From contig CBDETY010000003.1 in NCBI GenBank assembly GCA_965243025.1, forward strand, positions 5,312,001 to 5,376,000: a stretch of DNA of 64,000 nucleotides. Reading direction: 5' to 3'. The stretch comes from Candidatus Latescibacterota bacterium (lineage in GTDB: Bacteria > Latescibacterota > UBA2968 > UBA8231). Under the pieces are notes generated by a model. It searched no databases and was not told the origin of the DNA. It was given only the letters and a program-made list of their open reading frames with translations. A program made the position numbers and the translations under genes. Shown here piece after piece: positions 1-64,000 of this stretch; position 1 is the first letter of the stretch, and each line of letters starts with the position of its first letter.

Positions 1-968
1 AGTCCCACGAGGGAGTAGTAGCGCTGGAAGGTCTCGTCCTTCGGCAGCATGTCCCGCTCTTCGGCGTAGAGCAGGAACACGAGCCGCAGGTTCACGGTCA
101 GCAGGGCGTGGTAGACGCGGTCGGGATTGTCCGCGAGGGTCTGCCGCAGCAGCTCTCCCTTCGATGCGTCGTGGGCGGCCTGGAATCCCCGCAACATCTC
201 ATACAGGGCGTGGAGCACCTGCTCGGCTAGCCGCTCGCTGACCTCGTTCTGGAACTTCCGGCTGTCCTCGAGCAAGGCGGCCAGCCGCTTGGAACTGGGC
301 AACGATAACAGCCGGCTTTCCCTCAACAGCAGGCGCATGGCGGTGCAGATCGGCCTGCCGGAAGTCTGCACCATCTCCGCCACGCGGAAGTCCATCCAGC
401 CGGAGCTTTCACCCCGGGGCGCCGAGATCAGCCGGATCGACAAGCCGTTGAACAGCAGACCAGCCTTTACCTCGGTGCGGCGGAGAAGTCGCTCCATCCT
501 GCTGTGGGGAGAGGCCTCGAGCGCTCCTGAGCCCTTCACCTCTTTATCGAAGTCCTGCCCCGGTTCCAGGACCTGTACGAGGAGCTGCCAGTGAGACTCC
601 CCTTCCCGGGGGCTCCGCTCGCGAACGGCGAAGTCGGGGGCGAGGGTTTCCCCATCTGCGGTGGTTACTACGAGCTCGTCAGGGATGGGACTTTCCGCGG
701 TGCCGGCGTAACCCTTGGGCGAGAAGTTCCATTCGAGAACGGTCCTCGCGAAAGCCTCGAAGTCCGGCAACCACGGCACCGGATCGGCATCCTGCAGGAG
801 CGTCCTCTCCTCGACGCAGTCACGCAGCCGTCGCTGCCCTTCGGCGTCCTGCCGGTCAAGTATGGCACCTGCCCGCACCAGGGCCGGCGCGGAGACGACA
901 AGGCCGCTCGGCTGGACGAAGCCGATCCACTCGAGGTGCCTGAGTATCTGCGGGTCCAGCTTGGCCAT
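1..968 (-). CDS. drmMI: DISARM class 1 adenine methyltransferase (DrmMI / type IIG-like), 5' part, runs off window
   Basis: ATG at 968, 2 nt after the drmD stop; frame reads MAKLDPQILRHLEWIGFVQPSGLVVS...LRLVFLLYAEER, typical N-terminus of N6-MTases following DrmD; catalytic motifs lie outside the window. Confidence 0.75.
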   Translation of the reverse strand, partial: MAKLDPQILRHLEWIGFVQPSGLVVSAPALVRAGAILDRQDAEGQRRLRDCVEERTLLQDADPVPWLPDFEAFARTVLEWNFSPKGYAGTAESPIPDELVVTTADGETLAPDFAVRERSPREGESHWQLLVQVLEPGQDFDKEVKGSGALEASPHSRMERLLRRTEVKAGLLFNGLSIRLISAPRGESSGWMDFRVAEMVQTSGRPICTAMRLLLRESRLLSLPSSKRLAALLEDSRKFQNEVSERLAEQVLHALYEMLRGFQAAHDASKGELLRQTLADNPDRVYHALLTVNLRLVFLLYAEERDMLPKDETFQRYYSLVG

Positions 969-970
969 GC

Positions 971-3900
971 TCAGTTGGTCTCCGGCCACAGGTAGGCCAG
1001 GCCGACGGGCTCAACCCGGGTTGCCCGCACCTCGTAGAACTCGCGTATGCGGGCGGGTTCGACTTCAAGGTCCTTGTCGAACTGTTCGAGACGCCGCCGC
1101 CACCCCCGCATGTTCGCTTCGACTTGGTCCCGCTCCTCCTTTTCGAAGCCCAGGGTCAACTGCTTGTAGTCGCCGCGGTCGTACCTCGCGAGTTCCTCTA
1201 CCACTCGTTGGCGCTGGCGCTCCAGCGTCGTCCGCAGATCCTGCTCCTCCCGGGTGCCGCGCTCGGCCAGACGCTTAACCGCGCTGGCGGCCAGCTCCTC
1301 CGCCCGCGGCTCCAACTGCGGCAGCAGTTCCTCGATATCCTGCGCTGCGGTCTCCAGAAGCCGTTCCCGGATCGTCTCGTGCGGCAGGCGCATCCCGTTT
1401 CCGGTCAGCGCTTCCTCAAGCAGGTCGAGCGTCCGCAGCTCGGTTTCCCGGGCATACGCCCGGAGGGGCCCTTTTCGCTTCGAAGCCTCGACCCATCTCG
1501 CGGCAACCGGAACCAGCTCTTCGTGCAGGCGCTCGGCTCCGCGTCCGTACAGCGAAAGCCGTCCGAGCAGGATAACGCGCGGTATCGAATCCCTGGCCTG
1601 CGCCAGGCATGCCCGCGACAGGTCGTTGTAGATAAAGCCCTGGGCCCGGAACCGGGCTAGCAGCCGTTGTGCCACGCGCTGCTCCAGGTGCAGGTGGACG
1701 CTGTCCTCGGTGACCGCGCCGGGGTCCTCGAACACGACCGGCCGAATCGGCGCCTCCCGGCGCCAGTCGGTTACCTTCTGATCCGGCTTCTTTGGCTGTC
1801 GCAGGGTATCGAGGGTGGACGACCAGCTGGCGTCCGTTTCCGCCCTCTGGTCGAGAGCCGGAAACTCCCAAACCCGTCGTCCCTCCTGGTCGCGAGTCTC
1901 CTCCAGCGGATCCGCCCCCAGCAGTTCGAGCGAGCAGGAAAGCGCATCCCGGAAGGCTCCTTCCTCGAAGCGGACCCATCCGCGCGAACCCTGGAGCAGT
2001 GACTGGCAGCGGGCGATCTGATCCTTCAGGTCCTCCTGGCGCTCGCGGGCGCCCTCCAGCTCCTCTTCTGCGACCCGCTTCCGCTCCTCGTCCAGATCGG
2101 CATTCTCGATCTCTTCAGCGAGCTGGGCGGCGGTCGCGTGGCGGATACCGCCGCGAAGCAGCCGTTCGACATCGTCGTCGATGACCTTCGACAGGCTGCC
2201 CAGCTCCCGCTTGATCCTCTCCGTTTTCCCGACCAGCACCCCGAGAACTCGGTCCTCCGCCCGCTGGGGCAGGACGAAGTAGTGGCAGCGCACCTCCCGG
2301 GCTGGCTGCAGCTTGCGGTCGATGCGGCCGTTCCTCTGCTCGATCCTTCCCGGGTTCCAGGGCAGGTCGAAGTGGAACAGGTCGGTGCAGTGGGCCTGGA
2401 AGTTCAGACCTTCCCGCGCCGCATCCGTCGCCAGCAGAATGCGCAACGGGTCCTTGGCGGGATGGGTGTTGAAGCGCTTCTGGATCTCCCGTCGATTCTT
2501 CGAGCTGACCAGCCCGTCAATCACCTCGATGCGCTCATCCGCAAGGTCCGTTCCTGCGATCGCTTCCTCCAGGATGTTCCGCAGGTAGCGCTTGGTGCCT
2601 TCCCGGTTCTCGGTGAAGATCAGCACCCGGCGGTCGTTCCAGGGGACCGGCTCACCCTGCGCCAGCTCGCCGAAGGCAGGCAGCCCGGGGCAGAGGTTTT
2701 CCCGTATCCAATCGATCAGCCGCCGCACCTTGGCGTCGGGCAGGTACCGCGACTCCTCGGCGATTTTCTCCATCCGGTCCAGAAGCTTCTGTTCCCGGCG
2801 CCACAGCTCTTCGGCCCTTTCGTCTCGCGCACCCCCTTCCTCGGCCGCGACCGTCATCGCCTCGACCTCGGCCTCTTCTTCGGCTTCCAGCTGATCCTCT
2901 TCCCACTCCCCCCGCTCGTCATCGGAGTCCGGCGCCGTCCGCAGCAGGCTGTCCTGCTCTTCGGATTCGGGAATCTCGGCTGCGGCTTCCTGCTCACGTT
3001 CCCACTGCTTCACCACGGTGCGGCGATGCACCTTGAGGGTGCGCGCGAAAGCCTCGATGGAGGAGAGCAGGCGTTGCTGCAGCCCGACGACGAGCAGCCC
3101 GGCCGCGGCCTTGGCCCTCCGCGAGGTCGTCGCGTGCCGCTCCTCCCGGGCGGTGCGGTACCGATCGAGCAGCTTCGACAGAAGGATCTCGGGGGCGTCG
3201 GGCGGCAGGTTGTCGATCTCCAGCCTCTCGACATTGCGGCTGGGGAATCCCCCCTGGATCTCCCGGATGTCCTCCTTGAGGCGGCGCACCATCACCTCCT
3301 CGAGCTCGCTCTTTCCGCGGATCTTCACCCCGCGCGTGAACCGGTACGGGTCGAGCAGTTCCAGCAGGGTGGAGAAGCTGTTCGAGTGGCCGTTGTGGGG
3401 TGTGGCGGAGAGGAACAGTCGATGTTCGAAGCGGCCGCACAGGTCCCGGACGGCGCGCGTGAACTTGGTCTCGATCCCGTAGCGGCCCCCGCTTGAAGGT
3501 GCCGCGTGGTGGGCTTCGTCGAGGATCAGCAGACTCCCCGGCAGCAATCCTCCCAGCCATTCCCGCATGGGATCGGCGTAGGTGGGATCGATGAGGAGGT
3601 TGTGCGAGATCAGGAAACGGCTGTGCGTCCGCCACGGGTTCACCCCGAACCCCCGCTCCCGGCGAACCCGCGCCAGGTAGCGCCGGTCCAGAATCTCGAA
3701 GACCAGTCCGAAGCGCTCCTCCAACTCCCCCCTCCACTGCTCGAGCACCGAGGGGGGAGCCGATACCACGATTGTCTTGGCCTTCCTTCGCAACAGCAGC
3801 TCCCGGGCGATCAGGCCTGCCTCGATCGTCTTCCCGAGCCCGGTGTCGTCGGCGATGAACAGGTTCACCCGGGGCAGGCGCAGGGCCTTGCGCAGGGGCT

Positions 3901-4267
3901 CCATCTGGTAGGCGTCGATCTTGATGCCGGCGCGGAATGGGGACTGGAACAGGTTAGGGTCGGTCGCCGTGACGCAGTTCCAGCGCAGGGTGTGGAGGAA
4001 GGCGGCGAAGTGCCGGGGTGAGTCGAACCCTTTCGACGCGAGATCCGCCCAGCCCTCTTCCTCGAGAATCAGGCGGTCGATCTCGTAATCCCAGTAGACT
4101 TCGAGCTCCTGGCCCTGGGCGTCGTCGTCGGCGCAGGCGAGGCGAACGCGAGGTGATGCCGCTCCGTTGGCTACCACCTCCTCGACCAACCAGCGGCGGG
4201 AACGGACCAGGACCAGCTGACCCGGTTCCGGAGGTGTTTCGGGCAGGTTCCTTGTAATAGATGTCAT
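971..4267 (-). CDS. drmD: SNF2-like helicase DrmD (DISARM class 1)
   Basis: 1098 aa; ADDTGLGKT Walker A, LILDEAHH, LSATPHNG, TDAAREGLN, QRNGRIDR motifs; followed by MTase. Confidence 0.88.
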   Translation of the reverse strand: MTSITRNLPETPPEPGQLVLVRSRRWLVEEVVANGAASPRVRLACADDDAQGQELEVYWDYEIDRLILEEEGWADLASKGFDSPRHFAAFLHTLRWNCVTATDPNLFQSPFRAGIKIDAYQMEPLRKALRLPRVNLFIADDTGLGKTIEAGLIARELLLRRKAKTIVVSAPPSVLEQWRGELEERFGLVFEILDRRYLARVRRERGFGVNPWRTHSRFLISHNLLIDPTYADPMREWLGGLLPGSLLILDEAHHAAPSSGGRYGIETKFTRAVRDLCGRFEHRLFLSATPHNGHSNSFSTLLELLDPYRFTRGVKIRGKSELEEVMVRRLKEDIREIQGGFPSRNVERLEIDNLPPDAPEILLSKLLDRYRTAREERHATTSRRAKAAAGLLVVGLQQRLLSSIEAFARTLKVHRRTVVKQWEREQEAAAEIPESEEQDSLLRTAPDSDDERGEWEEDQLEAEEEAEVEAMTVAAEEGGARDERAEELWRREQKLLDRMEKIAEESRYLPDAKVRRLIDWIRENLCPGLPAFGELAQGEPVPWNDRRVLIFTENREGTKRYLRNILEEAIAGTDLADERIEVIDGLVSSKNRREIQKRFNTHPAKDPLRILLATDAAREGLNFQAHCTDLFHFDLPWNPGRIEQRNGRIDRKLQPAREVRCHYFVLPQRAEDRVLGVLVGKTERIKRELGSLSKVIDDDVERLLRGGIRHATAAQLAEEIENADLDEERKRVAEEELEGARERQEDLKDQIARCQSLLQGSRGWVRFEEGAFRDALSCSLELLGADPLEETRDQEGRRVWEFPALDQRAETDASWSSTLDTLRQPKKPDQKVTDWRREAPIRPVVFEDPGAVTEDSVHLHLEQRVAQRLLARFRAQGFIYNDLSRACLAQARDSIPRVILLGRLSLYGRGAERLHEELVPVAARWVEASKRKGPLRAYARETELRTLDLLEEALTGNGMRLPHETIRERLLETAAQDIEELLPQLEPRAEELAASAVKRLAERGTREEQDLRTTLERQRQRVVEELARYDRGDYKQLTLGFEKEERDQVEANMRGWRRRLEQFDKDLEVEPARIREFYEVRATRVEPVGLAYLWPETN

Positions 4268-4398
4268 ATGGCAGCTAAGACATCATATGCGGCGTGCAGG
4301 AGCAAGGAAAAGCCAACCCCACCTGCAATTTCAGATTGGAAAGATGGCCGGATGCAGAGGATGGATGGCTGATTCGAGTAGGGAAATGAGCCTGGGAG

Positions 4399-4638
4399 TT
4401 ACCGGTCTCGGGCGCCATGGAAGACGCTCAGGACATGGACCGCGTCGTGGTCGGAGGCGAATTCCCCCGCTTCGGCCTGGGCAAGAGACCTTCTCACCTC
4501 GGCGACCTGCTCGTCCGTCAGCCTGGAGAATGCCCCTCCTTCGCTCACGATCTGGAGCAACATGCGGCCGATGAAGTCCTGTCGGTCTTCCGGCAGTTCG
4601 GAAGCTTTCCTGAACGCCTCTTCCAGAAGCCTGGTCAT
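4399..4638 (-). pseudogene. Antitoxin-like ORF fused to the C-terminal tip of a RelE/ParE toxin (collapsed TA pair)
   Basis: MTRLLEEAFRKASELPEDRQD...AEAGEFASD resembles addiction-module antitoxins; tail AVHVLSVFHGARDR resembles the ParE/RelE C-terminus. Confidence 0.55.
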
Positions 4639-4843
4639 CGTGGGGTTTCTCCATCCGCAAGGGGTTCGAACGGCAATGGGAACAGCGCCCGTCCATGAGA
4701 ATATAGGATGGCGATGGCACCGCTACGACCTGATGCCGGCGACAGGTCGAAGGGCATTAACTGAATCCGGGTTCCAGGTATTATCTTTATGTCCCTGAAT
4801 CAGTTACCGCTCCAATCCAGCGCCCCGGACCGAACCGCCGCCG

Positions 4844-7186
4844 ATGCCGAGAAAAGCACAGCTGACCCAGGTCGGCAAGCACAAGCTCGAGATCTCCAAC
4901 CTCGACAAGGTGCTGTGGCCGCATGACGGCATCCTCAAGGCGGAGCTGATCGAGTATTACCTGAAGATCGCCCCGACCATCCTCGCCCACCTGAGGGGGC
5001 GGCCGCTGTCGTTCGTGCGTTTCCCCGACGGCATCGACGGCGAGAGCTTCTTCCAGAAGAACCGTCCCAAGTGGGCGCCGGGGTGGCTCGATCACGAGGT
5101 GATCGGAGAACCGGGCGACTCCCTCGACTACGTGCTCGCCTCGGACGAGGCCTCGATGGTCTGGATCGCCAACCACGCCTGCATCGAGGTCCATCACCTG
5201 CACTCGCGGCGGCCCCGTTTCGACAACCCCGACTACTTCGTCGTCGACCTCGATCCCCCGGAAGGGTACCCGTTCCCCGGCGTCGTCGAGCTCGCCTTCC
5301 GGGTCAGGGAGCACCTCGAGTCGCACGGCTACCACCCGTTCGCGAAGACCACCGGCCGCAAGGGGATTCACGTGGTGGCCCCGATCGAGCCGAAGTGGGA
5401 CTTCGATACGGTGTTCGCCGCGGCCAGGGGGATGTTCCAGCCGTTCGTCCGCGCCCACTCCGCGGCGACGACCCTGCACATCAAGAAGGAGGCGCGCCAG
5501 GGCAAGGTGCTCGTCGACGTGTTCCGCAACCGTCCCGCCCAGACCATCGTCGCCGCCTACAGCGTGCGCGGCTCCGCCGGCGCCCCGGTGTCGATGCCGT
5601 TGGCCTGGGAAGAGCTGGAGCAGCTCGCCGACCCGGGGGAGTACAACCTGCGCACCGCCGCCGACAAGGTGCTGAGCGAGGGAGACCCGTGGGAGGGGAT
5701 GGGGGCCTACGCCGTGCGTCTCCACACCGACCGCAAACCGGCGAAGAAGAAGAAAACCCCGGCAAAATCGAGAACCCACAAGACCCCGGACCAGCTCGTG
5801 TCCTACGCCGGCAGGCGCAGCTTCGAAAAGACCCCGGAGCCGGCCCCGGAGGTCGAGGGCGGGGACGGCAACGCCTTCGTCGTCCACCGCCACCACGCCT
5901 CCCGCCTGCACTACGACCTGCGCCTCGAGCGGGACGGGGTGCTCAAGTCCTGGGCGGTGCCCAAGGGGCTGCCGCCGCGGCCGGGCATCAAGAGGCTGGC
6001 GGTCCAGGTCGAGGACCACCCGCTGGAGTACCTCACCTTCGAGGGGCGCATCCCCAAGGGGGAGTACGGCGCCGGCCCGATGTGGGTGTACGCCCTCGGC
6101 CGCTACGAGGTCACCAACGACAAGAAGGACAGCTTCTACTTCCGCCTGCAGAGCCCCGAGCTGAGCGCCGAGTTCCGGCTGATCAACACCCGCGGCAAGG
6201 ACTGGCTGCTCGAGCGCCTCGACAACCCGCAGGTCGACTGGCTCGAGGAGTTCGTCGAGCCGATGCTGGCCGAGAACCGCGGCGAGGTGCCGGACCGCGG
6301 CGACTATCTCTACGAGCTCAAGTGGGACGGCATCCGCGCCTCGATCGCCCTCGACGAGGGGGAGGTGCGCATCCGCACCCGCAGCCGCCGGGACGTCACG
6401 GAACACTTTCCGGAACTGCTGCTGCCCGAGGAGGCGTTCCGCGCCTCGTCGGCCCTGTTCGACGGCGAGATCGTCTGCCTGAACGATCAGGGCCGGCCGG
6501 TCTTCACCGACGCGGTGGGCCGCCTGCATGCGCGCGGCGAGCGCGGCATCGAGAAGGCGCGGCAGCGCCACCCCGCCCACTGCTACCTGTTCGACTGCCT
6601 CTACCTCGACGGGCGGCCGGTCGTCGACGAGCCCCTCGACCGGCGCCGGGAGTGGCTGGAGAGCGCCCTCAAGCCGGAGTCCCCGTACCGGGTCAGCGAG
6701 GTGGTCGCCGACGGGCACGCCCTGTTCGAGGCGACGCGGCAGGCCGGGCTGGAGGGGATCGTGGCGAAGCTGCGGGAGGCCCCGTATCTTCCGGGAAAAC
6801 GCTCCGACAGGTGGCTGAAGATCAAGGTGCGGCAGACCATGGAGTGCCTGGTGGTCGGCTACACCGCGGGCAAGGGGGACCGCAGGAGCCAGTTCGGAGC
6901 CCTGCACCTGGCGACCCCCAACGGGAAGGGCCCGGGCCTCGACTACCTCGGCAAGGTCGGCACCGGCTTCGACGCAAAAACCATGACCTCGGTGATGAAG
7001 GTTCTCCGTCAGCTCGAAGAGAGTGAGCAACGGCCGATCGATGAAAAACCGCTGGACGACGCGCAGACCACCTGGATCGAGCCGCGGCTGTACTGCGAGG
7101 TGGAGTACGCGTCGTTGACCAACATGGGGACGCTGCGCGAGCCTGTGTTCGTTCGCCTGCGTCCCGACATGGAAGCGGAACAGTAG
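4844..7186 (+). CDS. ligD: NHEJ DNA ligase D (polymerase-phosphoesterase-ligase)
   Basis: POL motifs RFPDG, DLDP, KTTGRKGIH; PE motifs HHASRLHYDLRLE, SWAVPKG; ligase YELKWDG, EGIVAK, WLKIK. Confidence 0.95.
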   Translation: MPRKAQLTQVGKHKLEISNLDKVLWPHDGILKAELIEYYLKIAPTILAHLRGRPLSFVRFPDGIDGESFFQKNRPKWAPGWLDHEVIGEPGDSLDYVLASDEASMVWIANHACIEVHHLHSRRPRFDNPDYFVVDLDPPEGYPFPGVVELAFRVREHLESHGYHPFAKTTGRKGIHVVAPIEPKWDFDTVFAAARGMFQPFVRAHSAATTLHIKKEARQGKVLVDVFRNRPAQTIVAAYSVRGSAGAPVSMPLAWEELEQLADPGEYNLRTAADKVLSEGDPWEGMGAYAVRLHTDRKPAKKKKTPAKSRTHKTPDQLVSYAGRRSFEKTPEPAPEVEGGDGNAFVVHRHHASRLHYDLRLERDGVLKSWAVPKGLPPRPGIKRLAVQVEDHPLEYLTFEGRIPKGEYGAGPMWVYALGRYEVTNDKKDSFYFRLQSPELSAEFRLINTRGKDWLLERLDNPQVDWLEEFVEPMLAENRGEVPDRGDYLYELKWDGIRASIALDEGEVRIRTRSRRDVTEHFPELLLPEEAFRASSALFDGEIVCLNDQGRPVFTDAVGRLHARGERGIEKARQRHPAHCYLFDCLYLDGRPVVDEPLDRRREWLESALKPESPYRVSEVVADGHALFEATRQAGLEGIVAKLREAPYLPGKRSDRWLKIKVRQTMECLVVGYTAGKGDRRSQFGALHLATPNGKGPGLDYLGKVGTGFDAKTMTSVMKVLRQLEESEQRPIDEKPLDDAQTTWIEPRLYCEVEYASLTNMGTLREPVFVRLRPDMEAEQ

Positions 7187-7344
7187 CTGCGGGGCCGCGG
7201 GCGTCGCGAGCCTTCGCCGGCAGGCCCTGATGGACTGCTTTACAAGGTGAGGCCGAGAAATCGGCGACGAAGACCGGTGCGAGATTAATGGACGGAGCGT
7301 GGAACGCGCGCCGCCACGGAACTGCTGAAAACAGGAGGTTCAAG

Positions 7345-8259
7345 ATGAACATGCGATCCCTGTGGAAGGGGCACATCAGGTTCTCGATGGTGACGATCCC
7401 GGTGCGGCTGTACAACGCCGTCGACTCGGGGTCGACCATCCGCTTCAACCAGCTGCACAAGGAGGACAACGGCCGCGTCGGCTACGACAAGAAGTGCAAG
7501 AGCTGCGGCGAGGCCCTGAGCAACCACGACATCGTCAAGGGGTACGAGTACGCCCCTGACGAGTACGTCATCATCGAGGACGAGGACCTGCAGAAGCTCA
7601 AGCTCGCCAGCACCCGGATCATCGAGATCGAGGGGTTCGTCGACGCCGAGGAGGTCGACCAGATGCTCTACGACACCCCCTATTTCGCCGGGCCCGACGG
7701 CGAGGTCGCCAAGAAGGTGTACGGCCTGCTGGCGGGGGCCCTGGAGGCCAGCGGCAAGGTCGGCGTCGGCAAGGTGGTGATGCGGGACCGCGAGGACATG
7801 GTGCTGATCGGCCAGCAGGAGGGCGGGCTCGTCATCTACAAGGTCCGCTACCCCGAGTTCCTGCGCAGCATCGGCGACGTCCCCGAGATCCAGGAGGTCG
7901 ACGTCGCCGCCGAGGAGCTGAAGCTGGCGCAGAGCCTCGTCGACTCGATGACCACCTCGTTTTCCGACATCGAGATGAAGGACACCTACCGCGAGGCGGT
8001 GAAGGAGCTGATCGACGCCAAGGTCGAGGGCCAGGAGATCGTCGCCGTCGCCGAGGAGGTCAAGCCGGTGGTCGACATCATGTCCGCCCTCAAGGAGAGC
8101 ATCGAGCAGGCGAAGACCGAGAAGAAGCCGATGAAGCGGGCCGAGGGAGAGAAGGCAGCAGCCAAGGCGAAGCCGAAAAAGAAGGCCCCCGCAAAGAAGA
8201 AGGCGGCGAAGAAGCCGGCCGCCAGGAAGCCGGCCGCCAAGGCGAGGAAGGTGGCCTGA
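7345..8259 (+). CDS. ku: NHEJ Ku protein
   Basis: AGGAGG RBS at 7333; MRSLWKGHIRFSMVTIPVRLY, IVKGYEY, VVDIMSALKESI and basic K/A/P tail. Confidence 0.95.
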   Translation: MNMRSLWKGHIRFSMVTIPVRLYNAVDSGSTIRFNQLHKEDNGRVGYDKKCKSCGEALSNHDIVKGYEYAPDEYVIIEDEDLQKLKLASTRIIEIEGFVDAEEVDQMLYDTPYFAGPDGEVAKKVYGLLAGALEASGKVGVGKVVMRDREDMVLIGQQEGGLVIYKVRYPEFLRSIGDVPEIQEVDVAAEELKLAQSLVDSMTTSFSDIEMKDTYREAVKELIDAKVEGQEIVAVAEEVKPVVDIMSALKESIEQAKTEKKPMKRAEGEKAAAKAKPKKKAPAKKKAAKKPAARKPAAKARKVA

Positions 8260-8393
8260 TTTGCGGTCCCGGGGAACAACCTGCCGGATCGAAGGAGCAG
8301 CGTTGCGAGGTCTCGGCGTATGAATTCCAGGGAATATGCGGAACGGCATGCCGGCAGCCTTCTGAGTCGGCGGTCCGGAGGCGAGTCGGACAG

Positions 8394-9017
8394 ATGAGCA
8401 AGCTGCTTCCCTTCCCCGCGGCGAAGGCGCGCCGCCCCTCGAAGTTCGGGTACGAGCGCGTCCGCAAGCGGGACCGCAGGGACAGGAGCCAGCTCGACCT
8501 GTTTGCCGGGGGCGGCGGCAAGCTGATCGAGTTCCCGGCGGCGGGGGGGCCCGGGCCGTTCGAGGAGGCCCTGGCGCTCGAGGACGGCGGCGACGAGGGG
8601 GCGGCCCGCCGGCTCTACGAAACCGCGGTCGCCGAAGGAGACTCGGTGCCGGACGCCTACTGCAACCTCGGGGTGATCGAGTCGAAGGCGGGCGGCGTCG
8701 AGCAGGCCTTCGGCTGCTTCCGCAACGCCCTCAAGCACGACCAGCAGCACTGGGAATCCCACTACAACCTCGCCAACCTCTACTTCGACACCGAGGAGTA
8801 CCGGCCGGCCCGCGTCCATTACGAGCTGGCCGCCGAGATCGAGCCGGAGTTCCGCAACATCTACTTCAACCTCGGCCTCGTGCTGGCGATCGACGAGGAG
8901 TTCGAGCTCGCCATCGACGCCCTTTCGCGCTACCGGAAGCTCGCCCCCGACAGCGAGGCGGGGACGGCCGAGGACCTGCTGGAACATCTGAGACGTTCCC
9001 TCGAACAACAGGGCTGA
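8394..9017 (+). CDS. TPR protein with QLDLF motif
   Basis: repeats AYCNLGVI, SHYNLANLY, IYFNLGLV. Confidence 0.85.
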   Translation: MSKLLPFPAAKARRPSKFGYERVRKRDRRDRSQLDLFAGGGGKLIEFPAAGGPGPFEEALALEDGGDEGAARRLYETAVAEGDSVPDAYCNLGVIESKAGGVEQAFGCFRNALKHDQQHWESHYNLANLYFDTEEYRPARVHYELAAEIEPEFRNIYFNLGLVLAIDEEFELAIDALSRYRKLAPDSEAGTAEDLLEHLRRSLEQQG

Positions 9018-9189
9018 GCGCTTCCTGCGGGGAGGCAAACCCGCTTCTGGTCGCACCGCGCGAGCTTGTTGTTCCGGCCGTCGGTCGCGGGCCGGCCGGG
9101 GGCCGGGCATTTCGAGATGCCGTGGTTTGTGGCAACCCTGAGTGCCCATGGCTTGGCGGTCAGTTATGGGGGGCGTTCCCTGAAACTTC

Positions 9190-9289
9190 GTGGCTACCCC
9201 GGTGCGCGGCCGACCTGGAGGCGGGGTGACCAGCGGCAACCCCCGGCGGCCCCGAGTCGCGGCCGGCACCGGGGTGACACCTCTCTACA
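9190..9289. repeat. REP-like inverted repeat
   Basis: accccggtgcgcggccg (9196-9212) pairs with cggccggcaccggggt (9260-9275) apart from 1 nt; lies between convergent genes. Confidence 0.4.
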
Positions 9290-10025
9290 GGTCGCGCCGC
9301 GCGAGGCTGAACTTCTGGCCGGTCGGTCCGGGGGCCGGCTGGGCCGCCAGGAAGAGGGCCAGGGGAAGGACGTCCTCCGGTTTCTTGTTCCACTCGACGA
9401 CCCCGAACCGCGAGATACTGCCCGGGGCCGCGGGGTTCAGGGCGGTGGCAACAGGGCCGGGGATCAGCTCGTTGACGCTGATGCCGTGCTCCGAGAGTTC
9501 CGCGGCCAGCACCCGGGTCAGCATCGACAGGCCGGCCTTCGAGCAGCAGTACGCCGAGTCCCCCGCGCAGGCCCGCTGCCCCATTCCCGAACCGATGGTG
9601 ATGATCTTGCCCGACCCCCGCGCCTTCAGGTGCGGGATGGCGGCGCGGGCGCACAGGCAGGCGCCGAGCAGGTTGACCTCGAGCACCCGCCACCATTCCT
9701 CCGGGTCGCTTTCCTCGACCGGACCGGAGGCGTTGGTCCCGGCGTTGGCTACGAGGATGTCGAGGCCGCCGAACGCCTCCACGGCGCCGCGCATCAGGCG
9801 GCCGGCCTCCTCCTCCCGGGTGACGTCGGTTTCAGCGGCGAGAGCGCGGCCTCCGGATTCGGAGATGGCCGCGACCGTTTCCTCGACCTGCGTCCGGGTG
9901 CGGGCGGCGCAGACCACCGCGGCCCCCCCGGCGGCGTACCCGGCGGCGATGGCCCGGCCGATGCCGCGGCCCGCCCCGGTGACGACGGCCACCTTGCCTT
10001 CGAGTGTGCGTCCGTCTGCGGTCAT
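9285..10025 (-). CDS. SDR family oxidoreductase
   Basis: TGAGRGIG, ANAG, YCCSK motifs. Confidence 0.92.
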   Translation of the reverse strand: MTADGRTLEGKVAVVTGAGRGIGRAIAAGYAAGGAAVVCAARTRTQVEETVAAISESGGRALAAETDVTREEEAGRLMRGAVEAFGGLDILVANAGTNASGPVEESDPEEWWRVLEVNLLGACLCARAAIPHLKARGSGKIITIGSGMGQRACAGDSAYCCSKAGLSMLTRVLAAELSEHGISVNELIPGPVATALNPAAPGSISRFGVVEWNKKPEDVLPLALFLAAQPAPGPTGQKFSLARRDL

Positions 10026-10526
10026 GGTTCCTCCTCCGATGGCTGGCTGGCGTTACGGTTCGTTCGCGCAGGAATAACCGGATCGCCGCAGGCGCGGGCC
10101 ATGCCGTAGCAGCCCGGTGATCAAGTTGCTCCGCAGGCGAGGCCGAGGCATGGTGGTGTCGAAGGCAAGGCGCGCGACCGAATCGAGGGATTCGGGGAGG
10201 AAGCGCAACGCCGAATACGGCCCGAGGGGGGGCGGCAGCCCCGATGGGTTTTCCAACGGGCCGGCAGGCAGCGGACGGAAACCAACCGGTCTGGAGAAAG
10301 GGAAGCGCGGCCGTCTGCGGTCCTCCCGGTGAGAGCTGCTGCACAACCGTTACCTTGTAAGATCCGGTGAAGGGCCATGCGGACCCGGCCGGTCTCGAGG
10401 CAGGCGGAAGAGGTTGGCCACCTTCCCGATTCTCTGTGGTTCGACGGCCCCCCTTGTCTCCGGCGGCTCAGGCGCCACGCCTGAAGCAACTCCATCGACT
10501 GACTGTTACCTGAAAGGAAGTCCCGA

Positions 10527-11786
10527 ATGCCCGGCGATTTCGAGAGCAACCTGAAGAAATACGGCGAGCTGGCGGTGCGGGTCGGACTCAACCTGCAGCC
10601 GGATCAGCGGCTGATCGTCCGCGCCCCGGTCGCCGCCGCGGAGCTGGTCCGCGCCGTGGCCGCCTCGGCCTACGACCTCGGCTGCCGCTACGTCGACGTC
10701 CTCTACGGGGACGAGCAGCTCGAGCTGATCCGCTTCGAGCACGCGGCGCGCGACTCGTTCGAGGAGTACCCGTCCTGGCAGGTCGAGGGCCTGGCCGGGC
10801 GCGCCAGGGAAGGGGACGCCTTCCTGCGCGTGACCGGCGACGACCCCGACCTGCTGAAGGGCCAGGACCCGGAGCTGGTCTCGCTGACCCGCAGGATCGC
10901 CTCGGAACAGTCGCGGCCCCTGCTCGACTACATCACCCGCATGGCCGTCAACTGGTGCGTGATCTCGGCGGCCGTGCCGCCCTGGGCGGCGCGCGTCTTT
11001 CCGGAGGCCCCGGCGGCGGACCGGGTCGGCCTGCTGTGGGATGCGATCTTCCGCATGTGCCGCGTCGACGCCGGCGATCCGGCGGCCGCCTGGAAGGAGC
11101 ACATCGACCGCCTCGAAAGGCGGCGCGAGCTGCTGACCGAAAAGGCCTACTCCTCGCTCCACTACCGCGCTCCCGGCACCGACCTGACCGTCGGCCTGCC
11201 GGAAGGGCACGCCTGGCGCGGCGGCATCGACCGCAGCTCCGCCGGCACCGTCTTCGTTCCCAACATCCCGACCGAGGAGGTGTTCACCATGCCCCACTGC
11301 CGCCGCATCGGCGGCAGGGTGCGCTCGACGAAGCCGCTGAACTACGGGGGTTCCCTGATCGAGGACTTCTCCGTCACCTTCGCCGGGGGCCGCATCGTCG
11401 AGGCGTCTGCCTGGCAGGGGGAGGATATCCTGCGCAACCTGCTCGACACCGACGACGGCGCCGCGAGGCTGGGGGAGATCGCCCTGGTTCCCCACAGCTC
11501 GCCGGTCTCGCAGTCCGGGCGGCTGTTCTACAACACCCTGTTCGACGAGAACGCCTCGAGCCACGTCGCCCTCGGCCAGGCGTACAACGTCTGTCTGGAG
11601 GACGGCGCCGCCATGGCGGAGGAGGATTTCTCCGCGGCGGGCGGGAACCGCAGCGTCGTGCACGTCGACTTCATGATCGGCTCAGGCGAGATGGATATCG
11701 ACGGGGTGCTGGCGGACGGCAGCCGGGAGCCGGTGATGCGGGGCGGCGAGTGGGCGGCGGAGGTGGAGGCGCCGGATCAGTCGTAG
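10527..11786 (+). CDS. M29 family aminopeptidase (AmpT/PepS-like)
   Basis: PNIPTEEVFT, LGEIALV, LFDENASSHVALG, HVDFMIG. Confidence 0.93.
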   Translation: MPGDFESNLKKYGELAVRVGLNLQPDQRLIVRAPVAAAELVRAVAASAYDLGCRYVDVLYGDEQLELIRFEHAARDSFEEYPSWQVEGLAGRAREGDAFLRVTGDDPDLLKGQDPELVSLTRRIASEQSRPLLDYITRMAVNWCVISAAVPPWAARVFPEAPAADRVGLLWDAIFRMCRVDAGDPAAAWKEHIDRLERRRELLTEKAYSSLHYRAPGTDLTVGLPEGHAWRGGIDRSSAGTVFVPNIPTEEVFTMPHCRRIGGRVRSTKPLNYGGSLIEDFSVTFAGGRIVEASAWQGEDILRNLLDTDDGAARLGEIALVPHSSPVSQSGRLFYNTLFDENASSHVALGQAYNVCLEDGAAMAEEDFSAAGGNRSVVHVDFMIGSGEMDIDGVLADGSREPVMRGGEWAAEVEAPDQS

Positions 11787-12847
11787 CGGTCGGGCAGCCC
11801 CAACTCTTCGAGCAGCCGCGCAAGCTCGGCGCTGGTCTCCGGGTCGAGGGGAATCCCCTCGCGCTCGCGCCGCCGGCGCTCGCGGTGGGAGCGCTCTCCC
11901 GGCACGAGGATCTCGTCGAAGCCCGGTGCCTTGCGCGAGGCCTTGAGTCCGGCCACCAGCTGCTCGACGGCCCCCTCGAAAACCGCGCGGGACACGAAGT
12001 GGCCGGGGTCGACCACGAGGGCGAACACCCCGTTGACGTTGTGGTCCTCCTGAGGCTGCAGGCCGGTGCTGGCGCCGGCGCCGCTGAGCACTCCGGCGAG
12101 CACGTCGACCAGCATGTTGAGGGCGAACCCCTTGTGGGCGGCGGCCGGCCCCCCGACCGGCAGCAGCGCCCCCTTGCTCCCGTCTATCGAGAAGTCGGCC
12201 GGGTCGCGGGTCGGCTCGCCCCCGGCGTCGATGAGCCAGCCGGCCGGAACGGGCTCGCCGGAGCGGGCCGCCATCTTGACCTTGCCGGCCGCGGCGACGC
12301 TCGTGGAGAAGTCCATGACGACAGGGTTCCCGGGCTGCCAGGGGATGCCGGCGGCGACCGGGTTGGTGCTGAAGAACGGGGCCGAGCCCCCCAGCGGAGC
12401 CACCGCGGGGTTTCCCCCCGCGTCGTTGACCATCATCAGGGCGACCAGCCCCTGCCGCGCCGGCTCGCCGACGTAGCTGCCGAGACGGGCGACGTCGGTG
12501 CAGTTGAGGATGGTCACGCAGCCGCACCCGGAGTCGCGCGCCTTCTCCGCGGCGATCTCGAACGCCCTGACGCAGGCGAGCGGGCCGAGGGAGAAGCCGG
12601 CGTCGAGGTGGGCGGAACCGGCGGACTCGCGCAGCAGCTTCAGCTCCCCCCGCGGCCGGGTCCGGCCCTGCCGCAGGTCGCTGGCGTACATCGCCACCCG
12701 CACCACCCCGTGGGAGTCGTACCCCGACAGGCTCGCCTCGCACAGGATGCCTGCCACCGCGGCCGCGTCTTCCGGCGGGACGCCGAGGCGTCCGAAGACG
12801 TCGAGCATCAGCTGGCGCAGGGAGGTGCTGGAGATGGTCCGGTTCAT
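11777..12847 (-). CDS. Ldh_2 family dehydrogenase (malate/sulfolactate/ureidoglycolate type)
   Basis: GYDSHGV, TNPVAAG, MDFSTS, HKGFAL, VPGE. Confidence 0.9.
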   Translation of the reverse strand: MNRTISSTSLRQLMLDVFGRLGVPPEDAAAVAGILCEASLSGYDSHGVVRVAMYASDLRQGRTRPRGELKLLRESAGSAHLDAGFSLGPLACVRAFEIAAEKARDSGCGCVTILNCTDVARLGSYVGEPARQGLVALMMVNDAGGNPAVAPLGGSAPFFSTNPVAAGIPWQPGNPVVMDFSTSVAAAGKVKMAARSGEPVPAGWLIDAGGEPTRDPADFSIDGSKGALLPVGGPAAAHKGFALNMLVDVLAGVLSGAGASTGLQPQEDHNVNGVFALVVDPGHFVSRAVFEGAVEQLVAGLKASRKAPGFDEILVPGERSHRERRRREREGIPLDPETSAELARLLEELGLPDRYD

Positions 12848-12959
12848 GGGAGCGGTCCTTGTATGGCTGTCATGTGGATGGTGGTTGCGCCGCGGCGGGG
12901 CGGCTACTCGACTATTGCATTTTCAGCGCCAAAGTGAATTAGCGGACTCCACTATTGCA

Positions 12960-13721
12960 CAACTGCGAATATGCAAGAGAAAGCTCAAAGACTACAAAGG
13001 AAAGGAACGGGCACTTTGGCGCGTGTTCGACCGGGTGAGCTTCGAGGACGTTATCGCCGCCGACCGGGTTAGTGGCGAGGATATCCTGTTGAAGCTCGAT
13101 TACCCGGCGTACTTCGACCTGCTTGAAATGCCGCTTCCTGACGGTCGTGACGCCATACTGCACGCATTGCAGAGAGATCGGCTCATTTCCCCCAGTGCAG
13201 CGGGCGGCTTCGACATCACGAACCTGGGCGCCATTCTGTTCGCCAAACAGCTCGGTGATTTCCCGCATCTGAAGCGCAAGGCCGTAAGGGTCATCCAGTA
13301 CCGCGGCAAGGGTCGGACGGAGACGTTCCGAGAACAGGAGGGTGGCAAAGGATACGCCTGCGGCTTTGAAGGTTTGATCGGATACATAGATGGCATACTG
13401 CCGGCTAACGAGATGATCGGGAAGGCCTTGCGAAGGTCAGTGCCGATGTTCCCCGACCTGGCCATCCGCGAGCTCGTAGCCAACGCGCTCATCCACCAGG
13501 ACTTCTCCGTCACCGGTGCGGGACCGATGATCGAGATCTTCGATGACCGCATTGAGATTACCAACCCAGGTGAGCCGCTTGTGGATACGCAACGCTTTCT
13601 CGACACACCGCGCAGGTCCCGAAACGAGACACTGGCTTCCCTGATGCGCCGAGCTCGCATCTGTGAGGAACGAGGCAGCGGGGTCGACAAGGTTGTCTTG
13701 CAGGTGGAGTTCTGGGCCTGA
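12960..13721 (+). pseudogene. Internal fragment of AlbA/HATPase_c_4 (RecG C-terminal-like) ATP-binding protein
   Basis: AIRELVANALIHQDF, IEITNPG, RNETLASLMRR, EERGSGVDK; no N-terminal domain or start, stops before the C-terminal HTH; lower GC than neighbours. Confidence 0.7.
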
Positions 13722-14000
13722 CGTCCCGGGCCGGAGAACGCCTCGCGGAGGTCGTCAAAAACGTGACGCGCAATCGGTGTCGAGTCTCCGACCTGATTGG
13801 CAGGTAATTGATCGAGAACCGTCAGACAGTCCTTGAAATTCCGTAACTAACTGATTTTTCTGTAGTTGCTAAATTGACGGGTAATTGACGGGAAGTGCTT
13901 TATGACCATCGACATCAGCGAATAAAGGCTCGGGCACGGGCGGCATCAGCCCAAGCTCTCTACGACCCCTTCCCGGAGAACGAGAAGGCCCGGCTCGGTC

Positions 14001-15458
14001 CTATCCGAACAGCTTGAGCGACAGGCCCCAGCCGCTGACGCAGGCGAAGATCAGGAGAACGACCGCCGAGACGACGGCGCCGATCAGCACCGCGGGGCGG
14101 GTCCGGTAGCGGGGCGGCAGGATGAAGTTGAGGTAGATGGCGGCCGGCATCAGCACGGCGATCGCCAGGTTGGCCAGGAGGAAGCTCGCGATCCCGATGA
14201 GGGTGTCGAAGGGGATGTCGAGCCAGATGACGGTGGTGGCGATGGCGAACATGTACAGGCAGATGTAGCGCTTGAGGCTCTCGAAGTTCCAGGTGCGGTC
14301 GGGCCATACCGCCGAAGAGAACCCCTGGACCACGCGGGCGTACATCTCGGGCAGGGCCTGCAGCGTTCCCCACAGGGCGGCGATGATGCACACGTAGTAG
14401 ATCCCCACCAGGGTGGGGTGGATGTTGGCCCAGACGTGGGCCTGGTTGGTCAGCAGGCTCCAGCCCTGGAAGTGGGTCTTCAGGGGCATCAGCACCGCGG
14501 CCCCGGAGATCAGGAAAGCGGCGCTGACGAGGAACAGGACGATGGCGCCGAGGCCGACGTCCCAGCGCAGGGGCGCAACCAGCTGACGCAGGCGGCTGAC
14601 CTGCTCCTCGTCCTCGGGGAGGTAGTCGATCTCCTTGCTGTTGAAGGCGTGCTCGCGGATGCGGTCGATGTCGTCGTGCCCGGTCAGGCCCCAGCGGTGC
14701 AGGCCGACCCAGTTGGAGTAGGCGAGGTAGGTGAAGACGCCGCCGCCGACGTAGCCGAAGGCGGTGGCAAGGGTCAGCAGCGGATACTCGATGGCGTCGG
14801 CCGGAGCCCAGGACGGGAAGTCCGGCATCCCGTTGATGCCGAAGGTGCCGAGGAGGGCCTGGACGAAGTCGGGCCGCACCATCAGGGTGCCGATCATCGT
14901 TCCGATGACGAGAATCCCGCAGATCGCCAGCTGCTGTTTCTCCAGCCGTTCGAAGGAAAGGCGGATGCCGAACAGCATCGCCGCGGCGATGAAGAAGGTG
15001 GAGATGCCGTTCTCCCAGAGCTTCTCGGCGGCGTCGATCCCTTCGGCCGGGGCGAGGAACAGGTGGTGGACGAGGTCGCCGCACGGTTTGGAGATCGCCA
15101 CCCAGGCCAGCGGCGCCACCGACAGCTCGAGGACGATCAGCGTTATCAGCAGCCAGCCGCGCGGACCGGGGAGTTTGACGAGGCGGTGGCCGATGTACTC
15201 GCCGCTGACCGCGGTGTAGCGGCCGACGAGATAGGTGACGAAGATGCTCTTCGCCAGGACGCTGAGCAGGATCAGCCACAGCAGGTCGTACCCCGCCCAG
15301 GCGCCGAGGCGCACCACGACGATGGTCTCGCCGGCGCCGATGCTCACCGAGGCGACTATCGCCGCCGGACCGAACGCCGACATCATGGCGAGGAAGCGCC
15401 TGAGCGACCAGGGCTGGGCGTACACTCCCTCGAGAGGCGGTACGGTTACTTTATCCAT
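14001..15458 (-). CDS. NRAMP/APC-superfamily membrane transporter
   Basis: GPAAIVASVSIGAGE, GYDLLWLILL and about 11 hydrophobic segments. Confidence 0.8.
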   Translation of the reverse strand: MDKVTVPPLEGVYAQPWSLRRFLAMMSAFGPAAIVASVSIGAGETIVVVRLGAWAGYDLLWLILLSVLAKSIFVTYLVGRYTAVSGEYIGHRLVKLPGPRGWLLITLIVLELSVAPLAWVAISKPCGDLVHHLFLAPAEGIDAAEKLWENGISTFFIAAAMLFGIRLSFERLEKQQLAICGILVIGTMIGTLMVRPDFVQALLGTFGINGMPDFPSWAPADAIEYPLLTLATAFGYVGGGVFTYLAYSNWVGLHRWGLTGHDDIDRIREHAFNSKEIDYLPEDEEQVSRLRQLVAPLRWDVGLGAIVLFLVSAAFLISGAAVLMPLKTHFQGWSLLTNQAHVWANIHPTLVGIYYVCIIAALWGTLQALPEMYARVVQGFSSAVWPDRTWNFESLKRYICLYMFAIATTVIWLDIPFDTLIGIASFLLANLAIAVLMPAAIYLNFILPPRYRTRPAVLIGAVVSAVVLLIFACVSGWGLSLKLFG

Positions 15459-15616
15459 TCGTTGACGATTCTGCGGATTCAGGGCGGAAGGGCAGGGCCG
15501 CGAGGGGCAGAATATGGCCGCCCTCAGGCGCCGGATCAACTCGGCGGGAGGGTGGACGGCTTGACATCCGCCAGCCGCGGAGCTACCCCTATCTGCCCGA
15601 ACCCGAGCGATCTCCC

Positions 15617-16237
15617 GTGGCCATGAACGGCTCGCACCACTCCTGTTTTCTCGACCGTCCTTCGGAACGCTACCGCGACAGCTTCCTGGCCGGCGCCGCC
15701 GAGTTCGTCGGCGAAGGCAGGCTGGACTCGACCTACGCGGCGCTCCTCGGCTACGACCTGCGGCGGCTCGAAAGGCGTTTCTCCTCCTTCGTGTGGGACC
15801 TGCTGCAGCTCGGAGAGAAACGGCCCGCGAGCAGTTCCGGCTACCAGGACCGCGTCTTCTGGCTGATCGACGGGGAGGAGTACGTGGGCCAGCTGTCGGT
15901 GCGCCCGGACCTCGGCACCCCCTACCTGGTGACCTACGGCGGGCACGTGGGCTACAGCATCCGCCCGGGGCTGCGCCGCCGGGGTTACGGGCAGATCATC
16001 CTCTCGCTGGCCTTGAGGGAATGCATCGACATGGGACTTGCGCGCCTGCTGGTCACCTGCGACTCGGACAACATCGCCTCGAAGAAGATCATCGAGCGCA
16101 ACGGCGGCCGCTTCGAAAGCGCCATGAACATGGACGGCCGCGGGCTCGAGGCGGAGGGCCGCCGGCGCCGCGAGAGGGTGCGCAAGCTGCGCTACTGGAT
16201 CGACCTCGATCCCGTGGCCGAAGGAGCCGTCCGGTGA
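15617..16237 (+). CDS. GNAT acetyltransferase
   Basis: GHVGYSIRPGLRRRGYG, TCDSDNIASKKIIERNGG. Confidence 0.9.
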   Translation: MAMNGSHHSCFLDRPSERYRDSFLAGAAEFVGEGRLDSTYAALLGYDLRRLERRFSSFVWDLLQLGEKRPASSSGYQDRVFWLIDGEEYVGQLSVRPDLGTPYLVTYGGHVGYSIRPGLRRRGYGQIILSLALRECIDMGLARLLVTCDSDNIASKKIIERNGGRFESAMNMDGRGLEAEGRRRRERVRKLRYWIDLDPVAEGAVR

Positions 16238-17430
16238 AGGAGCGGGTCGAACCGGACTACGGCGGCGGCAGCATAGTCAACCTGGCCGCGTCGATGGTCG
16301 CAGCTTTCGGTGTCGAGCCGCCGGCTCCCTGCTGCCGGGAGGGCCTGCTGCCGGCCGAACCGCTGGCCGCCGGCGGGGACGTCGCGCTGCTGGTCTGCGA
16401 CGCCGTCGGCCTGTACCAGTTGCAGCGCGCCATGGAGGCGGGGCGCACCCCGAACCTGTGCCGCCTCGCCGAGACCGCTCCCGGGGGGATGCGGCAGCTC
16501 ACCTCGGTATTCCCCTCGACGACGACAGCCGCCCTGACCACCCTGAGCAATGCCAGGGCTCCCTGCGATCACGGGATTCTCGGCCACCGGCTCTGGCTGG
16601 AGGAGCTGGGGAGCCTGTGCAACCTGCTGACATTCACCACCGGTTCGAAACCGCCGGAGGGGTTCGACGAGGAAGTGGTCCGCGCCGTGCCGACGGTCTA
16701 CGAGCTGCTCGCGGCGGCGGGCGTCTCCTCCAACGTCGTCAGCGCCGCCGGATACGAGGGCACCGCTTTCACCGCGCTCCTGAGCCGGGGCGCCGCCTAC
16801 CTGGGATACCAGGCCCAGTCCGAGATCCCGCACCTGCTGGACACCTGCCTGCGAGAGAGCTGCGGCCGCAGCTTCCATTCCCTTTACTGGCCGATGATCG
16901 ACACCCTCTCCCACAAGTACGGCCCGGTCTCGACGCGGGAGGAATCGCGCGCCTGCCTGCTGGAGTTCGAGTTCATCGACCTGATGATCGGCCACGTCGC
17001 CGAGGCCTGCCGCCGGTACGGCTGCTCGCTGGTGATCACCGCCGACCACGGCCAGGTGCGGCTCGACCCGGAGAAGGCCCTGGTTCTGGACGGGCCCGGC
17101 GCCGAGGCGCTGCGCCACCCCCCGGGCGGCGGCCGCAGGGCCTGGTACCTCGCCTCCGACGACCCGGAGAAACTGGTGTCCGGCGGCTTCCTGGCGCACC
17201 CGGAAGTCGAGTGGGTGCACAGCGGCGACGCGATCGCCCGCGGCTGGTTCGGGGGTGACTGCGGCAGGTTCCGCTCCCGTCTGGGGGACGTCGTCGCGCT
17301 TCCCGGGGACGGCCTGCAGCTGGTGTACGACTTCGGGTCCGGAATCCACACCCAGACCGGCTCCCACGGGGGGATGACAGCCGAGGAGATGCTGGTGCCG
17401 CTTCTCGCCGTGCCCGCCTCCGCCTGGTGA
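16234..17430 (+). CDS. Alkaline phosphatase superfamily (nucleotide pyrophosphatase/phosphodiesterase)
   Basis: GTG overlaps upstream TGA; LVCDAVG, SVFPSTT, DTLSH, TADHG, GSHGG. Confidence 0.88.
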   Translation: MKERVEPDYGGGSIVNLAASMVAAFGVEPPAPCCREGLLPAEPLAAGGDVALLVCDAVGLYQLQRAMEAGRTPNLCRLAETAPGGMRQLTSVFPSTTTAALTTLSNARAPCDHGILGHRLWLEELGSLCNLLTFTTGSKPPEGFDEEVVRAVPTVYELLAAAGVSSNVVSAAGYEGTAFTALLSRGAAYLGYQAQSEIPHLLDTCLRESCGRSFHSLYWPMIDTLSHKYGPVSTREESRACLLEFEFIDLMIGHVAEACRRYGCSLVITADHGQVRLDPEKALVLDGPGAEALRHPPGGGRRAWYLASDDPEKLVSGGFLAHPEVEWVHSGDAIARGWFGGDCGRFRSRLGDVVALPGDGLQLVYDFGSGIHTQTGSHGGMTAEEMLVPLLAVPASAW

Positions 17431-17437
17431 TCCCGAA

Positions 17438-18622
17438 ATGCCGGAGGCGCGCCCCGGTCTCGAAGGGAGCCGGATCGATCCGGGCGGCGGCGAGACCGCG
17501 GTCCTGTTCACCACCAACCCGGGCCTGGAGGACATCGTCGCCGACGAGTTCGGCCGCCGCCTCGCCGAAGCCGGCTTTCCGGAGCCGCGGTTCGACCTCG
17601 AGCCGTTCGGTTTCAAGGGGCACGTCCTCGCCCTGGTGCCTGTAAGCGAAGGTGTACAGGGTGCGGCGCCGGGCGGTTCGGGCCCCGGCCTGTGGGACCT
17701 GACCCTGGAGCTGCGTTCCGTCCACCACGTGGTGCGCCTCCTCTACAGCTTCGAGATCCCGGCAGAAACCGCGGCGGCAGGGGCGCCGTCGGCCGAGGCC
17801 GGCCTCGGGGCGATCCATGCCGAGGTCGCAGGCCGCGGGGTTCCCGGCATGGAGAACGCCCGCACCTTCCGGGTGACCACCAGGCGCAGCGGCGACCACC
17901 CCTTCACGAGCGTCGATGTGCAGCGGCGGGCCGGGGCCGCCCTGGTCGAGCGCTACGGGGCCGCGGTCGACCTGACCGGCTTCGACTGCAACGTCCGCGT
18001 CGACCTGTTCGGTCCGACCTGCGTCGTCGGTTCGCAGGTGACGCGGAGCCCCCTGAGCGACCGGCGCATGCGCCCCTTCTCCCCGCGCACTTCGCTGCGG
18101 CCCAACGTCGCCTTCGCCCTGGTTCACCTCGCCCGCCTGCGGGGGGACGGGGGGCCGCTGCTGGACCCCTTCTGCGGTTCCGGCACGATCCTGCGGGAAG
18201 CCTCCCGGTGTTTTCCCGAGATGGAGTTGTCCGGCAGCGACTACTCCGGGAAGGTGGTCGAGGGGGCCGCGAACAACCTCGAGGCGCTGATCGCCTCGGG
18301 CAGGTTGAGACTGTGCCGGTGCGACGCCCGCAAAATGGTGGAGGAGTACGGCAGCAACCGCTTCCAGGCGATCGTCACGAACCCGCCGTACGGGGTGCGG
18401 CAGGGCCGCGGCATGGATTTCGTCGGGTTCTACCGGCGTTTCCTCGAGCAGGCGGCCGAGGTGCTGTTCCCGGGAGGGCGGCTCGTCCTGATCGCCTGGA
18501 AGCGGGGCGCCATCGACCGCGCCAACCGCAACCTCCGGCTGTTCGGGAAAGTCCACGTCCGCGTCGTCGAGACCGGGGGCATCTACCCGCGCGTGTACGT
18601 GCTGGAACGCAGGGACCGGTAG
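17438..18622 (+). CDS. THUMP-domain tRNA guanine-N2 methyltransferase (Trm14/TrmN-like)
   Basis: THUMP-like TFRVTTRRSG; LLDPFCGSGT; TNPPYG. Confidence 0.85.
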   Translation: MPEARPGLEGSRIDPGGGETAVLFTTNPGLEDIVADEFGRRLAEAGFPEPRFDLEPFGFKGHVLALVPVSEGVQGAAPGGSGPGLWDLTLELRSVHHVVRLLYSFEIPAETAAAGAPSAEAGLGAIHAEVAGRGVPGMENARTFRVTTRRSGDHPFTSVDVQRRAGAALVERYGAAVDLTGFDCNVRVDLFGPTCVVGSQVTRSPLSDRRMRPFSPRTSLRPNVAFALVHLARLRGDGGPLLDPFCGSGTILREASRCFPEMELSGSDYSGKVVEGAANNLEALIASGRLRLCRCDARKMVEEYGSNRFQAIVTNPPYGVRQGRGMDFVGFYRRFLEQAAEVLFPGGRLVLIAWKRGAIDRANRNLRLFGKVHVRVVETGGIYPRVYVLERRDR

Positions 18623-18768
18623 CGGCGGCCGGTCGGGCAATGCGGGCTCTCCCTGGTCCCGCGCAAGGGCCGGGGTGCGGCACGGGATCGCTGACCGAAC
18701 GGTGGCCAGGGGCGGAGGTCCCGCTCCATGAATCCCGGCCTCCCGGGGGCTTCGGGGCCACGGGGGCC

Positions 18769-21171
18769 TCACATCATGGTCCGCCACCGCAGCCGGCTGC
18801 CGTCCGAGGTGACGATGGCGGCGCCCCGGCGGTCGGTCCGCAGCACCGTTATCCCGCGGCTTCCCAGCCGCTCGAGAATCCCGGGCGCCGGGTGGCCGAA
18901 CTTGTTGAACTCCCCGGCCGAGATCACCGCCAGCCCGGGGGCGACCCGGGCGAGGAGCGCGGGATGGGTCGAAGTGTCGGAACCGTGGTGTCCGACCTTG
19001 AGGACGTCCGCCCGCAGCCGCTCCTCCCACCTCGCCAGCGCCAGGTCCGCGGCCCGTTCGGCGTCGCCTGTGAAAAGGAAGCGGTGCCCTCCGTAGGAGA
19101 GCCGCAACACCACCGAGCCGTTGTTCAGCCCGTGCGGAGAACCCCCCTCGGCGTCGACGAACTCCGCAGTCGGGTGCAGGACCAGGATGCCGGCTCCTCC
19201 CAGGCCGGCGATGCTGTCGCCGGCGGCGACGCGGTGATAGCGGGTCCCCTTCTCCACGGCGAGCTCGCGCAGCCGCAGCGCCGCCCACGAGTCGCAGCTC
19301 TGGCCGGCGTCCAGCAGGTGGCGCACCTCGAGCTCCTCCAGCACCGTGACCAGGCCGCCGATATGGTCGAGGTGGGGATGCGACACCACCATCGCGTCGA
19401 TGCTGCGGACGTTCCTGGCCTTGAGGAACGGCAGCAGCACCCGCTTCCCGTAGTCGAAGCCGAAGCTGCGGCTGCCGCCGTCGACGAGCATGGAGCGGCC
19501 GTTCGGGAAGCGCAGGAAGGCGGCGTCCCCCTGGCCGACGTCGAGGAAGCAGATCTCGACCTGGCGGCGTCCGAGGGCGGCGCTCCAGGCCGCGGCGTTG
19601 GCAGCGATCAGGAGGGTGAACAGGACCAGCTTGCGGGCGCCGGGGTGGTCCCGCCAGTGGGCCAGCAGGAAAGTCAGGAAGGCGGCGGCCGCCAACGCGG
19701 AAAGGGAAGGTCTCGGGACCGTCACCGAGGCGTAGGGCAGGCCGGCGAACAGGTCGACGGCCGCCACCATCCCTTTCAGCGCAACGTAGCCGCAGCCGTT
19801 GAAGGCTGTAGCGGCGGCCGGAAGCCACCAGCCGGTCAGGGCGGCGGCCACCCCCATGGCGAGGGCCGCGGTCAGCAGCGGCACGACGAAGAGATTGGCG
19901 AGCAGCGAGACCGGCGCGAAGTGCTGGAAGTGGTAGGCGATCAGCGGGCTGGTGCCGGCCTGGGCGGCGATCGAGACGCACAGGGGGGCGACGAGCCATT
20001 TGCCGGTCGTGCTCTCTTCCGATCGCCAGCGCGAGGGGAAGAGGGCGGCGAGGTCCTGGTGCAGGCCGACGATCGCCAGGGTCGCGGCGAACGAAAGCTG
20101 GAAGCTGAGGGAGAGCAGGCTGGCCGGCCACGCCAGCAGGATGATCAGCGCCGCCAGCCCGAGGGAATTGTACACGTCCCCATGGCGGTCGATGGCGCGC
20201 CCGACCAGCACCACCCCGGCCATGATCGCGGCGCGCACCACCGGGGGCTGCAGGTCGGTGATCAGGGCGTAGAGCCCCAGGACCGCTGTGGTGGCTAGCG
20301 CGGCGGCCCGGTCGGGAAGCCGGCATGCGCGCAGGCCGAACAGGAAGAACAGCGCGATCAGGCCGACGTGCAGCCCGCTGACCACCAGGGCGTGCGCCAG
20401 ACCGGTGCTGCGGAACTGCTCCCTGAGGTCGGCGGGAATGCGGTACTTCTCGCCGAGCAGCATGCCGAGAAGCAGGCCGGCGGGAGCCCCGGACAGGTTG
20501 GCCTCGACCGCCCCCCTGACGGCGGCGCGGGCGGGCCGCAGCACCCGCTCCTTGAACCGGGCCCCGGTGCGGGGAGCGGTCCAGACCACCTGCTCCGCCC
20601 GCCGCACCGAGGCGACGGCGTGGATTCCCCTCTGCTGCAGAAAGGCGCGGTAGTCGAAGGCCGCGGGATTGCGCGCCGGCGAGGGCCGCCGCAGGCGCAC
20701 CTCGAGGACGGCGCTGTCGGCGTAGTCGGCGGCGACGGGGATCGACGAGGTGATCAGCACCCGCCCGGAGGCCGGCACCAGTGCATCCCCGGGCTCGATT
20801 GCTGCAAGGTCGAGGGCGTAGCGGGTGCGTTCGCCGGCAACCTCGGGGTCGGATGCGAGGACGCCGCGCAGCCGGACGCGCTCGCCGAACAGGTTCGATC
20901 TCGAGACGTGGCCGGGCGGTAACAGCTCCGTTGCCGCCCGGTAACGCGCCGCCCCGAGGCAGGCCGTCAGCAGCAGGCAGCAGCATACCCCGAGGGCCGT
21001 TTCCGACCATCCGGTGTACCGGGCGAGAAGGACGGCGGCGAAGGCTGCGGACGCGGCCGCCGACCAGGGCTCGCAGGAGAAGCCGGACTCGGCACCGGCG
21101 AGAATACCGGCGGCGCAGGCCAGCGCCGCCCACAGGGCCGGCCTCCGGCCCCGGAAGATGGCTGTCAGCAC
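18769..21171 (-). CDS. comEC: DNA uptake competence protein ComEC/Rec2
   Basis: HALVVSGLH, SFQLSF, DVGQGD, SHPHLDHIGG, KVGHHGS, RTD. Confidence 0.95.
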   Translation of the reverse strand: MLTAIFRGRRPALWAALACAAGILAGAESGFSCEPWSAAASAAFAAVLLARYTGWSETALGVCCCLLLTACLGAARYRAATELLPPGHVSRSNLFGERVRLRGVLASDPEVAGERTRYALDLAAIEPGDALVPASGRVLITSSIPVAADYADSAVLEVRLRRPSPARNPAAFDYRAFLQQRGIHAVASVRRAEQVVWTAPRTGARFKERVLRPARAAVRGAVEANLSGAPAGLLLGMLLGEKYRIPADLREQFRSTGLAHALVVSGLHVGLIALFFLFGLRACRLPDRAAALATTAVLGLYALITDLQPPVVRAAIMAGVVLVGRAIDRHGDVYNSLGLAALIILLAWPASLLSLSFQLSFAATLAIVGLHQDLAALFPSRWRSEESTTGKWLVAPLCVSIAAQAGTSPLIAYHFQHFAPVSLLANLFVVPLLTAALAMGVAAALTGWWLPAAATAFNGCGYVALKGMVAAVDLFAGLPYASVTVPRPSLSALAAAAFLTFLLAHWRDHPGARKLVLFTLLIAANAAAWSAALGRRQVEICFLDVGQGDAAFLRFPNGRSMLVDGGSRSFGFDYGKRVLLPFLKARNVRSIDAMVVSHPHLDHIGGLVTVLEELEVRHLLDAGQSCDSWAALRLRELAVEKGTRYHRVAAGDSIAGLGGAGILVLHPTAEFVDAEGGSPHGLNNGSVVLRLSYGGHRFLFTGDAERAADLALARWEERLRADVLKVGHHGSDTSTHPALLARVAPGLAVISAGEFNKFGHPAPGILERLGSRGITVLRTDRRGAAIVTSDGSRLRWRTMM

Positions 21172-21501
21172 CCCCGGCGAGAGGCAAAACCTGTTCCATC
21201 CGGCGGTGCGCTTCGGTCCCGGTTCCCCTGCGGTTCGATCCGATCGCGCGCTTTTTCAACCGCTCGGGGGGGAACGCTGCAACTGCTGGTGACCTTTCCC
21301 GGAGAATTGGTTTGCAAAATCCGGCCTCGAACCGGGCGGATCGGCGGGAGAATTGCAGGATATTGGTGGGACAGGAAACCAGGTCGGGTCGACCGCGATC
21401 TTCCCTTCAATGACTATGCCGGCTGCAGAGCCGCCGGCCAGCGGGCTGCTCCCAAGGGAGCCGTCGACAGGGTTTCGCGGGCCGGGTATATTGCCCGCCC
21501 C

Positions 21502-21882
21502 ATGTGGTGGCGGCTCTTCCTGGTCTTCACGGTGACCCCGGTCGTCGAACTGGCCCTGCTGATCCGGGTCGGACAGACCCTCGGGGTCCTGCCGACGATT
21601 GCGATCGTCGTCGCGACCGGCGCCGCCGGGGCCCTGCTGGCCCGCAGTCAGGGTCTGCTCGCCCTGCGCCGGCTGCAGCACGCGGTCTCGGGCGCGACCT
21701 TTCCCGGGGACGAGATCTTCGACGGGGTGCTGATTCTGATGGGAGGAATGCTGCTGCTGACGCCGGGCTTCCTCACCGACCTCGTCGGCTTCGCCGCCCT
21801 GCTGCCCGGCACGCGCGGGGTCCTCAAGGAGATCGTGCGGCGGCAGGTGCGCCGCCGCGTTCGCCGCGTCCGCACCGTCTGA
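21502..21882 (+). CDS. fxsA: FxsA family membrane protein
   Basis: PVVELALLI, ARSQG, LLLTPGFLTD. Confidence 0.9.
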   Translation: MWWRLFLVFTVTPVVELALLIRVGQTLGVLPTIAIVVATGAAGALLARSQGLLALRRLQHAVSGATFPGDEIFDGVLILMGGMLLLTPGFLTDLVGFAALLPGTRGVLKEIVRRQVRRRVRRVRTV

Positions 21883-21903
21883 CCGCCGACGGCATGCCCG
21901 TGG

Positions 21904-23463
21904 TCAGGCCGTCTTCTCCGCCAGCATGTCGAGGACGCGCTCCTTCCCGACCAGGCTGACGAAGGAGCCGAACCTCGGTCCCCGCTCCTGCCCGAGCACC
22001 ACCTCGTAGAAGGCGCGGAACAGCTCCTTCGGCTCCTTGCCGGCGGCGCGCGCCACGTCGAAGGGGATCGCCTGCCAGGTTTCCTCGTCCCCGTTCCCGC
22101 ACTGGGAAAGCCGGGCCCGCATTGCGGCCAGCAGCTCGCGCTCCTCCGGCGAGGGGGACCGGTACTTCTTGCCCGGCAGGACGCGGTCCTTGTAGTAGTT
22201 CATCCCCTTGTCGATCAGTTCCTCGACCACCGCTTCGTTGGCGGCGACGGTGGAGTCGTAGCGCCGCAGGTACTCCTTGAGCAGTCCGGTCGAGTCGATC
22301 CCCAGCGCCGATATGAGGTTGTTGACCGTGGTCGAATCGACGCCCGAGCCGTACCGGGGGACGCCCTCCCCCTTGCCGTGGATGTGCCACAGCTCGCTCT
22401 CGGGCCGCTCCTCGCCGGGGATCTCCGGGTAGGAGCGCAGGGCGGCGAGGTAGTCGTCGACGCACTTGGGGACGATGCCCCAGTGCAGGCGTTTGGCGCG
22501 CCGGGGGTTCTGGAACAGGAAGAAGAGCAGGGATTCGAGCGGGGCGTACTGCGTCCACTCGTCGACGGTGACCCCCATGCGCCCGGCGGAACTGGACAGA
22601 CCGCGTCCCTCTTCATCGAGGAAGTACTCGAAACAGAGTCCGACCGGAGGCTGCTTGCCCATCGTGCCCACGATTCTCGACGACTGGCGGACCGACTCGA
22701 CCAGGTCCTTGCCGTACATCTCGTAGTCGACCTCGTACGCGTACCAGCGCAGGGCCCAGTCGACCTTCCAGCCGACTTTCGCCAGCCCCCCGAGAATCGA
22801 CTGCTCGCCGCTCTCGCCGCAGCCTGCGTAGCGGTCGGTGCGGATGTCGCAGGAGAAGCCGACGCTGTCGCGCTCCGGGTGGTAGGAGGTCACCCGCGTC
22901 GCGTTGATCGAGCCGCAGCCGGGACAGATCGGAAAGAAGGGGGACCAGTGCTCGCGGTTCTCCTCGCGCAGGGTGGGCAGTATCAGCTCCCTGACCTCTT
23001 CGACTTTGGCGAGCAGCACCGAGAGCCCTTCGTCGAAGTCGCCGCGGGCGTAGGCTTCGCGCGAACTCTGGAATTCGTAGTCGAAGCCGTACGAGTCGAG
23101 GAACTCGCGCAGCTTCAGGTTCATGTGGTCGCTGAAGCTCGAGCAGCAGCCGAAGGGGTCGGGGATCGCGTGCAGGGGCCGCCCGAGGTTGGCGGCCAGC
23201 ATGTCGGGCTGCGGCAGGTTGCCGGGAACCTTGCGCAGACCGTCCATGTCGTCGCTGAAGCAGATCAGGCGGGTCGGTTCGCGGTACCGGTGTTCGCAGG
23301 CGTTGCGGACCCAGGTGGTGCGGGCGACCTCGGAGAAGTGGCCCATGTGGGGAAAGCCGCTGGGACCGAACCCGGTCTGGAAAAGCACCGGACGCTCCCC
23401 GGACCGGCGGCGGGCGGCGATCCGGCCCGCTTCCCGGAAGGGCCAGGCCTTGTATTCGCGCAT
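21904..23463 (-). CDS. lysS: Class I lysyl-tRNA synthetase
   Basis: GFGPSGFPHMG, SDDMDGLRKVP, WKVDWALRW, EMYGKDL, GPRFGSF. Confidence 0.9.
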   Translation of the reverse strand: MREYKAWPFREAGRIAARRRSGERPVLFQTGFGPSGFPHMGHFSEVARTTWVRNACEHRYREPTRLICFSDDMDGLRKVPGNLPQPDMLAANLGRPLHAIPDPFGCCSSFSDHMNLKLREFLDSYGFDYEFQSSREAYARGDFDEGLSVLLAKVEEVRELILPTLREENREHWSPFFPICPGCGSINATRVTSYHPERDSVGFSCDIRTDRYAGCGESGEQSILGGLAKVGWKVDWALRWYAYEVDYEMYGKDLVESVRQSSRIVGTMGKQPPVGLCFEYFLDEEGRGLSSSAGRMGVTVDEWTQYAPLESLLFFLFQNPRRAKRLHWGIVPKCVDDYLAALRSYPEIPGEERPESELWHIHGKGEGVPRYGSGVDSTTVNNLISALGIDSTGLLKEYLRRYDSTVAANEAVVEELIDKGMNYYKDRVLPGKKYRSPSPEERELLAAMRARLSQCGNGDEETWQAIPFDVARAAGKEPKELFRAFYEVVLGQERGPRFGSFVSLVGKERVLDMLAEKTA

Positions 23464-23479
23464 CGCAACTCCCGGGAGC

Positions 23480-23698
23480 TCAGCGATTGCGAAACGTGAT
23501 GCGTCCCCGCGTCAGGTCGTAGGGAGACAGCGCGACGGTCACCTGGTCGCCGGGCAGGACGCGGATGTAGTACTTCCGCATCTTGCCCGAGATGTGCGCC
23601 AGGATCTCGTGTCCGTTCTCCATCTCGACCTTGAAGAAGCCGTTGGGCAGGGCTTCCTTGACGACGGCCTGGACTTCTATCGCCTCTTCCTTGGGCAT
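23480..23698 (-). CDS. infA: Translation initiation factor IF-1
   Basis: MPKEEAIEV...LAHISGKMR...[10 protein letters not shown]. Confidence 0.97.
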
Positions 23699-23922
23699 GA
23701 ACTCCTGCAGATCGAAGATTCCGTTCGGGGCTGGTCCGCATAATGAAAAAGCGAGCCGAGTCTTCCTTTCCCGGAAGCCCCGCTCGCTCGCGTCTGCCAC
23801 AACCCGCCGGAATCTCAGAAAGTCATTAAAAGTGCCTTGCTTTCAGGTCTGTTTACCAGAACCGGTCAAGGTTACGGAATGCCCGGCGCGAAGTCAACGA
23901 ACCAATTTGCGCGGGTTCGCCC

Positions 23923-24867
23923 TCAGCGCATCAGGTACTCCTCGTTGTAAGTCGCCTCGCGCGCCGCCTCGATGGTGTGCAGGTGCGGGGTCAGCGCCTG
24001 CACCTGGATGAAGTAGTACTCCGCCTCGGTTTTGCGCCCGGCCTTTTCCATCACCGTGCCGAGGTTGTGCAGCGCCGGAACGTGGTCCTCCTCGAGCCCG
24101 ACCGCGGTGGTGAAGGCGCGCTCGGCGGGCTCGAGCTGGTCGAGGCGCAGGTGGGCGATCCCCTGGGCGTAGTAGATGTCGGCGTCGTCAGGTGCCAGCT
24201 TGACCGCGGCGTCGAACTGGGCCAGGGCCCCCTCCGTTTTTTTCGCGGTAAGCAGGATCAGCCCTCTGCTGAAACGGGCCTGCGCCAGCCCGCGGCGTCC
24301 GCCGGGATAAGTGGGATTCTGCTCCAGGACCACCCCGAGGTGCTCTATCGCCATGGCGTAGTCGCCGATCTTGTGGTAGGCGACAGCGAGGTTGTAACGG
24401 GCGTTGATGCGGTTCGGATCGGACCCGATCACCCATTCGAGCAGGGCGATCCCCTCGTTGTGGCGCTTGGTCCGGCACCACAGCGCTCCGAGGCCGGCCT
24501 TGGCCTCGACCAGGGAGGTGTCGACCTCCAGAGCCGCCTGGTAATGTCTCTCCGCTTCTCCGAGACGGGACTCGGCGTGCAGGATCACCGCGAGATTGCA
24601 GTGGGCCTCGGCGTAGCGCGGTTGCAATTCGAGCGCCTTCTGGAGATGCGATTCCGCCTCGTAGTGGTGGCCGTCCTCGTAGAGGGCGTTGCCGAGCAGG
24701 ACGCGGAGCTGGGCGTTGTGGGGATCCTTGCGGACGCGGTCGGCGAGGTAGCGGACCTTCTCCTTGGCCCACATGTCGTAGCGCTCCTTGCCCTCGGCGG
24801 CGAGCTCGGGGAGGGCAAGCGGGGAGAACGAGACCGCAGCTGCCACGACCAGGGGGAAGGCAGTCAC
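23923..24867 (-). CDS. Exported TPR protein
   Basis: signal-like N-terminus and multiple TPRs (AHCNLAVIL, ARYNLAVAY, ALHNLGTV). Confidence 0.85.
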   Translation of the reverse strand: MTAFPLVVAAAVSFSPLALPELAAEGKERYDMWAKEKVRYLADRVRKDPHNAQLRVLLGNALYEDGHHYEAESHLQKALELQPRYAEAHCNLAVILHAESRLGEAERHYQAALEVDTSLVEAKAGLGALWCRTKRHNEGIALLEWVIGSDPNRINARYNLAVAYHKIGDYAMAIEHLGVVLEQNPTYPGGRRGLAQARFSRGLILLTAKKTEGALAQFDAAVKLAPDDADIYYAQGIAHLRLDQLEPAERAFTTAVGLEEDHVPALHNLGTVMEKAGRKTEAEYYFIQVQALTPHLHTIEAAREATYNEEYLMR

Positions 24868-26165
24868 GGGTGGTACTTGCGGATGCGGTTGTTGAAGGTG
24901 TCGGCGACGTAGATGTAGCCGTCGGAGTCGAGGGCGATGCCCCCGGCCAGGACCTTGCGGTCAGTCGTCGAACCGAGGTCGAGATCGTCGACCACCGTGA
25001 CCGTGCCGCCGAAGCGGAAAGCACCCTCTTTCTCCTCGCCGCCGGGGGCCCATCGCGTCAGGTACTCCCCATCCCGGAAGACCTCGATGCGGCCGTACCC
25101 GGCGTTGACGACGAAGACCCTGTTGTTCTTTTCGTCGAATGCGAAGTCGCTCGGGCGGGAGAGCAGGCCGGCTCCGCGATCCTCCTCGGAAAGCGGATCC
25201 CGTCCCAGCACGAGGTCGATCTCCTCCCTTTCGGCGCTCTTGTAGAAGACGAGGCGCGGGGCTCGCCAGCCGGTTTCGACAATGTCGAGGGGCTCGACCA
25301 GGGCGGCGAACCAGCCGCGCCAGAAGCGCAGCCTCGAAACCAGGAGGGCCGGCACGCGGTACTCGAAGACGGGGTCGCCGCCGGTGGAGAACTGGTGCAG
25401 CCGGCTGATGCTCTCGATGAAGACGCGGTCCCCGTCGACGGCGATGTGGCGGGCGAACACCCCCGCGAGGGGGCGCGTCCACAACAGCTTGCCGTTGCGG
25501 TCGAATTTCGCCCAGGCCGGACGCGGCGCCCCGACAGCGGGAAGCGTGTTGAAGGCGACGAACAGGTTGCCGTCGGCATCGAGCGCTATGGCCGGTCCGT
25601 CGAGGGTGCCTGTTTCGATGAAGGCGTTGGGCAGGTCGGCGAACTGCCAGCGCCCCAGGTAATGGCCGGCGCGGTCGAAGCGTTCGACGCGGCCGGCGCC
25701 GATGCCGACGACGTTGAGAATGCCGCGTTCGTCGAAGGCGATGCGGGTGGGCAGGAAACCGCGGGGAAGGCTCCAGGAGTTGAGGAGGCGGTGGATTCCC
25801 CCTTTGGCCGGCTTGCTGGCCGAGGGATCGTCGCCGTCATCCCCGGGTTTGCCGATGCGCTCGACGACGACGCGGTAGCGGTAGGTGGTGTTGGCGAGCA
25901 GGCCGCTGTCCCGGCGGGTGGTGTCCAGGCGGCCGGCGATCAAGGCGATGGTCTCGAAATCCCGCCCCGCGCGGGACCGCTGGATTCTGTACTGAAGAAA
26001 GCCCTGCTGCGGGCTGGCGTCCCAGGCGAGCTCGGCAGCTGCGGAGACGCTGTCGAATTCGACCGTCAGGCGGGGAGGCGGCACGACGGGCGGTTTGCTG
26101 CGGAAAAATGGGAATGCGCACGAGCCTAGCACCCATGCGCATGCAAACAGAACGATCGCTGACAT
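24864..26165 (-). CDS. Lipoprotein with FN3-like and NHL beta-propeller domains
   Basis: lipobox LGSC; LANTTYRYRV; GIALDSDGYIYVADTFNNRIRK. Confidence 0.75.
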   Translation of the reverse strand: MSAIVLFACAWVLGSCAFPFFRSKPPVVPPPRLTVEFDSVSAAAELAWDASPQQGFLQYRIQRSRAGRDFETIALIAGRLDTTRRDSGLLANTTYRYRVVVERIGKPGDDGDDPSASKPAKGGIHRLLNSWSLPRGFLPTRIAFDERGILNVVGIGAGRVERFDRAGHYLGRWQFADLPNAFIETGTLDGPAIALDADGNLFVAFNTLPAVGAPRPAWAKFDRNGKLLWTRPLAGVFARHIAVDGDRVFIESISRLHQFSTGGDPVFEYRVPALLVSRLRFWRGWFAALVEPLDIVETGWRAPRLVFYKSAEREEIDLVLGRDPLSEEDRGAGLLSRPSDFAFDEKNNRVFVVNAGYGRIEVFRDGEYLTRWAPGGEEKEGAFRFGGTVTVVDDLDLGSTTDRKVLAGGIALDSDGYIYVADTFNNRIRKYHP

Positions 26166-26364
26166 CCGTCGAGTATGGTACTGGGCGGTTCGGGGGGTGT
26201 CAATTTGCGAGCCCTGTTCCGGAAATGGAACGCCGTCGGAAAGCTGACAGCCGTGTGGATGCCGCTGGGGGGCGGACGTACATTCCGGCCCTCCCCGCCC
26301 GGCGGCCGAATTCACGCGGAATTGCGCGCGCAGGAACTGGACCATTCAAGCCTCCACCCCTGAT

Positions 26365-27159
26365 GTGACACCGGTTATCACTCTCACCACCGACTTCGGG
26401 GAGCGCGATTATTACGTCGGCGCCGTCAAGGGCGTGCTCCTGTCCATCCACCCGGACCTCGCCATCGTCGACATCACCCACGCCGTTCCGCCCGGCGACG
26501 TGCTCGCCGGAGCATTCGTGCTGCGCAACGCCGCGGCGGAGTTTCCCCCCGGATCGATCCACCTCGCCGTGGTCGACCCGGGAGTCGGCACGAAGCGGCG
26601 GACGATCGCCGTCAGCGGCAGGGGATCCCTGTGGGTGGGCCCCGACAACGGCCTCCTCAGCTTCCCCCTCGGGGATCCCGCAGCGGTGACCCGCGAAATC
26701 ACCCCGCCTCCCCGCGGCCGGAGGCTGAGCGCGACCTTTCACGGCCGCGACCTGTTCGCTCCCTGTGCCGCCCGCCTCGCCGCGGGGTACCCCTTCGCCC
26801 TCGTCGGCCCGCGCGCAACCGGCGCCGAGATCCTGTCAGAGGCCCGCCCCGTTATCGGGAGCGGACGTGTCGCCGGGCAGGTGATCCATGTCGACGGCTT
26901 CGGCAACGCGGTCACCAACATTGCCGGCGAGGACCTCGACGCGCTCGCGGGCACCGGGGGCGCCGCCCGGCTCAGGGTTCTCGCCGGGGCCCGGCGGCTT
27001 CCCGTTGCCGCCACCTACGGCGACGTCGAGAGGGGGGCGCCGGTAGCCGTGGTCGGCAGCTGCGGCCTGCTCGAGCTGGCGGTCAACGGGGGCAACGGGG
27101 CGGAGTTTCTGCAGCTGCGGCGGCGGGACCCGGTAGTGGTCGAACGGGAAGGACCGTGA
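26365..27159 (+). CDS. SAM hydrolase (DUF62, chlorinase/fluorinase family)
   Basis: LTTDFG, VVDPGVG, GPDNG, TFHGRD, DGFGN. Confidence 0.9.
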   Translation: MTPVITLTTDFGERDYYVGAVKGVLLSIHPDLAIVDITHAVPPGDVLAGAFVLRNAAAEFPPGSIHLAVVDPGVGTKRRTIAVSGRGSLWVGPDNGLLSFPLGDPAAVTREITPPPRGRRLSATFHGRDLFAPCAARLAAGYPFALVGPRATGAEILSEARPVIGSGRVAGQVIHVDGFGNAVTNIAGEDLDALAGTGGAARLRVLAGARRLPVAATYGDVERGAPVAVVGSCGLLELAVNGGNGAEFLQLRRRDPVVVEREGP

Positions 27160-28553
27160 CCGGGGCGCCGCTGATCTCCGGCATCTCCGGCATCCGCGGC
27201 ATCGCCGGGGAGTCCTTCACCGAGGAGGTGGTGCGCCGCTATGCCGACGCCTTCGCCGTCTCCCTCGAACCGGGAGCCCCGGTCGTCCTGGCGCGCGACA
27301 CCCGACCCTCCGGCGCCGGATTCGCCGCCGCCGCGAGCGAGGCCCTGGTCGAAGCCGGCTGCCGGGTCGTCGACTGCGGCGTCTGCTCGACCCCGGCGGC
27401 GAAGCTGATGGTGACCGAGCTCGGGGCGGCCGGGGGGATCGCGGTCACAGCCAGCCACAACCCGGCTCCCTGGAACGGGCTCAAGCTGATCCGTTCCGAC
27501 GGGGTTTTCCTCAACGCCGGCCAGGCCGCAGAGGTCGAGGAACGCTTCGGCTCCGGGGAATCGCGGCGCCTCCCCGGCGGGGCGGAGACCTCACTCGATT
27601 CCGCCTCGGTCTGCGAGCTCCACGCCGACCGCGTCCTCGCACAGGTCGACGCCGCTTCCATCCGGGAAGCCACCTTGCGGGTGGCCGTCGATCCCTGCAA
27701 CGGCGCCGGATGCCTGGAGCTGCCGCTGCTGCTCGAGCGGCTCGGGGTGGAAGCGGGTTTCATCAACGCCGTTCCCGACGGGAACTTCGCCCGCGAACCG
27801 GAGCCGCTTCCCGCCAACCTCGGCCAGCTCGGGGAGGCGGTCCGGGAGCAGGGGGCGGACCTCGGTTTCGCCGTCGACCCGGACGCCGACCGCGTCGCCC
27901 TGGTGGGGCCGGACGGGGTCCCGCCGGGAGAGGATTACACCCTGGCCCTGGCGGTCGCCGCGGTCACCGCCCGGCGCCCCGGGCCGGTGGTCACCACCCT
28001 GTCGACCTCGCAGATCGTCAGCGACGCGGCGGGGCGGAACGGCTGCCCGGTGACGCTCACCGCGGTCGGGGAGGTGCACGTCGTCGAGAAGATGCTCGAG
28101 GAACGGGCGGTGATCGGGGGCGAGGGAAACGGCGGGGTGATCCTGACCGGGGTCTGCCCCGGCCGGGACGCGGCCGCCGCCGTCGCCGTCGTGCTCGAGG
28201 CGCTGGCGGTGAGCGGGTCCACCCTGCCGGAGCTGGCCGCCTCCCTGCCGGCGTACGCCATCGAGAAGCGCAAGCTCGCCTGCAGTCCCGTTCAGCTGCA
28301 GGGAGCCGTTGTTGCCCTCCGCAACCGCTATCCGGCGGCCTGGGCCCACCCGGTGGAGGACGGCGTCAAGCTGTACATGGAGGGAGTGCTCTCCTGCCCG
28401 TGGATTCACCTGCGGGCGTCGAACACCGAACCGGTGGTGCGCGTCATTGCCGAGGCGGAGACCCCGGCCGAGGCGAAAGCGCTGTGCGATGAGGCCGAGT
28501 CGCTGCTCGGGGAGTCGGGGAAACTCCCGGCGGGGCAGGGGGAAACAGTGTAG
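27156..28553 (+). CDS. glmM: Phosphoglucosamine mutase / phosphomannomutase
   Basis: ISGIRG, TASHNP, DPDADR, GGEGNGG, RASNTEP. Confidence 0.85.
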   Translation: MTGAPLISGISGIRGIAGESFTEEVVRRYADAFAVSLEPGAPVVLARDTRPSGAGFAAAASEALVEAGCRVVDCGVCSTPAAKLMVTELGAAGGIAVTASHNPAPWNGLKLIRSDGVFLNAGQAAEVEERFGSGESRRLPGGAETSLDSASVCELHADRVLAQVDAASIREATLRVAVDPCNGAGCLELPLLLERLGVEAGFINAVPDGNFAREPEPLPANLGQLGEAVREQGADLGFAVDPDADRVALVGPDGVPPGEDYTLALAVAAVTARRPGPVVTTLSTSQIVSDAAGRNGCPVTLTAVGEVHVVEKMLEERAVIGGEGNGGVILTGVCPGRDAAAAVAVVLEALAVSGSTLPELAASLPAYAIEKRKLACSPVQLQGAVVALRNRYPAAWAHPVEDGVKLYMEGVLSCPWIHLRASNTEPVVRVIAEAETPAEAKALCDEAESLLGESGKLPAGQGETV

Positions 28554-28588
28554 GGACGGCCGCAGCTGCGGCTGGGCGCCGGCTCCTC

Positions 28589-28975
28589 CTACGAGGTGGA
28601 GGAGGAGTCCTCCACCCCGAGGTTGTCGCGCACCCGGGGTTCGACCGGAAGTTCCTCCTCGACACTTCCCCTGGCGGGGATGTCGACCCGTTCCTCGACC
28701 TTCTGCGTCAGGCGATGGATACTCTGGTTGGCCTTGTCGGCGAACTCCTTGCGCTCCTTGTCGAGGCTGAGGAACTCGTCGGCGATCTGCATGGCGGCGA
28801 GGATGGCGACCCGCAGGTCCTGCAGGTTGGTCTTATGGTTATCGGCGATTTCCCGCATCTTCTGGTCGACGTATTCGGCGGCCGGCTGGATCTTCTCCAG
28901 CTCTCCGCTGATCCTGTAGGTCTTGCCGAAGATCTCGACCTCGACTCCCTCGAACTGCTTGTCTGACTTCGCCAT
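28589..28975 (-). CDS. zapA: Cell division protein ZapA
   Basis: VEVEIFGKTY, AEYVDQKMREI, VAILAAMQIADE. Confidence 0.9.
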   Translation of the reverse strand: MAKSDKQFEGVEVEIFGKTYRISGELEKIQPAAEYVDQKMREIADNHKTNLQDLRVAILAAMQIADEFLSLDKERKEFADKANQSIHRLTQKVEERVDIPARGSVEEELPVEPRVRDNLGVEDSSSTS

Positions 28976-29175
28976 GGCACCGTTCCCGTTCCTGGTTGCG
29001 CGTGCATGCCGCCGGCACGCGGTGCCCAATCTATACCCCTGCCGGGCGGGCGGCAAGCGCGCCGCCGCGGGGAACCCGGTCTCGGGACCGGTGCTTGCAA
29101 CTCCCCGCTGAATCGATCACCGTATTGGACCCTGGCAGCACCCGGTCCCGACCATCCGAGCCCCATACCTGCCCC

Positions 29176-30153
29176 GTGAAAGCCATCCTCGTCGATCCCG
29201 ACACCCGCGGCCTGTCGTGGGAGACCGTGCCCGATCCGCAGCCCGGTCCAGGCGAGGTTCTCGTCGACATCCACGCCACCGCCGTCAACCGCGCCGACCT
29301 GCTGCAGAGATCGGGGGGGTATCCGCCGCCGCCCGGGGCCCCGGAGTACCTCGGCCTGGAGATGGCGGGGGTGGTGTCGGAGGCCGGTGACGGCAGCGAA
29401 TGGAAACGGGGCGACCGGGTCTGCGCCCTGCTCAGCGGCGGCGGCTACGCCGAGCGGGTCGCGGTGCCGCAGCGCCTTCTGCACCGCATGCCCGACAACT
29501 GGGACTTCACCTACGGGGCCGCCGTTCCCGAAGTCTTCTACACGGCGTTCGTCAACCTGTTTCTCGAAGCCGGCCTCCAGCCCGGGGAAACCGCCCTCAT
29601 CCACGGAGGGGCCAGCGGCGTCGGGACCGCGGCGATCCAGCTGGCAAAGCAGTCCGGCTGCCGCGTCCTGGCGACCGCGGGCAGCGAGCCCAAGCTCGAG
29701 TGCTGCCGGCGCCTGGGGGCCGAGCTCGCCGTCGACTACAAGCGGGAGAACTTCGCCGAGGCGGTCCTCGCCCACTGCGACGGGGTCGACGTCGTCCTCG
29801 ACATCGCCGGGGCCAGCTCGCTTCCGGGCAACGTCGAGGTGCTCAAGCTCAAGGGGAGGCTGGTGGTCATCTCCGTTCTCGGGGGCACCGAGGGGGCCCT
29901 CGACGTCGGCGCCCTCCTGCGCAAACGGCTGCGCATCGCCGGCTCGCTCCTGCGCAGCCGTTCGGTCGCCGAGAAGGCGGCGATCAAGGAGGCGCTCGAA
30001 GAGCGCCTGTGGGGGATGATCGAGGACGGCCGCATCGAAGCGGTCATCGACAGCGTGCTGCCGGTAACCGAGGCAAGAGAGGCGCACCGCAGGCTGGCGG
30101 AAAACCGCAACATCGGCAAGGTCGTGCTTGCCGTCAGGGAGCAGGAACCATGA
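29176..30153 (+). CDS. NAD(P)H-quinone oxidoreductase, PIG3 family
   Basis: AVNRADLLQR, GLEMAG, GGGYAE, HGGASGVG, NIGKVVL. Confidence 0.92.
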   Translation: MKAILVDPDTRGLSWETVPDPQPGPGEVLVDIHATAVNRADLLQRSGGYPPPPGAPEYLGLEMAGVVSEAGDGSEWKRGDRVCALLSGGGYAERVAVPQRLLHRMPDNWDFTYGAAVPEVFYTAFVNLFLEAGLQPGETALIHGGASGVGTAAIQLAKQSGCRVLATAGSEPKLECCRRLGAELAVDYKRENFAEAVLAHCDGVDVVLDIAGASSLPGNVEVLKLKGRLVVISVLGGTEGALDVGALLRKRLRIAGSLLRSRSVAEKAAIKEALEERLWGMIEDGRIEAVIDSVLPVTEAREAHRRLAENRNIGKVVLAVREQEP

Positions 30154-31205
30154 GTGCATCGACCCGCTACCGGGAGATCGAGGTTCGCGGCACGCCGCGG
30201 CAGATGGGGGAACAGCTCGGAGAGGAGGCGCGCGACGAGATCCGCGGCTTCGACGCCGTGGCCCTGGAGCGCGTCAACCTGACCGTGGCGGTCTCCGAGG
30301 AGTCCGCACTCGCGGTCGCCGCCGACAGTATCGGGCGCGTCGCCGGGTACGCCCCGGAAATGCTCGAGGAGCTCAACGGCATGGCCGCTTCCTCCGGGGT
30401 GCCGGCCGAGCGCCTGATGCTGCTGCAGATCCGCAATCAGCTGCGTCCCGACGACGGCGGCTGCACCTCGTTCGCGCTCTCGCAGCCGGCGGCGGCAGGC
30501 ACCTTCGTCGGCCAGAACTGGGACAACGACCCCGAGCTGGATCCCTACACCATCGTGCTGACCCGGCGGCCGGAAGGGGAACCGGCCTTCATGTCCATCA
30601 CCCAGGCCGGCCTGGTCGCCTACATCGGCGTCAGCGACGCGGGAATCGGCATCTGCATGAACACCCTGCCGGCCCCCTGCCGGCCGCTCGGGGTTCCCCA
30701 TTACTTCACGGTCCGCCGGATGTACGGGGCCGGCACACTCGGGGACGCCCTGAAGGCGGTGCGCCGGGCCGAGCGGGCCATTCCCGCCAACGTGATCCTT
30801 GCGGCGCCGGACGGCCTGGCGGATTTCGAGATTACCATCGGCGACGTCCACGTCATCGGCGACGACGGCAGCGGCATCGTCACCCACACCAACCACTGCG
30901 TCCACCCCGACCTGGCGCCGGTAAACGCCGACTTCCCGGAGCTGATCCAGTCGGGGCCGCGCAAGTGCCGCGTCGACGAGCTGCTGCGCCGGGCCCCGAG
31001 GCCGCTGACCGAGGCCTCGCTCCGGGAGATCCTCAGCGATCACGACGGCCACCCGCACTCGATCTGCCGCCACGCCAACGACCATCCCGACAACGGCTAC
31101 TGGACCTCCGTCTTCTCGGTTATCATCGACGTCGGCGCCTGCCGGATGCAGGTCAGCCGCGGCAATCCGTGTGAAGCACCGTACGAAACCTACCACCTGA
31201 ACTGA
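30150..31205 (+). CDS. C45 family Ntn-hydrolase / acyltransferase
   Basis: G-C autoprocessing site GGCTS, GQNWD, THTNH. Confidence 0.88.
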   Translation: MSASTRYREIEVRGTPRQMGEQLGEEARDEIRGFDAVALERVNLTVAVSEESALAVAADSIGRVAGYAPEMLEELNGMAASSGVPAERLMLLQIRNQLRPDDGGCTSFALSQPAAAGTFVGQNWDNDPELDPYTIVLTRRPEGEPAFMSITQAGLVAYIGVSDAGIGICMNTLPAPCRPLGVPHYFTVRRMYGAGTLGDALKAVRRAERAIPANVILAAPDGLADFEITIGDVHVIGDDGSGIVTHTNHCVHPDLAPVNADFPELIQSGPRKCRVDELLRRAPRPLTEASLREILSDHDGHPHSICRHANDHPDNGYWTSVFSVIIDVGACRMQVSRGNPCEAPYETYHLN

Positions 31206-31223
31206 GGGTAACGGGAAACAGCA

Positions 31224-32672
31224 ATGGCGACCCTGCATGGAACGACGGTAGACGCGGCAACGGGCGAGGCGATCGACGCCAAGGTCCACGTCCTCAGCTC
31301 GAGAGGCACCTTTCAGCATCCCGCCGACGCCCTGCTCAAGCGCGGACCCGGGACGCCGTTCTTCTTCGCCGACGGCTCCTTCGAGGTCGAGGTGCCGCGC
31401 GGCCGCACCGACGTGCTCGTCGAGCGCGGCAGCGAGTACGAACCTGCGCGCGTCGTGGTCGAGGCCCCGGAGAAGGGAGTCGTCGAGGTCGAGGTCGCGC
31501 TGCGGCGCTGGCACCACCCGCAGGAGGAGAACTGGTACCCCGGCAACACCCACATCCACTACGACGAAAAGGAAGCGCGTCCCGACGACCGCCTCGCCGT
31601 CGACTGCAGCGTCGAAGGGTACAACGTCACCGTCGTCAGCGTCCTCGACCGCCGCCAGCTGCCGTACGCGAGCAACAAGTACCCGATCGGGGTGATGAAC
31701 GAGTTCACCACCGCCCACCACGTCCTCGACATCGGCGAGGAGAACCGCCACTACGGCGAGAAGTCCCCCTGGGGCATGGGCTACGGTCACGTGATGTTCC
31801 TCAACATCCGCAACCTCGTGCAGCCGGTGAGCCGCGGCCACATCCTCACGGCGCAGTTCGACCCGGACTACCCCCCCTTGTGCTTCTGCTGCGACGACGC
31901 CCGCGGCCAGGGGGGCCTGGTGATCTGGTGCCACAACGGCCGCGGCATGGAGGCGCCGGTCGCCGCCGCCCTCGGCAAGCTCGACGCCTTCAATCTCTTC
32001 GACCCGTTCTGGATGGACCCGGAGTACGACCTGTGGTACAGGCTGCTCAACTGCGGCATCCGCCTGCCGGCCTCCACCGGGACGGACTGGTTCGTCTGCT
32101 CGAACAACCGCGTCTACGTGCAGACCTCGGAGGAGTTCTCCTACGCCGCCTGGATCGAGGGCATGAAGGCGGGGCGCACCTACATCACCAACGGGCCGGC
32201 GATCGACATGAAGGTCAACGGCGAGCCGATCGGTTCGACGGTGGCCTGCGCCGTGGGAGCGCGCGTCGAGGTCGAGGTTCCTTTCCGCAGCTGTTACCCG
32301 GTCGACTCGGTGGAGATCCTGGTCAACGGCAGCGTCGTGGAGCGGTGCGAGTTTCCCGGGGGCGCCCGCGAAGGCTCGCTGAGGGGGGAGGCGGCAGTGG
32401 AGGCGGACGGCTGGGTCGCCGCCCGGCTCTGGGGGAACTCGCGCGACAGCTTCGACCAGTCGATCTACGCCCACACCAGCCCCACGTACCTCGAGTGCGG
32501 CCGCTTTCAGCTCGAGCGGGAGGCCGACGCCCGCTTCTTCGTCGAGGGGGTGGATCAGTCGCTTTCCTGGATCGACACGGTCGGCCGCTACAACGACGAC
32601 CGCCAGCGCAACGACGTGAAGGAGCTGTTCCGCAGGGGCCGGGAGGCTTTCGAGGCCCTGTCCCGGCCTTAG
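31224..32672 (+). CDS. CehA/McbA family PHP-like metallohydrolase
   Basis: GNTHIH, WYRLLNCG, GTD, TYITNGP, YAHTSP. Confidence 0.82.
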   Translation: MATLHGTTVDAATGEAIDAKVHVLSSRGTFQHPADALLKRGPGTPFFFADGSFEVEVPRGRTDVLVERGSEYEPARVVVEAPEKGVVEVEVALRRWHHPQEENWYPGNTHIHYDEKEARPDDRLAVDCSVEGYNVTVVSVLDRRQLPYASNKYPIGVMNEFTTAHHVLDIGEENRHYGEKSPWGMGYGHVMFLNIRNLVQPVSRGHILTAQFDPDYPPLCFCCDDARGQGGLVIWCHNGRGMEAPVAAALGKLDAFNLFDPFWMDPEYDLWYRLLNCGIRLPASTGTDWFVCSNNRVYVQTSEEFSYAAWIEGMKAGRTYITNGPAIDMKVNGEPIGSTVACAVGARVEVEVPFRSCYPVDSVEILVNGSVVERCEFPGGAREGSLRGEAAVEADGWVAARLWGNSRDSFDQSIYAHTSPTYLECGRFQLEREADARFFVEGVDQSLSWIDTVGRYNDDRQRNDVKELFRRGREAFEALSRP

Positions 32673-32730
32673 CTGTTGGCCCCCGCCGGCCTTCCGGGTG
32701 GACGGGCAGCCTCGTGTGGCTGAGGCCGCC

Positions 32731-33666
32731 TCAGTGTGACAGGAACCGCTCCGCCTCGATAGCCGCCATGCAGCCGGTGCCGGCCGCGGTCACGGCCTGG
32801 CGGTACACGTGGTCCTGGGCGTCGCCGCAGACGAACACCCCGGGGATGTTGGTCGCCGTCGAGTCCGGGGCGGTGACGATGTAGCCGTTCCCGTCCATGT
32901 CGAGGAGCCCTTCGAACAGCTGCGTGTTGGGGACGTGGCCGATCGCCATGAACACCCCCCCGCAGTCCCGCTCCCAGGTCTCGCCGGTGTCGGGGTTCCT
33001 CAGGCGCACTCCGCTTACCGCCAACTCGCCGTTCGGCGACAGGATCTCCTCGACCACCGCCGGGGTGACGAAGTCGATCTTCGGGTTGTCCCGGGCGCGC
33101 TTGAGCATGATCCGCGAGGCGCGGAACCCGGAGCGGCGGTGCACGACGCTGACCCTGCTGGCGAACTTGGTGAGGAAGGTCGCCTCCTCCATGGCCGAGT
33201 CGCCGCCCCCGACGACGACCAGCTCCTTGTCGCGGAAGAAGAAGCCGTCGCAGGTGGCGCAGGCGGAGACCCCGTGGCCCATCAGGCGGGTCTCCGATTC
33301 GATTCCGAGGAGCCGCGCCGAGGCCCCGGTGGCGACGATCACGGCGTCCGCGGTGTAAACGGCGCCCTCGGCGTCGACGCGGAACGGGGTCCCCGAGAAA
33401 TCGACCGCGGTGGCGGTCCTGTAGAGGCACTGCGCCCCGAAGCGCACCGCCTGGGCCCGGAACTTGTCCATCATCTCCGGCCCCATGATGCCCTCGGGAA
33501 AGCCGGGATAGTTCTCGACGTCGGTGGTGATCGTCAGCTGTCCGCCGGGCTGGGCTCCCTCGAGCACGAGGGGGGCGAGGTCGGCCCGGGCGCTGTAGAG
33601 GGCGGCGGTGAATCCTGCGGGCCCCGACCCTATGATGAGGACGCGGTGGTGGTTCTCTTCAGACAT
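32731..33666 (-). CDS. trxB: Thioredoxin reductase
   Basis: [37 protein letters not shown]. Confidence 0.97.
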
Positions 33667-33819
33667 TGTCCTGGCCGGAAAGGGAAAGTGGTTGGAGGAA
33701 TCGCGAGCGGCATACGGCGGTGCATCGGTCAGTCAACAACGTCGTTTCCAGGTTCCTTCCGGAGCCGGAAATGGGTCCATCGATGGCCTCGCCAACAGAC
33801 GGGAACCGGCAAGGCCCCC

Positions 33820-34854
33820 TCAGGCGATGCGGTACGGGACCTGCCGGCCCTCGAGCCCGGCGAACAGGTTGTCCACCGACATGCGCGACATCGCGTCGCG
33901 GGTCTGCCTCGTGGCGCTGCCGAGATGGGGGGCGATCACCAGGTTGTCGAGGGCCAGCAGCGGGTGGTCGCGCGGCAGCGGCTCGGGCTCGGTGACGTCG
34001 AGGGCGGCGGCGAAAATGCGCCGCTCCGTCAGGGTTTCCAGCAGGGCGTCGTGGTCGATCACGCCGCCCCGGGCGATGTTGATCAGCACCGCGGTCGGCT
34101 TCATCAGCCCCAGCTCGCCGGACCCGATCATGCCGCGGGTCTCGTCGTTCAGGGGCATGCACAGCATGACGAAATCCGAGCCGGACAGCAGCTCGTCGAG
34201 GGGAACCTTGCGGGCGCCGAGATCCCGCTCCGCCCTCTCGTTGCGGGTGCGGTTGTGGTAGAGAACGGGCATGTCGAAGGCGACGGCGCGCCTGGCGACC
34301 TGGTAGCCGATGCGGCCGAGCCCGACGATGCCCAGGGTCGCCCCGGTCACCATCTGCCCCAGCAGGATGGCCGGGTCGTAGACGGTGAAGTCCGGGCCCC
34401 GGGCGAAATGCTCGCCGACGACGAGGTTGCGGGCGGCGGCCATCATCAGGGTGATTCCCTGGTCCGCGGTGGTCGTGTCGAGCACGCCGGGGGTGTTGCC
34501 GACCGGCAGGCCGAGCTGCCTGGCCCCTTCCAGGTCTATGTGGTCGCACCCGACCCCGAAGTTGCTGATGATCCGAAGTTTCGGCATGCGGGCCATGAGG
34601 CCGCGGTCGACCCACATGTGGCTGTACACGTAGATCGCCTCGACCGCGTCGAAACGGGTGTCCGGCTCCGGTTCGGGCCGCGTCCACATCTTTATTTCGC
34701 AACGGTCTCCGAACAGGGGGATGATCCCCTCGTAGGGCTCGGTATCCGCCTGGAACAGCACCTGGTAGGGCAACAGCGATTCTCCCGCGTTCGACTCGAT
34801 GGCGGTCCGGTCTGGAAGGGCTGTCGAATATAGGTGGGCTCCCGGGTCCAGCAA
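33820..34854 (-). CDS. D-2-hydroxyacid (glyoxylate/hydroxypyruvate) reductase; true start may be downstream of 34854
   Basis: GLGRIG, INIARG, LDVTEPEP, PHLGSA. Confidence 0.88.
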   Translation of the reverse strand: MLDPGAHLYSTALPDRTAIESNAGESLLPYQVLFQADTEPYEGIIPLFGDRCEIKMWTRPEPEPDTRFDAVEAIYVYSHMWVDRGLMARMPKLRIISNFGVGCDHIDLEGARQLGLPVGNTPGVLDTTTADQGITLMMAAARNLVVGEHFARGPDFTVYDPAILLGQMVTGATLGIVGLGRIGYQVARRAVAFDMPVLYHNRTRNERAERDLGARKVPLDELLSGSDFVMLCMPLNDETRGMIGSGELGLMKPTAVLINIARGGVIDHDALLETLTERRIFAAALDVTEPEPLPRDHPLLALDNLVIAPHLGSATRQTRDAMSRMSVDNLFAGLEGRQVPYRIA

Positions 34855-34966
34855 GAAAGCCGGATGCGCAGCGGCCAGCCGCCACCCGTTGACGGGAAGG
34901 GGGAGACGCCCTCAGTTTGGAGCCAATCCGGAACCTGCCGGGCAACAGCCGCAAAAGCCGCAAACC

Positions 34967-35782
34967 ATGCTGATTCCCAACCCCCGCGGGCACTACCATT
35001 TCCTCAAGGGGATCGAGCCGTACTCGGCCGGCGTCATCGCCGATCCCGGATTCGAGATCGTTCACGTGACGCTGCGCGATCAGAACGTCGACTGGCGCAA
35101 CGGGTTCGACCTCATCGAGGCGCGGTTGCAGACGGAGGGCATCGAGCGCTCCGCCCTGTGCGGCGTCGAGCTGCGTTCCCCTGCTCCCTTCACCATGCCC
35201 GGATTCATCTCGTTCAACGACGGCTACTGCGGCGTGCTGGAACAGTGGGGGCTGTACGTCGGCGACATGAACCCGGTAGCGCGCACCAACGTCGCGCCTC
35301 ATTACTCTCCCCCGGAGTCGCCGACCCTGTACGGATTCTCCTACGTCATCCCCACCGACGAATCGGTGCCCCCGACCCTGGTGATCGCCGGGGCCGGGGA
35401 GTTGCGCGACGGCATTCTCGACGAGCGGGGGATCGTCCGCGCCGGCGATACCGGTCCGGAAGCGATCGCGGAGAAAGCCGCATTCGTCATGAAGGTGATG
35501 GAGGAACGGCTCCACGGGCTGGGCGCCCGCTGGGACCTGCTGCACGTGATCAACATCTACACGGTGCACCCCATCGACGACATCGTCGAACGCGTCATCC
35601 TCAACCGGCTCGGACCTGCCCGCGGCCGCGGCCTTCACTGGCACCGCAGCCTGCCTCCCGTCGAGGGTATCGAGTTCGAGATGGACATGAGAGGGGTTCG
35701 GCAGGAGTTGTTCAGCCAATCGGGGTTCGGTCAGTTGCAGTTGAGGGTCCATTCCCCGGCAGCGCAGTCCGCGCCGGCGTAA
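34967..35782 (+). CDS. CnbZ-like (2-amino-5-chloromuconate deaminase / Rid-fold) protein
   Basis: PYSAGV, ELRSPAPF, NPVARTNVAP, IEFEMD recalled as family motifs. Confidence 0.65.
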   Translation: MLIPNPRGHYHFLKGIEPYSAGVIADPGFEIVHVTLRDQNVDWRNGFDLIEARLQTEGIERSALCGVELRSPAPFTMPGFISFNDGYCGVLEQWGLYVGDMNPVARTNVAPHYSPPESPTLYGFSYVIPTDESVPPTLVIAGAGELRDGILDERGIVRAGDTGPEAIAEKAAFVMKVMEERLHGLGARWDLLHVINIYTVHPIDDIVERVILNRLGPARGRGLHWHRSLPPVEGIEFEMDMRGVRQELFSQSGFGQLQLRVHSPAAQSAPA

Positions 35783-35910
35783 TCCTATCATTTTCCGGCC
35801 CTTCCGGCCGCCCCTATCTTTTTCAAGCCCCTTGGTAAAGTTGCTCTGCAGGCCGCGGCCCGGATGGACTTTTTCAACGGGCTGTCAGCACTGCCAGGAG
35901 AAATGAAACG

Positions 35911-36774
35911 ATGAGACTGGGTGTCTGCGGCATGGTGCCTGGGGACTTTCGCGAGATCGAAGAATCGCATCTCGAGGCGGTCCGCGCCCTCGACCTGACC
36001 GCGGTGGCCTTTCACGGCGACGGCGAGCGCCTGCCGGATGTGACCCCGTCGGAGTGCCGCCGGGTGCGCGGCAGGATCGCCGGGGCCGGGCTCGAGCTGC
36101 CGCAGTTCGGCATCGGCTTCGGCGAGTGCCTTTTCGATCCCGACGCCGAGGTCAGGCGGCGGGTTATCGCGAAGATCGAGCGCGGCATCGAGGTCGGGGT
36201 GATGCTGAACACCCACGCGACTCTGATCCGAACCGGCAGCCTCAACCCGGCCGGCTCCTACAGCCCGGCGCGGGAAAACCACGAACCGGAATGCCGGGAG
36301 CGTCTCGTCGACACCCTGGGCAGCGTCGCCCGCAAGGCGGAAGCCGAGGGGATGACCATAGTCATCGAGACCCATCTCCTCACCATCATGAACTCTCCGG
36401 AGACCAACGCCGAGGTGGTGGCGGCCGTGGGGTCGGACCGCATCCGGGTCGTCATGGACTTCGTCAACCACTTCCAGACAGTGGCCCAGGTCTTCGACAG
36501 CACACCGCGGCTCGATCACATCTTCGACGTCATGGGGGAGATCGCGCCGGTCGGCCACGTCAAGGACATCCGCGTCGACTCCGGCCTGGTGCTGCATCTC
36601 AACGAAGAGGTTCCGGGCGAGGGGGAGCTCGACCTGGGGACGGCCCTGCGGCGCTGGCACCGGCTGCACCCGGACGGCTACATGCTGCTCGAGCACCTGC
36701 CGGCCGAGAAGTACCCGCGCGCCGCGGCGAACGTGCGACGGATCGCCCGCGAAGCCGGGGTGGAAATCCACTGA
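35911..36774 (+). CDS. Sugar phosphate isomerase/epimerase (AP_endonuc_2 TIM barrel)
   Basis: IVIETH, MDFVNH, HVKD, PGEGELD, LEH; AGGAG RBS. Confidence 0.85.
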   Translation: MRLGVCGMVPGDFREIEESHLEAVRALDLTAVAFHGDGERLPDVTPSECRRVRGRIAGAGLELPQFGIGFGECLFDPDAEVRRRVIAKIERGIEVGVMLNTHATLIRTGSLNPAGSYSPARENHEPECRERLVDTLGSVARKAEAEGMTIVIETHLLTIMNSPETNAEVVAAVGSDRIRVVMDFVNHFQTVAQVFDSTPRLDHIFDVMGEIAPVGHVKDIRVDSGLVLHLNEEVPGEGELDLGTALRRWHRLHPDGYMLLEHLPAEKYPRAAANVRRIAREAGVEIH

Positions 36775-36880
36775 GACCGCAACAGATTCATCGAACCACG
36801 GCGGTGCAACCGTAGAGGCCGGGGAACCCGGCCTGCGACTCGCCTGTCCCGCCGCCGCTTTAACGGAAACAGGAGCAGCA

Positions 36881-38077
36881 ATGATCAGACCTCACGGAGC
36901 GGAGACGCTCAATCCGCGCATTGTCGGCGACGCCGACCGGGCCGGCCTGGAAGCCGAGGCCGCGGACCTTCCCTCGGTGGTCGCCGCCTCGGGGGCCGCG
37001 GCTTCCGCGGTGATGCTGGCCTCGGGCTACTTCACCCCCTGCGACGGCTTCATGGACCTCGAGACCTCCCTGTCGGTCGCCGCGGACATGCGGCTGCCGG
37101 AAAGCGGGCTGCTGTGGCCGGTTCCAGTCGTCAACATCCTGCCGGCGAGCCAGCTGCCGCGCGGGCTGCAGTCCGGGGCGCGGCTGGCCCTGCGCGACCC
37201 CAACGTCGCCGGCAATCCGGTGCTGGCCGTGCAGGAGGTGACCGGGATCAGCGAGCTGACCGCCGACGACCGGGCGGCGATGGTCGAGAACGTCTTCCGC
37301 ACCTCCGATCCCGCCCACCCGGGGGTCGCCGCCTTCACGGCGATGGGGGATACCCTGCTCGCCGGGCCGGTCGAGGTCCTCAACTACTCCTACTTCGCCG
37401 ATGACTTCCCCGAAACCTTCCGCACCGCCGGCGAGATCCGCGCCGGGTTCGAGGAACGGGGCTGGGAGAAGGTGGTCGCCTTCCAGACGCGCAACCCCAT
37501 GCACCGGGCGCACGAGGAGCTGTGCCGCATGGCCCTGGAAGCGGTCGGCGCCGACGGCCTGCTGATCCACATGCTGCTCGGCAAGCTCAAGCCGGGAGAC
37601 ATTCCCGCCGACGTGAGAGACGCGTCGATCCGCAAGATGGTCGAGCTCTACTTTCCCCCGAACTCGGCGATGGTGACCGGCTACGGCTTCGACATGCTCT
37701 ACGCCGGCCCGCGCGAGGCGGTCCTGCACGCCATCTTCCGTCAGAACGCAGGCTGCACCCACCTGATCGTCGGCCGCGACCACGCCGGCGTCGGCGACTA
37801 CTACGGGGCCTTCGACGCCCAGACCATCTTCGACGACATCCCCGGGGACGCCCTGGAGATCGAGATCTTTCGGGGGGACCACACGGTCTGGTGCAACGAG
37901 TGCGGCGCCGTCGTGATGATCAGGGACTGCCCGCACGAGTCCGACGCCTACCTCATGCTGTCCGGCACGAAAGTCAGGGACATGCTGGCCGCCGGGGAAG
38001 CGCTGCCGCCCGAGTTCGCCCGTCCCGAGGTGGCCGCGATCCTGGCGGAGTACTACCAGCAGGAGGAAGCCGGCTGA
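36881..38077 (+). CDS. sat: Sulfate adenylyltransferase (ATP sulfurylase)
   Basis: FQTRNPMHRAHE, YAGPREAVLHA, VGRDHAGVG. Confidence 0.96.
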   Translation: MIRPHGAETLNPRIVGDADRAGLEAEAADLPSVVAASGAAASAVMLASGYFTPCDGFMDLETSLSVAADMRLPESGLLWPVPVVNILPASQLPRGLQSGARLALRDPNVAGNPVLAVQEVTGISELTADDRAAMVENVFRTSDPAHPGVAAFTAMGDTLLAGPVEVLNYSYFADDFPETFRTAGEIRAGFEERGWEKVVAFQTRNPMHRAHEELCRMALEAVGADGLLIHMLLGKLKPGDIPADVRDASIRKMVELYFPPNSAMVTGYGFDMLYAGPREAVLHAIFRQNAGCTHLIVGRDHAGVGDYYGAFDAQTIFDDIPGDALEIEIFRGDHTVWCNECGAVVMIRDCPHESDAYLMLSGTKVRDMLAAGEALPPEFARPEVAAILAEYYQQEEAG

Positions 38078-38099
38078 GAGCCGGCCTCTGAGCAAGCGG

Positions 38100-39107
38100 C
38101 TACGGCCTCTGCACGGCGCTGTCGCGGCGCTCGTGCATGTTCTTCTCCATGGACTCCGGGTAGCGGTCCGGAAGGCGGGAGACTTCGTCCAGCCTGCCTC
38201 TGGCACCGGGGTCGAGAGTCCAGCCGGCGGCCTGCACGTTGTCGGCGAACTGCCCGAGAGTGCGCGCCCCGGCGATCACGGAGGTGACGGCGGGCTGTTC
38301 GAGGACCCAGCGCAGGGCGACCTGCGAGGGGGACCTGCCGGCCTCGGCGGCGACCTCGAGCAGGCACTGCAGCGACTCGTCGGCGTTGGCTGCGAAGTAG
38401 CTCTCGGGATATGCCCAGCCCTCCTCGGACCGGGTGCCCCGCACGGTGCGTTCCCCGGGGCGGTACTTCCCCGTGAGGAACCCCCCTCCCAGCGGACTCC
38501 AGACCACCACCCCCAGCCCCTTGTGCAGGCAGAGCGGGATCAGCTCCTGCTCGATGTCCCGGACCACGAGGCTGTACTGGGGCTGGAAGCACTCGAAGCG
38601 GGCCCAGTCGTTGGCGTCGCTGACCCACAACGCCTCGCACAGGCGCCAGGCCTGGTAGTTGCTGCAGGCGGTGTAGCGGACCTTGCCCTGGCGCACGAGG
38701 TCGTCGAGGGCGCGCAGCATCTCCTCCAAGGGGGTCTGCGTGTCGACGTGGTGGATGTAGTAGAGGTCGACGTGGTCCATGCGCAGGCGGCGCAGGCTCG
38801 CTTCGACGGCCTGCATGACGTGCAGCCGCGACATCCCCGAATCGTTGGGGCCGGTTCCCATCGGGTTGAAGAACTTGGTCGCCACCACGGCGTCGTCGCG
38901 GCGCCCCTCGAGGGCCCTGCCGAGCAGCACCTCCGACTCCCCCTCCCCGTAGGAGTTGGCGGTGTCGAAGAAGTTGACCCCGGCGTCGATGGCGGCGTCG
39001 ACGATCCGCCCCGACTCCGCCTCGCCGGTGCCGTGCCCGAAGGTCATGGTGCCGAGGCAGATCTCCGAAACCTTGAGGCCGGTGCGCCCCATTCTCCTGT
39101 ATTCCAT
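38100..39107 (-). CDS. Aldo/keto reductase
   Basis: LGTMTFG, FDTANSYG, ATK, QPQYSL, WSPLGGG. Confidence 0.93.
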   Translation of the reverse strand: MEYRRMGRTGLKVSEICLGTMTFGHGTGEAESGRIVDAAIDAGVNFFDTANSYGEGESEVLLGRALEGRRDDAVVATKFFNPMGTGPNDSGMSRLHVMQAVEASLRRLRMDHVDLYYIHHVDTQTPLEEMLRALDDLVRQGKVRYTACSNYQAWRLCEALWVSDANDWARFECFQPQYSLVVRDIEQELIPLCLHKGLGVVVWSPLGGGFLTGKYRPGERTVRGTRSEEGWAYPESYFAANADESLQCLLEVAAEAGRSPSQVALRWVLEQPAVTSVIAGARTLGQFADNVQAAGWTLDPGARGRLDEVSRLPDRYPESMEKNMHERRDSAVQRP

Positions 39108-39145
39108 CGCCGCGTCTCCTTTTGGAATTCGTTGTTCCCTGACGG

Positions 39146-40210
39146 TCAGGCGCGGTAGCGGTCCTCGTCTTCCGGTTCGGCGGCGACCTCGGCGAGCGCG
39201 ACTCCGAGGGCGCTTCCGCACTCCTCCAGCTCCGCCCAGGTACGGCGCGGGATCTCGATGCCGCCGCGCAGGCGCTCGACCCGGCTGCGGTGCTCGAAAT
39301 CGCCGGGAACGATCACCTCGTCGAAGCCGGGGGCCGGCGGTGTCGACTTGACGCGGTCGAGAAAGGCCCGCGCGGCCTCCCGGTACGGTTCCAGCGGCGT
39401 CATGCCCTCGACGTTCATCACCAGCATGACGTGGCCGAGGATGCGCCCCTCTCCCGCCTCGTGGTCTCCCGACAGCCCGCACAGCAGCCCGACGAGCAGC
39501 GACAGGGCGTATCCCTTGTGGCCGCCGAAGCCGGGCAGGTTTCCGCCCTCGAAGTAGGCTTCCGGGTCGTCGCTTGGGTTGCCTTCCCGGTCGACGATGA
39601 AGCGGCCGGGCAGGGGCAGGCCGCGGCTGCGGGCGAGCAGGGCCTTGCTGATGGCTATCCTGCTGGTGGCGTAGTCGAGGACGAAGGGCGGTCCCTCCGC
39701 GGTGGGGATCCCCGCGGCGATCGGGTTGGTCCCCAGGGCCCCTTCGGCGCCCCCCCAGGGAAGCGTGCAGGAGCCGCTGCCGCCGTAGAGGACGATGCCG
39801 ATGAACCCCTCCCGGGCCGCCATCTCCGCGTACTCCCCGAGCCGCCCCATGTGCTGGATGCGGCGGAAGCTGGCGCGGCAGATTTCCTGTTCCGCGGCCT
39901 TCTCGAGCAGCCTCCTCATGCCCCAGCGGGCAACGTAATGTCCGTGGCCGTCGCGGCCGTCGATGACCAGACTGGCCGCCGTCTCCCTGACGACCTCCGG
40001 CTCGGCGCCGGCGTCGAGCTGTCCGTCGGCAATCGATTTCAGGTAGCGCGGCAGGTGGAGGACCCCGTGGGAGTCGTGGCCCGCGAGGTTTGAGTTGACG
40101 AGCACTTCGGCGACGGCGTCGGCGATGTGCCTCGGCGTGGCCGCGGCCATCAGCAGACGGCGGATGAGGGCGTGAAGCCCGGGGGCCGTCAGTCTTGTCG
40201 AGGGGGACAT
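39146..40210 (-). CDS. Ldh_2 family dehydrogenase
   Basis: GHDSHG, HMGRLG, TNPIAAG, LDYATS, HKGYAL. Confidence 0.9.
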   Translation of the reverse strand: MSPSTRLTAPGLHALIRRLLMAAATPRHIADAVAEVLVNSNLAGHDSHGVLHLPRYLKSIADGQLDAGAEPEVVRETAASLVIDGRDGHGHYVARWGMRRLLEKAAEQEICRASFRRIQHMGRLGEYAEMAAREGFIGIVLYGGSGSCTLPWGGAEGALGTNPIAAGIPTAEGPPFVLDYATSRIAISKALLARSRGLPLPGRFIVDREGNPSDDPEAYFEGGNLPGFGGHKGYALSLLVGLLCGLSGDHEAGEGRILGHVMLVMNVEGMTPLEPYREAARAFLDRVKSTPPAPGFDEVIVPGDFEHRSRVERLRGGIEIPRRTWAELEECGSALGVALAEVAAEPEDEDRYRA

Positions 40211-40342
40211 TTTCGGTGCTCCACCAGGTGTGGTGGCGATAATCTCTTCCGGCGGGGCGCCGCTGCCAAATCGTGCGGGCAGGCAGGAAGACGTGGCAGG
40301 GGAATGCAGGTGGCCCTGGATCGTCTGAATCCTCTGCGGCGG

Positions 40343-40714
40343 TCATCCCCGGGCAAGGAAATGAATAACGAACCCGACGATACCGCCTGCGGCACCGCTG
40401 AGGGTGAGAACCAGCCCGATAACCTTCCACATGGTTTCGACCCCCATCTTGCCGGTCAACCCGGTGGCAAGCGTCTTGATGTCCCCGGCCTGGCGATGCA
40501 AGTCATCCTGAACGGCGTGCATCAGCAGATCGACGGTTTCCTTGTCCGATTTCTTTTCGATCTCGTGCTCGATAATGGAAAGACGAGTCTGAACCTCGCG
40601 GCGGTAATCTTCGAGGATGCCGCGGAATTCGTTGCGCCAGGTGTCGAATGTGTGGGCGAGGAGGCGCTCCCCCTGCTCACAGTCGAGGTCCGTGGAGAAA
40701 TGTGGTTTTTCCAT
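40343..40714 (-). CDS. Small coiled-coil protein with C-terminal membrane anchor
   Basis: 123 aa; helical charged body and VIGLVLTLSGAAGGIVGFVIHF tail; AAGGA before ATG; island promoter motif upstream. Confidence 0.7.
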   Translation of the reverse strand: MEKPHFSTDLDCEQGERLLAHTFDTWRNEFRGILEDYRREVQTRLSIIEHEIEKKSDKETVDLLMHAVQDDLHRQAGDIKTLATGLTGKMGVETMWKVIGLVLTLSGAAGGIVGFVIHFLARG

Positions 40715-40830
40715 CGAGATCCTTCGTTTGAGTGAAATCAGACATCCGGATTCGCCTGAACCCAGTTGGAGATTTCAAGGGGAGTATGGAGATCCTGTGG
40801 TCAGGCCAACCCAATGCTTCAGGGGGTACT

Positions 40831-40856
40831 TACCGGATCGGGGGATAGGGTGTCGG
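40831..40856 (-). promoter_or_regulatory. CCGACAC-N13-CCGGTA motif, copy 1
   Basis: reverse complement of taccgg-N13-gtgtcgg; points toward 40714 gene. Confidence 0.65.
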
Positions 40857-40910
40857 AGACGCGGCAAAAGGAAAAAAAGTCTCTTAGAAAGGACCTCCCC
40901 ACAAAAAAAA

Positions 40911-40936
40911 CCGACACTTTTTCCGGGGTTCCGGTT
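40911..40936 (+). promoter_or_regulatory. CCGACAC-N13-CCGGTT motif, copy 2
   Basis: about 100 nt upstream of 41038 gene; divergent from copy 1. Confidence 0.65.
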
Positions 40937-41037
40937 AGTAAACACTTGCATCAACAAAACCCCGGCCGAGCGGAGCGTAACAAAACAGTTGTGACATCCC
41001 GCGGCCACCACACCCATAATAGGGGAGAACTTGAACC

Positions 41038-42216
41038 ATGCGACTTCTGCATCGCCCGGCAAGTCTCAAGGGCCTGAACATTCAGAGCCTCAAAAACCAG
41101 GGATTCGACGCCTACCAGCACGGATTCAAGCCGGAGGACCAGAACAACCTGGCCGCCATCTGGAGCCGAGTCACCGGTGCCGTTTCCAGCTTTCAGGACG
41201 GGAACCAGATGGACATCTGGCTGGCCCTGACCCTGGAAGGGGACGACCGTGTGTTTCCTCCTCCCAATACACACGACTGGAAAGCCCTGCAGCTGGAGAC
41301 CTACCAGCGGGAATCCTGGTACAACAACCCGAACCACGCCTTCTACAGCGACATCAGGGACATCGTCAACTACATCCGGAACAGCAGCCGCGCCGGGTCC
41401 AGGCTGAAGGGCATCCGCTGGAATCACGAATACGGGCCGGTGGTCTGGAAGCTGGGCAGCGAGTGGACCGACTATGCCCAGGAACACGCGGCGTCGGACT
41501 ACAATGTCTGCATGAACCACCGGGCGACCGAATGGTGGAACTTCCGCAAGGCCATCGCGCCGAACACGGACGAGCCCGAAGATCGGCAACTGAAGGCAAA
41601 CGCCGCCTACAACAACCCGACGGCTCCGTGGAACGGGTGCGAATATGCCGAATGTCGCAGGCTGTACAGGAAGCTGGTCGACTTCCAGTGCGATGTTCAG
41701 GCCAGGATGGTCGGCCATGTATCCGATCTTCTGACCAACATCAGCTCCAGCTTGAAGCTCATCGTCTACCCGCCGGCCCAGGGGCCGACCGTCCACGGCA
41801 AGACGGAATACACCCTGGACATGAGCCTGAACGGCTTGACCGACAAGCCGAACATCATTTGGGAAATGGGTGACTGGGATTTCCGCGAAGAACCCTACGT
41901 CGCTCTCAGGGCCTGGGCCCGCCAGGCATCGAACGCGGGCGCTCCCTACTTCTTCACGCTTCAGCAGTCCATAGAGCGGTCAGGGTTCCAGGCCCGGCGG
42001 GATCGCATCGAGCAGCTTGTCGCCAACCGGTTCCTAAAGGACGAGGACGGCAACGACCTGGAGAACACCGAGGGCATCACCCGGCCGTGGGACGATTCCT
42101 TCGGGTTTTGGAGCAATTGGACCACGTCCCTGGGAAATGACGGGAATAACATCGATGCCACCCAGCAGGCGGGCTACGTCTCCGACCTCAGGAGTGCGCT
42201 CAACGAACACGGGTAG
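41038..42216 (+). CDS. Uncharacterised TIM-barrel-like 'GIRWNHE' protein, paralogue 1
   Basis: 392 aa, GGGGAG RBS; aligns by eye with 47551 and 53998 products. Confidence 0.85.
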   Translation: MRLLHRPASLKGLNIQSLKNQGFDAYQHGFKPEDQNNLAAIWSRVTGAVSSFQDGNQMDIWLALTLEGDDRVFPPPNTHDWKALQLETYQRESWYNNPNHAFYSDIRDIVNYIRNSSRAGSRLKGIRWNHEYGPVVWKLGSEWTDYAQEHAASDYNVCMNHRATEWWNFRKAIAPNTDEPEDRQLKANAAYNNPTAPWNGCEYAECRRLYRKLVDFQCDVQARMVGHVSDLLTNISSSLKLIVYPPAQGPTVHGKTEYTLDMSLNGLTDKPNIIWEMGDWDFREEPYVALRAWARQASNAGAPYFFTLQQSIERSGFQARRDRIEQLVANRFLKDEDGNDLENTEGITRPWDDSFGFWSNWTTSLGNDGNNIDATQQAGYVSDLRSALNEHG

Positions 42217-42258
42217 CAGGCAGGCAGGAACCCGACAGGGAAGACAAGGCTGAACGAG

Positions 42259-42302
42259 GAAGGCCCCACCCCCCAGGCAGGAGGTGGGGCCTTCTGGTTT
42301 TT
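42259..42302. terminator. Intrinsic terminator between convergent genes
   Basis: gaaggccccacc / ggtggggccttc 12-bp stem followed by tggttttt. Confidence 0.75.
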
Positions 42303-42316
42303 GTCCCGCATAGGAG

Positions 42317-43339
42317 TCATTCCAGATTCTGGGTTTTGACCTGGCCCCAGGTCCGGCTTCTGACGGCGGCCGTCGGGGGATCCTGCGAGGTCGGCAAGAA
42401 CTTCACGGAGTAACTCCTGCTCGAGACCGGACTGCTGAAGTAAGCGATCTGGTCTCCGGCCGGGCTCCAACTGGGCCGGAGGCTCCATTGTCCATCGGAC
42501 GTCAGTTGCCGGATGTCCTGCAGGTCCGGCCCCTGGGCCTGAAAGATTTCGTAGACATACCCTTCGAGCTTCAGGGAGAACGCCAGCCGTTGGCCATCCG
42601 GGGACCAGGACGGGGCATAGATTCCGGACAGGTTGTCGCCGATCTCCCAAAACTCGCCCCCGAACCACTCATGGCCGAACCAATCCCAGACGTAGAGGCG
42701 CGTGCTTGGAACGAAACCGTCGTCGAGGCCGTAGTCCGGTTGTGTGTAGAAAAACGCCAACCGCCCGGACGCAGGCGACCAGCTGACGGTCTCAGGCTCG
42801 CAATCCGGCGTTGCACGATGCCGGCCGGTTTCGGGATCCACAACGCCGGCGTACCCGTGCTGAGCCGTCCGCATGCCCCACCCTTCGACAGTCAGGTACA
42901 GGATGCCGATGGACCACCAGGCAGTCACGTCATAATCCAGGTAACTCAGGGCAATCTCCTGGGTGTTCTGGCCGTCGACCGTCTGCAAGTAGACGACGGG
43001 AACGATTTCACCTTCCCGTATTTCACTTTGCCAGCGGGCAATGCGGTCTCCATCTGGAGACCAGTCCACGGCCCGTCCGTCTCCGACAGGCCGGCGGGGG
43101 CTGTTTTCCGCTGGTTCCTGAACGAAAACCTGCTCCATGTGGTGGAACAGGATCAGGTCCCCTGCGGGAGACCATTTCGGATGCTGCCCGGGCCCCAGGA
43201 TCGTTTCCTCATGGCTGTAGGCGTCCATTACTACCAACTGGCCGTCGATGTCGTGGACCAGTCGGTCGCCGGAAGGGGACCACGACAGGCTTTCCGCGCA
43301 GGCGGAAACAGCGGCCAGGACCAGAAAAGCAGTTATCAT
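42317..43339 (-). CDS. Exported TolB-like (PD40) beta-propeller with WGxxK tail
   Basis: signal peptide; repeated WSPxG motifs; ends TAAVRSRTWGQVKTQNLE; ATGA overlap with upstream kinase. Confidence 0.85.
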   Translation of the reverse strand: MITAFLVLAAVSACAESLSWSPSGDRLVHDIDGQLVVMDAYSHEETILGPGQHPKWSPAGDLILFHHMEQVFVQEPAENSPRRPVGDGRAVDWSPDGDRIARWQSEIREGEIVPVVYLQTVDGQNTQEIALSYLDYDVTAWWSIGILYLTVEGWGMRTAQHGYAGVVDPETGRHRATPDCEPETVSWSPASGRLAFFYTQPDYGLDDGFVPSTRLYVWDWFGHEWFGGEFWEIGDNLSGIYAPSWSPDGQRLAFSLKLEGYVYEIFQAQGPDLQDIRQLTSDGQWSLRPSWSPAGDQIAYFSSPVSSRSYSVKFLPTSQDPPTAAVRSRTWGQVKTQNLE

Positions 43340-45411
43340 GAAGGCGACCCACCTCCGGGAGCTTCGGGCTTTCTTCGTTGACCGGCTTGCTTGGACACGG
43401 CTGCTGTTGCCGAATGCGGGCCAGGTGGTTTTGCCATGCGGTAGCCGACGCGATTCACAGTGAAGACAAACGTGGGATTGCGTGCATCGTCGCCCAGCTT
43501 CTGGCGAATGTCCTTTATATAGGCGCGTATGACCTGCGGATTTGTGGAGTGATCCGAACCCCAGACCCGTTCTCCCAATTGACGGTGGGTCAACACCCGC
43601 CCGGCTTTGATGGAAAGCTCGAGAAGCAGCCTGTATTCCGTCGGGGACAGCTGCACCGCATGGCCGGCCAGGGTCACGGAGCGTTCGTCGTAGTCGATCG
43701 TCAGGTCTCCCAGGCGAAAAGGTGAAGGGGTAACAGCTTGCGGGTATTGCGGGTCGTCGACTGCCTCAATGCGCGACCACTCTGTTCCGCTCTCACCTTG
43801 GTACGAGAGTGCGGACTGCCCGCCGCCTTCCTCGGCAACGGGAATGGTGAAGGTGATTCGCGTCCCCCCTTTGGGTACGTCGCTCTCCGCCCATATCCGG
43901 CCGCCGTGGGCTTCGACTATGCCCTTGCAGATCGCAAGATCCAGACCGCTGTTCCCTGCGTCTTCCTCCCCGTCCTCGCGATCCCTCCTGTAGAATTTCG
44001 TGAACAGGTTCTGCAGGTGCTCCGCAGATACACCCCTGCTTTCGTCTGCTACAGAGATCGCCACGTGGAAATCCGAAGCCCGCGCGGTCACCCTGATAGT
44101 GGACGTATCGGGCGAGTACCTCGAGGCGTTGGCAAAGAGTTTGTCCAGCACCTGGAGGATGCGAAGCTTGCCCGCCTGGATGCGGGGCAGGTTGGGCGGG
44201 AGGTCGAACTCGATGCTGTTCCCCGCCCCACCGCCCAGGAAGGTGCTTCTCGCGTGATCGACCAAGTCATTGAGGTCCGCCGGCTCGGGCGTTAACGACA
44301 GGGCCCCGGTCTCGAGGTGGGTCATGTCGAGAAGGTCGTTGATCAGGCCACGCAGAAGGTCCGCCTGACCGTCGATGATCTGAAAAAGCTGACGCGCCTC
44401 CTCAGGATCAGGGGGAGACGGGGCGTCCAGGGCCATGGCCGTCGAACCCTTGATGGCGGAAAGCGGCAGCCGCAGCTCGTGGCTCGCCTTGGAGAGTAAC
44501 TCGGAGCGCACCTTTTCCAACTCTCCCAGCGGCGTGATGTCCTGGATGACGGCAACAGCGGACAGGATCTGCCCGTCTTGCGAGTAAATCGGGGTGGCGT
44601 TTACGAGCGCGGTAACCGTCTCGCCGTCGGCATGATGGAAAACCAGCTGTTCGGCGCGCACGGTCGCTCCCTTGTCAAGCACCCGCTCCAGAGGGAGCTC
44701 ATCGGTCGCCACCGGATTTCCGGAAGGACGGCTGCAGGTCATCGCCTCGCGGTACTGATCCAGGGTAATGCCGGGCTCTGGAAGGACCCCCATGATCCGC
44801 TCCCCCTCGTAATTGACCGAGAGGACGGTCCGCGTCTCCGCGTCGACGACCAGCACCCCCACGGGCGAGGTGCTGATCAGCGCCTCCAGGTCCGCCCGGG
44901 CCCGATGTTCGCAGCTGTACCTGCGGGCGTTGGCGATGACGGCTGCCGCGTGCGACGCGAACAGTACGAGGATCTCTTCGTCCTCTGGAGTGAACTCCTG
45001 CCCGCCATCCTTCTCGGTCAGATAGAGGTTGCCGAAATTCTTTCCGAGATGCCGGATCGGAATCCCGAGGAAGGTATTCATCGGCGGGTGGTTTTCGGGA
45101 AAGCCGACCGATTCGGGATGCTCGCGGAGATTTGCCAGGCGCAACGGTTTCTGACTCCTGTTCACGTACCCGAGCAGCCCCCTCCCCCCCGGCCCCTCCT
45201 CCTTTATACGTTGACGTTCCTCGGGAGTGATGCCGGAGGTGACGAACTGCTGCAAATCCCTGGTGCCGTCGAAGACCGCAAGCGCGCAGTAACGGGCGTT
45301 GATCAGCAGCCGTGCGTTGTCTACAACCTCTTTCAGGATGGTAACGAGGTCGAGGCTCAGGGCGGTGCGGAGGCTGGCCTCGCTCAGCCGGGAGATCCGA
45401 GCTCCACGCAT
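43336..45411 (-). CDS. GAF-PAS-HisKA-HATPase protein fused to OmpR-type winged helix, no receiver domain
   Basis: FPENHPPMNTFLG GAF; VNATPI PAS; SHELRLPL H-box; LSPTEYRLL...FTVNRVGYRM wHTH; start approximate. Confidence 0.85.
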   Translation of the reverse strand: MRGARISRLSEASLRTALSLDLVTILKEVVDNARLLINARYCALAVFDGTRDLQQFVTSGITPEERQRIKEEGPGGRGLLGYVNRSQKPLRLANLREHPESVGFPENHPPMNTFLGIPIRHLGKNFGNLYLTEKDGGQEFTPEDEEILVLFASHAAAVIANARRYSCEHRARADLEALISTSPVGVLVVDAETRTVLSVNYEGERIMGVLPEPGITLDQYREAMTCSRPSGNPVATDELPLERVLDKGATVRAEQLVFHHADGETVTALVNATPIYSQDGQILSAVAVIQDITPLGELEKVRSELLSKASHELRLPLSAIKGSTAMALDAPSPPDPEEARQLFQIIDGQADLLRGLINDLLDMTHLETGALSLTPEPADLNDLVDHARSTFLGGGAGNSIEFDLPPNLPRIQAGKLRILQVLDKLFANASRYSPDTSTIRVTARASDFHVAISVADESRGVSAEHLQNLFTKFYRRDREDGEEDAGNSGLDLAICKGIVEAHGGRIWAESDVPKGGTRITFTIPVAEEGGGQSALSYQGESGTEWSRIEAVDDPQYPQAVTPSPFRLGDLTIDYDERSVTLAGHAVQLSPTEYRLLLELSIKAGRVLTHRQLGERVWGSDHSTNPQVIRAYIKDIRQKLGDDARNPTFVFTVNRVGYRMAKPPGPHSATAAVSKQAGQRRKPEAPGGGSPS

Positions 45412-45786
45412 GTCGTTTCCTGTGCTCCAACTCGGTCCGGGCATGGGTTTGCCCGTCCGTGTTTCGTGGATTTGCCGGTTGAGGATATATCCCACACTTC
45501 CGCATAGCTCATATAACGCGTAACAATTGGTGAGTGTCAAGAATACATTGCCAAGTTATCGCAAAACCCTGAATTAATGGAGATAGTAACGGATTTGAAT
45601 CTTACCTGGTCCGTACTGAGGGCCTATGATTTCACTATGTATCCCCTATATGTATGAGCATGTTTCACTATAGTCTCTGAAAGTCGCTGCTCCTGAAAAC
45701 AATCTTGAAAAACTCCATTTGAACTGACCTTAAGTCGGCCATAGGTTTTCATTTTTTCGAAAATGGGATCTATGGAGGAGGACGGA

Positions 45787-46125
45787 ATGACGGACGAGGT
45801 AACCAAGGCGGCCCTGACTCCTGCCAGGCGCCGCCTGGTGGAAATGATGCAGGAGATCAATTTCGGACGCATAGAAAGACTGGACGTACGGGAAGGGGAA
45901 CCGTTATTCGATCCACCGCCGATGGCGGTGCGTCAAATGGTGTTCGGGAAGAAAAACGGGCCGAACCAGATTCGGAGCCAGGACGGCTACGCACTTAAGA
46001 AGAAGGTGGCGGAATTGTTCGAGGTATTCGACCGGGAGCAGACGTTCCGGGTTCTGGAGCTCGTGATCGACGACGGGCTGCCCCTCCGCATGACCGTGGG
46101 GGAAGGCTCTACTGATTGTTGCTGA
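45787..46125 (+). CDS. Small hypothetical protein, copy A
   Basis: GGAGGAG RBS; paralogue of the next gene (ALTPARRRLVEMMQEINFGRIE). Confidence 0.8.
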   Translation: MTDEVTKAALTPARRRLVEMMQEINFGRIERLDVREGEPLFDPPPMAVRQMVFGKKNGPNQIRSQDGYALKKKVAELFEVFDREQTFRVLELVIDDGLPLRMTVGEGSTDCC

Positions 46126-46130
46126 AAAGG

Positions 46131-46156
46131 CCGACACTTTTTCCGATTTGCCGGTA
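46131..46156 (+). promoter_or_regulatory. CCGACAC-N13-CCGGTA motif, copy 3
   Basis: upstream of the small-gene/sigma unit. Confidence 0.65.
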
Positions 46157-46227
46157 TGGAACGGTAGCTGAACCGGGATCAAGGAAACCATGGAATTGCA
46201 CGGCGTGACCCCGACGGATCACAAGGC

Positions 46228-46560
46228 ATGACGGATGGTATAACCAGGGCGGCCCTGACTCCTGCCAGGCGCCGCCTGGTCGAAATGATGCAGGAGATCA
46301 ACTTCGGGCGCATCGAAGGGCTCGAAGTACGCTACGGGGAGCCGGTGCTGGATCCACCGCCAAAGGCCGCCCGCCAGATGGTATTCGGCAGGAGGAACGG
46401 GACGAACGCGGGGGACGCCAACCATGGAATTACACTCAATAAGAAAGTGGCGGAATTGTTCGAGGTCTTCGACCGGGAGCAGACGTTCCGGGTCCTGGAG
46501 CTCGTGATTGACGATGGCATGCCCGTCCGCATGACCGTGGCGGACGGGGATCGGACCTGA
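46228..46560 (+). CDS. Small hypothetical protein, copy B
   Basis: tandem paralogue of 45787-46125. Confidence 0.8.
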   Translation: MTDGITRAALTPARRRLVEMMQEINFGRIEGLEVRYGEPVLDPPPKAARQMVFGRRNGTNAGDANHGITLNKKVAELFEVFDREQTFRVLELVIDDGMPVRMTVADGDRT

Positions 46561-46613
46561 ATCCGGGCCCCAGACAATAGACACGGTATCACACCAGACA
46601 ACCGGCTGGCCGC

Positions 46614-46677
46614 AGAAGCGGAGGTCGTTGTGGGTGTCGCCAAACCGGCGCCTCACAAGGCTTCCGCTTCTTTGTTT
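46614..46677 (+). promoter_or_regulatory. Long hairpin leader / attenuator-like structure before sigma gene, copy 1
   Basis: 25 pairs (13+5+7, with G-U) around a 6-nt loop, then TTGTTT. Confidence 0.55.
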
Positions 46678-46741
46678 GAGGCGGCCTTGCCGGTCCAGGT
46701 CGACCCCTGCGCCCGCTTCTGCCCGGCCCGGAGGAGGCGCA

Positions 46742-47332
46742 ATGAGTTTCGACGCCAGGCAAGGCGGCATCGACCGCTATGCCGTTCAGCACATCCGGTT
46801 CAAGGCCCGGCAGCTGGCCGGGCAGGCAGGTTTCGCGGCCAGCGAGCGCAAGGACCTGGAACAGGAGCTGTTCCTGGACCTGTTGACCCGGCTTCCCCAG
46901 TAGGACCCCGAGCGCGGGCGGCGCACCACCTTCATCTCCCGGGTGGTGGCCAACCGGGTTTCCACCCTGATCGAGTCACAGAAGGCGGGTTTGCGGGATT
47001 ACCGTCTCCGCGGCGGTTCGTTGAACGAATGCCTGGAGGACGAGGAAGGGGGTACGGTGGAGCGGCTGGACACCCTGGATGGGGAGGACCACCTGCTGCG
47101 CACCGGGGCGGTGTCGCGGCCGTGGGAGGAGCGGCAGGCCCTGGCCATCGACCTGGCGGCGTTGATGGAAACCCTTCCGCCGGAGTGGGCAATGCTGTGC
47201 CGTCGTTTGCGAGTGGAGACGGTCTCGGAGATTTCCCGGGATACGGGGATTGCGCGGGGGACAATTTACGAGTGGATGGGGAAGCTGCGGCAGATCTTCG
47301 AGGAGGCGGGCCTGAGGGAGTACCTCGATTAG
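46742..47332 (+). pseudogene. Sigma-70/ECF-like factor with in-frame TAG at codon 54
   Basis: GGAGGAGG RBS; TAG at 46901-46903 where the intact copy has TAC; same length as 53044-53634. Confidence 0.85.
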
Positions 47333-47436
47333 GTACCGAAGTTCGGGCTTCCCGATATAGGAAAGGGGAAAGGTGGTTCGGGGGGCTCAAGTGGGTCGTG
47401 GGCTTCGAGATGGTCCGGGGAAAGAGGAAAGGAGTC

Positions 47437-47462
47437 CCGACACTTTGCTTGTGGTTCCGGTA
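47437..47462 (+). promoter_or_regulatory. CCGACAC-N13-CCGGTA motif, copy 4
   Basis: upstream of 47551 gene. Confidence 0.65.
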
Positions 47463-47550
47463 AGAAACAAGCGCATACGTAAACAGCGGCAGGGGGGCAC
47501 AAACCTGTTGTGTCGCCCCTTTTCCGAGACACCTCCCAAGGAGGAAAAGA

Positions 47551-48630
47551 ATGAAAGCGCTTTACGGACGAGGAATACTAGTGGACCTGGAAGTTCGGGA
47601 CGCCAGTGAGTACGGCTTCGACACCTTTCAGTTGAATCAAATTCATTCGGGCACGGATATCGATGACATAATCGGCGAGGAGGTGGGAAATATCGATGGT
47701 TGGTTCAATGCTGGAGGTCCTTACAACCTCATTCTCCCCATCCAGTTCTGGGGCGATCCATACGCCTGTCCCAATTACACCAGTGCAAGTGCCGCAAGCG
47801 GTCAAGTAAACATAATTGACCGGGAGGAATGGTACGATAACACCGCCCATGCTTTTTACACGGATCTGAAAATCCGTATCGAAGAGGTGGAAGAATTGGT
47901 TGGATGTCGATTGGTGGGGATACGGTGGAATCATGAAATCGCGCCCAATCTGTTCAAAGAAGGACCGAGGTGGCATGATCACGCTTTGGAAAATCATGAA
48001 ACGGAATACAATTCAGTGTATGAAAACAGTAATGGGGAGGAACTGTGGGAGCAGTGGCGAGAGGCCGTTCCTTCGATTGGATCCAAAAACGCTTATGACG
48101 GGACAAATCTTCCCCAGATTTGGGCACAGTTCCACCCCGAAGTGCCAAGGCTTTACCGCCGGTTTGTGGATTACCAGGTGAATTTACAGAAGACAATGAT
48201 CGAAATCCTGCGTAGCAAGATCGCCAGTGTAAACAGCGATCTGAAATTCATTGTCTATACGCCGCAGCAAGGACCCAACTCGGTCTATGCGAAAGAGGAG
48301 TATACCCTGGACCTGGATGGAGTAGGAAGTCCGGCCAACCCGGTTTGGGAAATCTCTGCCTGGGACTCAGGTTCCCAAGCGGGAAATAAAAGTCTAATCG
48401 ACAATTGGGCAGGACAGGCAGGAGGCAACGATTACTACTTCGTAATGCAGCAGGGGAGCAGCCTTTCGACTGAAAGTGTGGTATCTTACATCGAAAACCT
48501 CCAGAACCCTGGAGTAACCAATCAGCCAGATCACTTTGCTTTCTGGTCAAAATGGAGGAGATTACAAGATCCGGATGCACTATCCGAGCAGAGACAGTAC
48601 ATGAACAAGGTCAAGGAGGCCTTGGGGTAA
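47551..48630 (+). CDS. Uncharacterised 'GIRWNHE' protein, paralogue 2 (most divergent)
   Basis: AAGGAGG RBS; GFDTFQ, HAFYTD, GIRWNHE, RLYRRFVDYQ, PQQGP, EYTLD, FAFWSKW shared with paralogues. Confidence 0.85.
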   Translation: MKALYGRGILVDLEVRDASEYGFDTFQLNQIHSGTDIDDIIGEEVGNIDGWFNAGGPYNLILPIQFWGDPYACPNYTSASAASGQVNIIDREEWYDNTAHAFYTDLKIRIEEVEELVGCRLVGIRWNHEIAPNLFKEGPRWHDHALENHETEYNSVYENSNGEELWEQWREAVPSIGSKNAYDGTNLPQIWAQFHPEVPRLYRRFVDYQVNLQKTMIEILRSKIASVNSDLKFIVYTPQQGPNSVYAKEEYTLDLDGVGSPANPVWEISAWDSGSQAGNKSLIDNWAGQAGGNDYYFVMQQGSSLSTESVVSYIENLQNPGVTNQPDHFAFWSKWRRLQDPDALSEQRQYMNKVKEALG

Positions 48631-48808
48631 CGGGTTTGCGGCACCCTATCAACCCCCCACACCACTTCAACCTTCGGAGCCGCTTGGGAGACCCATAGCC
48701 CAGGCAGTTGTAAAAAAATGAACTTGCGGAAGGTAAGAAAAGGATAGGTTGCTGATGCTTTTGTGGATGGATTTCGTCACATGGATCCTGACCAGGAGAT
48801 GACCGGCG

Positions 48809-49756
48809 GTGGAACCAGGAACAGTCTTCACACCAGACAACAATCACGGAAACAAATTGCACATCGCGTCGATCGCCATTGTCCTGTGCCTGGTTCCAGG
48901 GCTGGTCATCGGTAATCCTGAAAAAACGGTGGATCTGCCTTCCGGCAGTTCCATGAGGTTTGTGCGCATTGAGGCGGGTTCCTTTCTGATGGGGACCGCG
49001 GAGAACCGCCAAGAAGAGATTGGTAAGTACGCCGGCAATTATCGCGAATTCCCCCAGCACCGAGTCACCCTCACCAAGGGGTTTTACCTGGGGAAATACG
49101 AGGTCACCCGGGAGCAGTGGGTGGCGGTGATGGGAACAGAGCCTGAAGAGTGGAAAAACTTTCCCGCTTCGTGGAGAGGATCCCAGAGACCTGCTACGAC
49201 AATTTCCTGGTTGCAGGTTCAGGAGTTCATGGGCTTTCTAAGTGAATTCTCCGGTAGGACGTTTCGGTTGCCCACCGAGGCGGAGTGGGAATACGCGGCA
49301 CGAGGGGGAACGGAGACGCTCTGGGTATCGGGAGACGACCAGTCCGAGGCATGGAAACACATGTGTAGACGCACCCTTCGATGCGATGTCGGAAGCGACC
49401 CTTTGTTCGGTAACCCCTGGGGGTTGTTCGACATGCAGGGGAACGTGTGGGAGTTAGTGTTCGATGGCCACTTCAGGGAGTATGCTGAAGAAGTTGTGGA
49501 CCCGGTCGGACCTTCTGCCCGGTTGGAAGGCTTGGCAATTACCCGAGGGGGGGACTCTGGTAACGTAGGAACTGATGATCAACCAGAGTATGTTGTCATT
49601 TATCACTCCCGACCTGCATTCCGTGGTTTATGGGGCATTGATCGGGAAGGTGGTTCCTGGGTCGGCTTTCGCGTCTTGTTAGAGCTCGAAGAAGACCCCA
49701 CGTCCGTTGAAATTCAGGGGTGGGGTGCCATGAAAGAGTCACAGCTTTCGAAATAG
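48809..49756 (+). CDS. Exported FGE-sulfatase (SUMF1-like) domain protein with WGxxK tail
   Basis: FLMGT, PQHRVTL, RLPTEAEWEYAARGG, GLFDMQGNVWE, GFRV; ends TSVEIQGWGAMKESQLSK; start uncertain. Confidence 0.9.
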   Translation: MEPGTVFTPDNNHGNKLHIASIAIVLCLVPGLVIGNPEKTVDLPSGSSMRFVRIEAGSFLMGTAENRQEEIGKYAGNYREFPQHRVTLTKGFYLGKYEVTREQWVAVMGTEPEEWKNFPASWRGSQRPATTISWLQVQEFMGFLSEFSGRTFRLPTEAEWEYAARGGTETLWVSGDDQSEAWKHMCRRTLRCDVGSDPLFGNPWGLFDMQGNVWELVFDGHFREYAEEVVDPVGPSARLEGLAITRGGDSGNVGTDDQPEYVVIYHSRPAFRGLWGIDREGGSWVGFRVLLELEEDPTSVEIQGWGAMKESQLSK

Positions 49757-49783
49757 TCCTGCCGAAATACCCCAGATAGATTT

Positions 49784-49890
49784 ACACCAGACAACCGGCT
49801 GGTCGGGGAAAGCTGTTCCTGGACCTGTTGACCCGGCTTCCCAGTACGACCCGGAGGGCGGGCGGCGCACCACCATCATCTCCCGGGTGG
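49784..49890 (+). pseudogene. Deleted remnant of the leader plus sigma module (third copy)
   Basis: acaccagacaaccggctgg joined to agctgttcctggacctgttgacccggcttcccagtacgaccc...tcccgggtgg from the sigma coding region. Confidence 0.8.
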
Positions 49891-49944
49891 GTTGAAAAAG
49901 GTTCGCAAAATCCAAGAGTTGGCAACGCCTTTCGGGGGACAGAA

Positions 49945-51051
49945 TCATGGCTGTATGTACAACGGTAAGGCCTTCTTGGTTTCACCCCAACTCCGGGGTT
50001 CGACTCGGGTGGGATGAGAAGAAAGACCAGAAACGTCAATCACAATTAAACGGGGACCGCGAAAAAAGGCGATCTTGTCTCCCCGGGGGCTCCACTCGGG
50101 AACCCGTTCCTGTTCTTCAGAATGGGTTATTCGGGTCAGCCCCGTTCCATCCGATCCAACGATGAATATCTCTTGATTGTTCCTTTCCATCCTTCCCGCA
50201 AAAACCAGGCGCCGGCCATCAGGAGACCATGAAGGGAACGAGACAGATTCCATGTCGGTTACTTTCGCTGTACTGGCATGGTACTCCCAACTACGGCGAT
50301 CCAGCGAAAGATCTATCATGTGAATCCCAACATCCAAGCCCAGGTGACTCAACCGGTATTTTGGATCCGATTCTTTGCCGGGCACGGGAAATGCCAATTT
50401 TTCAGATGCTGGCGACCATACGCCTCTATACTGCAATGGGGTGCCAGGATTGAACTTTATCTCCGGGTTCCCTACCCTCGAATCGACGTGCGATTTTTTT
50501 TTCAGATCGATAAGGTGTTCTGAAGTTCCCTCCGGGATAAGGTTCCAGACTTCATACGCAATACCCATGGGCCACCAGGCGTATATGTCGAGCGGCTCAA
50601 TGAAAGGGCCCCATACTTCGAAAGCTTCCCTCGGATTGTCTCCATTGGAATCTGCCAGGTGAACAACCATCGCATCCAATTTATGGCCCCTGTCGTTTAC
50701 CTGTTTTCTCGTCGAGAAGGCAAAGCGAGTGCCGTCGGGTGACCACAGAGGAGTTTGTCCTGTGGCCACCGGGAGGGGGTCCGAGCCGTCAGCGTTGACA
50801 AGGAAGATCCTTCCTGAGAGAACGAACAAGATCTGATCGCTGGTTGGAGACCATTTCGGCGCCCATCCAACGCCGATCTCGATGCTTTGTAAGGCATCCA
50901 CATCGACAACGGTGAGGTTGAAATTGAGCGAGTGAACCAGCCTGTCCCCTTTGGGCGACCACGATATCGATTGACCTTGGGCCGCGGAGTTGAAAGCGAA
51001 CAGGAAGACCAGGAAGGTGTTTCGGAGGGGTCCCAACTTCCGTTTTTCCAT
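49945..51051 (-). CDS. Exported TolB-like (PD40) beta-propeller with WGxxK tail
   Basis: signal-like segment FLVFLFAFNSAAQG; WSPxG repeats; ends TRVEPRSWGETKK...; ORF open to 51171, start uncertain. Confidence 0.85.
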   Translation of the reverse strand: MEKRKLGPLRNTFLVFLFAFNSAAQGQSISWSPKGDRLVHSLNFNLTVVDVDALQSIEIGVGWAPKWSPTSDQILFVLSGRIFLVNADGSDPLPVATGQTPLWSPDGTRFAFSTRKQVNDRGHKLDAMVVHLADSNGDNPREAFEVWGPFIEPLDIYAWWPMGIAYEVWNLIPEGTSEHLIDLKKKSHVDSRVGNPEIKFNPGTPLQYRGVWSPASEKLAFPVPGKESDPKYRLSHLGLDVGIHMIDLSLDRRSWEYHASTAKVTDMESVSFPSWSPDGRRLVFAGRMERNNQEIFIVGSDGTGLTRITHSEEQERVPEWSPRGDKIAFFRGPRLIVIDVSGLSSHPTRVEPRSWGETKKALPLYIQP

Positions 51052-51205
51052 GCTCAAGCCAATTCTCAAATCTGAGGTTACCCCGGCCGGAATTCCGGGG
51101 GATATGGGCCCTTTGATTTCGGCATGGTTGGACATCCTCCTTTTCTCTTCTTCAAGAAATGAAGTGTCCACGAAATCGGGTCAACTCCTGTCTAAATTCC
51201 CTGGA

Positions 51206-51252
51206 GAAAGCAGAAAGGCCGTCCGCTCCGCCCGGATGGCCTTTCTGCTTTC
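51206..51252. terminator. Strong hairpin between tandem propeller genes
   Basis: gaaagcagaaaggccgtccg / cggatggcctttctgctttc 20-bp stem. Confidence 0.65.
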
Positions 51253-51268
51253 CCACCATCAGAGCCGG

Positions 51269-52345
51269 TCAACGAGGCTGATTTTTGAGAGTGCCCCATC
51301 CGGTGGACTCGACTCCGGACGCAATAAGAGGGTCTACGTCTATCCACTCCACAGACCCGGTACAGGAGTCGCAGTAGTAGGCGATCTTGTTTCCAGTCGG
51401 ACTCCAACTGGGCTGGGAATCCCAGCCGGGCCGGGCTGTCAGGCGCGTCAGGCCCGAGCCGTCTGCGCCGACAATGGATATCTTCCGGGCATCGTCTTCT
51501 TCTATCCAGTGATTGATAGCCAAGTACCTGCCATCGGGAGACCAGGCAGGTCTGAAAAGGCCGGTCAAGTCGGTAACCTTGAAAACGTCGCCTTGGCGAA
51601 TCCTGTTATCCATCTGCTCGAAACTCCCCGAACCATCTACTACATAGGTGCCGTTTTCAAGCAGGGGCGTAGGTCCAGGAAATTCCTTTGCAAAATCTTC
51701 ATCTGCAAAAAAGGCCAACTTGCCCGAGGCCCCCGACCAACTTGCCGTATATGGTACCCACCCACGATTTCCTGTTTCCGGATCAAACACTTCTGAATTG
51801 TATTCATGGAACTCTATATTTCCCCAAAAATGTCTGAAATTGATACCTATGGACCACCAGGCGCTGATACCTGATACCCCTTCGCAAAGCAGGGAATGCT
51901 CCTGCCGGTTTCCTCCATCCTCATCCTGGATAACTACCACGAACTCAGGTTGGTAGCCGGTGTCGTAGCATCTTGCCTGTCGTATGAAGGAAAAGGCAAG
52001 GCGTCTGCCATCAGGAGACCAATGGGGGGACCCACCTGTTTCTGCTATCAGGCGGCGGTCCGTGCCGTCTGCATTGATGACAAACACAGGCCCCGGAGGC
52101 TCAGGCCAGGAATCGACGACGACGAACAGAATCCGATCGCCTGCCGGAGACCAATTCGGACCAGATCCCCTGCCGAGAGAAAGGGATTGACGGGTGTGGA
52201 CGTCAACGACCGTGAGTTCCTGTTCTTCCGGGAGCGAATAAACCAACCGGTCTCCTTGGGGAGACCATGAGATTGGTGTATTGGCTGCAAGCGGACAGAG
52301 GAGGACGATGACGATCAGTGTGCAGGAAACGATTTGGACAATCAT
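51269..52345 (-). CDS. Exported TolB-like (PD40) beta-propeller with WGxxK tail
   Basis: hydrophobic signal peptide; WSPxG repeats; ends SGVESTGWGTLKNQPR. Confidence 0.85.
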   Translation of the reverse strand: MIVQIVSCTLIVIVLLCPLAANTPISWSPQGDRLVYSLPEEQELTVVDVHTRQSLSLGRGSGPNWSPAGDRILFVVVDSWPEPPGPVFVINADGTDRRLIAETGGSPHWSPDGRRLAFSFIRQARCYDTGYQPEFVVVIQDEDGGNRQEHSLLCEGVSGISAWWSIGINFRHFWGNIEFHEYNSEVFDPETGNRGWVPYTASWSGASGKLAFFADEDFAKEFPGPTPLLENGTYVVDGSGSFEQMDNRIRQGDVFKVTDLTGLFRPAWSPDGRYLAINHWIEEDDARKISIVGADGSGLTRLTARPGWDSQPSWSPTGNKIAYYCDSCTGSVEWIDVDPLIASGVESTGWGTLKNQPR

Positions 52346-52514
52346 TATCATCCTGTTTCGGTCTGTTATAAAAAAGAATGAAAAAAAACCAACTCCTTGT
52401 AAGGGAGGTAAACTACCGAGTGGCCTCCGTAATATCATACTTTTGGACCGTCACAGGCAACGCCCTTTACTGACCGCCCGAACCGCCGCTATCATTATCC
52501 GCCATGCCCCCGAC

Positions 52515-52737
52515 CATGGACGCGAACAGGATCTGCGAGCTGCACGTACACATCGGCGGCTGTTTTACGCCGAGGATCTGATCCGCTTCGGCCGCGGCGT
52601 TTTCGAACAGGTCGACTGGACCAGCTTCTGCGACAGGTACGAGCACGCCTACGGCGAGGGGCCCGACGTTGCCCGACTGTATCGGAACGCCCTGTCGGGG
52701 TCCCCCGGCGGCGCCGACGGCTTCTGCCGCCACTTCT
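52515..52737 (+). pseudogene. Frameshifted duplicate of the 5' end of the deaminase gene at 56842
   Basis: near-identical to about 56850-57069; T4 instead of T5 at about 52563; fused to island repeat copy 2. Confidence 0.88.
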
Positions 52738-52915
52738 GCAAGAATAAAGTGGCGGAATTGTTCGAAGTCTTCGACCGGGAGCAGACGTTCCGGGTTCTGG
52801 AGCTCGTGATTGACGATGGCATGCCCGTCCGCATGACCGTGGCGGACGGGGAACGGACCTGAATCCGGCCCCCAGGCAATAGACACGGTCTCACACCAGA
52901 CAACCGGCTGGCCGC

Positions 52916-52979
52916 AGAAGCGGAGGTCGTTGTGGGTGTCGCCGAACCGGCGCCTCACAAGGCTTCCGCTTCTTTGTTT
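52916..52979 (+). promoter_or_regulatory. Long hairpin leader, copy 2
   Basis: same stem as copy 1; single change in the loop (ccaaac to ccgaac). Confidence 0.55.
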
Positions 52980-53043
52980 GAGGCGGCCTTGCCGGTCCAG
53001 GTCGACCCCTGCGCCCGCTTCTGCCCGGCCCGGAGGAGGCGCA

Positions 53044-53634
53044 ATGAGTTTGGACGCCTGGCAAGGCGGCATCGACCGCTATGCCGTTCAGCACATCCGG
53101 TTCAAGGCCCGGCAGCTGGCCGGGCAGGCAGGTTTCGGGGTCAGCGAGCGCAAGGACCTGGAACAGGAGCTGTTCCTGGACCTGTTGACCCGGCTTCCCC
53201 AGTACGACCCCGAGCGCGGGCGGCGCACCACCTTCATCTCCCGGGTGGTGGCCAACCGGGTTTCCACCCTGATCGAGTCACAGAAGGCGGGTTTGCGGGA
53301 TTACCGTCTCCGCGGCGGTTCGTTGAACGAGTGCCTGGAGGACGATGAAGGGCGTACGGTGGAGCGGCTGGACAGCCTGGATGGGGAGGACCACCTGCTG
53401 CGCACCGGGGCGGTGTCGCGGCCGTGGGAGGAGCGGCAGGCCCTGGCCATCGATCTGGCGGCGCTGATGGAAACCCTTCCGCCGGAGTGGCGCATGCTGT
53501 GCCGCCGTTTGAGAGTGGAGACGGTCTCGGAGATTTCCCGGGATACGGGGATTGCGCGGGGGACAATTTACGAGTGGATGGGGAAGCTGCGGCAGGTCTT
53601 TGAGGAGGCGGGCCTGAGGGAGTACCTCGATTAG
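53044..53634 (+). CDS. Sigma-70/ECF-like RNA polymerase sigma factor (intact)
   Basis: region 2-like KDLEQELFLDLL...YDPERGRRTTFISRVV; region 4 HTH TVSEISRDTGIARGTIY; GGAGGAGG RBS. Confidence 0.85.
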   Translation: MSLDAWQGGIDRYAVQHIRFKARQLAGQAGFGVSERKDLEQELFLDLLTRLPQYDPERGRRTTFISRVVANRVSTLIESQKAGLRDYRLRGGSLNECLEDDEGRTVERLDSLDGEDHLLRTGAVSRPWEERQALAIDLAALMETLPPEWRMLCRRLRVETVSEISRDTGIARGTIYEWMGKLRQVFEEAGLREYLD

Positions 53635-53737
53635 GTGGTACCGAAGTTCGGGCTTCTATAGGAAGGGTGGGCTACATGGCGCGTGGACTCCAGTGGGTCG
53701 TCGATTCGAGATAGGTCGGGAAAAGAGGGAAGGAATT

Positions 53738-53763
53738 CCGACACAATGCTTGAGGTTCCGGTA
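53738..53763 (+). promoter_or_regulatory. CCGACAC-N13-CCGGTA motif, copy 5
   Basis: upstream of 53998 gene. Confidence 0.65.
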
Positions 53764-53997
53764 AGAAACAAGTGCATCCAACAAAATCACGACTAGGCAG
53801 CCAAGTAAAAAAATGCTGCGGGTCTCGTTTACTGGCCAACACGAAAGGAGAGGATGATCCAATTGGGAATTATATACCAAAGTCATCAGAGGAAAATATA
53901 TATATATGAAATGAATACACACTAAACGATGCATTGAGGCAGGTTGTTTTTTTTTCCGATCCCAACGTAGCACACAACTCGAAAAAGGAACAAAAAA

Positions 53998-55179
53998 ATG
54001 AGACTTCTCCACCGACCCGGAAGCATGAAGAACCTGGGTATAGCCTCCCTGCGGGATCAGGGATTTGACACATTCCAGTCCGGGGCCAAACCCGACGAGG
54101 CCGGGGGTGTGGATGACATCTGGACCAGAATGCAAAACGAGGTTTCCGCCTTCGATGACGAGGACCCTCTGGACATCTACTGGGCCCTCAACCTCGAAGG
54201 AGACTCCCATGTGTTTCCCAACGGGTACACTTGGAAGGGGATGCAGTTGGAGACGTACGACAGAAACGGGTTTTATGATTCTCCCAGCCACCAGTTCTAC
54301 TCCGACGTCCGCACGATCGTTACCGACCTGAGAGACTCCTCTCGGGCCGGGACCCGACTGAAGGGAATACGGTGGAATCACGAATACCGTCCCGTGGTGT
54401 GGAAACTCGGCACCGATTGGGCCACGTACGCCATGGAGCACAACCCGGAAGATTTCCAGACTGTAGCCGTGCACCGAGCAACCGAATGGGAATATTATCG
54501 CAGGGCTTGCGCTCCCTACACCAACGTGATCGATGACCACAAGCTGGGCAGCAAAGACGCCTACGACGGGCCGGACTGGGCGCCATGGAACGGTTCCAAC
54601 TACGTCGCGGTCAAAAGGCTCTACAAGGATCTGGTTCATTTTCAGGCCAATTGTCAGGCAAAGATGATCGGGCACATAGCCACCATCCTCGGTACTATCG
54701 ACTCGAGTCTCAGGCTGATCGTCTTTCCGCCGGCGCAAGGACCTTCCGATTGGGGCTTGAAGGAGAATACTCTGGACCTGACCCGGAACAGCCTCGCTGC
54801 CAGAACAAACATCAAATGGGAGTTCACCGACCAAGACGGCCTCGGCGACGGACATATCGTCAACTACAAGGCATGGGCAAGACAGGCCATGGACGCTCAT
54901 GACCACGTCGAGTATTTCTTCACCCTGAAGCAGCTGATCAGTGCGGACGATTTCCAGCAACGGCTCGACAGGGTGGAGAAGCACGTGGCCAACTGCTTCT
55001 TCAAAGACGAAGACGGGAATGCTCTTCCAGGCACAAGTGATCTGGACAGACCCTGGAACGAGAGCTTCGGATTCTGGAGCCGGTGGCTCTCTTCTAACGC
55101 TGGCAACCCCAACATTTCCGTGGCCCAGCAGACGGAATATGCTCAGGAACTGAGAGACGCGCTGAACGAGCACGGCTAG
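53998..55179 (+). CDS. Uncharacterised 'GIRWNHE' protein, paralogue 3
   Basis: 393 aa; colinear with paralogue 1 from MRLLHRP to ALNEHG. Confidence 0.85.
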   Translation: MRLLHRPGSMKNLGIASLRDQGFDTFQSGAKPDEAGGVDDIWTRMQNEVSAFDDEDPLDIYWALNLEGDSHVFPNGYTWKGMQLETYDRNGFYDSPSHQFYSDVRTIVTDLRDSSRAGTRLKGIRWNHEYRPVVWKLGTDWATYAMEHNPEDFQTVAVHRATEWEYYRRACAPYTNVIDDHKLGSKDAYDGPDWAPWNGSNYVAVKRLYKDLVHFQANCQAKMIGHIATILGTIDSSLRLIVFPPAQGPSDWGLKENTLDLTRNSLAARTNIKWEFTDQDGLGDGHIVNYKAWARQAMDAHDHVEYFFTLKQLISADDFQQRLDRVEKHVANCFFKDEDGNALPGTSDLDRPWNESFGFWSRWLSSNAGNPNISVAQQTEYAQELRDALNEHG

Positions 55180-55204
55180 CAGGTTCCGTTTCTTATGGGG
55201 AACG

Positions 55205-55242
55205 AAAAGGGGGTGGCTGTGTCCCCAGCCACTCCCGTTTTT
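55205..55242. terminator. Bidirectional intrinsic terminator
   Basis: aaaa-gggggtggctg / cagccactccc-gttttt. Confidence 0.75.
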
Positions 55243-55257
55243 ATTCAGATTGCTTTT

Positions 55258-56322
55258 TCATTCCATGGGCAAAGCCAGCGACTTCTTGATTTCGCCCCAG
55301 CTGCTTGGCCTGATTCCGGTGGGCGTATCTACCTGCACGAACTTCAGGATACGACGCAGCGCCTGCCGGTCTGTCTGGCTGAAGTAGGCGATCTGATCGC
55401 CGGCAGGGCTCCAGTAGACTCCGACCTTATGTTGCGAATCGAACGTCAGGTGCCTGATCTGCTGAAGCGAATCACCTGAAGCAACGAGGATCTGTCCCTC
55501 GAGACTGAATGCCAGCCGTTGGCCGTCGGGAGACCAGGAAGAATTGGTATATCCCAGGTTTTGACCGATTTCCCACGGTGTCCCGCGCAGCTCCTTTACG
55601 AAGAGTCCGTGGGGGGGGACCCAATCGTCAGGCATCCCGAGCTCGGCATTCGAGAAAGCGTAGGTTTGTGTCCTGAAGTGATAGGCCAATCGTGAAGTGG
55701 CTGCCGACCAGCTCATGCTTCCGGGGCTGCATTCTGCTCCATCCACCACTCGCCGGTACGGATCCGGATCCGAATCCGGATCCAGAATCCTCGTGGATTT
55801 GTGCTCGGATGCACGTATCGCCCATCCATCCACGGATTGGTAGACGATTCCCAGCGACCACCAGTCGGTCACGTCGTAATCGAGGCGGTCCAGGACGACT
55901 TTCTTGTGGAGTTCTCCTTCGAGGTTTTCTATGAAGATCACCGGGGCGGGTTCTTCGTATTCCGAGTTTCTAACGGGCAGAAGCTGGGATTGCCAGTAGG
56001 CATAGCGGTCTCCGGACGGGGACCATCCCACCGCCTTGCCCTCCCCGATTCGTCGACGCCCCGAACCGCCCGCCTGCACGATGAACGTCTCCCACGTCAG
56101 TGTATTCCCCGTCCTGCTCTTGAGGGTGAACAAGATCTGGTCTCCGACCGGCGACCACGTCGGATCAGACCCGGGTCCGATGGAAGTGACCTGATGGCTG
56201 TAGGCGTCCACCACGAACAGCTCTTCTTCATCCACATATACCAGGCGATCTCCTTGCGGAGACCACGAAAGTTTTTCTGCCGAAACAGAAGTCGCGGCAA
56301 TGACTAGCAGAACAGTAATCAT
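55258..56322 (-). CDS. Exported TolB-like (PD40) beta-propeller with WGxxK tail
   Basis: signal peptide MITVLLVIAATSVSA; shares LDYDVTxWWSxGI with 42317 product; ends TGIRPSSWGEIKK. Confidence 0.85.
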   Translation of the reverse strand: MITVLLVIAATSVSAEKLSWSPQGDRLVYVDEEELFVVDAYSHQVTSIGPGSDPTWSPVGDQILFTLKSRTGNTLTWETFIVQAGGSGRRRIGEGKAVGWSPSGDRYAYWQSQLLPVRNSEYEEPAPVIFIENLEGELHKKVVLDRLDYDVTDWWSLGIVYQSVDGWAIRASEHKSTRILDPDSDPDPYRRVVDGAECSPGSMSWSAATSRLAYHFRTQTYAFSNAELGMPDDWVPPHGLFVKELRGTPWEIGQNLGYTNSSWSPDGQRLAFSLEGQILVASGDSLQQIRHLTFDSQHKVGVYWSPAGDQIAYFSQTDRQALRRILKFVQVDTPTGIRPSSWGEIKKSLALPME

Positions 56323-56364
56323 TTGGGTGTCCCATTTCCTGGGAACTGTAAGCCGTTGTGGTGT

Positions 56365-56760
56365 AGGGAGTTGCGATCTTAAAAAAACTAGCGTAGGACC
56401 CCTGTGATGCCTAACATTGAGTATCGAACTTCATGTACGGCTCCCCGGAAAGGGCACAAAGGTCCTACGATGCGAAATGTACGATCAAGAAGCGCTGGTG
56501 GCACAGGCACAGCAGGGGTTTGAGCAGCTGGAGACCTTCGTGGTAGAAGGAGCAGCCGGGCAGGAACTGCATGAGGTGGATCTCAAGTAGATATATGATT
56601 GAGTTGGGTGCTGCTTAATGGCTGGGGCACAGGCTGCTCATGGCGCAGATGCGCCAGGGCCGTGCGCGTGACTGGGCTCATTGCGCGCTGACTACCGTCG
56701 GCGAAGCCTGTCGAGCCGTGTCGCGAGAAACGCTCAGTTAGACCATCTTCCGGGTAGCGG
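56365..56760 (+). mobile_element. Possible decayed IS transposase 5' remnant (ISKra4-like)
   Basis: short ORF MYDQEALVAQAQQGFEQLETFVVEGAAGQELHEVD at 56477 then LGHRLL in another frame, recalled as similar to ISKra4 N-termini; broken by stops. Confidence 0.3.
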
Positions 56761-56841
56761 ACCAAGCTACAATAGGGGTCAAAAGGGGTCAAACTTTTTC
56801 AGGTTCCTTTTTTTTCAGGTTCCTTTAAGGTTTAAAGGACC

Positions 56842-58197
56842 ATGCATCTGGACGCGAACAGGACCTGCGAGCTGCACGTACACATCGGCGGCTGTTTTTA
56901 CGCCGAAGATCTGATCCGCTTCGGTAGCGGCGTTTACGACCAGGTCGACTGGACCAGCTTCTGCGACAGGTACGAGCACGCCTACGGCGAGCGGCCCGAC
57001 GTTGCCCGACTGTATCGGGACGCCCTGTCGGGGTCCCCAGGCGGCGCCGACGGCTTCCGCCGCCACTTCGTGTACACCCCCGAGGACGGCCCGGACTTCC
57101 ACCGATTCCTCGCCAAGTTCCAGTTTTTCCTTTGCCTCGCCCGCCACTATGCGGCGGTCGGCAGGGAAAGCGAGCTGTTCGCCGCGGCTGTCGAGCGCCA
57201 CCGCTCCGAAGGTCTGCAGTACGTCGAGTACCGGGCCATGGACAACCGCGGCGTCGGCAACCCCGATGGGTTCCTCTCCTTCCACAGGGTCAACGCCGAG
57301 ATCATCCGCCGGGCTTCCGCCCGCGGCTTCACCGGCCGCTACGTGATCTCGCTGCCGCGCTGGGAGCCCCTGGAAGCCTATGCGCTGGTGCAGCGTCTGC
57401 TCGACCAGTCCCCCGAGCTGGTCGACACCGTGGTCGGCCTCGACTTCTGCCACGTCGAGGAGGGGTTCCCGCCGAAGAGCGCCAGGCCCCTGTTCGACCG
57501 GGTCGCCGCCGACAACGTCCGGCGTCCCGGGCGCGCCCTCGAGATCGTCTACCACGTCGGGGAGTCGTACTACGACAAGTCGCTGGAGAGCGCGGTGCGC
57601 TGGTGCCACGAGGCCGCCGACCTTGGGGCCCGCCGGCTCGGCCACTGCCTGGCCCTCGGCCTCGACCCGGCGATCGCCGTTGGCCGCCGCCCGCGCGCCC
57701 ACGAGGAGGAGCCGGTCTCGGAGCGGCTCGACCAGATCGGCTACGACATCGCCCATGCCGGGGCCCTGCGCAGGTACGGTATCGGGGTCGACGAACAGGC
57801 CCTGGAAAGGGAGAGGTCGGAGCTGCGCCGGAAGGAGGCGGGGGACCTGGTATCGCAACCCTACGACTGGGGCCGGCTGGAGGCGGTCAGGAAACGGCAG
57901 AGGTTCGCCCTCGACGCCGTAGCGAAGTCGGGAGTCGTGATCGAGACCTGCCCGACCTCCAACCTCTGCATAGGGGGGGTGCCGGACCCGGAGGCCCACC
58001 CGGTGCGGCGGTTTCTCGAGTCCGGGGTGAACCTCGTGGTCGCCGCCGACGACCCGGGGATCTTCGATTCCCCCCTGGCCGCCGAGGTCGACTGGGTGCT
58101 GCGCCACTCGGGGATGGATGCCGCCGGACTGGCGGCGCGCCTCGGGGACCCGAGGCGGTTCAGGCTGGGCGGGCGGCGCCCGGGTCCGGCAGGTTGA
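56842..58197 (+). CDS. Adenosine/AMP deaminase family metallohydrolase
   Basis: ELHVHIGG, HVGE, RRLGH, ETCPTSN, ADDPGIF. Confidence 0.88.
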   Translation: MHLDANRTCELHVHIGGCFYAEDLIRFGSGVYDQVDWTSFCDRYEHAYGERPDVARLYRDALSGSPGGADGFRRHFVYTPEDGPDFHRFLAKFQFFLCLARHYAAVGRESELFAAAVERHRSEGLQYVEYRAMDNRGVGNPDGFLSFHRVNAEIIRRASARGFTGRYVISLPRWEPLEAYALVQRLLDQSPELVDTVVGLDFCHVEEGFPPKSARPLFDRVAADNVRRPGRALEIVYHVGESYYDKSLESAVRWCHEAADLGARRLGHCLALGLDPAIAVGRRPRAHEEEPVSERLDQIGYDIAHAGALRRYGIGVDEQALERERSELRRKEAGDLVSQPYDWGRLEAVRKRQRFALDAVAKSGVVIETCPTSNLCIGGVPDPEAHPVRRFLESGVNLVVAADDPGIFDSPLAAEVDWVLRHSGMDAAGLAARLGDPRRFRLGGRRPGPAG

Positions 58198-58789
58198 TCT
58201 CCCCCGCGGCGATTCTCCGCAGGGTGTCGGGGAACAGGCGGTGCTCCTGTTCCAGGACGCGCGCCGCCAGGGTTTCCGGGGTGTCCCCGGCCAGCACCGG
58301 AACCCGGACCCGGGCAAGCACCGGGCCGTGGTCGTAGAGCTCGTCGACGAGGTGCACGGTGGCCCCGGTCTCGGTATCGCCGGAGGCGAGCACCGCCTCG
58401 TGCACCGCCCCGCCGTAGAACCCGCGGCCCCCGTATTTCGGCAGCAGCGCCGGATGGATGTTGAGGACGCGGCCCTCGAAGGCACGCAGGGTGCGCGGGC
58501 CGACCAGCTTCATGTACCCCGCCAGGCAGACGAGGTCGGCGCCGCAGCGGCCCAGCACCGAGGCGATGGCTGCATCGAGCGCGTCCGGGTCGGGGTGGGT
58601 GCGGCTGCTCAGGTGAAACGCCGGGATCCCCTGGCGGCGGGCCCGCTCCAGCGCCCGGGACCGCGAGTTGTTTCCGACCGCGACCACCGGCTCGGCGGGC
58701 AGGCGCCCGTCCCTGCAGGCGTCGACGATCGCCTGCATGTTGGTGCCGCTGCCGGAAGCGAGGAACCCGAGCTTCATGTCCGCGCGCAT
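58160..58789 (-). CDS. purN: Phosphoribosylglycinamide formyltransferase
   Basis: ASGSGTNMQA, LAGYM, LNIHPALLP, GATVHLV, DHGPV. Confidence 0.96.
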   Translation of the reverse strand: MRADMKLGFLASGSGTNMQAIVDACRDGRLPAEPVVAVGNNSRSRALERARRQGIPAFHLSSRTHPDPDALDAAIASVLGRCGADLVCLAGYMKLVGPRTLRAFEGRVLNIHPALLPKYGGRGFYGGAVHEAVLASGDTETGATVHLVDELYDHGPVLARVRVPVLAGDTPETLAARVLEQEHRLFPDTLRRIAAGEINLPDPGAARPA

Positions 58790-58804
58790 TCGGCGGAGCC
58801 GCGG

Positions 58805-59155
58805 TCAGATTATCTCTAGCACCTGCTGCGGCGGCCGTCCGAGGCGGGCGCGGCCGCCGGCGACGACTATCGGGCGCTCGATCAGGATCGGGTGGGCGGC
58901 CATCGCCGCGATCAGCGCCTCGCGGTCGTCGAGCCTGGCGGCGAGGCCGAGGTCGGCGTACTCCTCCTCTTTCGAGCGCAGCAGGTCCGCCGGTCCGATC
59001 TCAAGGAGGCGCAGCAGGCGCTCGAGGGTCTCCTCGTCGGGGGGGGACTTCAGGTACTCGACGACCGTCGGCTCGATGCCGCGCTCGCGCAGCAGCGCGA
59101 GGGTCTCGCGGCTCTTGCTGCAGCCGGGGTTGTGGTAGATGGTGACGTCCGTCAT
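58805..59155 (-). CDS. arsC: Arsenate reductase, glutaredoxin-dependent ArsC family
   Basis: IYHNPGCSKSR, LIERPIV, LGRPP. Confidence 0.92.
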   Translation of the reverse strand: MTDVTIYHNPGCSKSRETLALLRERGIEPTVVEYLKSPPDEETLERLLRLLEIGPADLLRSKEEEYADLGLAARLDDREALIAAMAAHPILIERPIVVAGGRARLGRPPQQVLEII

Positions 59156-59261
59156 GGTTCCTCGCAGGGCCGGTGAAGTTTGTGAAGTTTGACAGTCGCG
59201 GCGGATTGCGATAATTAACCGCCCCTCCTGACCGAGCTGATTTCTGCAGAAAGGTCGATCG

Positions 59262-60230
59262 ATGTCCTTCAAATTCGTGCTTCTGCCGCCTCCGGGCGAC
59301 TTCCTGCACCGCATGGCCGCCAGAATCGAGGCGGCCGTTCCCGAGGCGAACGTCGTCGTCTGCGAGGACCGCGCCCGGGCGCTCGAGGAGCTGGCCGATG
59401 CGCCGGCTGCCTTCGGATTCATGGACCCGGAGCTGCTGGCGACCGCCGGCGGCCTCAAGTGGCTGGCGTGCCCTGCGGCCGGCCCCGCCCCGAGCTTCTA
59501 TTTTCCCGAGCTGGTCGCCAGCGACGTCGTCGTCACCAACACGCGCGGCATCTACTCCGACCATATCGGCGTCCACATCATGGCTTTCGTGCTGGCGTTC
59601 GCCCGCCACCTGCACGTCTACCTTCCGGCGCAGCAGCGGGGGGAGTGGCGTCCCGGCGGCGAAGGGGGGGCGTCGATTCACCTTCCCGAGGCCACGGCCG
59701 TCATCATCGGGGTCGGCGGCATCGGGTCGGAAACCGCCCGGCACTGCTCCCACTTCGGCATGCGCGTGATAGGAATCGATCCGCGGGTTGCCGAGGCGCC
59801 CGAAGGGGTCGACGAGCTGTACTCCCCGGAGGCGCTCGACGAGCAGCTCGGCCGCGGGGATTTCGTCATCCTGACGGCCCCGCAGACGCCCCGGATGGAG
59901 CGGCTCATCGACAGACAGCGGCTCGCGTGCATGAAGACCAGCGGCATTCTCATCAACATAGGACGGGGCGCCAACGTCGTCATCGAAGATCTCGCCGACG
60001 CCCTGTACGAAGGCAAGATCGGCGGCGCGGCTCTCGACGTCTTCGAGATCGAGCCGCTGCCGCCGGGACACCGGCTGTGGACGGCGCCGAATTTCCTGAT
60101 GACTCCCCACACCGCCGCGTCCGGCCCCTACCTGGAGGAGCGCCGCTTCGAGCTGCAGGTCGAGAACTGCCGGCGCTTCGCCCGCGGCGAGCAGCTGGCA
60201 AACGTCGTCGACAAGGCCAACTGGTTCTGA
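59262..60230 (+). CDS. D-2-hydroxyacid dehydrogenase
   Basis: GVGGIG, INIGRG, LDVFEIEPLP, TPHTA. Confidence 0.92.
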   Translation: MSFKFVLLPPPGDFLHRMAARIEAAVPEANVVVCEDRARALEELADAPAAFGFMDPELLATAGGLKWLACPAAGPAPSFYFPELVASDVVVTNTRGIYSDHIGVHIMAFVLAFARHLHVYLPAQQRGEWRPGGEGGASIHLPEATAVIIGVGGIGSETARHCSHFGMRVIGIDPRVAEAPEGVDELYSPEALDEQLGRGDFVILTAPQTPRMERLIDRQRLACMKTSGILINIGRGANVVIEDLADALYEGKIGGAALDVFEIEPLPPGHRLWTAPNFLMTPHTAASGPYLEERRFELQVENCRRFARGEQLANVVDKANWF

Positions 60231-60257
60231 GATCTGCCCTGCGGGCAGGCGCAAAGG

Positions 60258-60917
60258 TCAGGAGGTCGAGGGGAAGCGCAGGGAGGAGCCTTTCACCGGG
60301 AGGCTTCCGATTATCAGCAGCCAGCCGCTTGCCTTCGGCTCCTCGACCGACCACTCCTTGATCTCGCCGCCGAGCTTCTTCTGCGCCCTCTCGCACACCT
60401 CGTCGAACGGGGGCCTCCCCGGGTCGGCGATGACAATCTGCTGCACCCCCGCCTTCAAAGCCTTGCGGATCGCCTTGTAGAGCGGGTCGATCATCTCGTC
60501 CCAGAAACAGATCTCGACGCCGATAATCAGGTCGTACCCCGCCATCTGCTTTTTCTTGAGATTCTCGAAGCGCGATCTCCGGTGCGACAGGTCGACGCCG
60601 TTGATCTCGGCGTGGAGGTGCATGTAGGGGAACACGTTGGGGTCGGCGTCGACGCCGGTGACGCTGGCGCCGAACTCCCTGGCGCAGTAGATGCCGGCCA
60701 AGCCCCAGCCGCAGCCGAGCTCCATCACCTTCGCCTGCTCCGGAAGGCCCTGGCGCCGCAGGTAGTCCATTACCAGGAAGCTGGTCTTCCAGAACCGGTC
60801 GCCGTGGATTTCCGGCTCGTTCTCCCTGCTCAGGGCCCGCATCCGGGGGTGTGATTTCTTGAGGATCGTCAGTCCGAACGCGGACCGCTCCGTGCTTCTG
60901 GCCTTCTTTTTGCCCAT
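60258..60917 (-). CDS. Class I SAM-dependent methyltransferase (family 16-like)
   Basis: MELGCGWGL, IVIADPGR. Confidence 0.85.
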   Translation of the reverse strand: MGKKKARSTERSAFGLTILKKSHPRMRALSRENEPEIHGDRFWKTSFLVMDYLRRQGLPEQAKVMELGCGWGLAGIYCAREFGASVTGVDADPNVFPYMHLHAEINGVDLSHRRSRFENLKKKQMAGYDLIIGVEICFWDEMIDPLYKAIRKALKAGVQQIVIADPGRPPFDEVCERAQKKLGGEIKEWSVEEPKASGWLLIIGSLPVKGSSLRFPSTS

Positions 60918-61067
60918 GAGAAAACGGGGTGGATGGATTAGATTAACCGGCTTGCCTGCCGCTTCGCCGGGAACGCCCGCCGCGGGCCGCAGAAACTACG
61001 AAACCATCCCCTCCCTGCAAGAAATCCGCGGCCCCCGGAAGCCGGCCGCCGAAGGACCTCATACCGT

Positions 61068-62477
61068 TTGATCAACTACCTTGTCGAGCGCTGGCGCGCC
61101 GAGGGCGGTTACCGCGAGTTCCTCGTCATCGCGTTCCCGCTGATCCTCAGCACCGCGGCCTGGAGCGTCCAGCACTTCGTCGACCGCATGTTCCTCACCT
61201 GGTATTCGACGGAGGCGATGGCGGCAGCGCTGCCCGGCGGCATGACGAACTTCGTCTTCGCCAGCTTCTTCATCGGCGTCGCCTCGTACGTCAACACCTT
61301 CGTCGCCCAGTACAACGGCGCGGGACGGCGCCGGCGCGTCGGTCCGGCCCTCTGGCAGGGCGGCTACCTCGCCGTCATCAGCGCCGCCGCCGCAGGCATC
61401 CTCATCCTCCTGGCGCAACCGATCTTCGACCTCATCGGCCACGAGGCGTCGATCCGGGAACAGGAGGTGACCTACTTCAGCATCCTCTGTTTCGGCCATC
61501 CGCCGCTGATCCTGGCGACCGCCCTGTCCTGCTTCTACAGCGGCCGCGGGAGGACCTGGATGGTGTTCAACGTCAACGTCGCCGCCACCGCGGTGAACAT
61601 CGTTCTCGACTACGGCCTCATCTTCGGCAAGTGGGGGCTGCCGGCCTGGGGAATTCGCGGCGCCGCCTGGGCCACCAACCTCGCCGAGGTCTTCGCCGCC
61701 CTGGTTTTCTGCGCACTGCTGTTGCAGGAAAGGTACCGGCGCGAGTTCGCCACCCTTTCCGGCTGGCGCTTCGACCGCGACCTGTTCGGCCGCCTGCTGC
61801 GGTTCGGCGGGCCCAACGGCGTCAACTTCATGTTCGACATGATGTCGTTCGCCCTCTTCATCCTCATCGTGGGCCGCGCCGGGATTCTCGAGCTCACCGC
61901 GACGAACCTCGCCTTCAACATCAACACCCTGGCCTTCATGCCGCTCATCGGCGCCGGCATCGCCGTGTCGACGATGGTGGGACAGCGTCTCGGACAGAAC
62001 CGGCCGGAAGCCGCCGCCTATGCGACCTGGTCCGGCCTGCACCTCGCCCAGCTTTACATGGGCGCCATGGCCCTGGCCTATTTCACCGTGCCGCAGTGGT
62101 TCCTGATGCCGTACGGCATCGGGGCGTCGGGTGAGGACTTCGAGGCCGCGAGGGAGATGGCGCTGCTGCTGCTCAACATCGTCGCCCTGTACTGCCTTTT
62201 CGACGCCGGCTACATAATTTTCACCGCGGCTCTGAAGGGGGCCGGCGACACGCGCTTCATCCTTTTCGCCGCTTTCGCCGCGGGCTGGCTGGTCATGCTC
62301 ATACCTGCGTACGCGGCGCACGTCCTTTTCGACGCCAGCCTCTACGTCCTGTGGGGCTTCCTGTGCGCCTACATCATCACCGCGTCGGGCATCTTCTACT
62401 GGCGCTTCCGGCAGGGCAAGTGGATGCAGATGCGGGTCATCGAGGAAGAGCCGCTGGCCGGGGCGGCGGGAGGGTGA
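61068..62477 (+). CDS. MATE family efflux transporter
   Basis: FVDRMF, NIVLDYGLIFG, GIRGAAWAT, LKGAGDT; about 12 TM. Confidence 0.92.
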   Translation: MINYLVERWRAEGGYREFLVIAFPLILSTAAWSVQHFVDRMFLTWYSTEAMAAALPGGMTNFVFASFFIGVASYVNTFVAQYNGAGRRRRVGPALWQGGYLAVISAAAAGILILLAQPIFDLIGHEASIREQEVTYFSILCFGHPPLILATALSCFYSGRGRTWMVFNVNVAATAVNIVLDYGLIFGKWGLPAWGIRGAAWATNLAEVFAALVFCALLLQERYRREFATLSGWRFDRDLFGRLLRFGGPNGVNFMFDMMSFALFILIVGRAGILELTATNLAFNINTLAFMPLIGAGIAVSTMVGQRLGQNRPEAAAYATWSGLHLAQLYMGAMALAYFTVPQWFLMPYGIGASGEDFEAAREMALLLLNIVALYCLFDAGYIIFTAALKGAGDTRFILFAAFAAGWLVMLIPAYAAHVLFDASLYVLWGFLCAYIITASGIFYWRFRQGKWMQMRVIEEEPLAGAAGG

Positions 62478-62480
62478 GCC

Positions 62481-63380
62481 ATGGCTGACCTGGTATGGGG
62501 CATCGACCTCGGGGGAACGAAGATCGAGGGCGTCGTGCTGCCCTCGCGGGACTCGGCCGAACCGCTGTGCCGGCTGCGCGTGCCGACCGGGGCCGAGGGG
62601 GGTTACGTCCAGGTGCGCCGCCGCATCTGCGGGCTGGTCGAGGACATGAAGGCGGAGGTCGGCGAGGCCCCGCGGGCAATCGGCATCGGAACTCCGGGGG
62701 TCCTCGATCCGGAGACCGGGCTGATCAAGAACAGCAACACCACCTGCCTGATCGGGGAGCCGCTGCGCGCCGACCTGGAAACCGAGCTCGGCGTAGAGAT
62801 CGCCATGGCCAACGACGCCAACTGCTTCGCCCTGGCCGAGGCGGCCCTGGGAGCCGGCCGGGGGGCGGAGACGGTCTTCGGCATCATCATGGGAACGGGA
62901 GTCGGCGGAGGCGTCGTGGTCGACGGCCGCGTCCTCTACGGCTGCCAGGGGATCGCCGGGGAGTGGGGCCACAACCTCCTCGACCCCGCCGGGCCGGACT
63001 GCTACTGCGGCCGCCGCGGCTGCGTCGAGACCTTTCTTTCGGGCCCCCATCTCGAGCGCTTCTACGAGCAGGCGGCCGGCCGGCGCCGCTCACTGGCCGA
63101 AATCGTCGATCTCCATCGCCTGGGCTCGGACCCGCACGCCACGGCCGCGGTCGAGCGCCTGCTCGACTACTTCGGCAGGGCGCTGGCGGTGGTCGTCAAC
63201 CTGCTCGACCCCCACGTCGTCGTCCTGGGGGGAGGCGTCAGCAACGTCGACCTGCTGTACAGCGAGGGTCCCGGGCGGCTCGCCCGGTGGATGTTCAACG
63301 ACCGCTGCGAGACGCGGATCGCCCGCAACCAGCTCGGGGACAGCGCCGGGGTCTTCGGCGCCGCCATGCTGGTGGCGTGA
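62481..63380 (+). CDS. ROK family sugar kinase (Mak/fructokinase-like)
   Basis: GIDLGGTK, NDANCFALAE, GEWGH, CYCGRRGCVE. Confidence 0.92.
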   Translation: MADLVWGIDLGGTKIEGVVLPSRDSAEPLCRLRVPTGAEGGYVQVRRRICGLVEDMKAEVGEAPRAIGIGTPGVLDPETGLIKNSNTTCLIGEPLRADLETELGVEIAMANDANCFALAEAALGAGRGAETVFGIIMGTGVGGGVVVDGRVLYGCQGIAGEWGHNLLDPAGPDCYCGRRGCVETFLSGPHLERFYEQAAGRRRSLAEIVDLHRLGSDPHATAAVERLLDYFGRALAVVVNLLDPHVVVLGGGVSNVDLLYSEGPGRLARWMFNDRCETRIARNQLGDSAGVFGAAMLVA

Positions 63381-63389
63381 ATTCCGGGG

Positions 63390-64000
63390 CTACCGCCGCC
63401 GCCGGCGCTTCCACTCCTCGAACTCGGCGAGGGTGCGCTCGTCCGGGGGGTAGTTGCCGACGATGCTCGCCCCGGAGCGGATGCGCTCGAGAATGAAGTC
63501 CTCTCTCTCCTCCATCTCCTCCGCCTCGGCGGCGGCGGTGTCGGCGAGATGCCGCGGGATGACGACCACTCCCTCGCTGTCGCCGACGACGATGTCGCCG
63601 GGAAACACCGCGACCCCGCCGCAGGCGACCGGTACCTGGATCTCGCTGGGATGGTGAATGGTCTTGTTGCTGTGGGCGTTCATCGCCGCCGCGTACGCCG
63701 GGATGCCGATTTCGGCGATCGCCGGGGAGTCTCGGTAGGCGCCGTCGGTGACGATGCCGGCGCCGCCCCTGGCGTGAATCCGCGTCGCCAGGATGTTGCC
63801 CATGGTGCCCGCCGAGGTCTCGCCGCGGGCGTCGATGACGAACACCTCCCCGGCGGCCAGCCGTTCAATGCCGACGCGCTGCGGGTCGGTGAGGTTGTCG
63901 ACCTCGCCGGAGTCGAGGTCTTCGCGCGCCGGGATGTAGCGCAGCGTGTACGCCGGCCCGGCCATCTTCATTCCGGGGCGCAGCGGTTCGACTCCCCGCA
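63390..64000 (-). CDS. RraA-like / HMG aldolase family protein (5' end outside window)
   Basis: GTMGNILA, VTDGAYRD, PGDIVVGDSEGVVVIP. Confidence 0.85.
   Translation of the reverse strand, partial: RGVEPLRPGMKMAGPAYTLRYIPAREDLDSGEVDNLTDPQRVGIERLAAGEVFVIDARGETSAGTMGNILATRIHARGGAGIVTDGAYRDSPAIAEIGIPAYAAAMNAHSNKTIHHPSEIQVPVACGGVAVFPGDIVVGDSEGVVVIPRHLADTAAAEAEEMEEREDFILERIRSGASIVGNYPPDERTLAEFEEWKRRRRR

Follow-up and report, generated by a model that had tools for sequence, protein, structure and literature searches.

Which genes does the sigma factor in this stretch of DNA control, and where did it and its promoters come from? The window (the whole stretch of 64,000 nucleotides that we analyzed) contains an inserted island of about 16.5 kb, whose G+C content is lower than that of its flanks (0.51-0.64 vs. 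0.69-0.74 in the composition profile). An earlier note had proposed that an island-encoded sigma factor drives a private, positively autoregulated set of genes from five promoters with the motif CCGACAC-N13-CCGGT. That interpretation held up in part: the link between sigma and motif, the privacy of the regulon, the prophage-type pair, and the non-viral cargo were supported, and autoregulation of the intact sigma was not. We think it probable, from sequence comparisons, that a phage sigma factor and its promoter were captured once and now drive non-viral, orphan cargo in the island. The features are listed below, where G001 is another genome from the same genus and G002 is a sister genome.

40316..56800, no strand: inserted island, about 16.5 kb, placed by the composition profile and by comparing the same site in G001 and G002
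40343..40714, minus: memb123, 123 amino acids, C-terminal membrane helix, no family hit
40832..40856, minus: promoter-like motif facing memb123, 18.1 bits
40911..40935, plus: promoter-like motif facing GIR1, 24.2 bits
41038..42216, plus: GIR1, 392 amino acids, orphan family with the GIRWNHE motif
42317..43339, minus: PD40 beta-propeller protein (PF07676) with a signal- or lipoprotein-like N-terminus
43336..45540, minus: histidine kinase (GAF-PAS-HisKA-HATPase_c-Trans_reg_C) with an OmpR-type DNA-binding domain fused to it
45763..46125, plus: small120, first copy of the phage-type small gene
46131..46155, plus: promoter-like motif facing small110 and sigma copy 1, 25.2 bits
46228..46560, plus: small110, second copy of the small gene, confidently modeled as a tandem helix-plus-three-strands repeat
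46742..47332, plus: sigma copy 1, interrupted at codon 54 by an in-frame TAG (46901-46903), 97% nucleotide identity to copy 2
47437..47461, plus: promoter-like motif facing GIR2, 27.4 bits
47551..48630, plus: GIR2, 359 amino acids
48809..49756, plus: FGE-sulfatase (SUMF1-like) domain protein (PF03781, E = 2.1e-33) with an N-terminal hydrophobic segment
49840..49890, plus: 51-nt remnant of a third sigma copy (family D6), 92-94% identical to both sigma copies
49945..51171, minus: PD40 beta-propeller protein, by domain match
51269..52438, minus: PD40 beta-propeller protein, by domain match
52517..52849, plus: dead junction, in which a copy of the 5' end of the adenosine-deaminase-like gene from the flank is joined to the 3' end of a small gene
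53044..53634, plus: intact sigma (copy 2), 196 amino acids, sigma-2 and C-terminal HTH, dN/dS = 0.40 vs. G002
53738..53762, plus: promoter-like motif facing GIR3, 26.6 bits
53998..55179, plus: GIR3, 393 amino acids
55258..56322, minus: PD40 beta-propeller protein, by domain match

In G001, the two flanks of the island are 155 bp apart and the island is absent. G001 has lost the island, and about 40 nt of memb123 remain. G002 carries a 13.8-kb version of the island at the same site, with its homologues of GIR3 and PD40 each split by insertions. A domain scan of the island's gene products found no recombinase, repressor, replication, terminase, or structural domains, so the island is not a prophage of the type that has a serine recombinase, a LexA-like repressor, and the small gene plus sigma. 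Rather, it bears only the regulatory module of such a prophage, including the prophage-type arrangement of the small gene directly upstream of sigma. Scanning 39500-57500 against Rfam gave no match at E values up to 0.1.

The motif has exactly five matches in the window, with identical spacing, as had been reported (except that the minus-strand site starts at 40832 instead of 40831). In 100 dinucleotide-preserving shuffles of the window, the mean number of matches was 0.04 and the maximum was 1, so 0 of 100 reached five. When we scanned the whole genome (G000; 6,801,905 bases, both strands), as the earlier note had suggested, we found nine exact matches. Five of these are in the 16.5-kb island, and the other four, whose spacers are G+C-rich, lie scattered and are about as numerous as expected from base composition (about 3, by a hand estimate). 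The five sites were said to be intergenic and oriented toward the next gene, and by our crude gene calls all of them are: each is followed, after 69-232 nt, by the next gene on its strand. These genes are memb123, GIR1, small110 with sigma copy 1, GIR2, and GIR3. When the island sites are aligned, the two boxes are invariant, the spacers and flanks vary, and the core is always followed by A or T and then G, giving CCGGT[A/T]NG.

The fourth and fifth sites were suspected of not being independent, and they do lie in a duplicated block (47404-47476 vs. 53705-53777 at 85% identity, and 46437-46736 vs. 52739-53038 at 97%), so this genome has four independent sites. Across three orthologous pairs of promoters from G000 and G002, the boxes had 0 changes at 39 positions, while the spacers had 10 changes at 39 positions (Fisher p = 0.001), and the flanks are largely unalignable. 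Judging from this comparison, the boxes of the motif are under purifying selection.

Does the motif belong to the sigma factor? We built a weight matrix from 21 distinct sites that neighbor homologues of the sigma elsewhere, leaving out both G000 and G002. Across all of G000, 11 hits score above 14 bits, and the island's sites rank 1, 2, 3, 4, and 6, which fits the proposed private regulon. The hit at rank 5 (19.2 bits) does not have the CCGAC box. The motif also accompanies homologous sigmas elsewhere, which the earlier note had named as a check. In prophages and viral contigs from at least three phyla, the two-box motif starts about 5-30 nt past the stop codon of sigma. For example, it is within about 30 nt of the stop in 10 of 10 genome loci (L009, L013-L020, and L022) and also, on the minus strand, in L011. 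Among 46 loci from viral contigs, 30 have a hit above 13 bits that starts 0-20 nt after the stop, but these 30 represent just 10 distinct sequences; by eye, the remaining 16 have a diverged two-box sequence in the same place. Many of the supporting phage loci are near-copies of one another and hence are not independent. Further copies of the motif head the operon with DUF2924 and recombinase genes (L009, L020, and L046) or the terminase operon (L022), and phage-type loci have a further site about 9.1 kb downstream.

In the genomes compared, the constant partner of the motif is sigma and not the small gene, because G004 and G020 keep sigma and the motif, and searching both complete genomes with our profile of the small protein gave no hit. 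The small gene does have a homologue in 45 of the 77 loci with sigma relatives, beside phage genes, which agrees with the earlier note's view of the small gene and sigma as a prophage-type pair. The small protein itself had no hit in Pfam, NCBIfam, or PHROG. Its best E value was 0.27 in a profile search of PDB and 0.37 with Foldseek, and the best Z in a wide search with VIA-align was 3.2. In the protein atlas, it appears only in unnamed, mostly viral clusters. The dN/dS of small110 (vs. G002) is 0.33.

The sigma was described as ECF-type, and its build is indeed ECF-like: a sigma-2 region and a C-terminal HTH in 196 amino acids (ECF sigmas have about 170-220), with no match to sigma-1.1, sigma-3, or other sigma regions. 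PF04542 matches at 26.3 bits (the cutoff is 24), and 5 of 5 homologues match it as well; the protein also matches phrog_1740, "RNA polymerase sigma factor". TIGR02937 aligns with residues 27-184 at 38.5 bits, which is below its cutoff of 42.9. Residues 151-188 or so match only generic HTH models, and Sigma70_r4_2 was found in 2 of 5 homologues with E = 0.01. The best relative with a solved structure is RpoE from R. sphaeroides (E = 0.008). The geometry of the motif is GAC-N16-CGGTA at all five sites and at the sites beside homologues, often with a T-tract directly after the -35 box. ECF promoters have AAC at -35, CGT at -10, spacers of 14-17 bp, and a T-tract, according to passages of PMC5758882. 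By that description, the island's sites look like ECF promoters in silico, with (A/G)AC at -35, a CGT-like -10, and a spacer of 14-17 bp (PMC5758882, in part). We infer from sequence that the sigma recognizes the motif, and transcription is predicted to start about 5-12 nt downstream of CCGGTAAG at the island's sites.

The family of this sigma is found in prophages of Acidobacteriota, Thermodesulfobacteriota, and Planctomycetota and on 49 viral contigs. In phage loci, the neighbors of the small gene and sigma include a serine recombinase, a LexA-like repressor, replication genes, and a terminase. The island's sigma would thus be an ECF-like, two-domain member of a family from temperate phages with large serine recombinases, and in those phages it is most likely the master activator of the lytic program. 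There, the sigma gene lies behind the genes for the LexA-like repressor and the conserved small protein. The putative phage promoter, CCGAC(A/G)N-N13-CCGGTA(A/G)GTA, starts a few bases past the stop of sigma and leads the replication and recombination operon, and further copies precede both the DUF2924/recombinase operon and the late or terminase operon. The four sigmas that are linked to cargo form one group (97/90 support) nested among the prophage sigmas, which suggests a single capture of the sigma-promoter pair in one lineage. In another genus, the arrangement of sigma, motif, memb123, and GIR is retained, with sigmas that are 61-62% identical. After the capture, the pair would drive the GIRWNHE proteins and the small membrane protein, and the FGE-like and PD40 propeller genes would ride along. 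Once made, the sigma would direct RNA polymerase to the five island promoters and nothing else in 6.8 Mb.

How the intact sigma is itself controlled is where the earlier note needs a correction. There is a motif before a small gene and sigma, at 46131, but the sigma in that unit is the copy broken by TAG. We found no motif upstream of the intact copy at 53044, which is preceded by the dead fusion instead, so positive autoregulation of the intact sigma is not supported. The first part of the fusion, 52517-52736, matches 56849-57069 in the adenosine-deaminase-like gene at 95-98% identity, and 52735-52849 is the 3' end of a small gene. A scan of the island for sigma-70-type promoters found 5 sites vs. 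5.0 expected and no recognizable promoter for the intact sigma. Among the contigs that cover 45700-55200, one from run X5 has C instead of G at 46903, which would remove the stop codon; this contig may derive from copy 2, as the copies are 97% alike. In G002, the motif leads small110 and an intact sigma, and in phage loci, we found no motif upstream of the small-gene/sigma pair. Neither the small protein nor memb123 hit an anti-sigma family in Pfam, NCBIfam, or PHROG.

The cargo was described as non-viral, and none of the 77 loci with sigma relatives carries GIR, FGE, PD40, or the membrane protein. memb123 is 86% identical in G002 (dN/dS = 0.23), and in G004 it is 65% identical and lies directly downstream of sigma and the motif. 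The GIRWNHE proteins are an orphan family, with 14 clusters in 5.8 billion proteins. The model of GIR1 is of low confidence, with a mean pLDDT of 57.9, and its nearest structures are GH5 TIM barrels. These proteins are perhaps GH-A-like TIM barrels, judging from the model, but since the TM scores are only 0.3-0.4, glycoside hydrolase is a lead and not a result. Other copies of GIR in G004 and all copies in G012 are without the motif, so the cargo does not need this sigma. A homologue of the kinase adjoins FGE-GIR-PD40 in G004 (L045).

Could the circuit be a decaying relic, in which the pair came with the island, no longer runs, and left motifs that persist because too little time has passed? 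Several features invite this reading: the stop codon in sigma copy 1, the 51-nt remnant, the loss of the motif-bearing region upstream of the intact sigma to the dead fusion, the split genes in G002, and the loss of the island from G001, with only a piece of memb123 left behind. But the boxes have not changed while spacers did and flanks became largely unalignable; sigma, small110, and memb123 have dN/dS values of 0.40, 0.33, and 0.23; and another genus keeps the arrangement of sigma, motif, memb123, and GIR, with sigmas that are 61-62% identical. We consider a relic unlikely. Alternatively, the motif might be read by something other than sigma, as a direct repeat (CCGnCA / CCGGTA). Both boxes contain CCG..A, 20 bp (two helical turns) apart, and the reader could be the small protein, which is often beside sigma, the OmpR-type domain of the kinase within the island, or a host factor. 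We find this hard to credit. The kinase is absent from the phage loci (there is one weak generic hit across the 77 loci), the small gene is absent from two genomes that have sigma and the motif, and the motif is directional: in every case it precedes the next gene of the same strand, and it has the geometry of an ECF promoter (PMC5758882, in part).

The island's promoters also match those of the phage family, and no promoter is evident for the intact sigma itself. Satellites and some defense islands respond to the activators of their helpers. By analogy, the promoters might mainly sense an incoming phage of this family, whose sigma would switch on the cargo. This seems very improbable: purifying selection acts on the sigma that the island retains, none of the 11 island proteins, cargo included, matches a PADLOC defense model, and G000 has just two matches to sigma, both in the island, with no second sigma locus or related prophage.

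If a captured sigma-promoter pair is the right explanation, how does it compare with known systems? Like the ECF (group 4) sigmas, such as sigma-W/X/M/V of Bacillus subtilis, the island's sigma is small, with two domains, and it has a small dedicated regulon and, in G002, an apparently autoregulatory promoter. The promoters are alike too: the -35 box ends in AC, a T-tract follows it, and a CG(G)T -10 box comes about 16 bp further on (PMC5758882, in part). It differs in scoring below the TIGR02937 cutoff and in its distance from any solved relative, in having a -35 core of GAC instead of AAC and a long -10 box (CCGGTAAGTAAC), in the lack of a recognizable anti-sigma, and in being native to phages, whose loci showed no motif ahead of the small-gene/sigma pair. 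TcdR-type (group 5) sigmas are found at clostridial toxin and bacteriocin loci of probable phage origin. They too are island-encoded alternative sigmas with a private set of promoters before non-viral cargo, but Pfam and NCBIfam scans show no sequence relation, their promoters are different, and orphan proteins make up the cargo of this island. In the defective prophage PBSX, the late activator Xpf is sigma-like, so there too a domesticated element has kept a phage activator; PBSX still forms phage-like particles, whereas this island has no phage structural, replication, or recombination genes. Among 50,697 deposited phage records, the only relatives of sigma were in 7 records of Wolbachia phage WO, annotated as "RNA polymerase sigma factor" or "sigma-70 domain protein". 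These are just 23-29% identical in protein sequence; no deposited cultured phage had a relative above 30% identity. In titles and abstracts, with subscription journals outside the coverage, we found no description of the sigma family, the motif, or the co-option.

This uncharacterized sigma family now has a testable promoter consensus. A phage's regulatory pair appears to have been reused for non-viral genes, and intermediate steps are visible: remnants of sigma by the copied promoters, a broken duplicate, and loss from a sister genome. A sigma-promoter pair without detectable cross-talk in 6.8 Mb is a type of part for orthogonal expression, and common control of the orphan GIRWNHE cargo is a handle on its function. 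A bolder reading, which we hold tentatively and would not quite bet on, is that the captured pair acts as an orthogonal switch in the mobile cassette of a sponge-associated lineage, with a new sigma partner and a lytic control system that has not been described. If so, a promoter with about 20 informative bases would have no off-target site in 6.8 Mb, and it would have reached new genes by copying of the junction "sigma 3' end plus promoter". The new kind of partner would be the small protein, whose confident model matches none of the solved folds, and the undescribed lytic control would be that of the whole phage family, which in three or more phyla places the promoter immediately past the stop codon.

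We also compared variants of the -35 box (CGACA, CGACG, and CGTCA) with residues in the sigma-4 region. Sigmas with PRTT often go with CGTCA, but there are exceptions, so we make no claim from this trend. Outside the island's proteins, the flanking deaminase-like gene alone matches a PADLOC model, weakly.

A pattern search of both strands of the window found five matches to the promoter-like motif CCGACAC-N13-CCGGT, the same number that the earlier note had claimed. Dinucleotide-preserving shuffles of the window averaged just 0.04 matches, and 0 of 100 reached five.

Motif sites in the window, all identified by pattern match
Site 1: 40832-40856, minus strand
Site 2: 40911, plus strand
Site 3: 46131, plus strand
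Site 4: 47437, plus strand
Site 5: 53738, plus strand

As the note had described, all five sites are intergenic and each faces the gene that follows. The distance to that gene, which is always on the site's own strand, is 69-232 nt. When the sites are aligned, only the two boxes are invariant, while the spacers and flanks vary. Because sites 4 and 5 lie within a duplicated block, we count four independent sites; the note had already cautioned that these two were not fully independent. The 6.8-Mb genome has nine matches on both strands. Besides the five island sites, there are four scattered matches with G+C-rich spacers, or about the number predicted from base composition (an estimate of ~3). 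Across three orthologous promoter pairs in this genome and its sister genome G002, the boxes have 0/39 differences and the spacers have 10/39 (p = 0.001), and the flanks are scarcely alignable. Relative to G002, dN/dS is 0.40 for the sigma factor, 0.33 for the small gene small110, and 0.23 for the membrane protein.

Homologues of the sigma factor were found in 5 of 41 related genomes, at 28 loci of the genome collection, and on 49 viral contigs. Across these loci the motif generalizes to CCGAC(A/G)N-N13-CCGGTA(A/G)GTA. As the note had suggested, we scanned the neighbourhoods of homologous sigmas as well as the genome, and the motif lies near the sigma stop codon in both genome and viral loci. 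In L009, L013-L020 and L022 it is at most ~30 nt away, and so is the minus-strand motif of L011. In 30 of 46 viral loci, representing only 10 distinct sequences, a weight-matrix match starts 0-20 nt past the stop codon; the other 16 encode more distant sigmas and have, as judged by eye, two diverged boxes in the same position. The most stringent evidence came from a matrix trained on 21 distinct sites, all from other genomes, which gave 11 matches above 14 bits across the whole source genome, and the island sites ranked 1-4 and 6. The regulon thus goes with this family of sigmas and is, as had been proposed, private to the island. In two other genomes (G004 and G020), the sigma and the motif are present and the small gene is absent genome-wide, so the motif's constant companion is the sigma and not the small protein.

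The intact sigma (copy 2, 53044-53634, 196 aa) matches Sigma70_r2 above the cut-off, has a C-terminal helix-turn-helix, and matches a PHROG annotated as RNA polymerase sigma factor. These features agree with the note's assignment to the ECF type, but the general ECF model (TIGR02937) scored 38.5 bits, under its cut-off of 42.9, and the best solved relative, ECF RpoE of R. sphaeroides, had E = 0.008. From its sequence, we therefore call the protein ECF-like rather than a proven ECF member. Viewed as GAC-N16-CGGTA, often with a T-tract right after the -35 box, the motif parallels ECF promoters such as GAAAC-N16-CGTA, as described in PMC5758882. It is quite likely that the sigma reads the motif. 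We infer all of the functional steps: sigma-4 would read CCGAC(A/G), sigma-2 would read CGGTA, and transcription would start a few bases 3' of the motif.

The note also linked the small-gene and sigma pair to prophage-like elements, and this proved correct: elsewhere, the sigma loci are prophage-like, and 45 of the 77 sigma-bearing loci have the small gene. The usual order is a DUF2924 protein with a large serine recombinase, a LexA/S24-type repressor, two unknown genes, the small gene, the sigma, and then the motif, followed by a PD-(D/E)XK nuclease, an AAA_24 protein, DUF669, an ERCC4 nuclease, a RecD-like helicase, a methylase, and a primase. Extra motif copies lead the DUF2924/recombinase operon (L009, L020 and L046) or the terminase operon (L022), and viral contigs have one ~9.1 kb 3' of the sigma. 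This layout of genes and motifs is that of a putative master lytic activator. Of the 50,697 phage records deposited, only those of Wolbachia phage WO contained relatives (23-29% identity). In the prophage at L016 (11993-13855), a LAGLIDADG-domain intein interrupts the AAA_24 protein (621 aa, vs. 255 aa in L020).

The island has a G+C content of 0.51-0.64 (vs. 0.69-0.74 outside, by composition profile) and is flanked by a malate/lactate-dehydrogenase-family gene on one side and an adenosine-deaminase-like gene on the other. At this position, G002 carries a 13.8-kb version. In G001, of the same genus, the flanks are 155 bp apart, and ~40 nt from the 3' part of the gene for the membrane protein remains (L095, G001:C9:130150-130620, vs. 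window 40403-40442), so the island was deleted there rather than being primitively absent.

Genes of the island
One 123-aa membrane protein
Three GIRWNHE (GIR) proteins
Four PD40 propellers
One FGE-sulfatase-domain protein
One fusion of a GAF-PAS-histidine kinase with an OmpR-type DNA-binding domain
Two small genes
Two sigma copies

No phage gene for a recombinase, for replication, or for structural proteins is among the island genes. Conversely, none of the 77 sigma-bearing loci examined has GIR, FGE, PD40, or membrane-protein genes. GIR proteins are encoded in 5 of the phylum's 168 genomes. Every genome with a cargo-linked sigma (four in all) is among them, and the remaining one, G012, lacks both the sigma and the motif. 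In a phylogeny of 31 sigmas, the four cargo-linked sequences group together (support 97/90), nested among prophage sigmas from Acidobacteriota and Thermodesulfobacteriota, which points to a single capture. In G004 and G020, the motif and then the membrane-protein gene come after the sigma, and GIR genes lie behind motifs that have a leftover piece of the sigma 3' end alongside, which suggests that promoters spread by copying of the sigma-promoter junction. A 51-nt sigma remnant in the window is consistent with this. DDE and rve transposase genes are interspersed in the cargo cassettes of G020 (L010 4612-5691 and 8014-8418) and G004 (L011 15771-16967), which fits spread by transposition. It is already known that alternative sigmas can have private regulons and that phage regulators can be kept after domestication; the finding that stands here is a phage-derived sigma-promoter pair that was put to new use with orphan cargo on a mobile island.

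Positive autoregulation of the intact sigma, as the note proposed, is not supported in this genome. The motif at 46131 precedes small110 and sigma copy 1 (46742-47332), which is 97% identical to the intact copy at the DNA level and is broken by an in-frame TAG (46901-46903). (At 46903, one run-X5 contig has C for G, which would change TAG to Tyr; this contig may derive from copy 2.) There is no motif 5' of the intact sigma. That region (52517-52849) is a dead fusion in which a second copy of the flanking deaminase-like gene's 5' end (52517-52736, 95-98% identical to 56849-57069 with one base missing) runs into the 3' end of a small gene. A scan for sigma-70-type promoters that might drive the intact sigma gave matches at chance level only. 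The parts are ordered small110, sigma, promoter, GIR2, FGE, two PD40, fusion, sigma, promoter, GIR3. This order would be expected from a single crossover that joined a circular copy to the resident island through the sigma region, and so fits integration of a circular copy. In G002, the motif precedes small110 and an intact sigma, so positive feedback in the ancestral island is plausible.

The small protein (46228-46560, mc59bfed296f8) has a confident model (pLDDT 82) with two helix + three-strand repeats. No solved structure matches it (the top Foldseek E was 0.37 and the top VIA Z was 3.2), and its closest atlas clusters are unnamed and mostly viral. The GIR1 model is poor (pLDDT 57.9), and GH5 TIM barrels are closest, with low TM scores. 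Conceivably, the invariant RWNHE could be the counterpart of the Asn-Glu acid/base motif of clan GH-A. The GIR family has only 14 clusters in an index of 5.8 billion proteins. After its motif, GIR3 has an unusually long (~230 nt), A+T-rich leader (53763-53997) that contains the run ATATATATAT and has no Rfam match.

The kinase fusion (43336-45540, minus strand) joins GAF, PAS, HisKA, and HATPase_c directly to an OmpR-type Trans_reg_C, without a receiver domain. A homologue (47% identical, L045 1877-4195) adjoins FGE, GIR, and PD40 genes elsewhere in G004, at a second locus lacking both sigma and motif, which suggests that the fusion is an alternative regulator of the same cargo. In the flanking adenosine-deaminase-like protein (56842-58197, 451 aa), deaminase models match roughly the last third only, and it weakly resembles the deaminase parts of the RdrB and CARF-ADA defence proteins. 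At two places in G002 (L008 11096-13743 and 13831-17666), ~1.46 kb interrupts the GIR3 homologue and the PD40 homologue is in three pieces, probably because of insertions.
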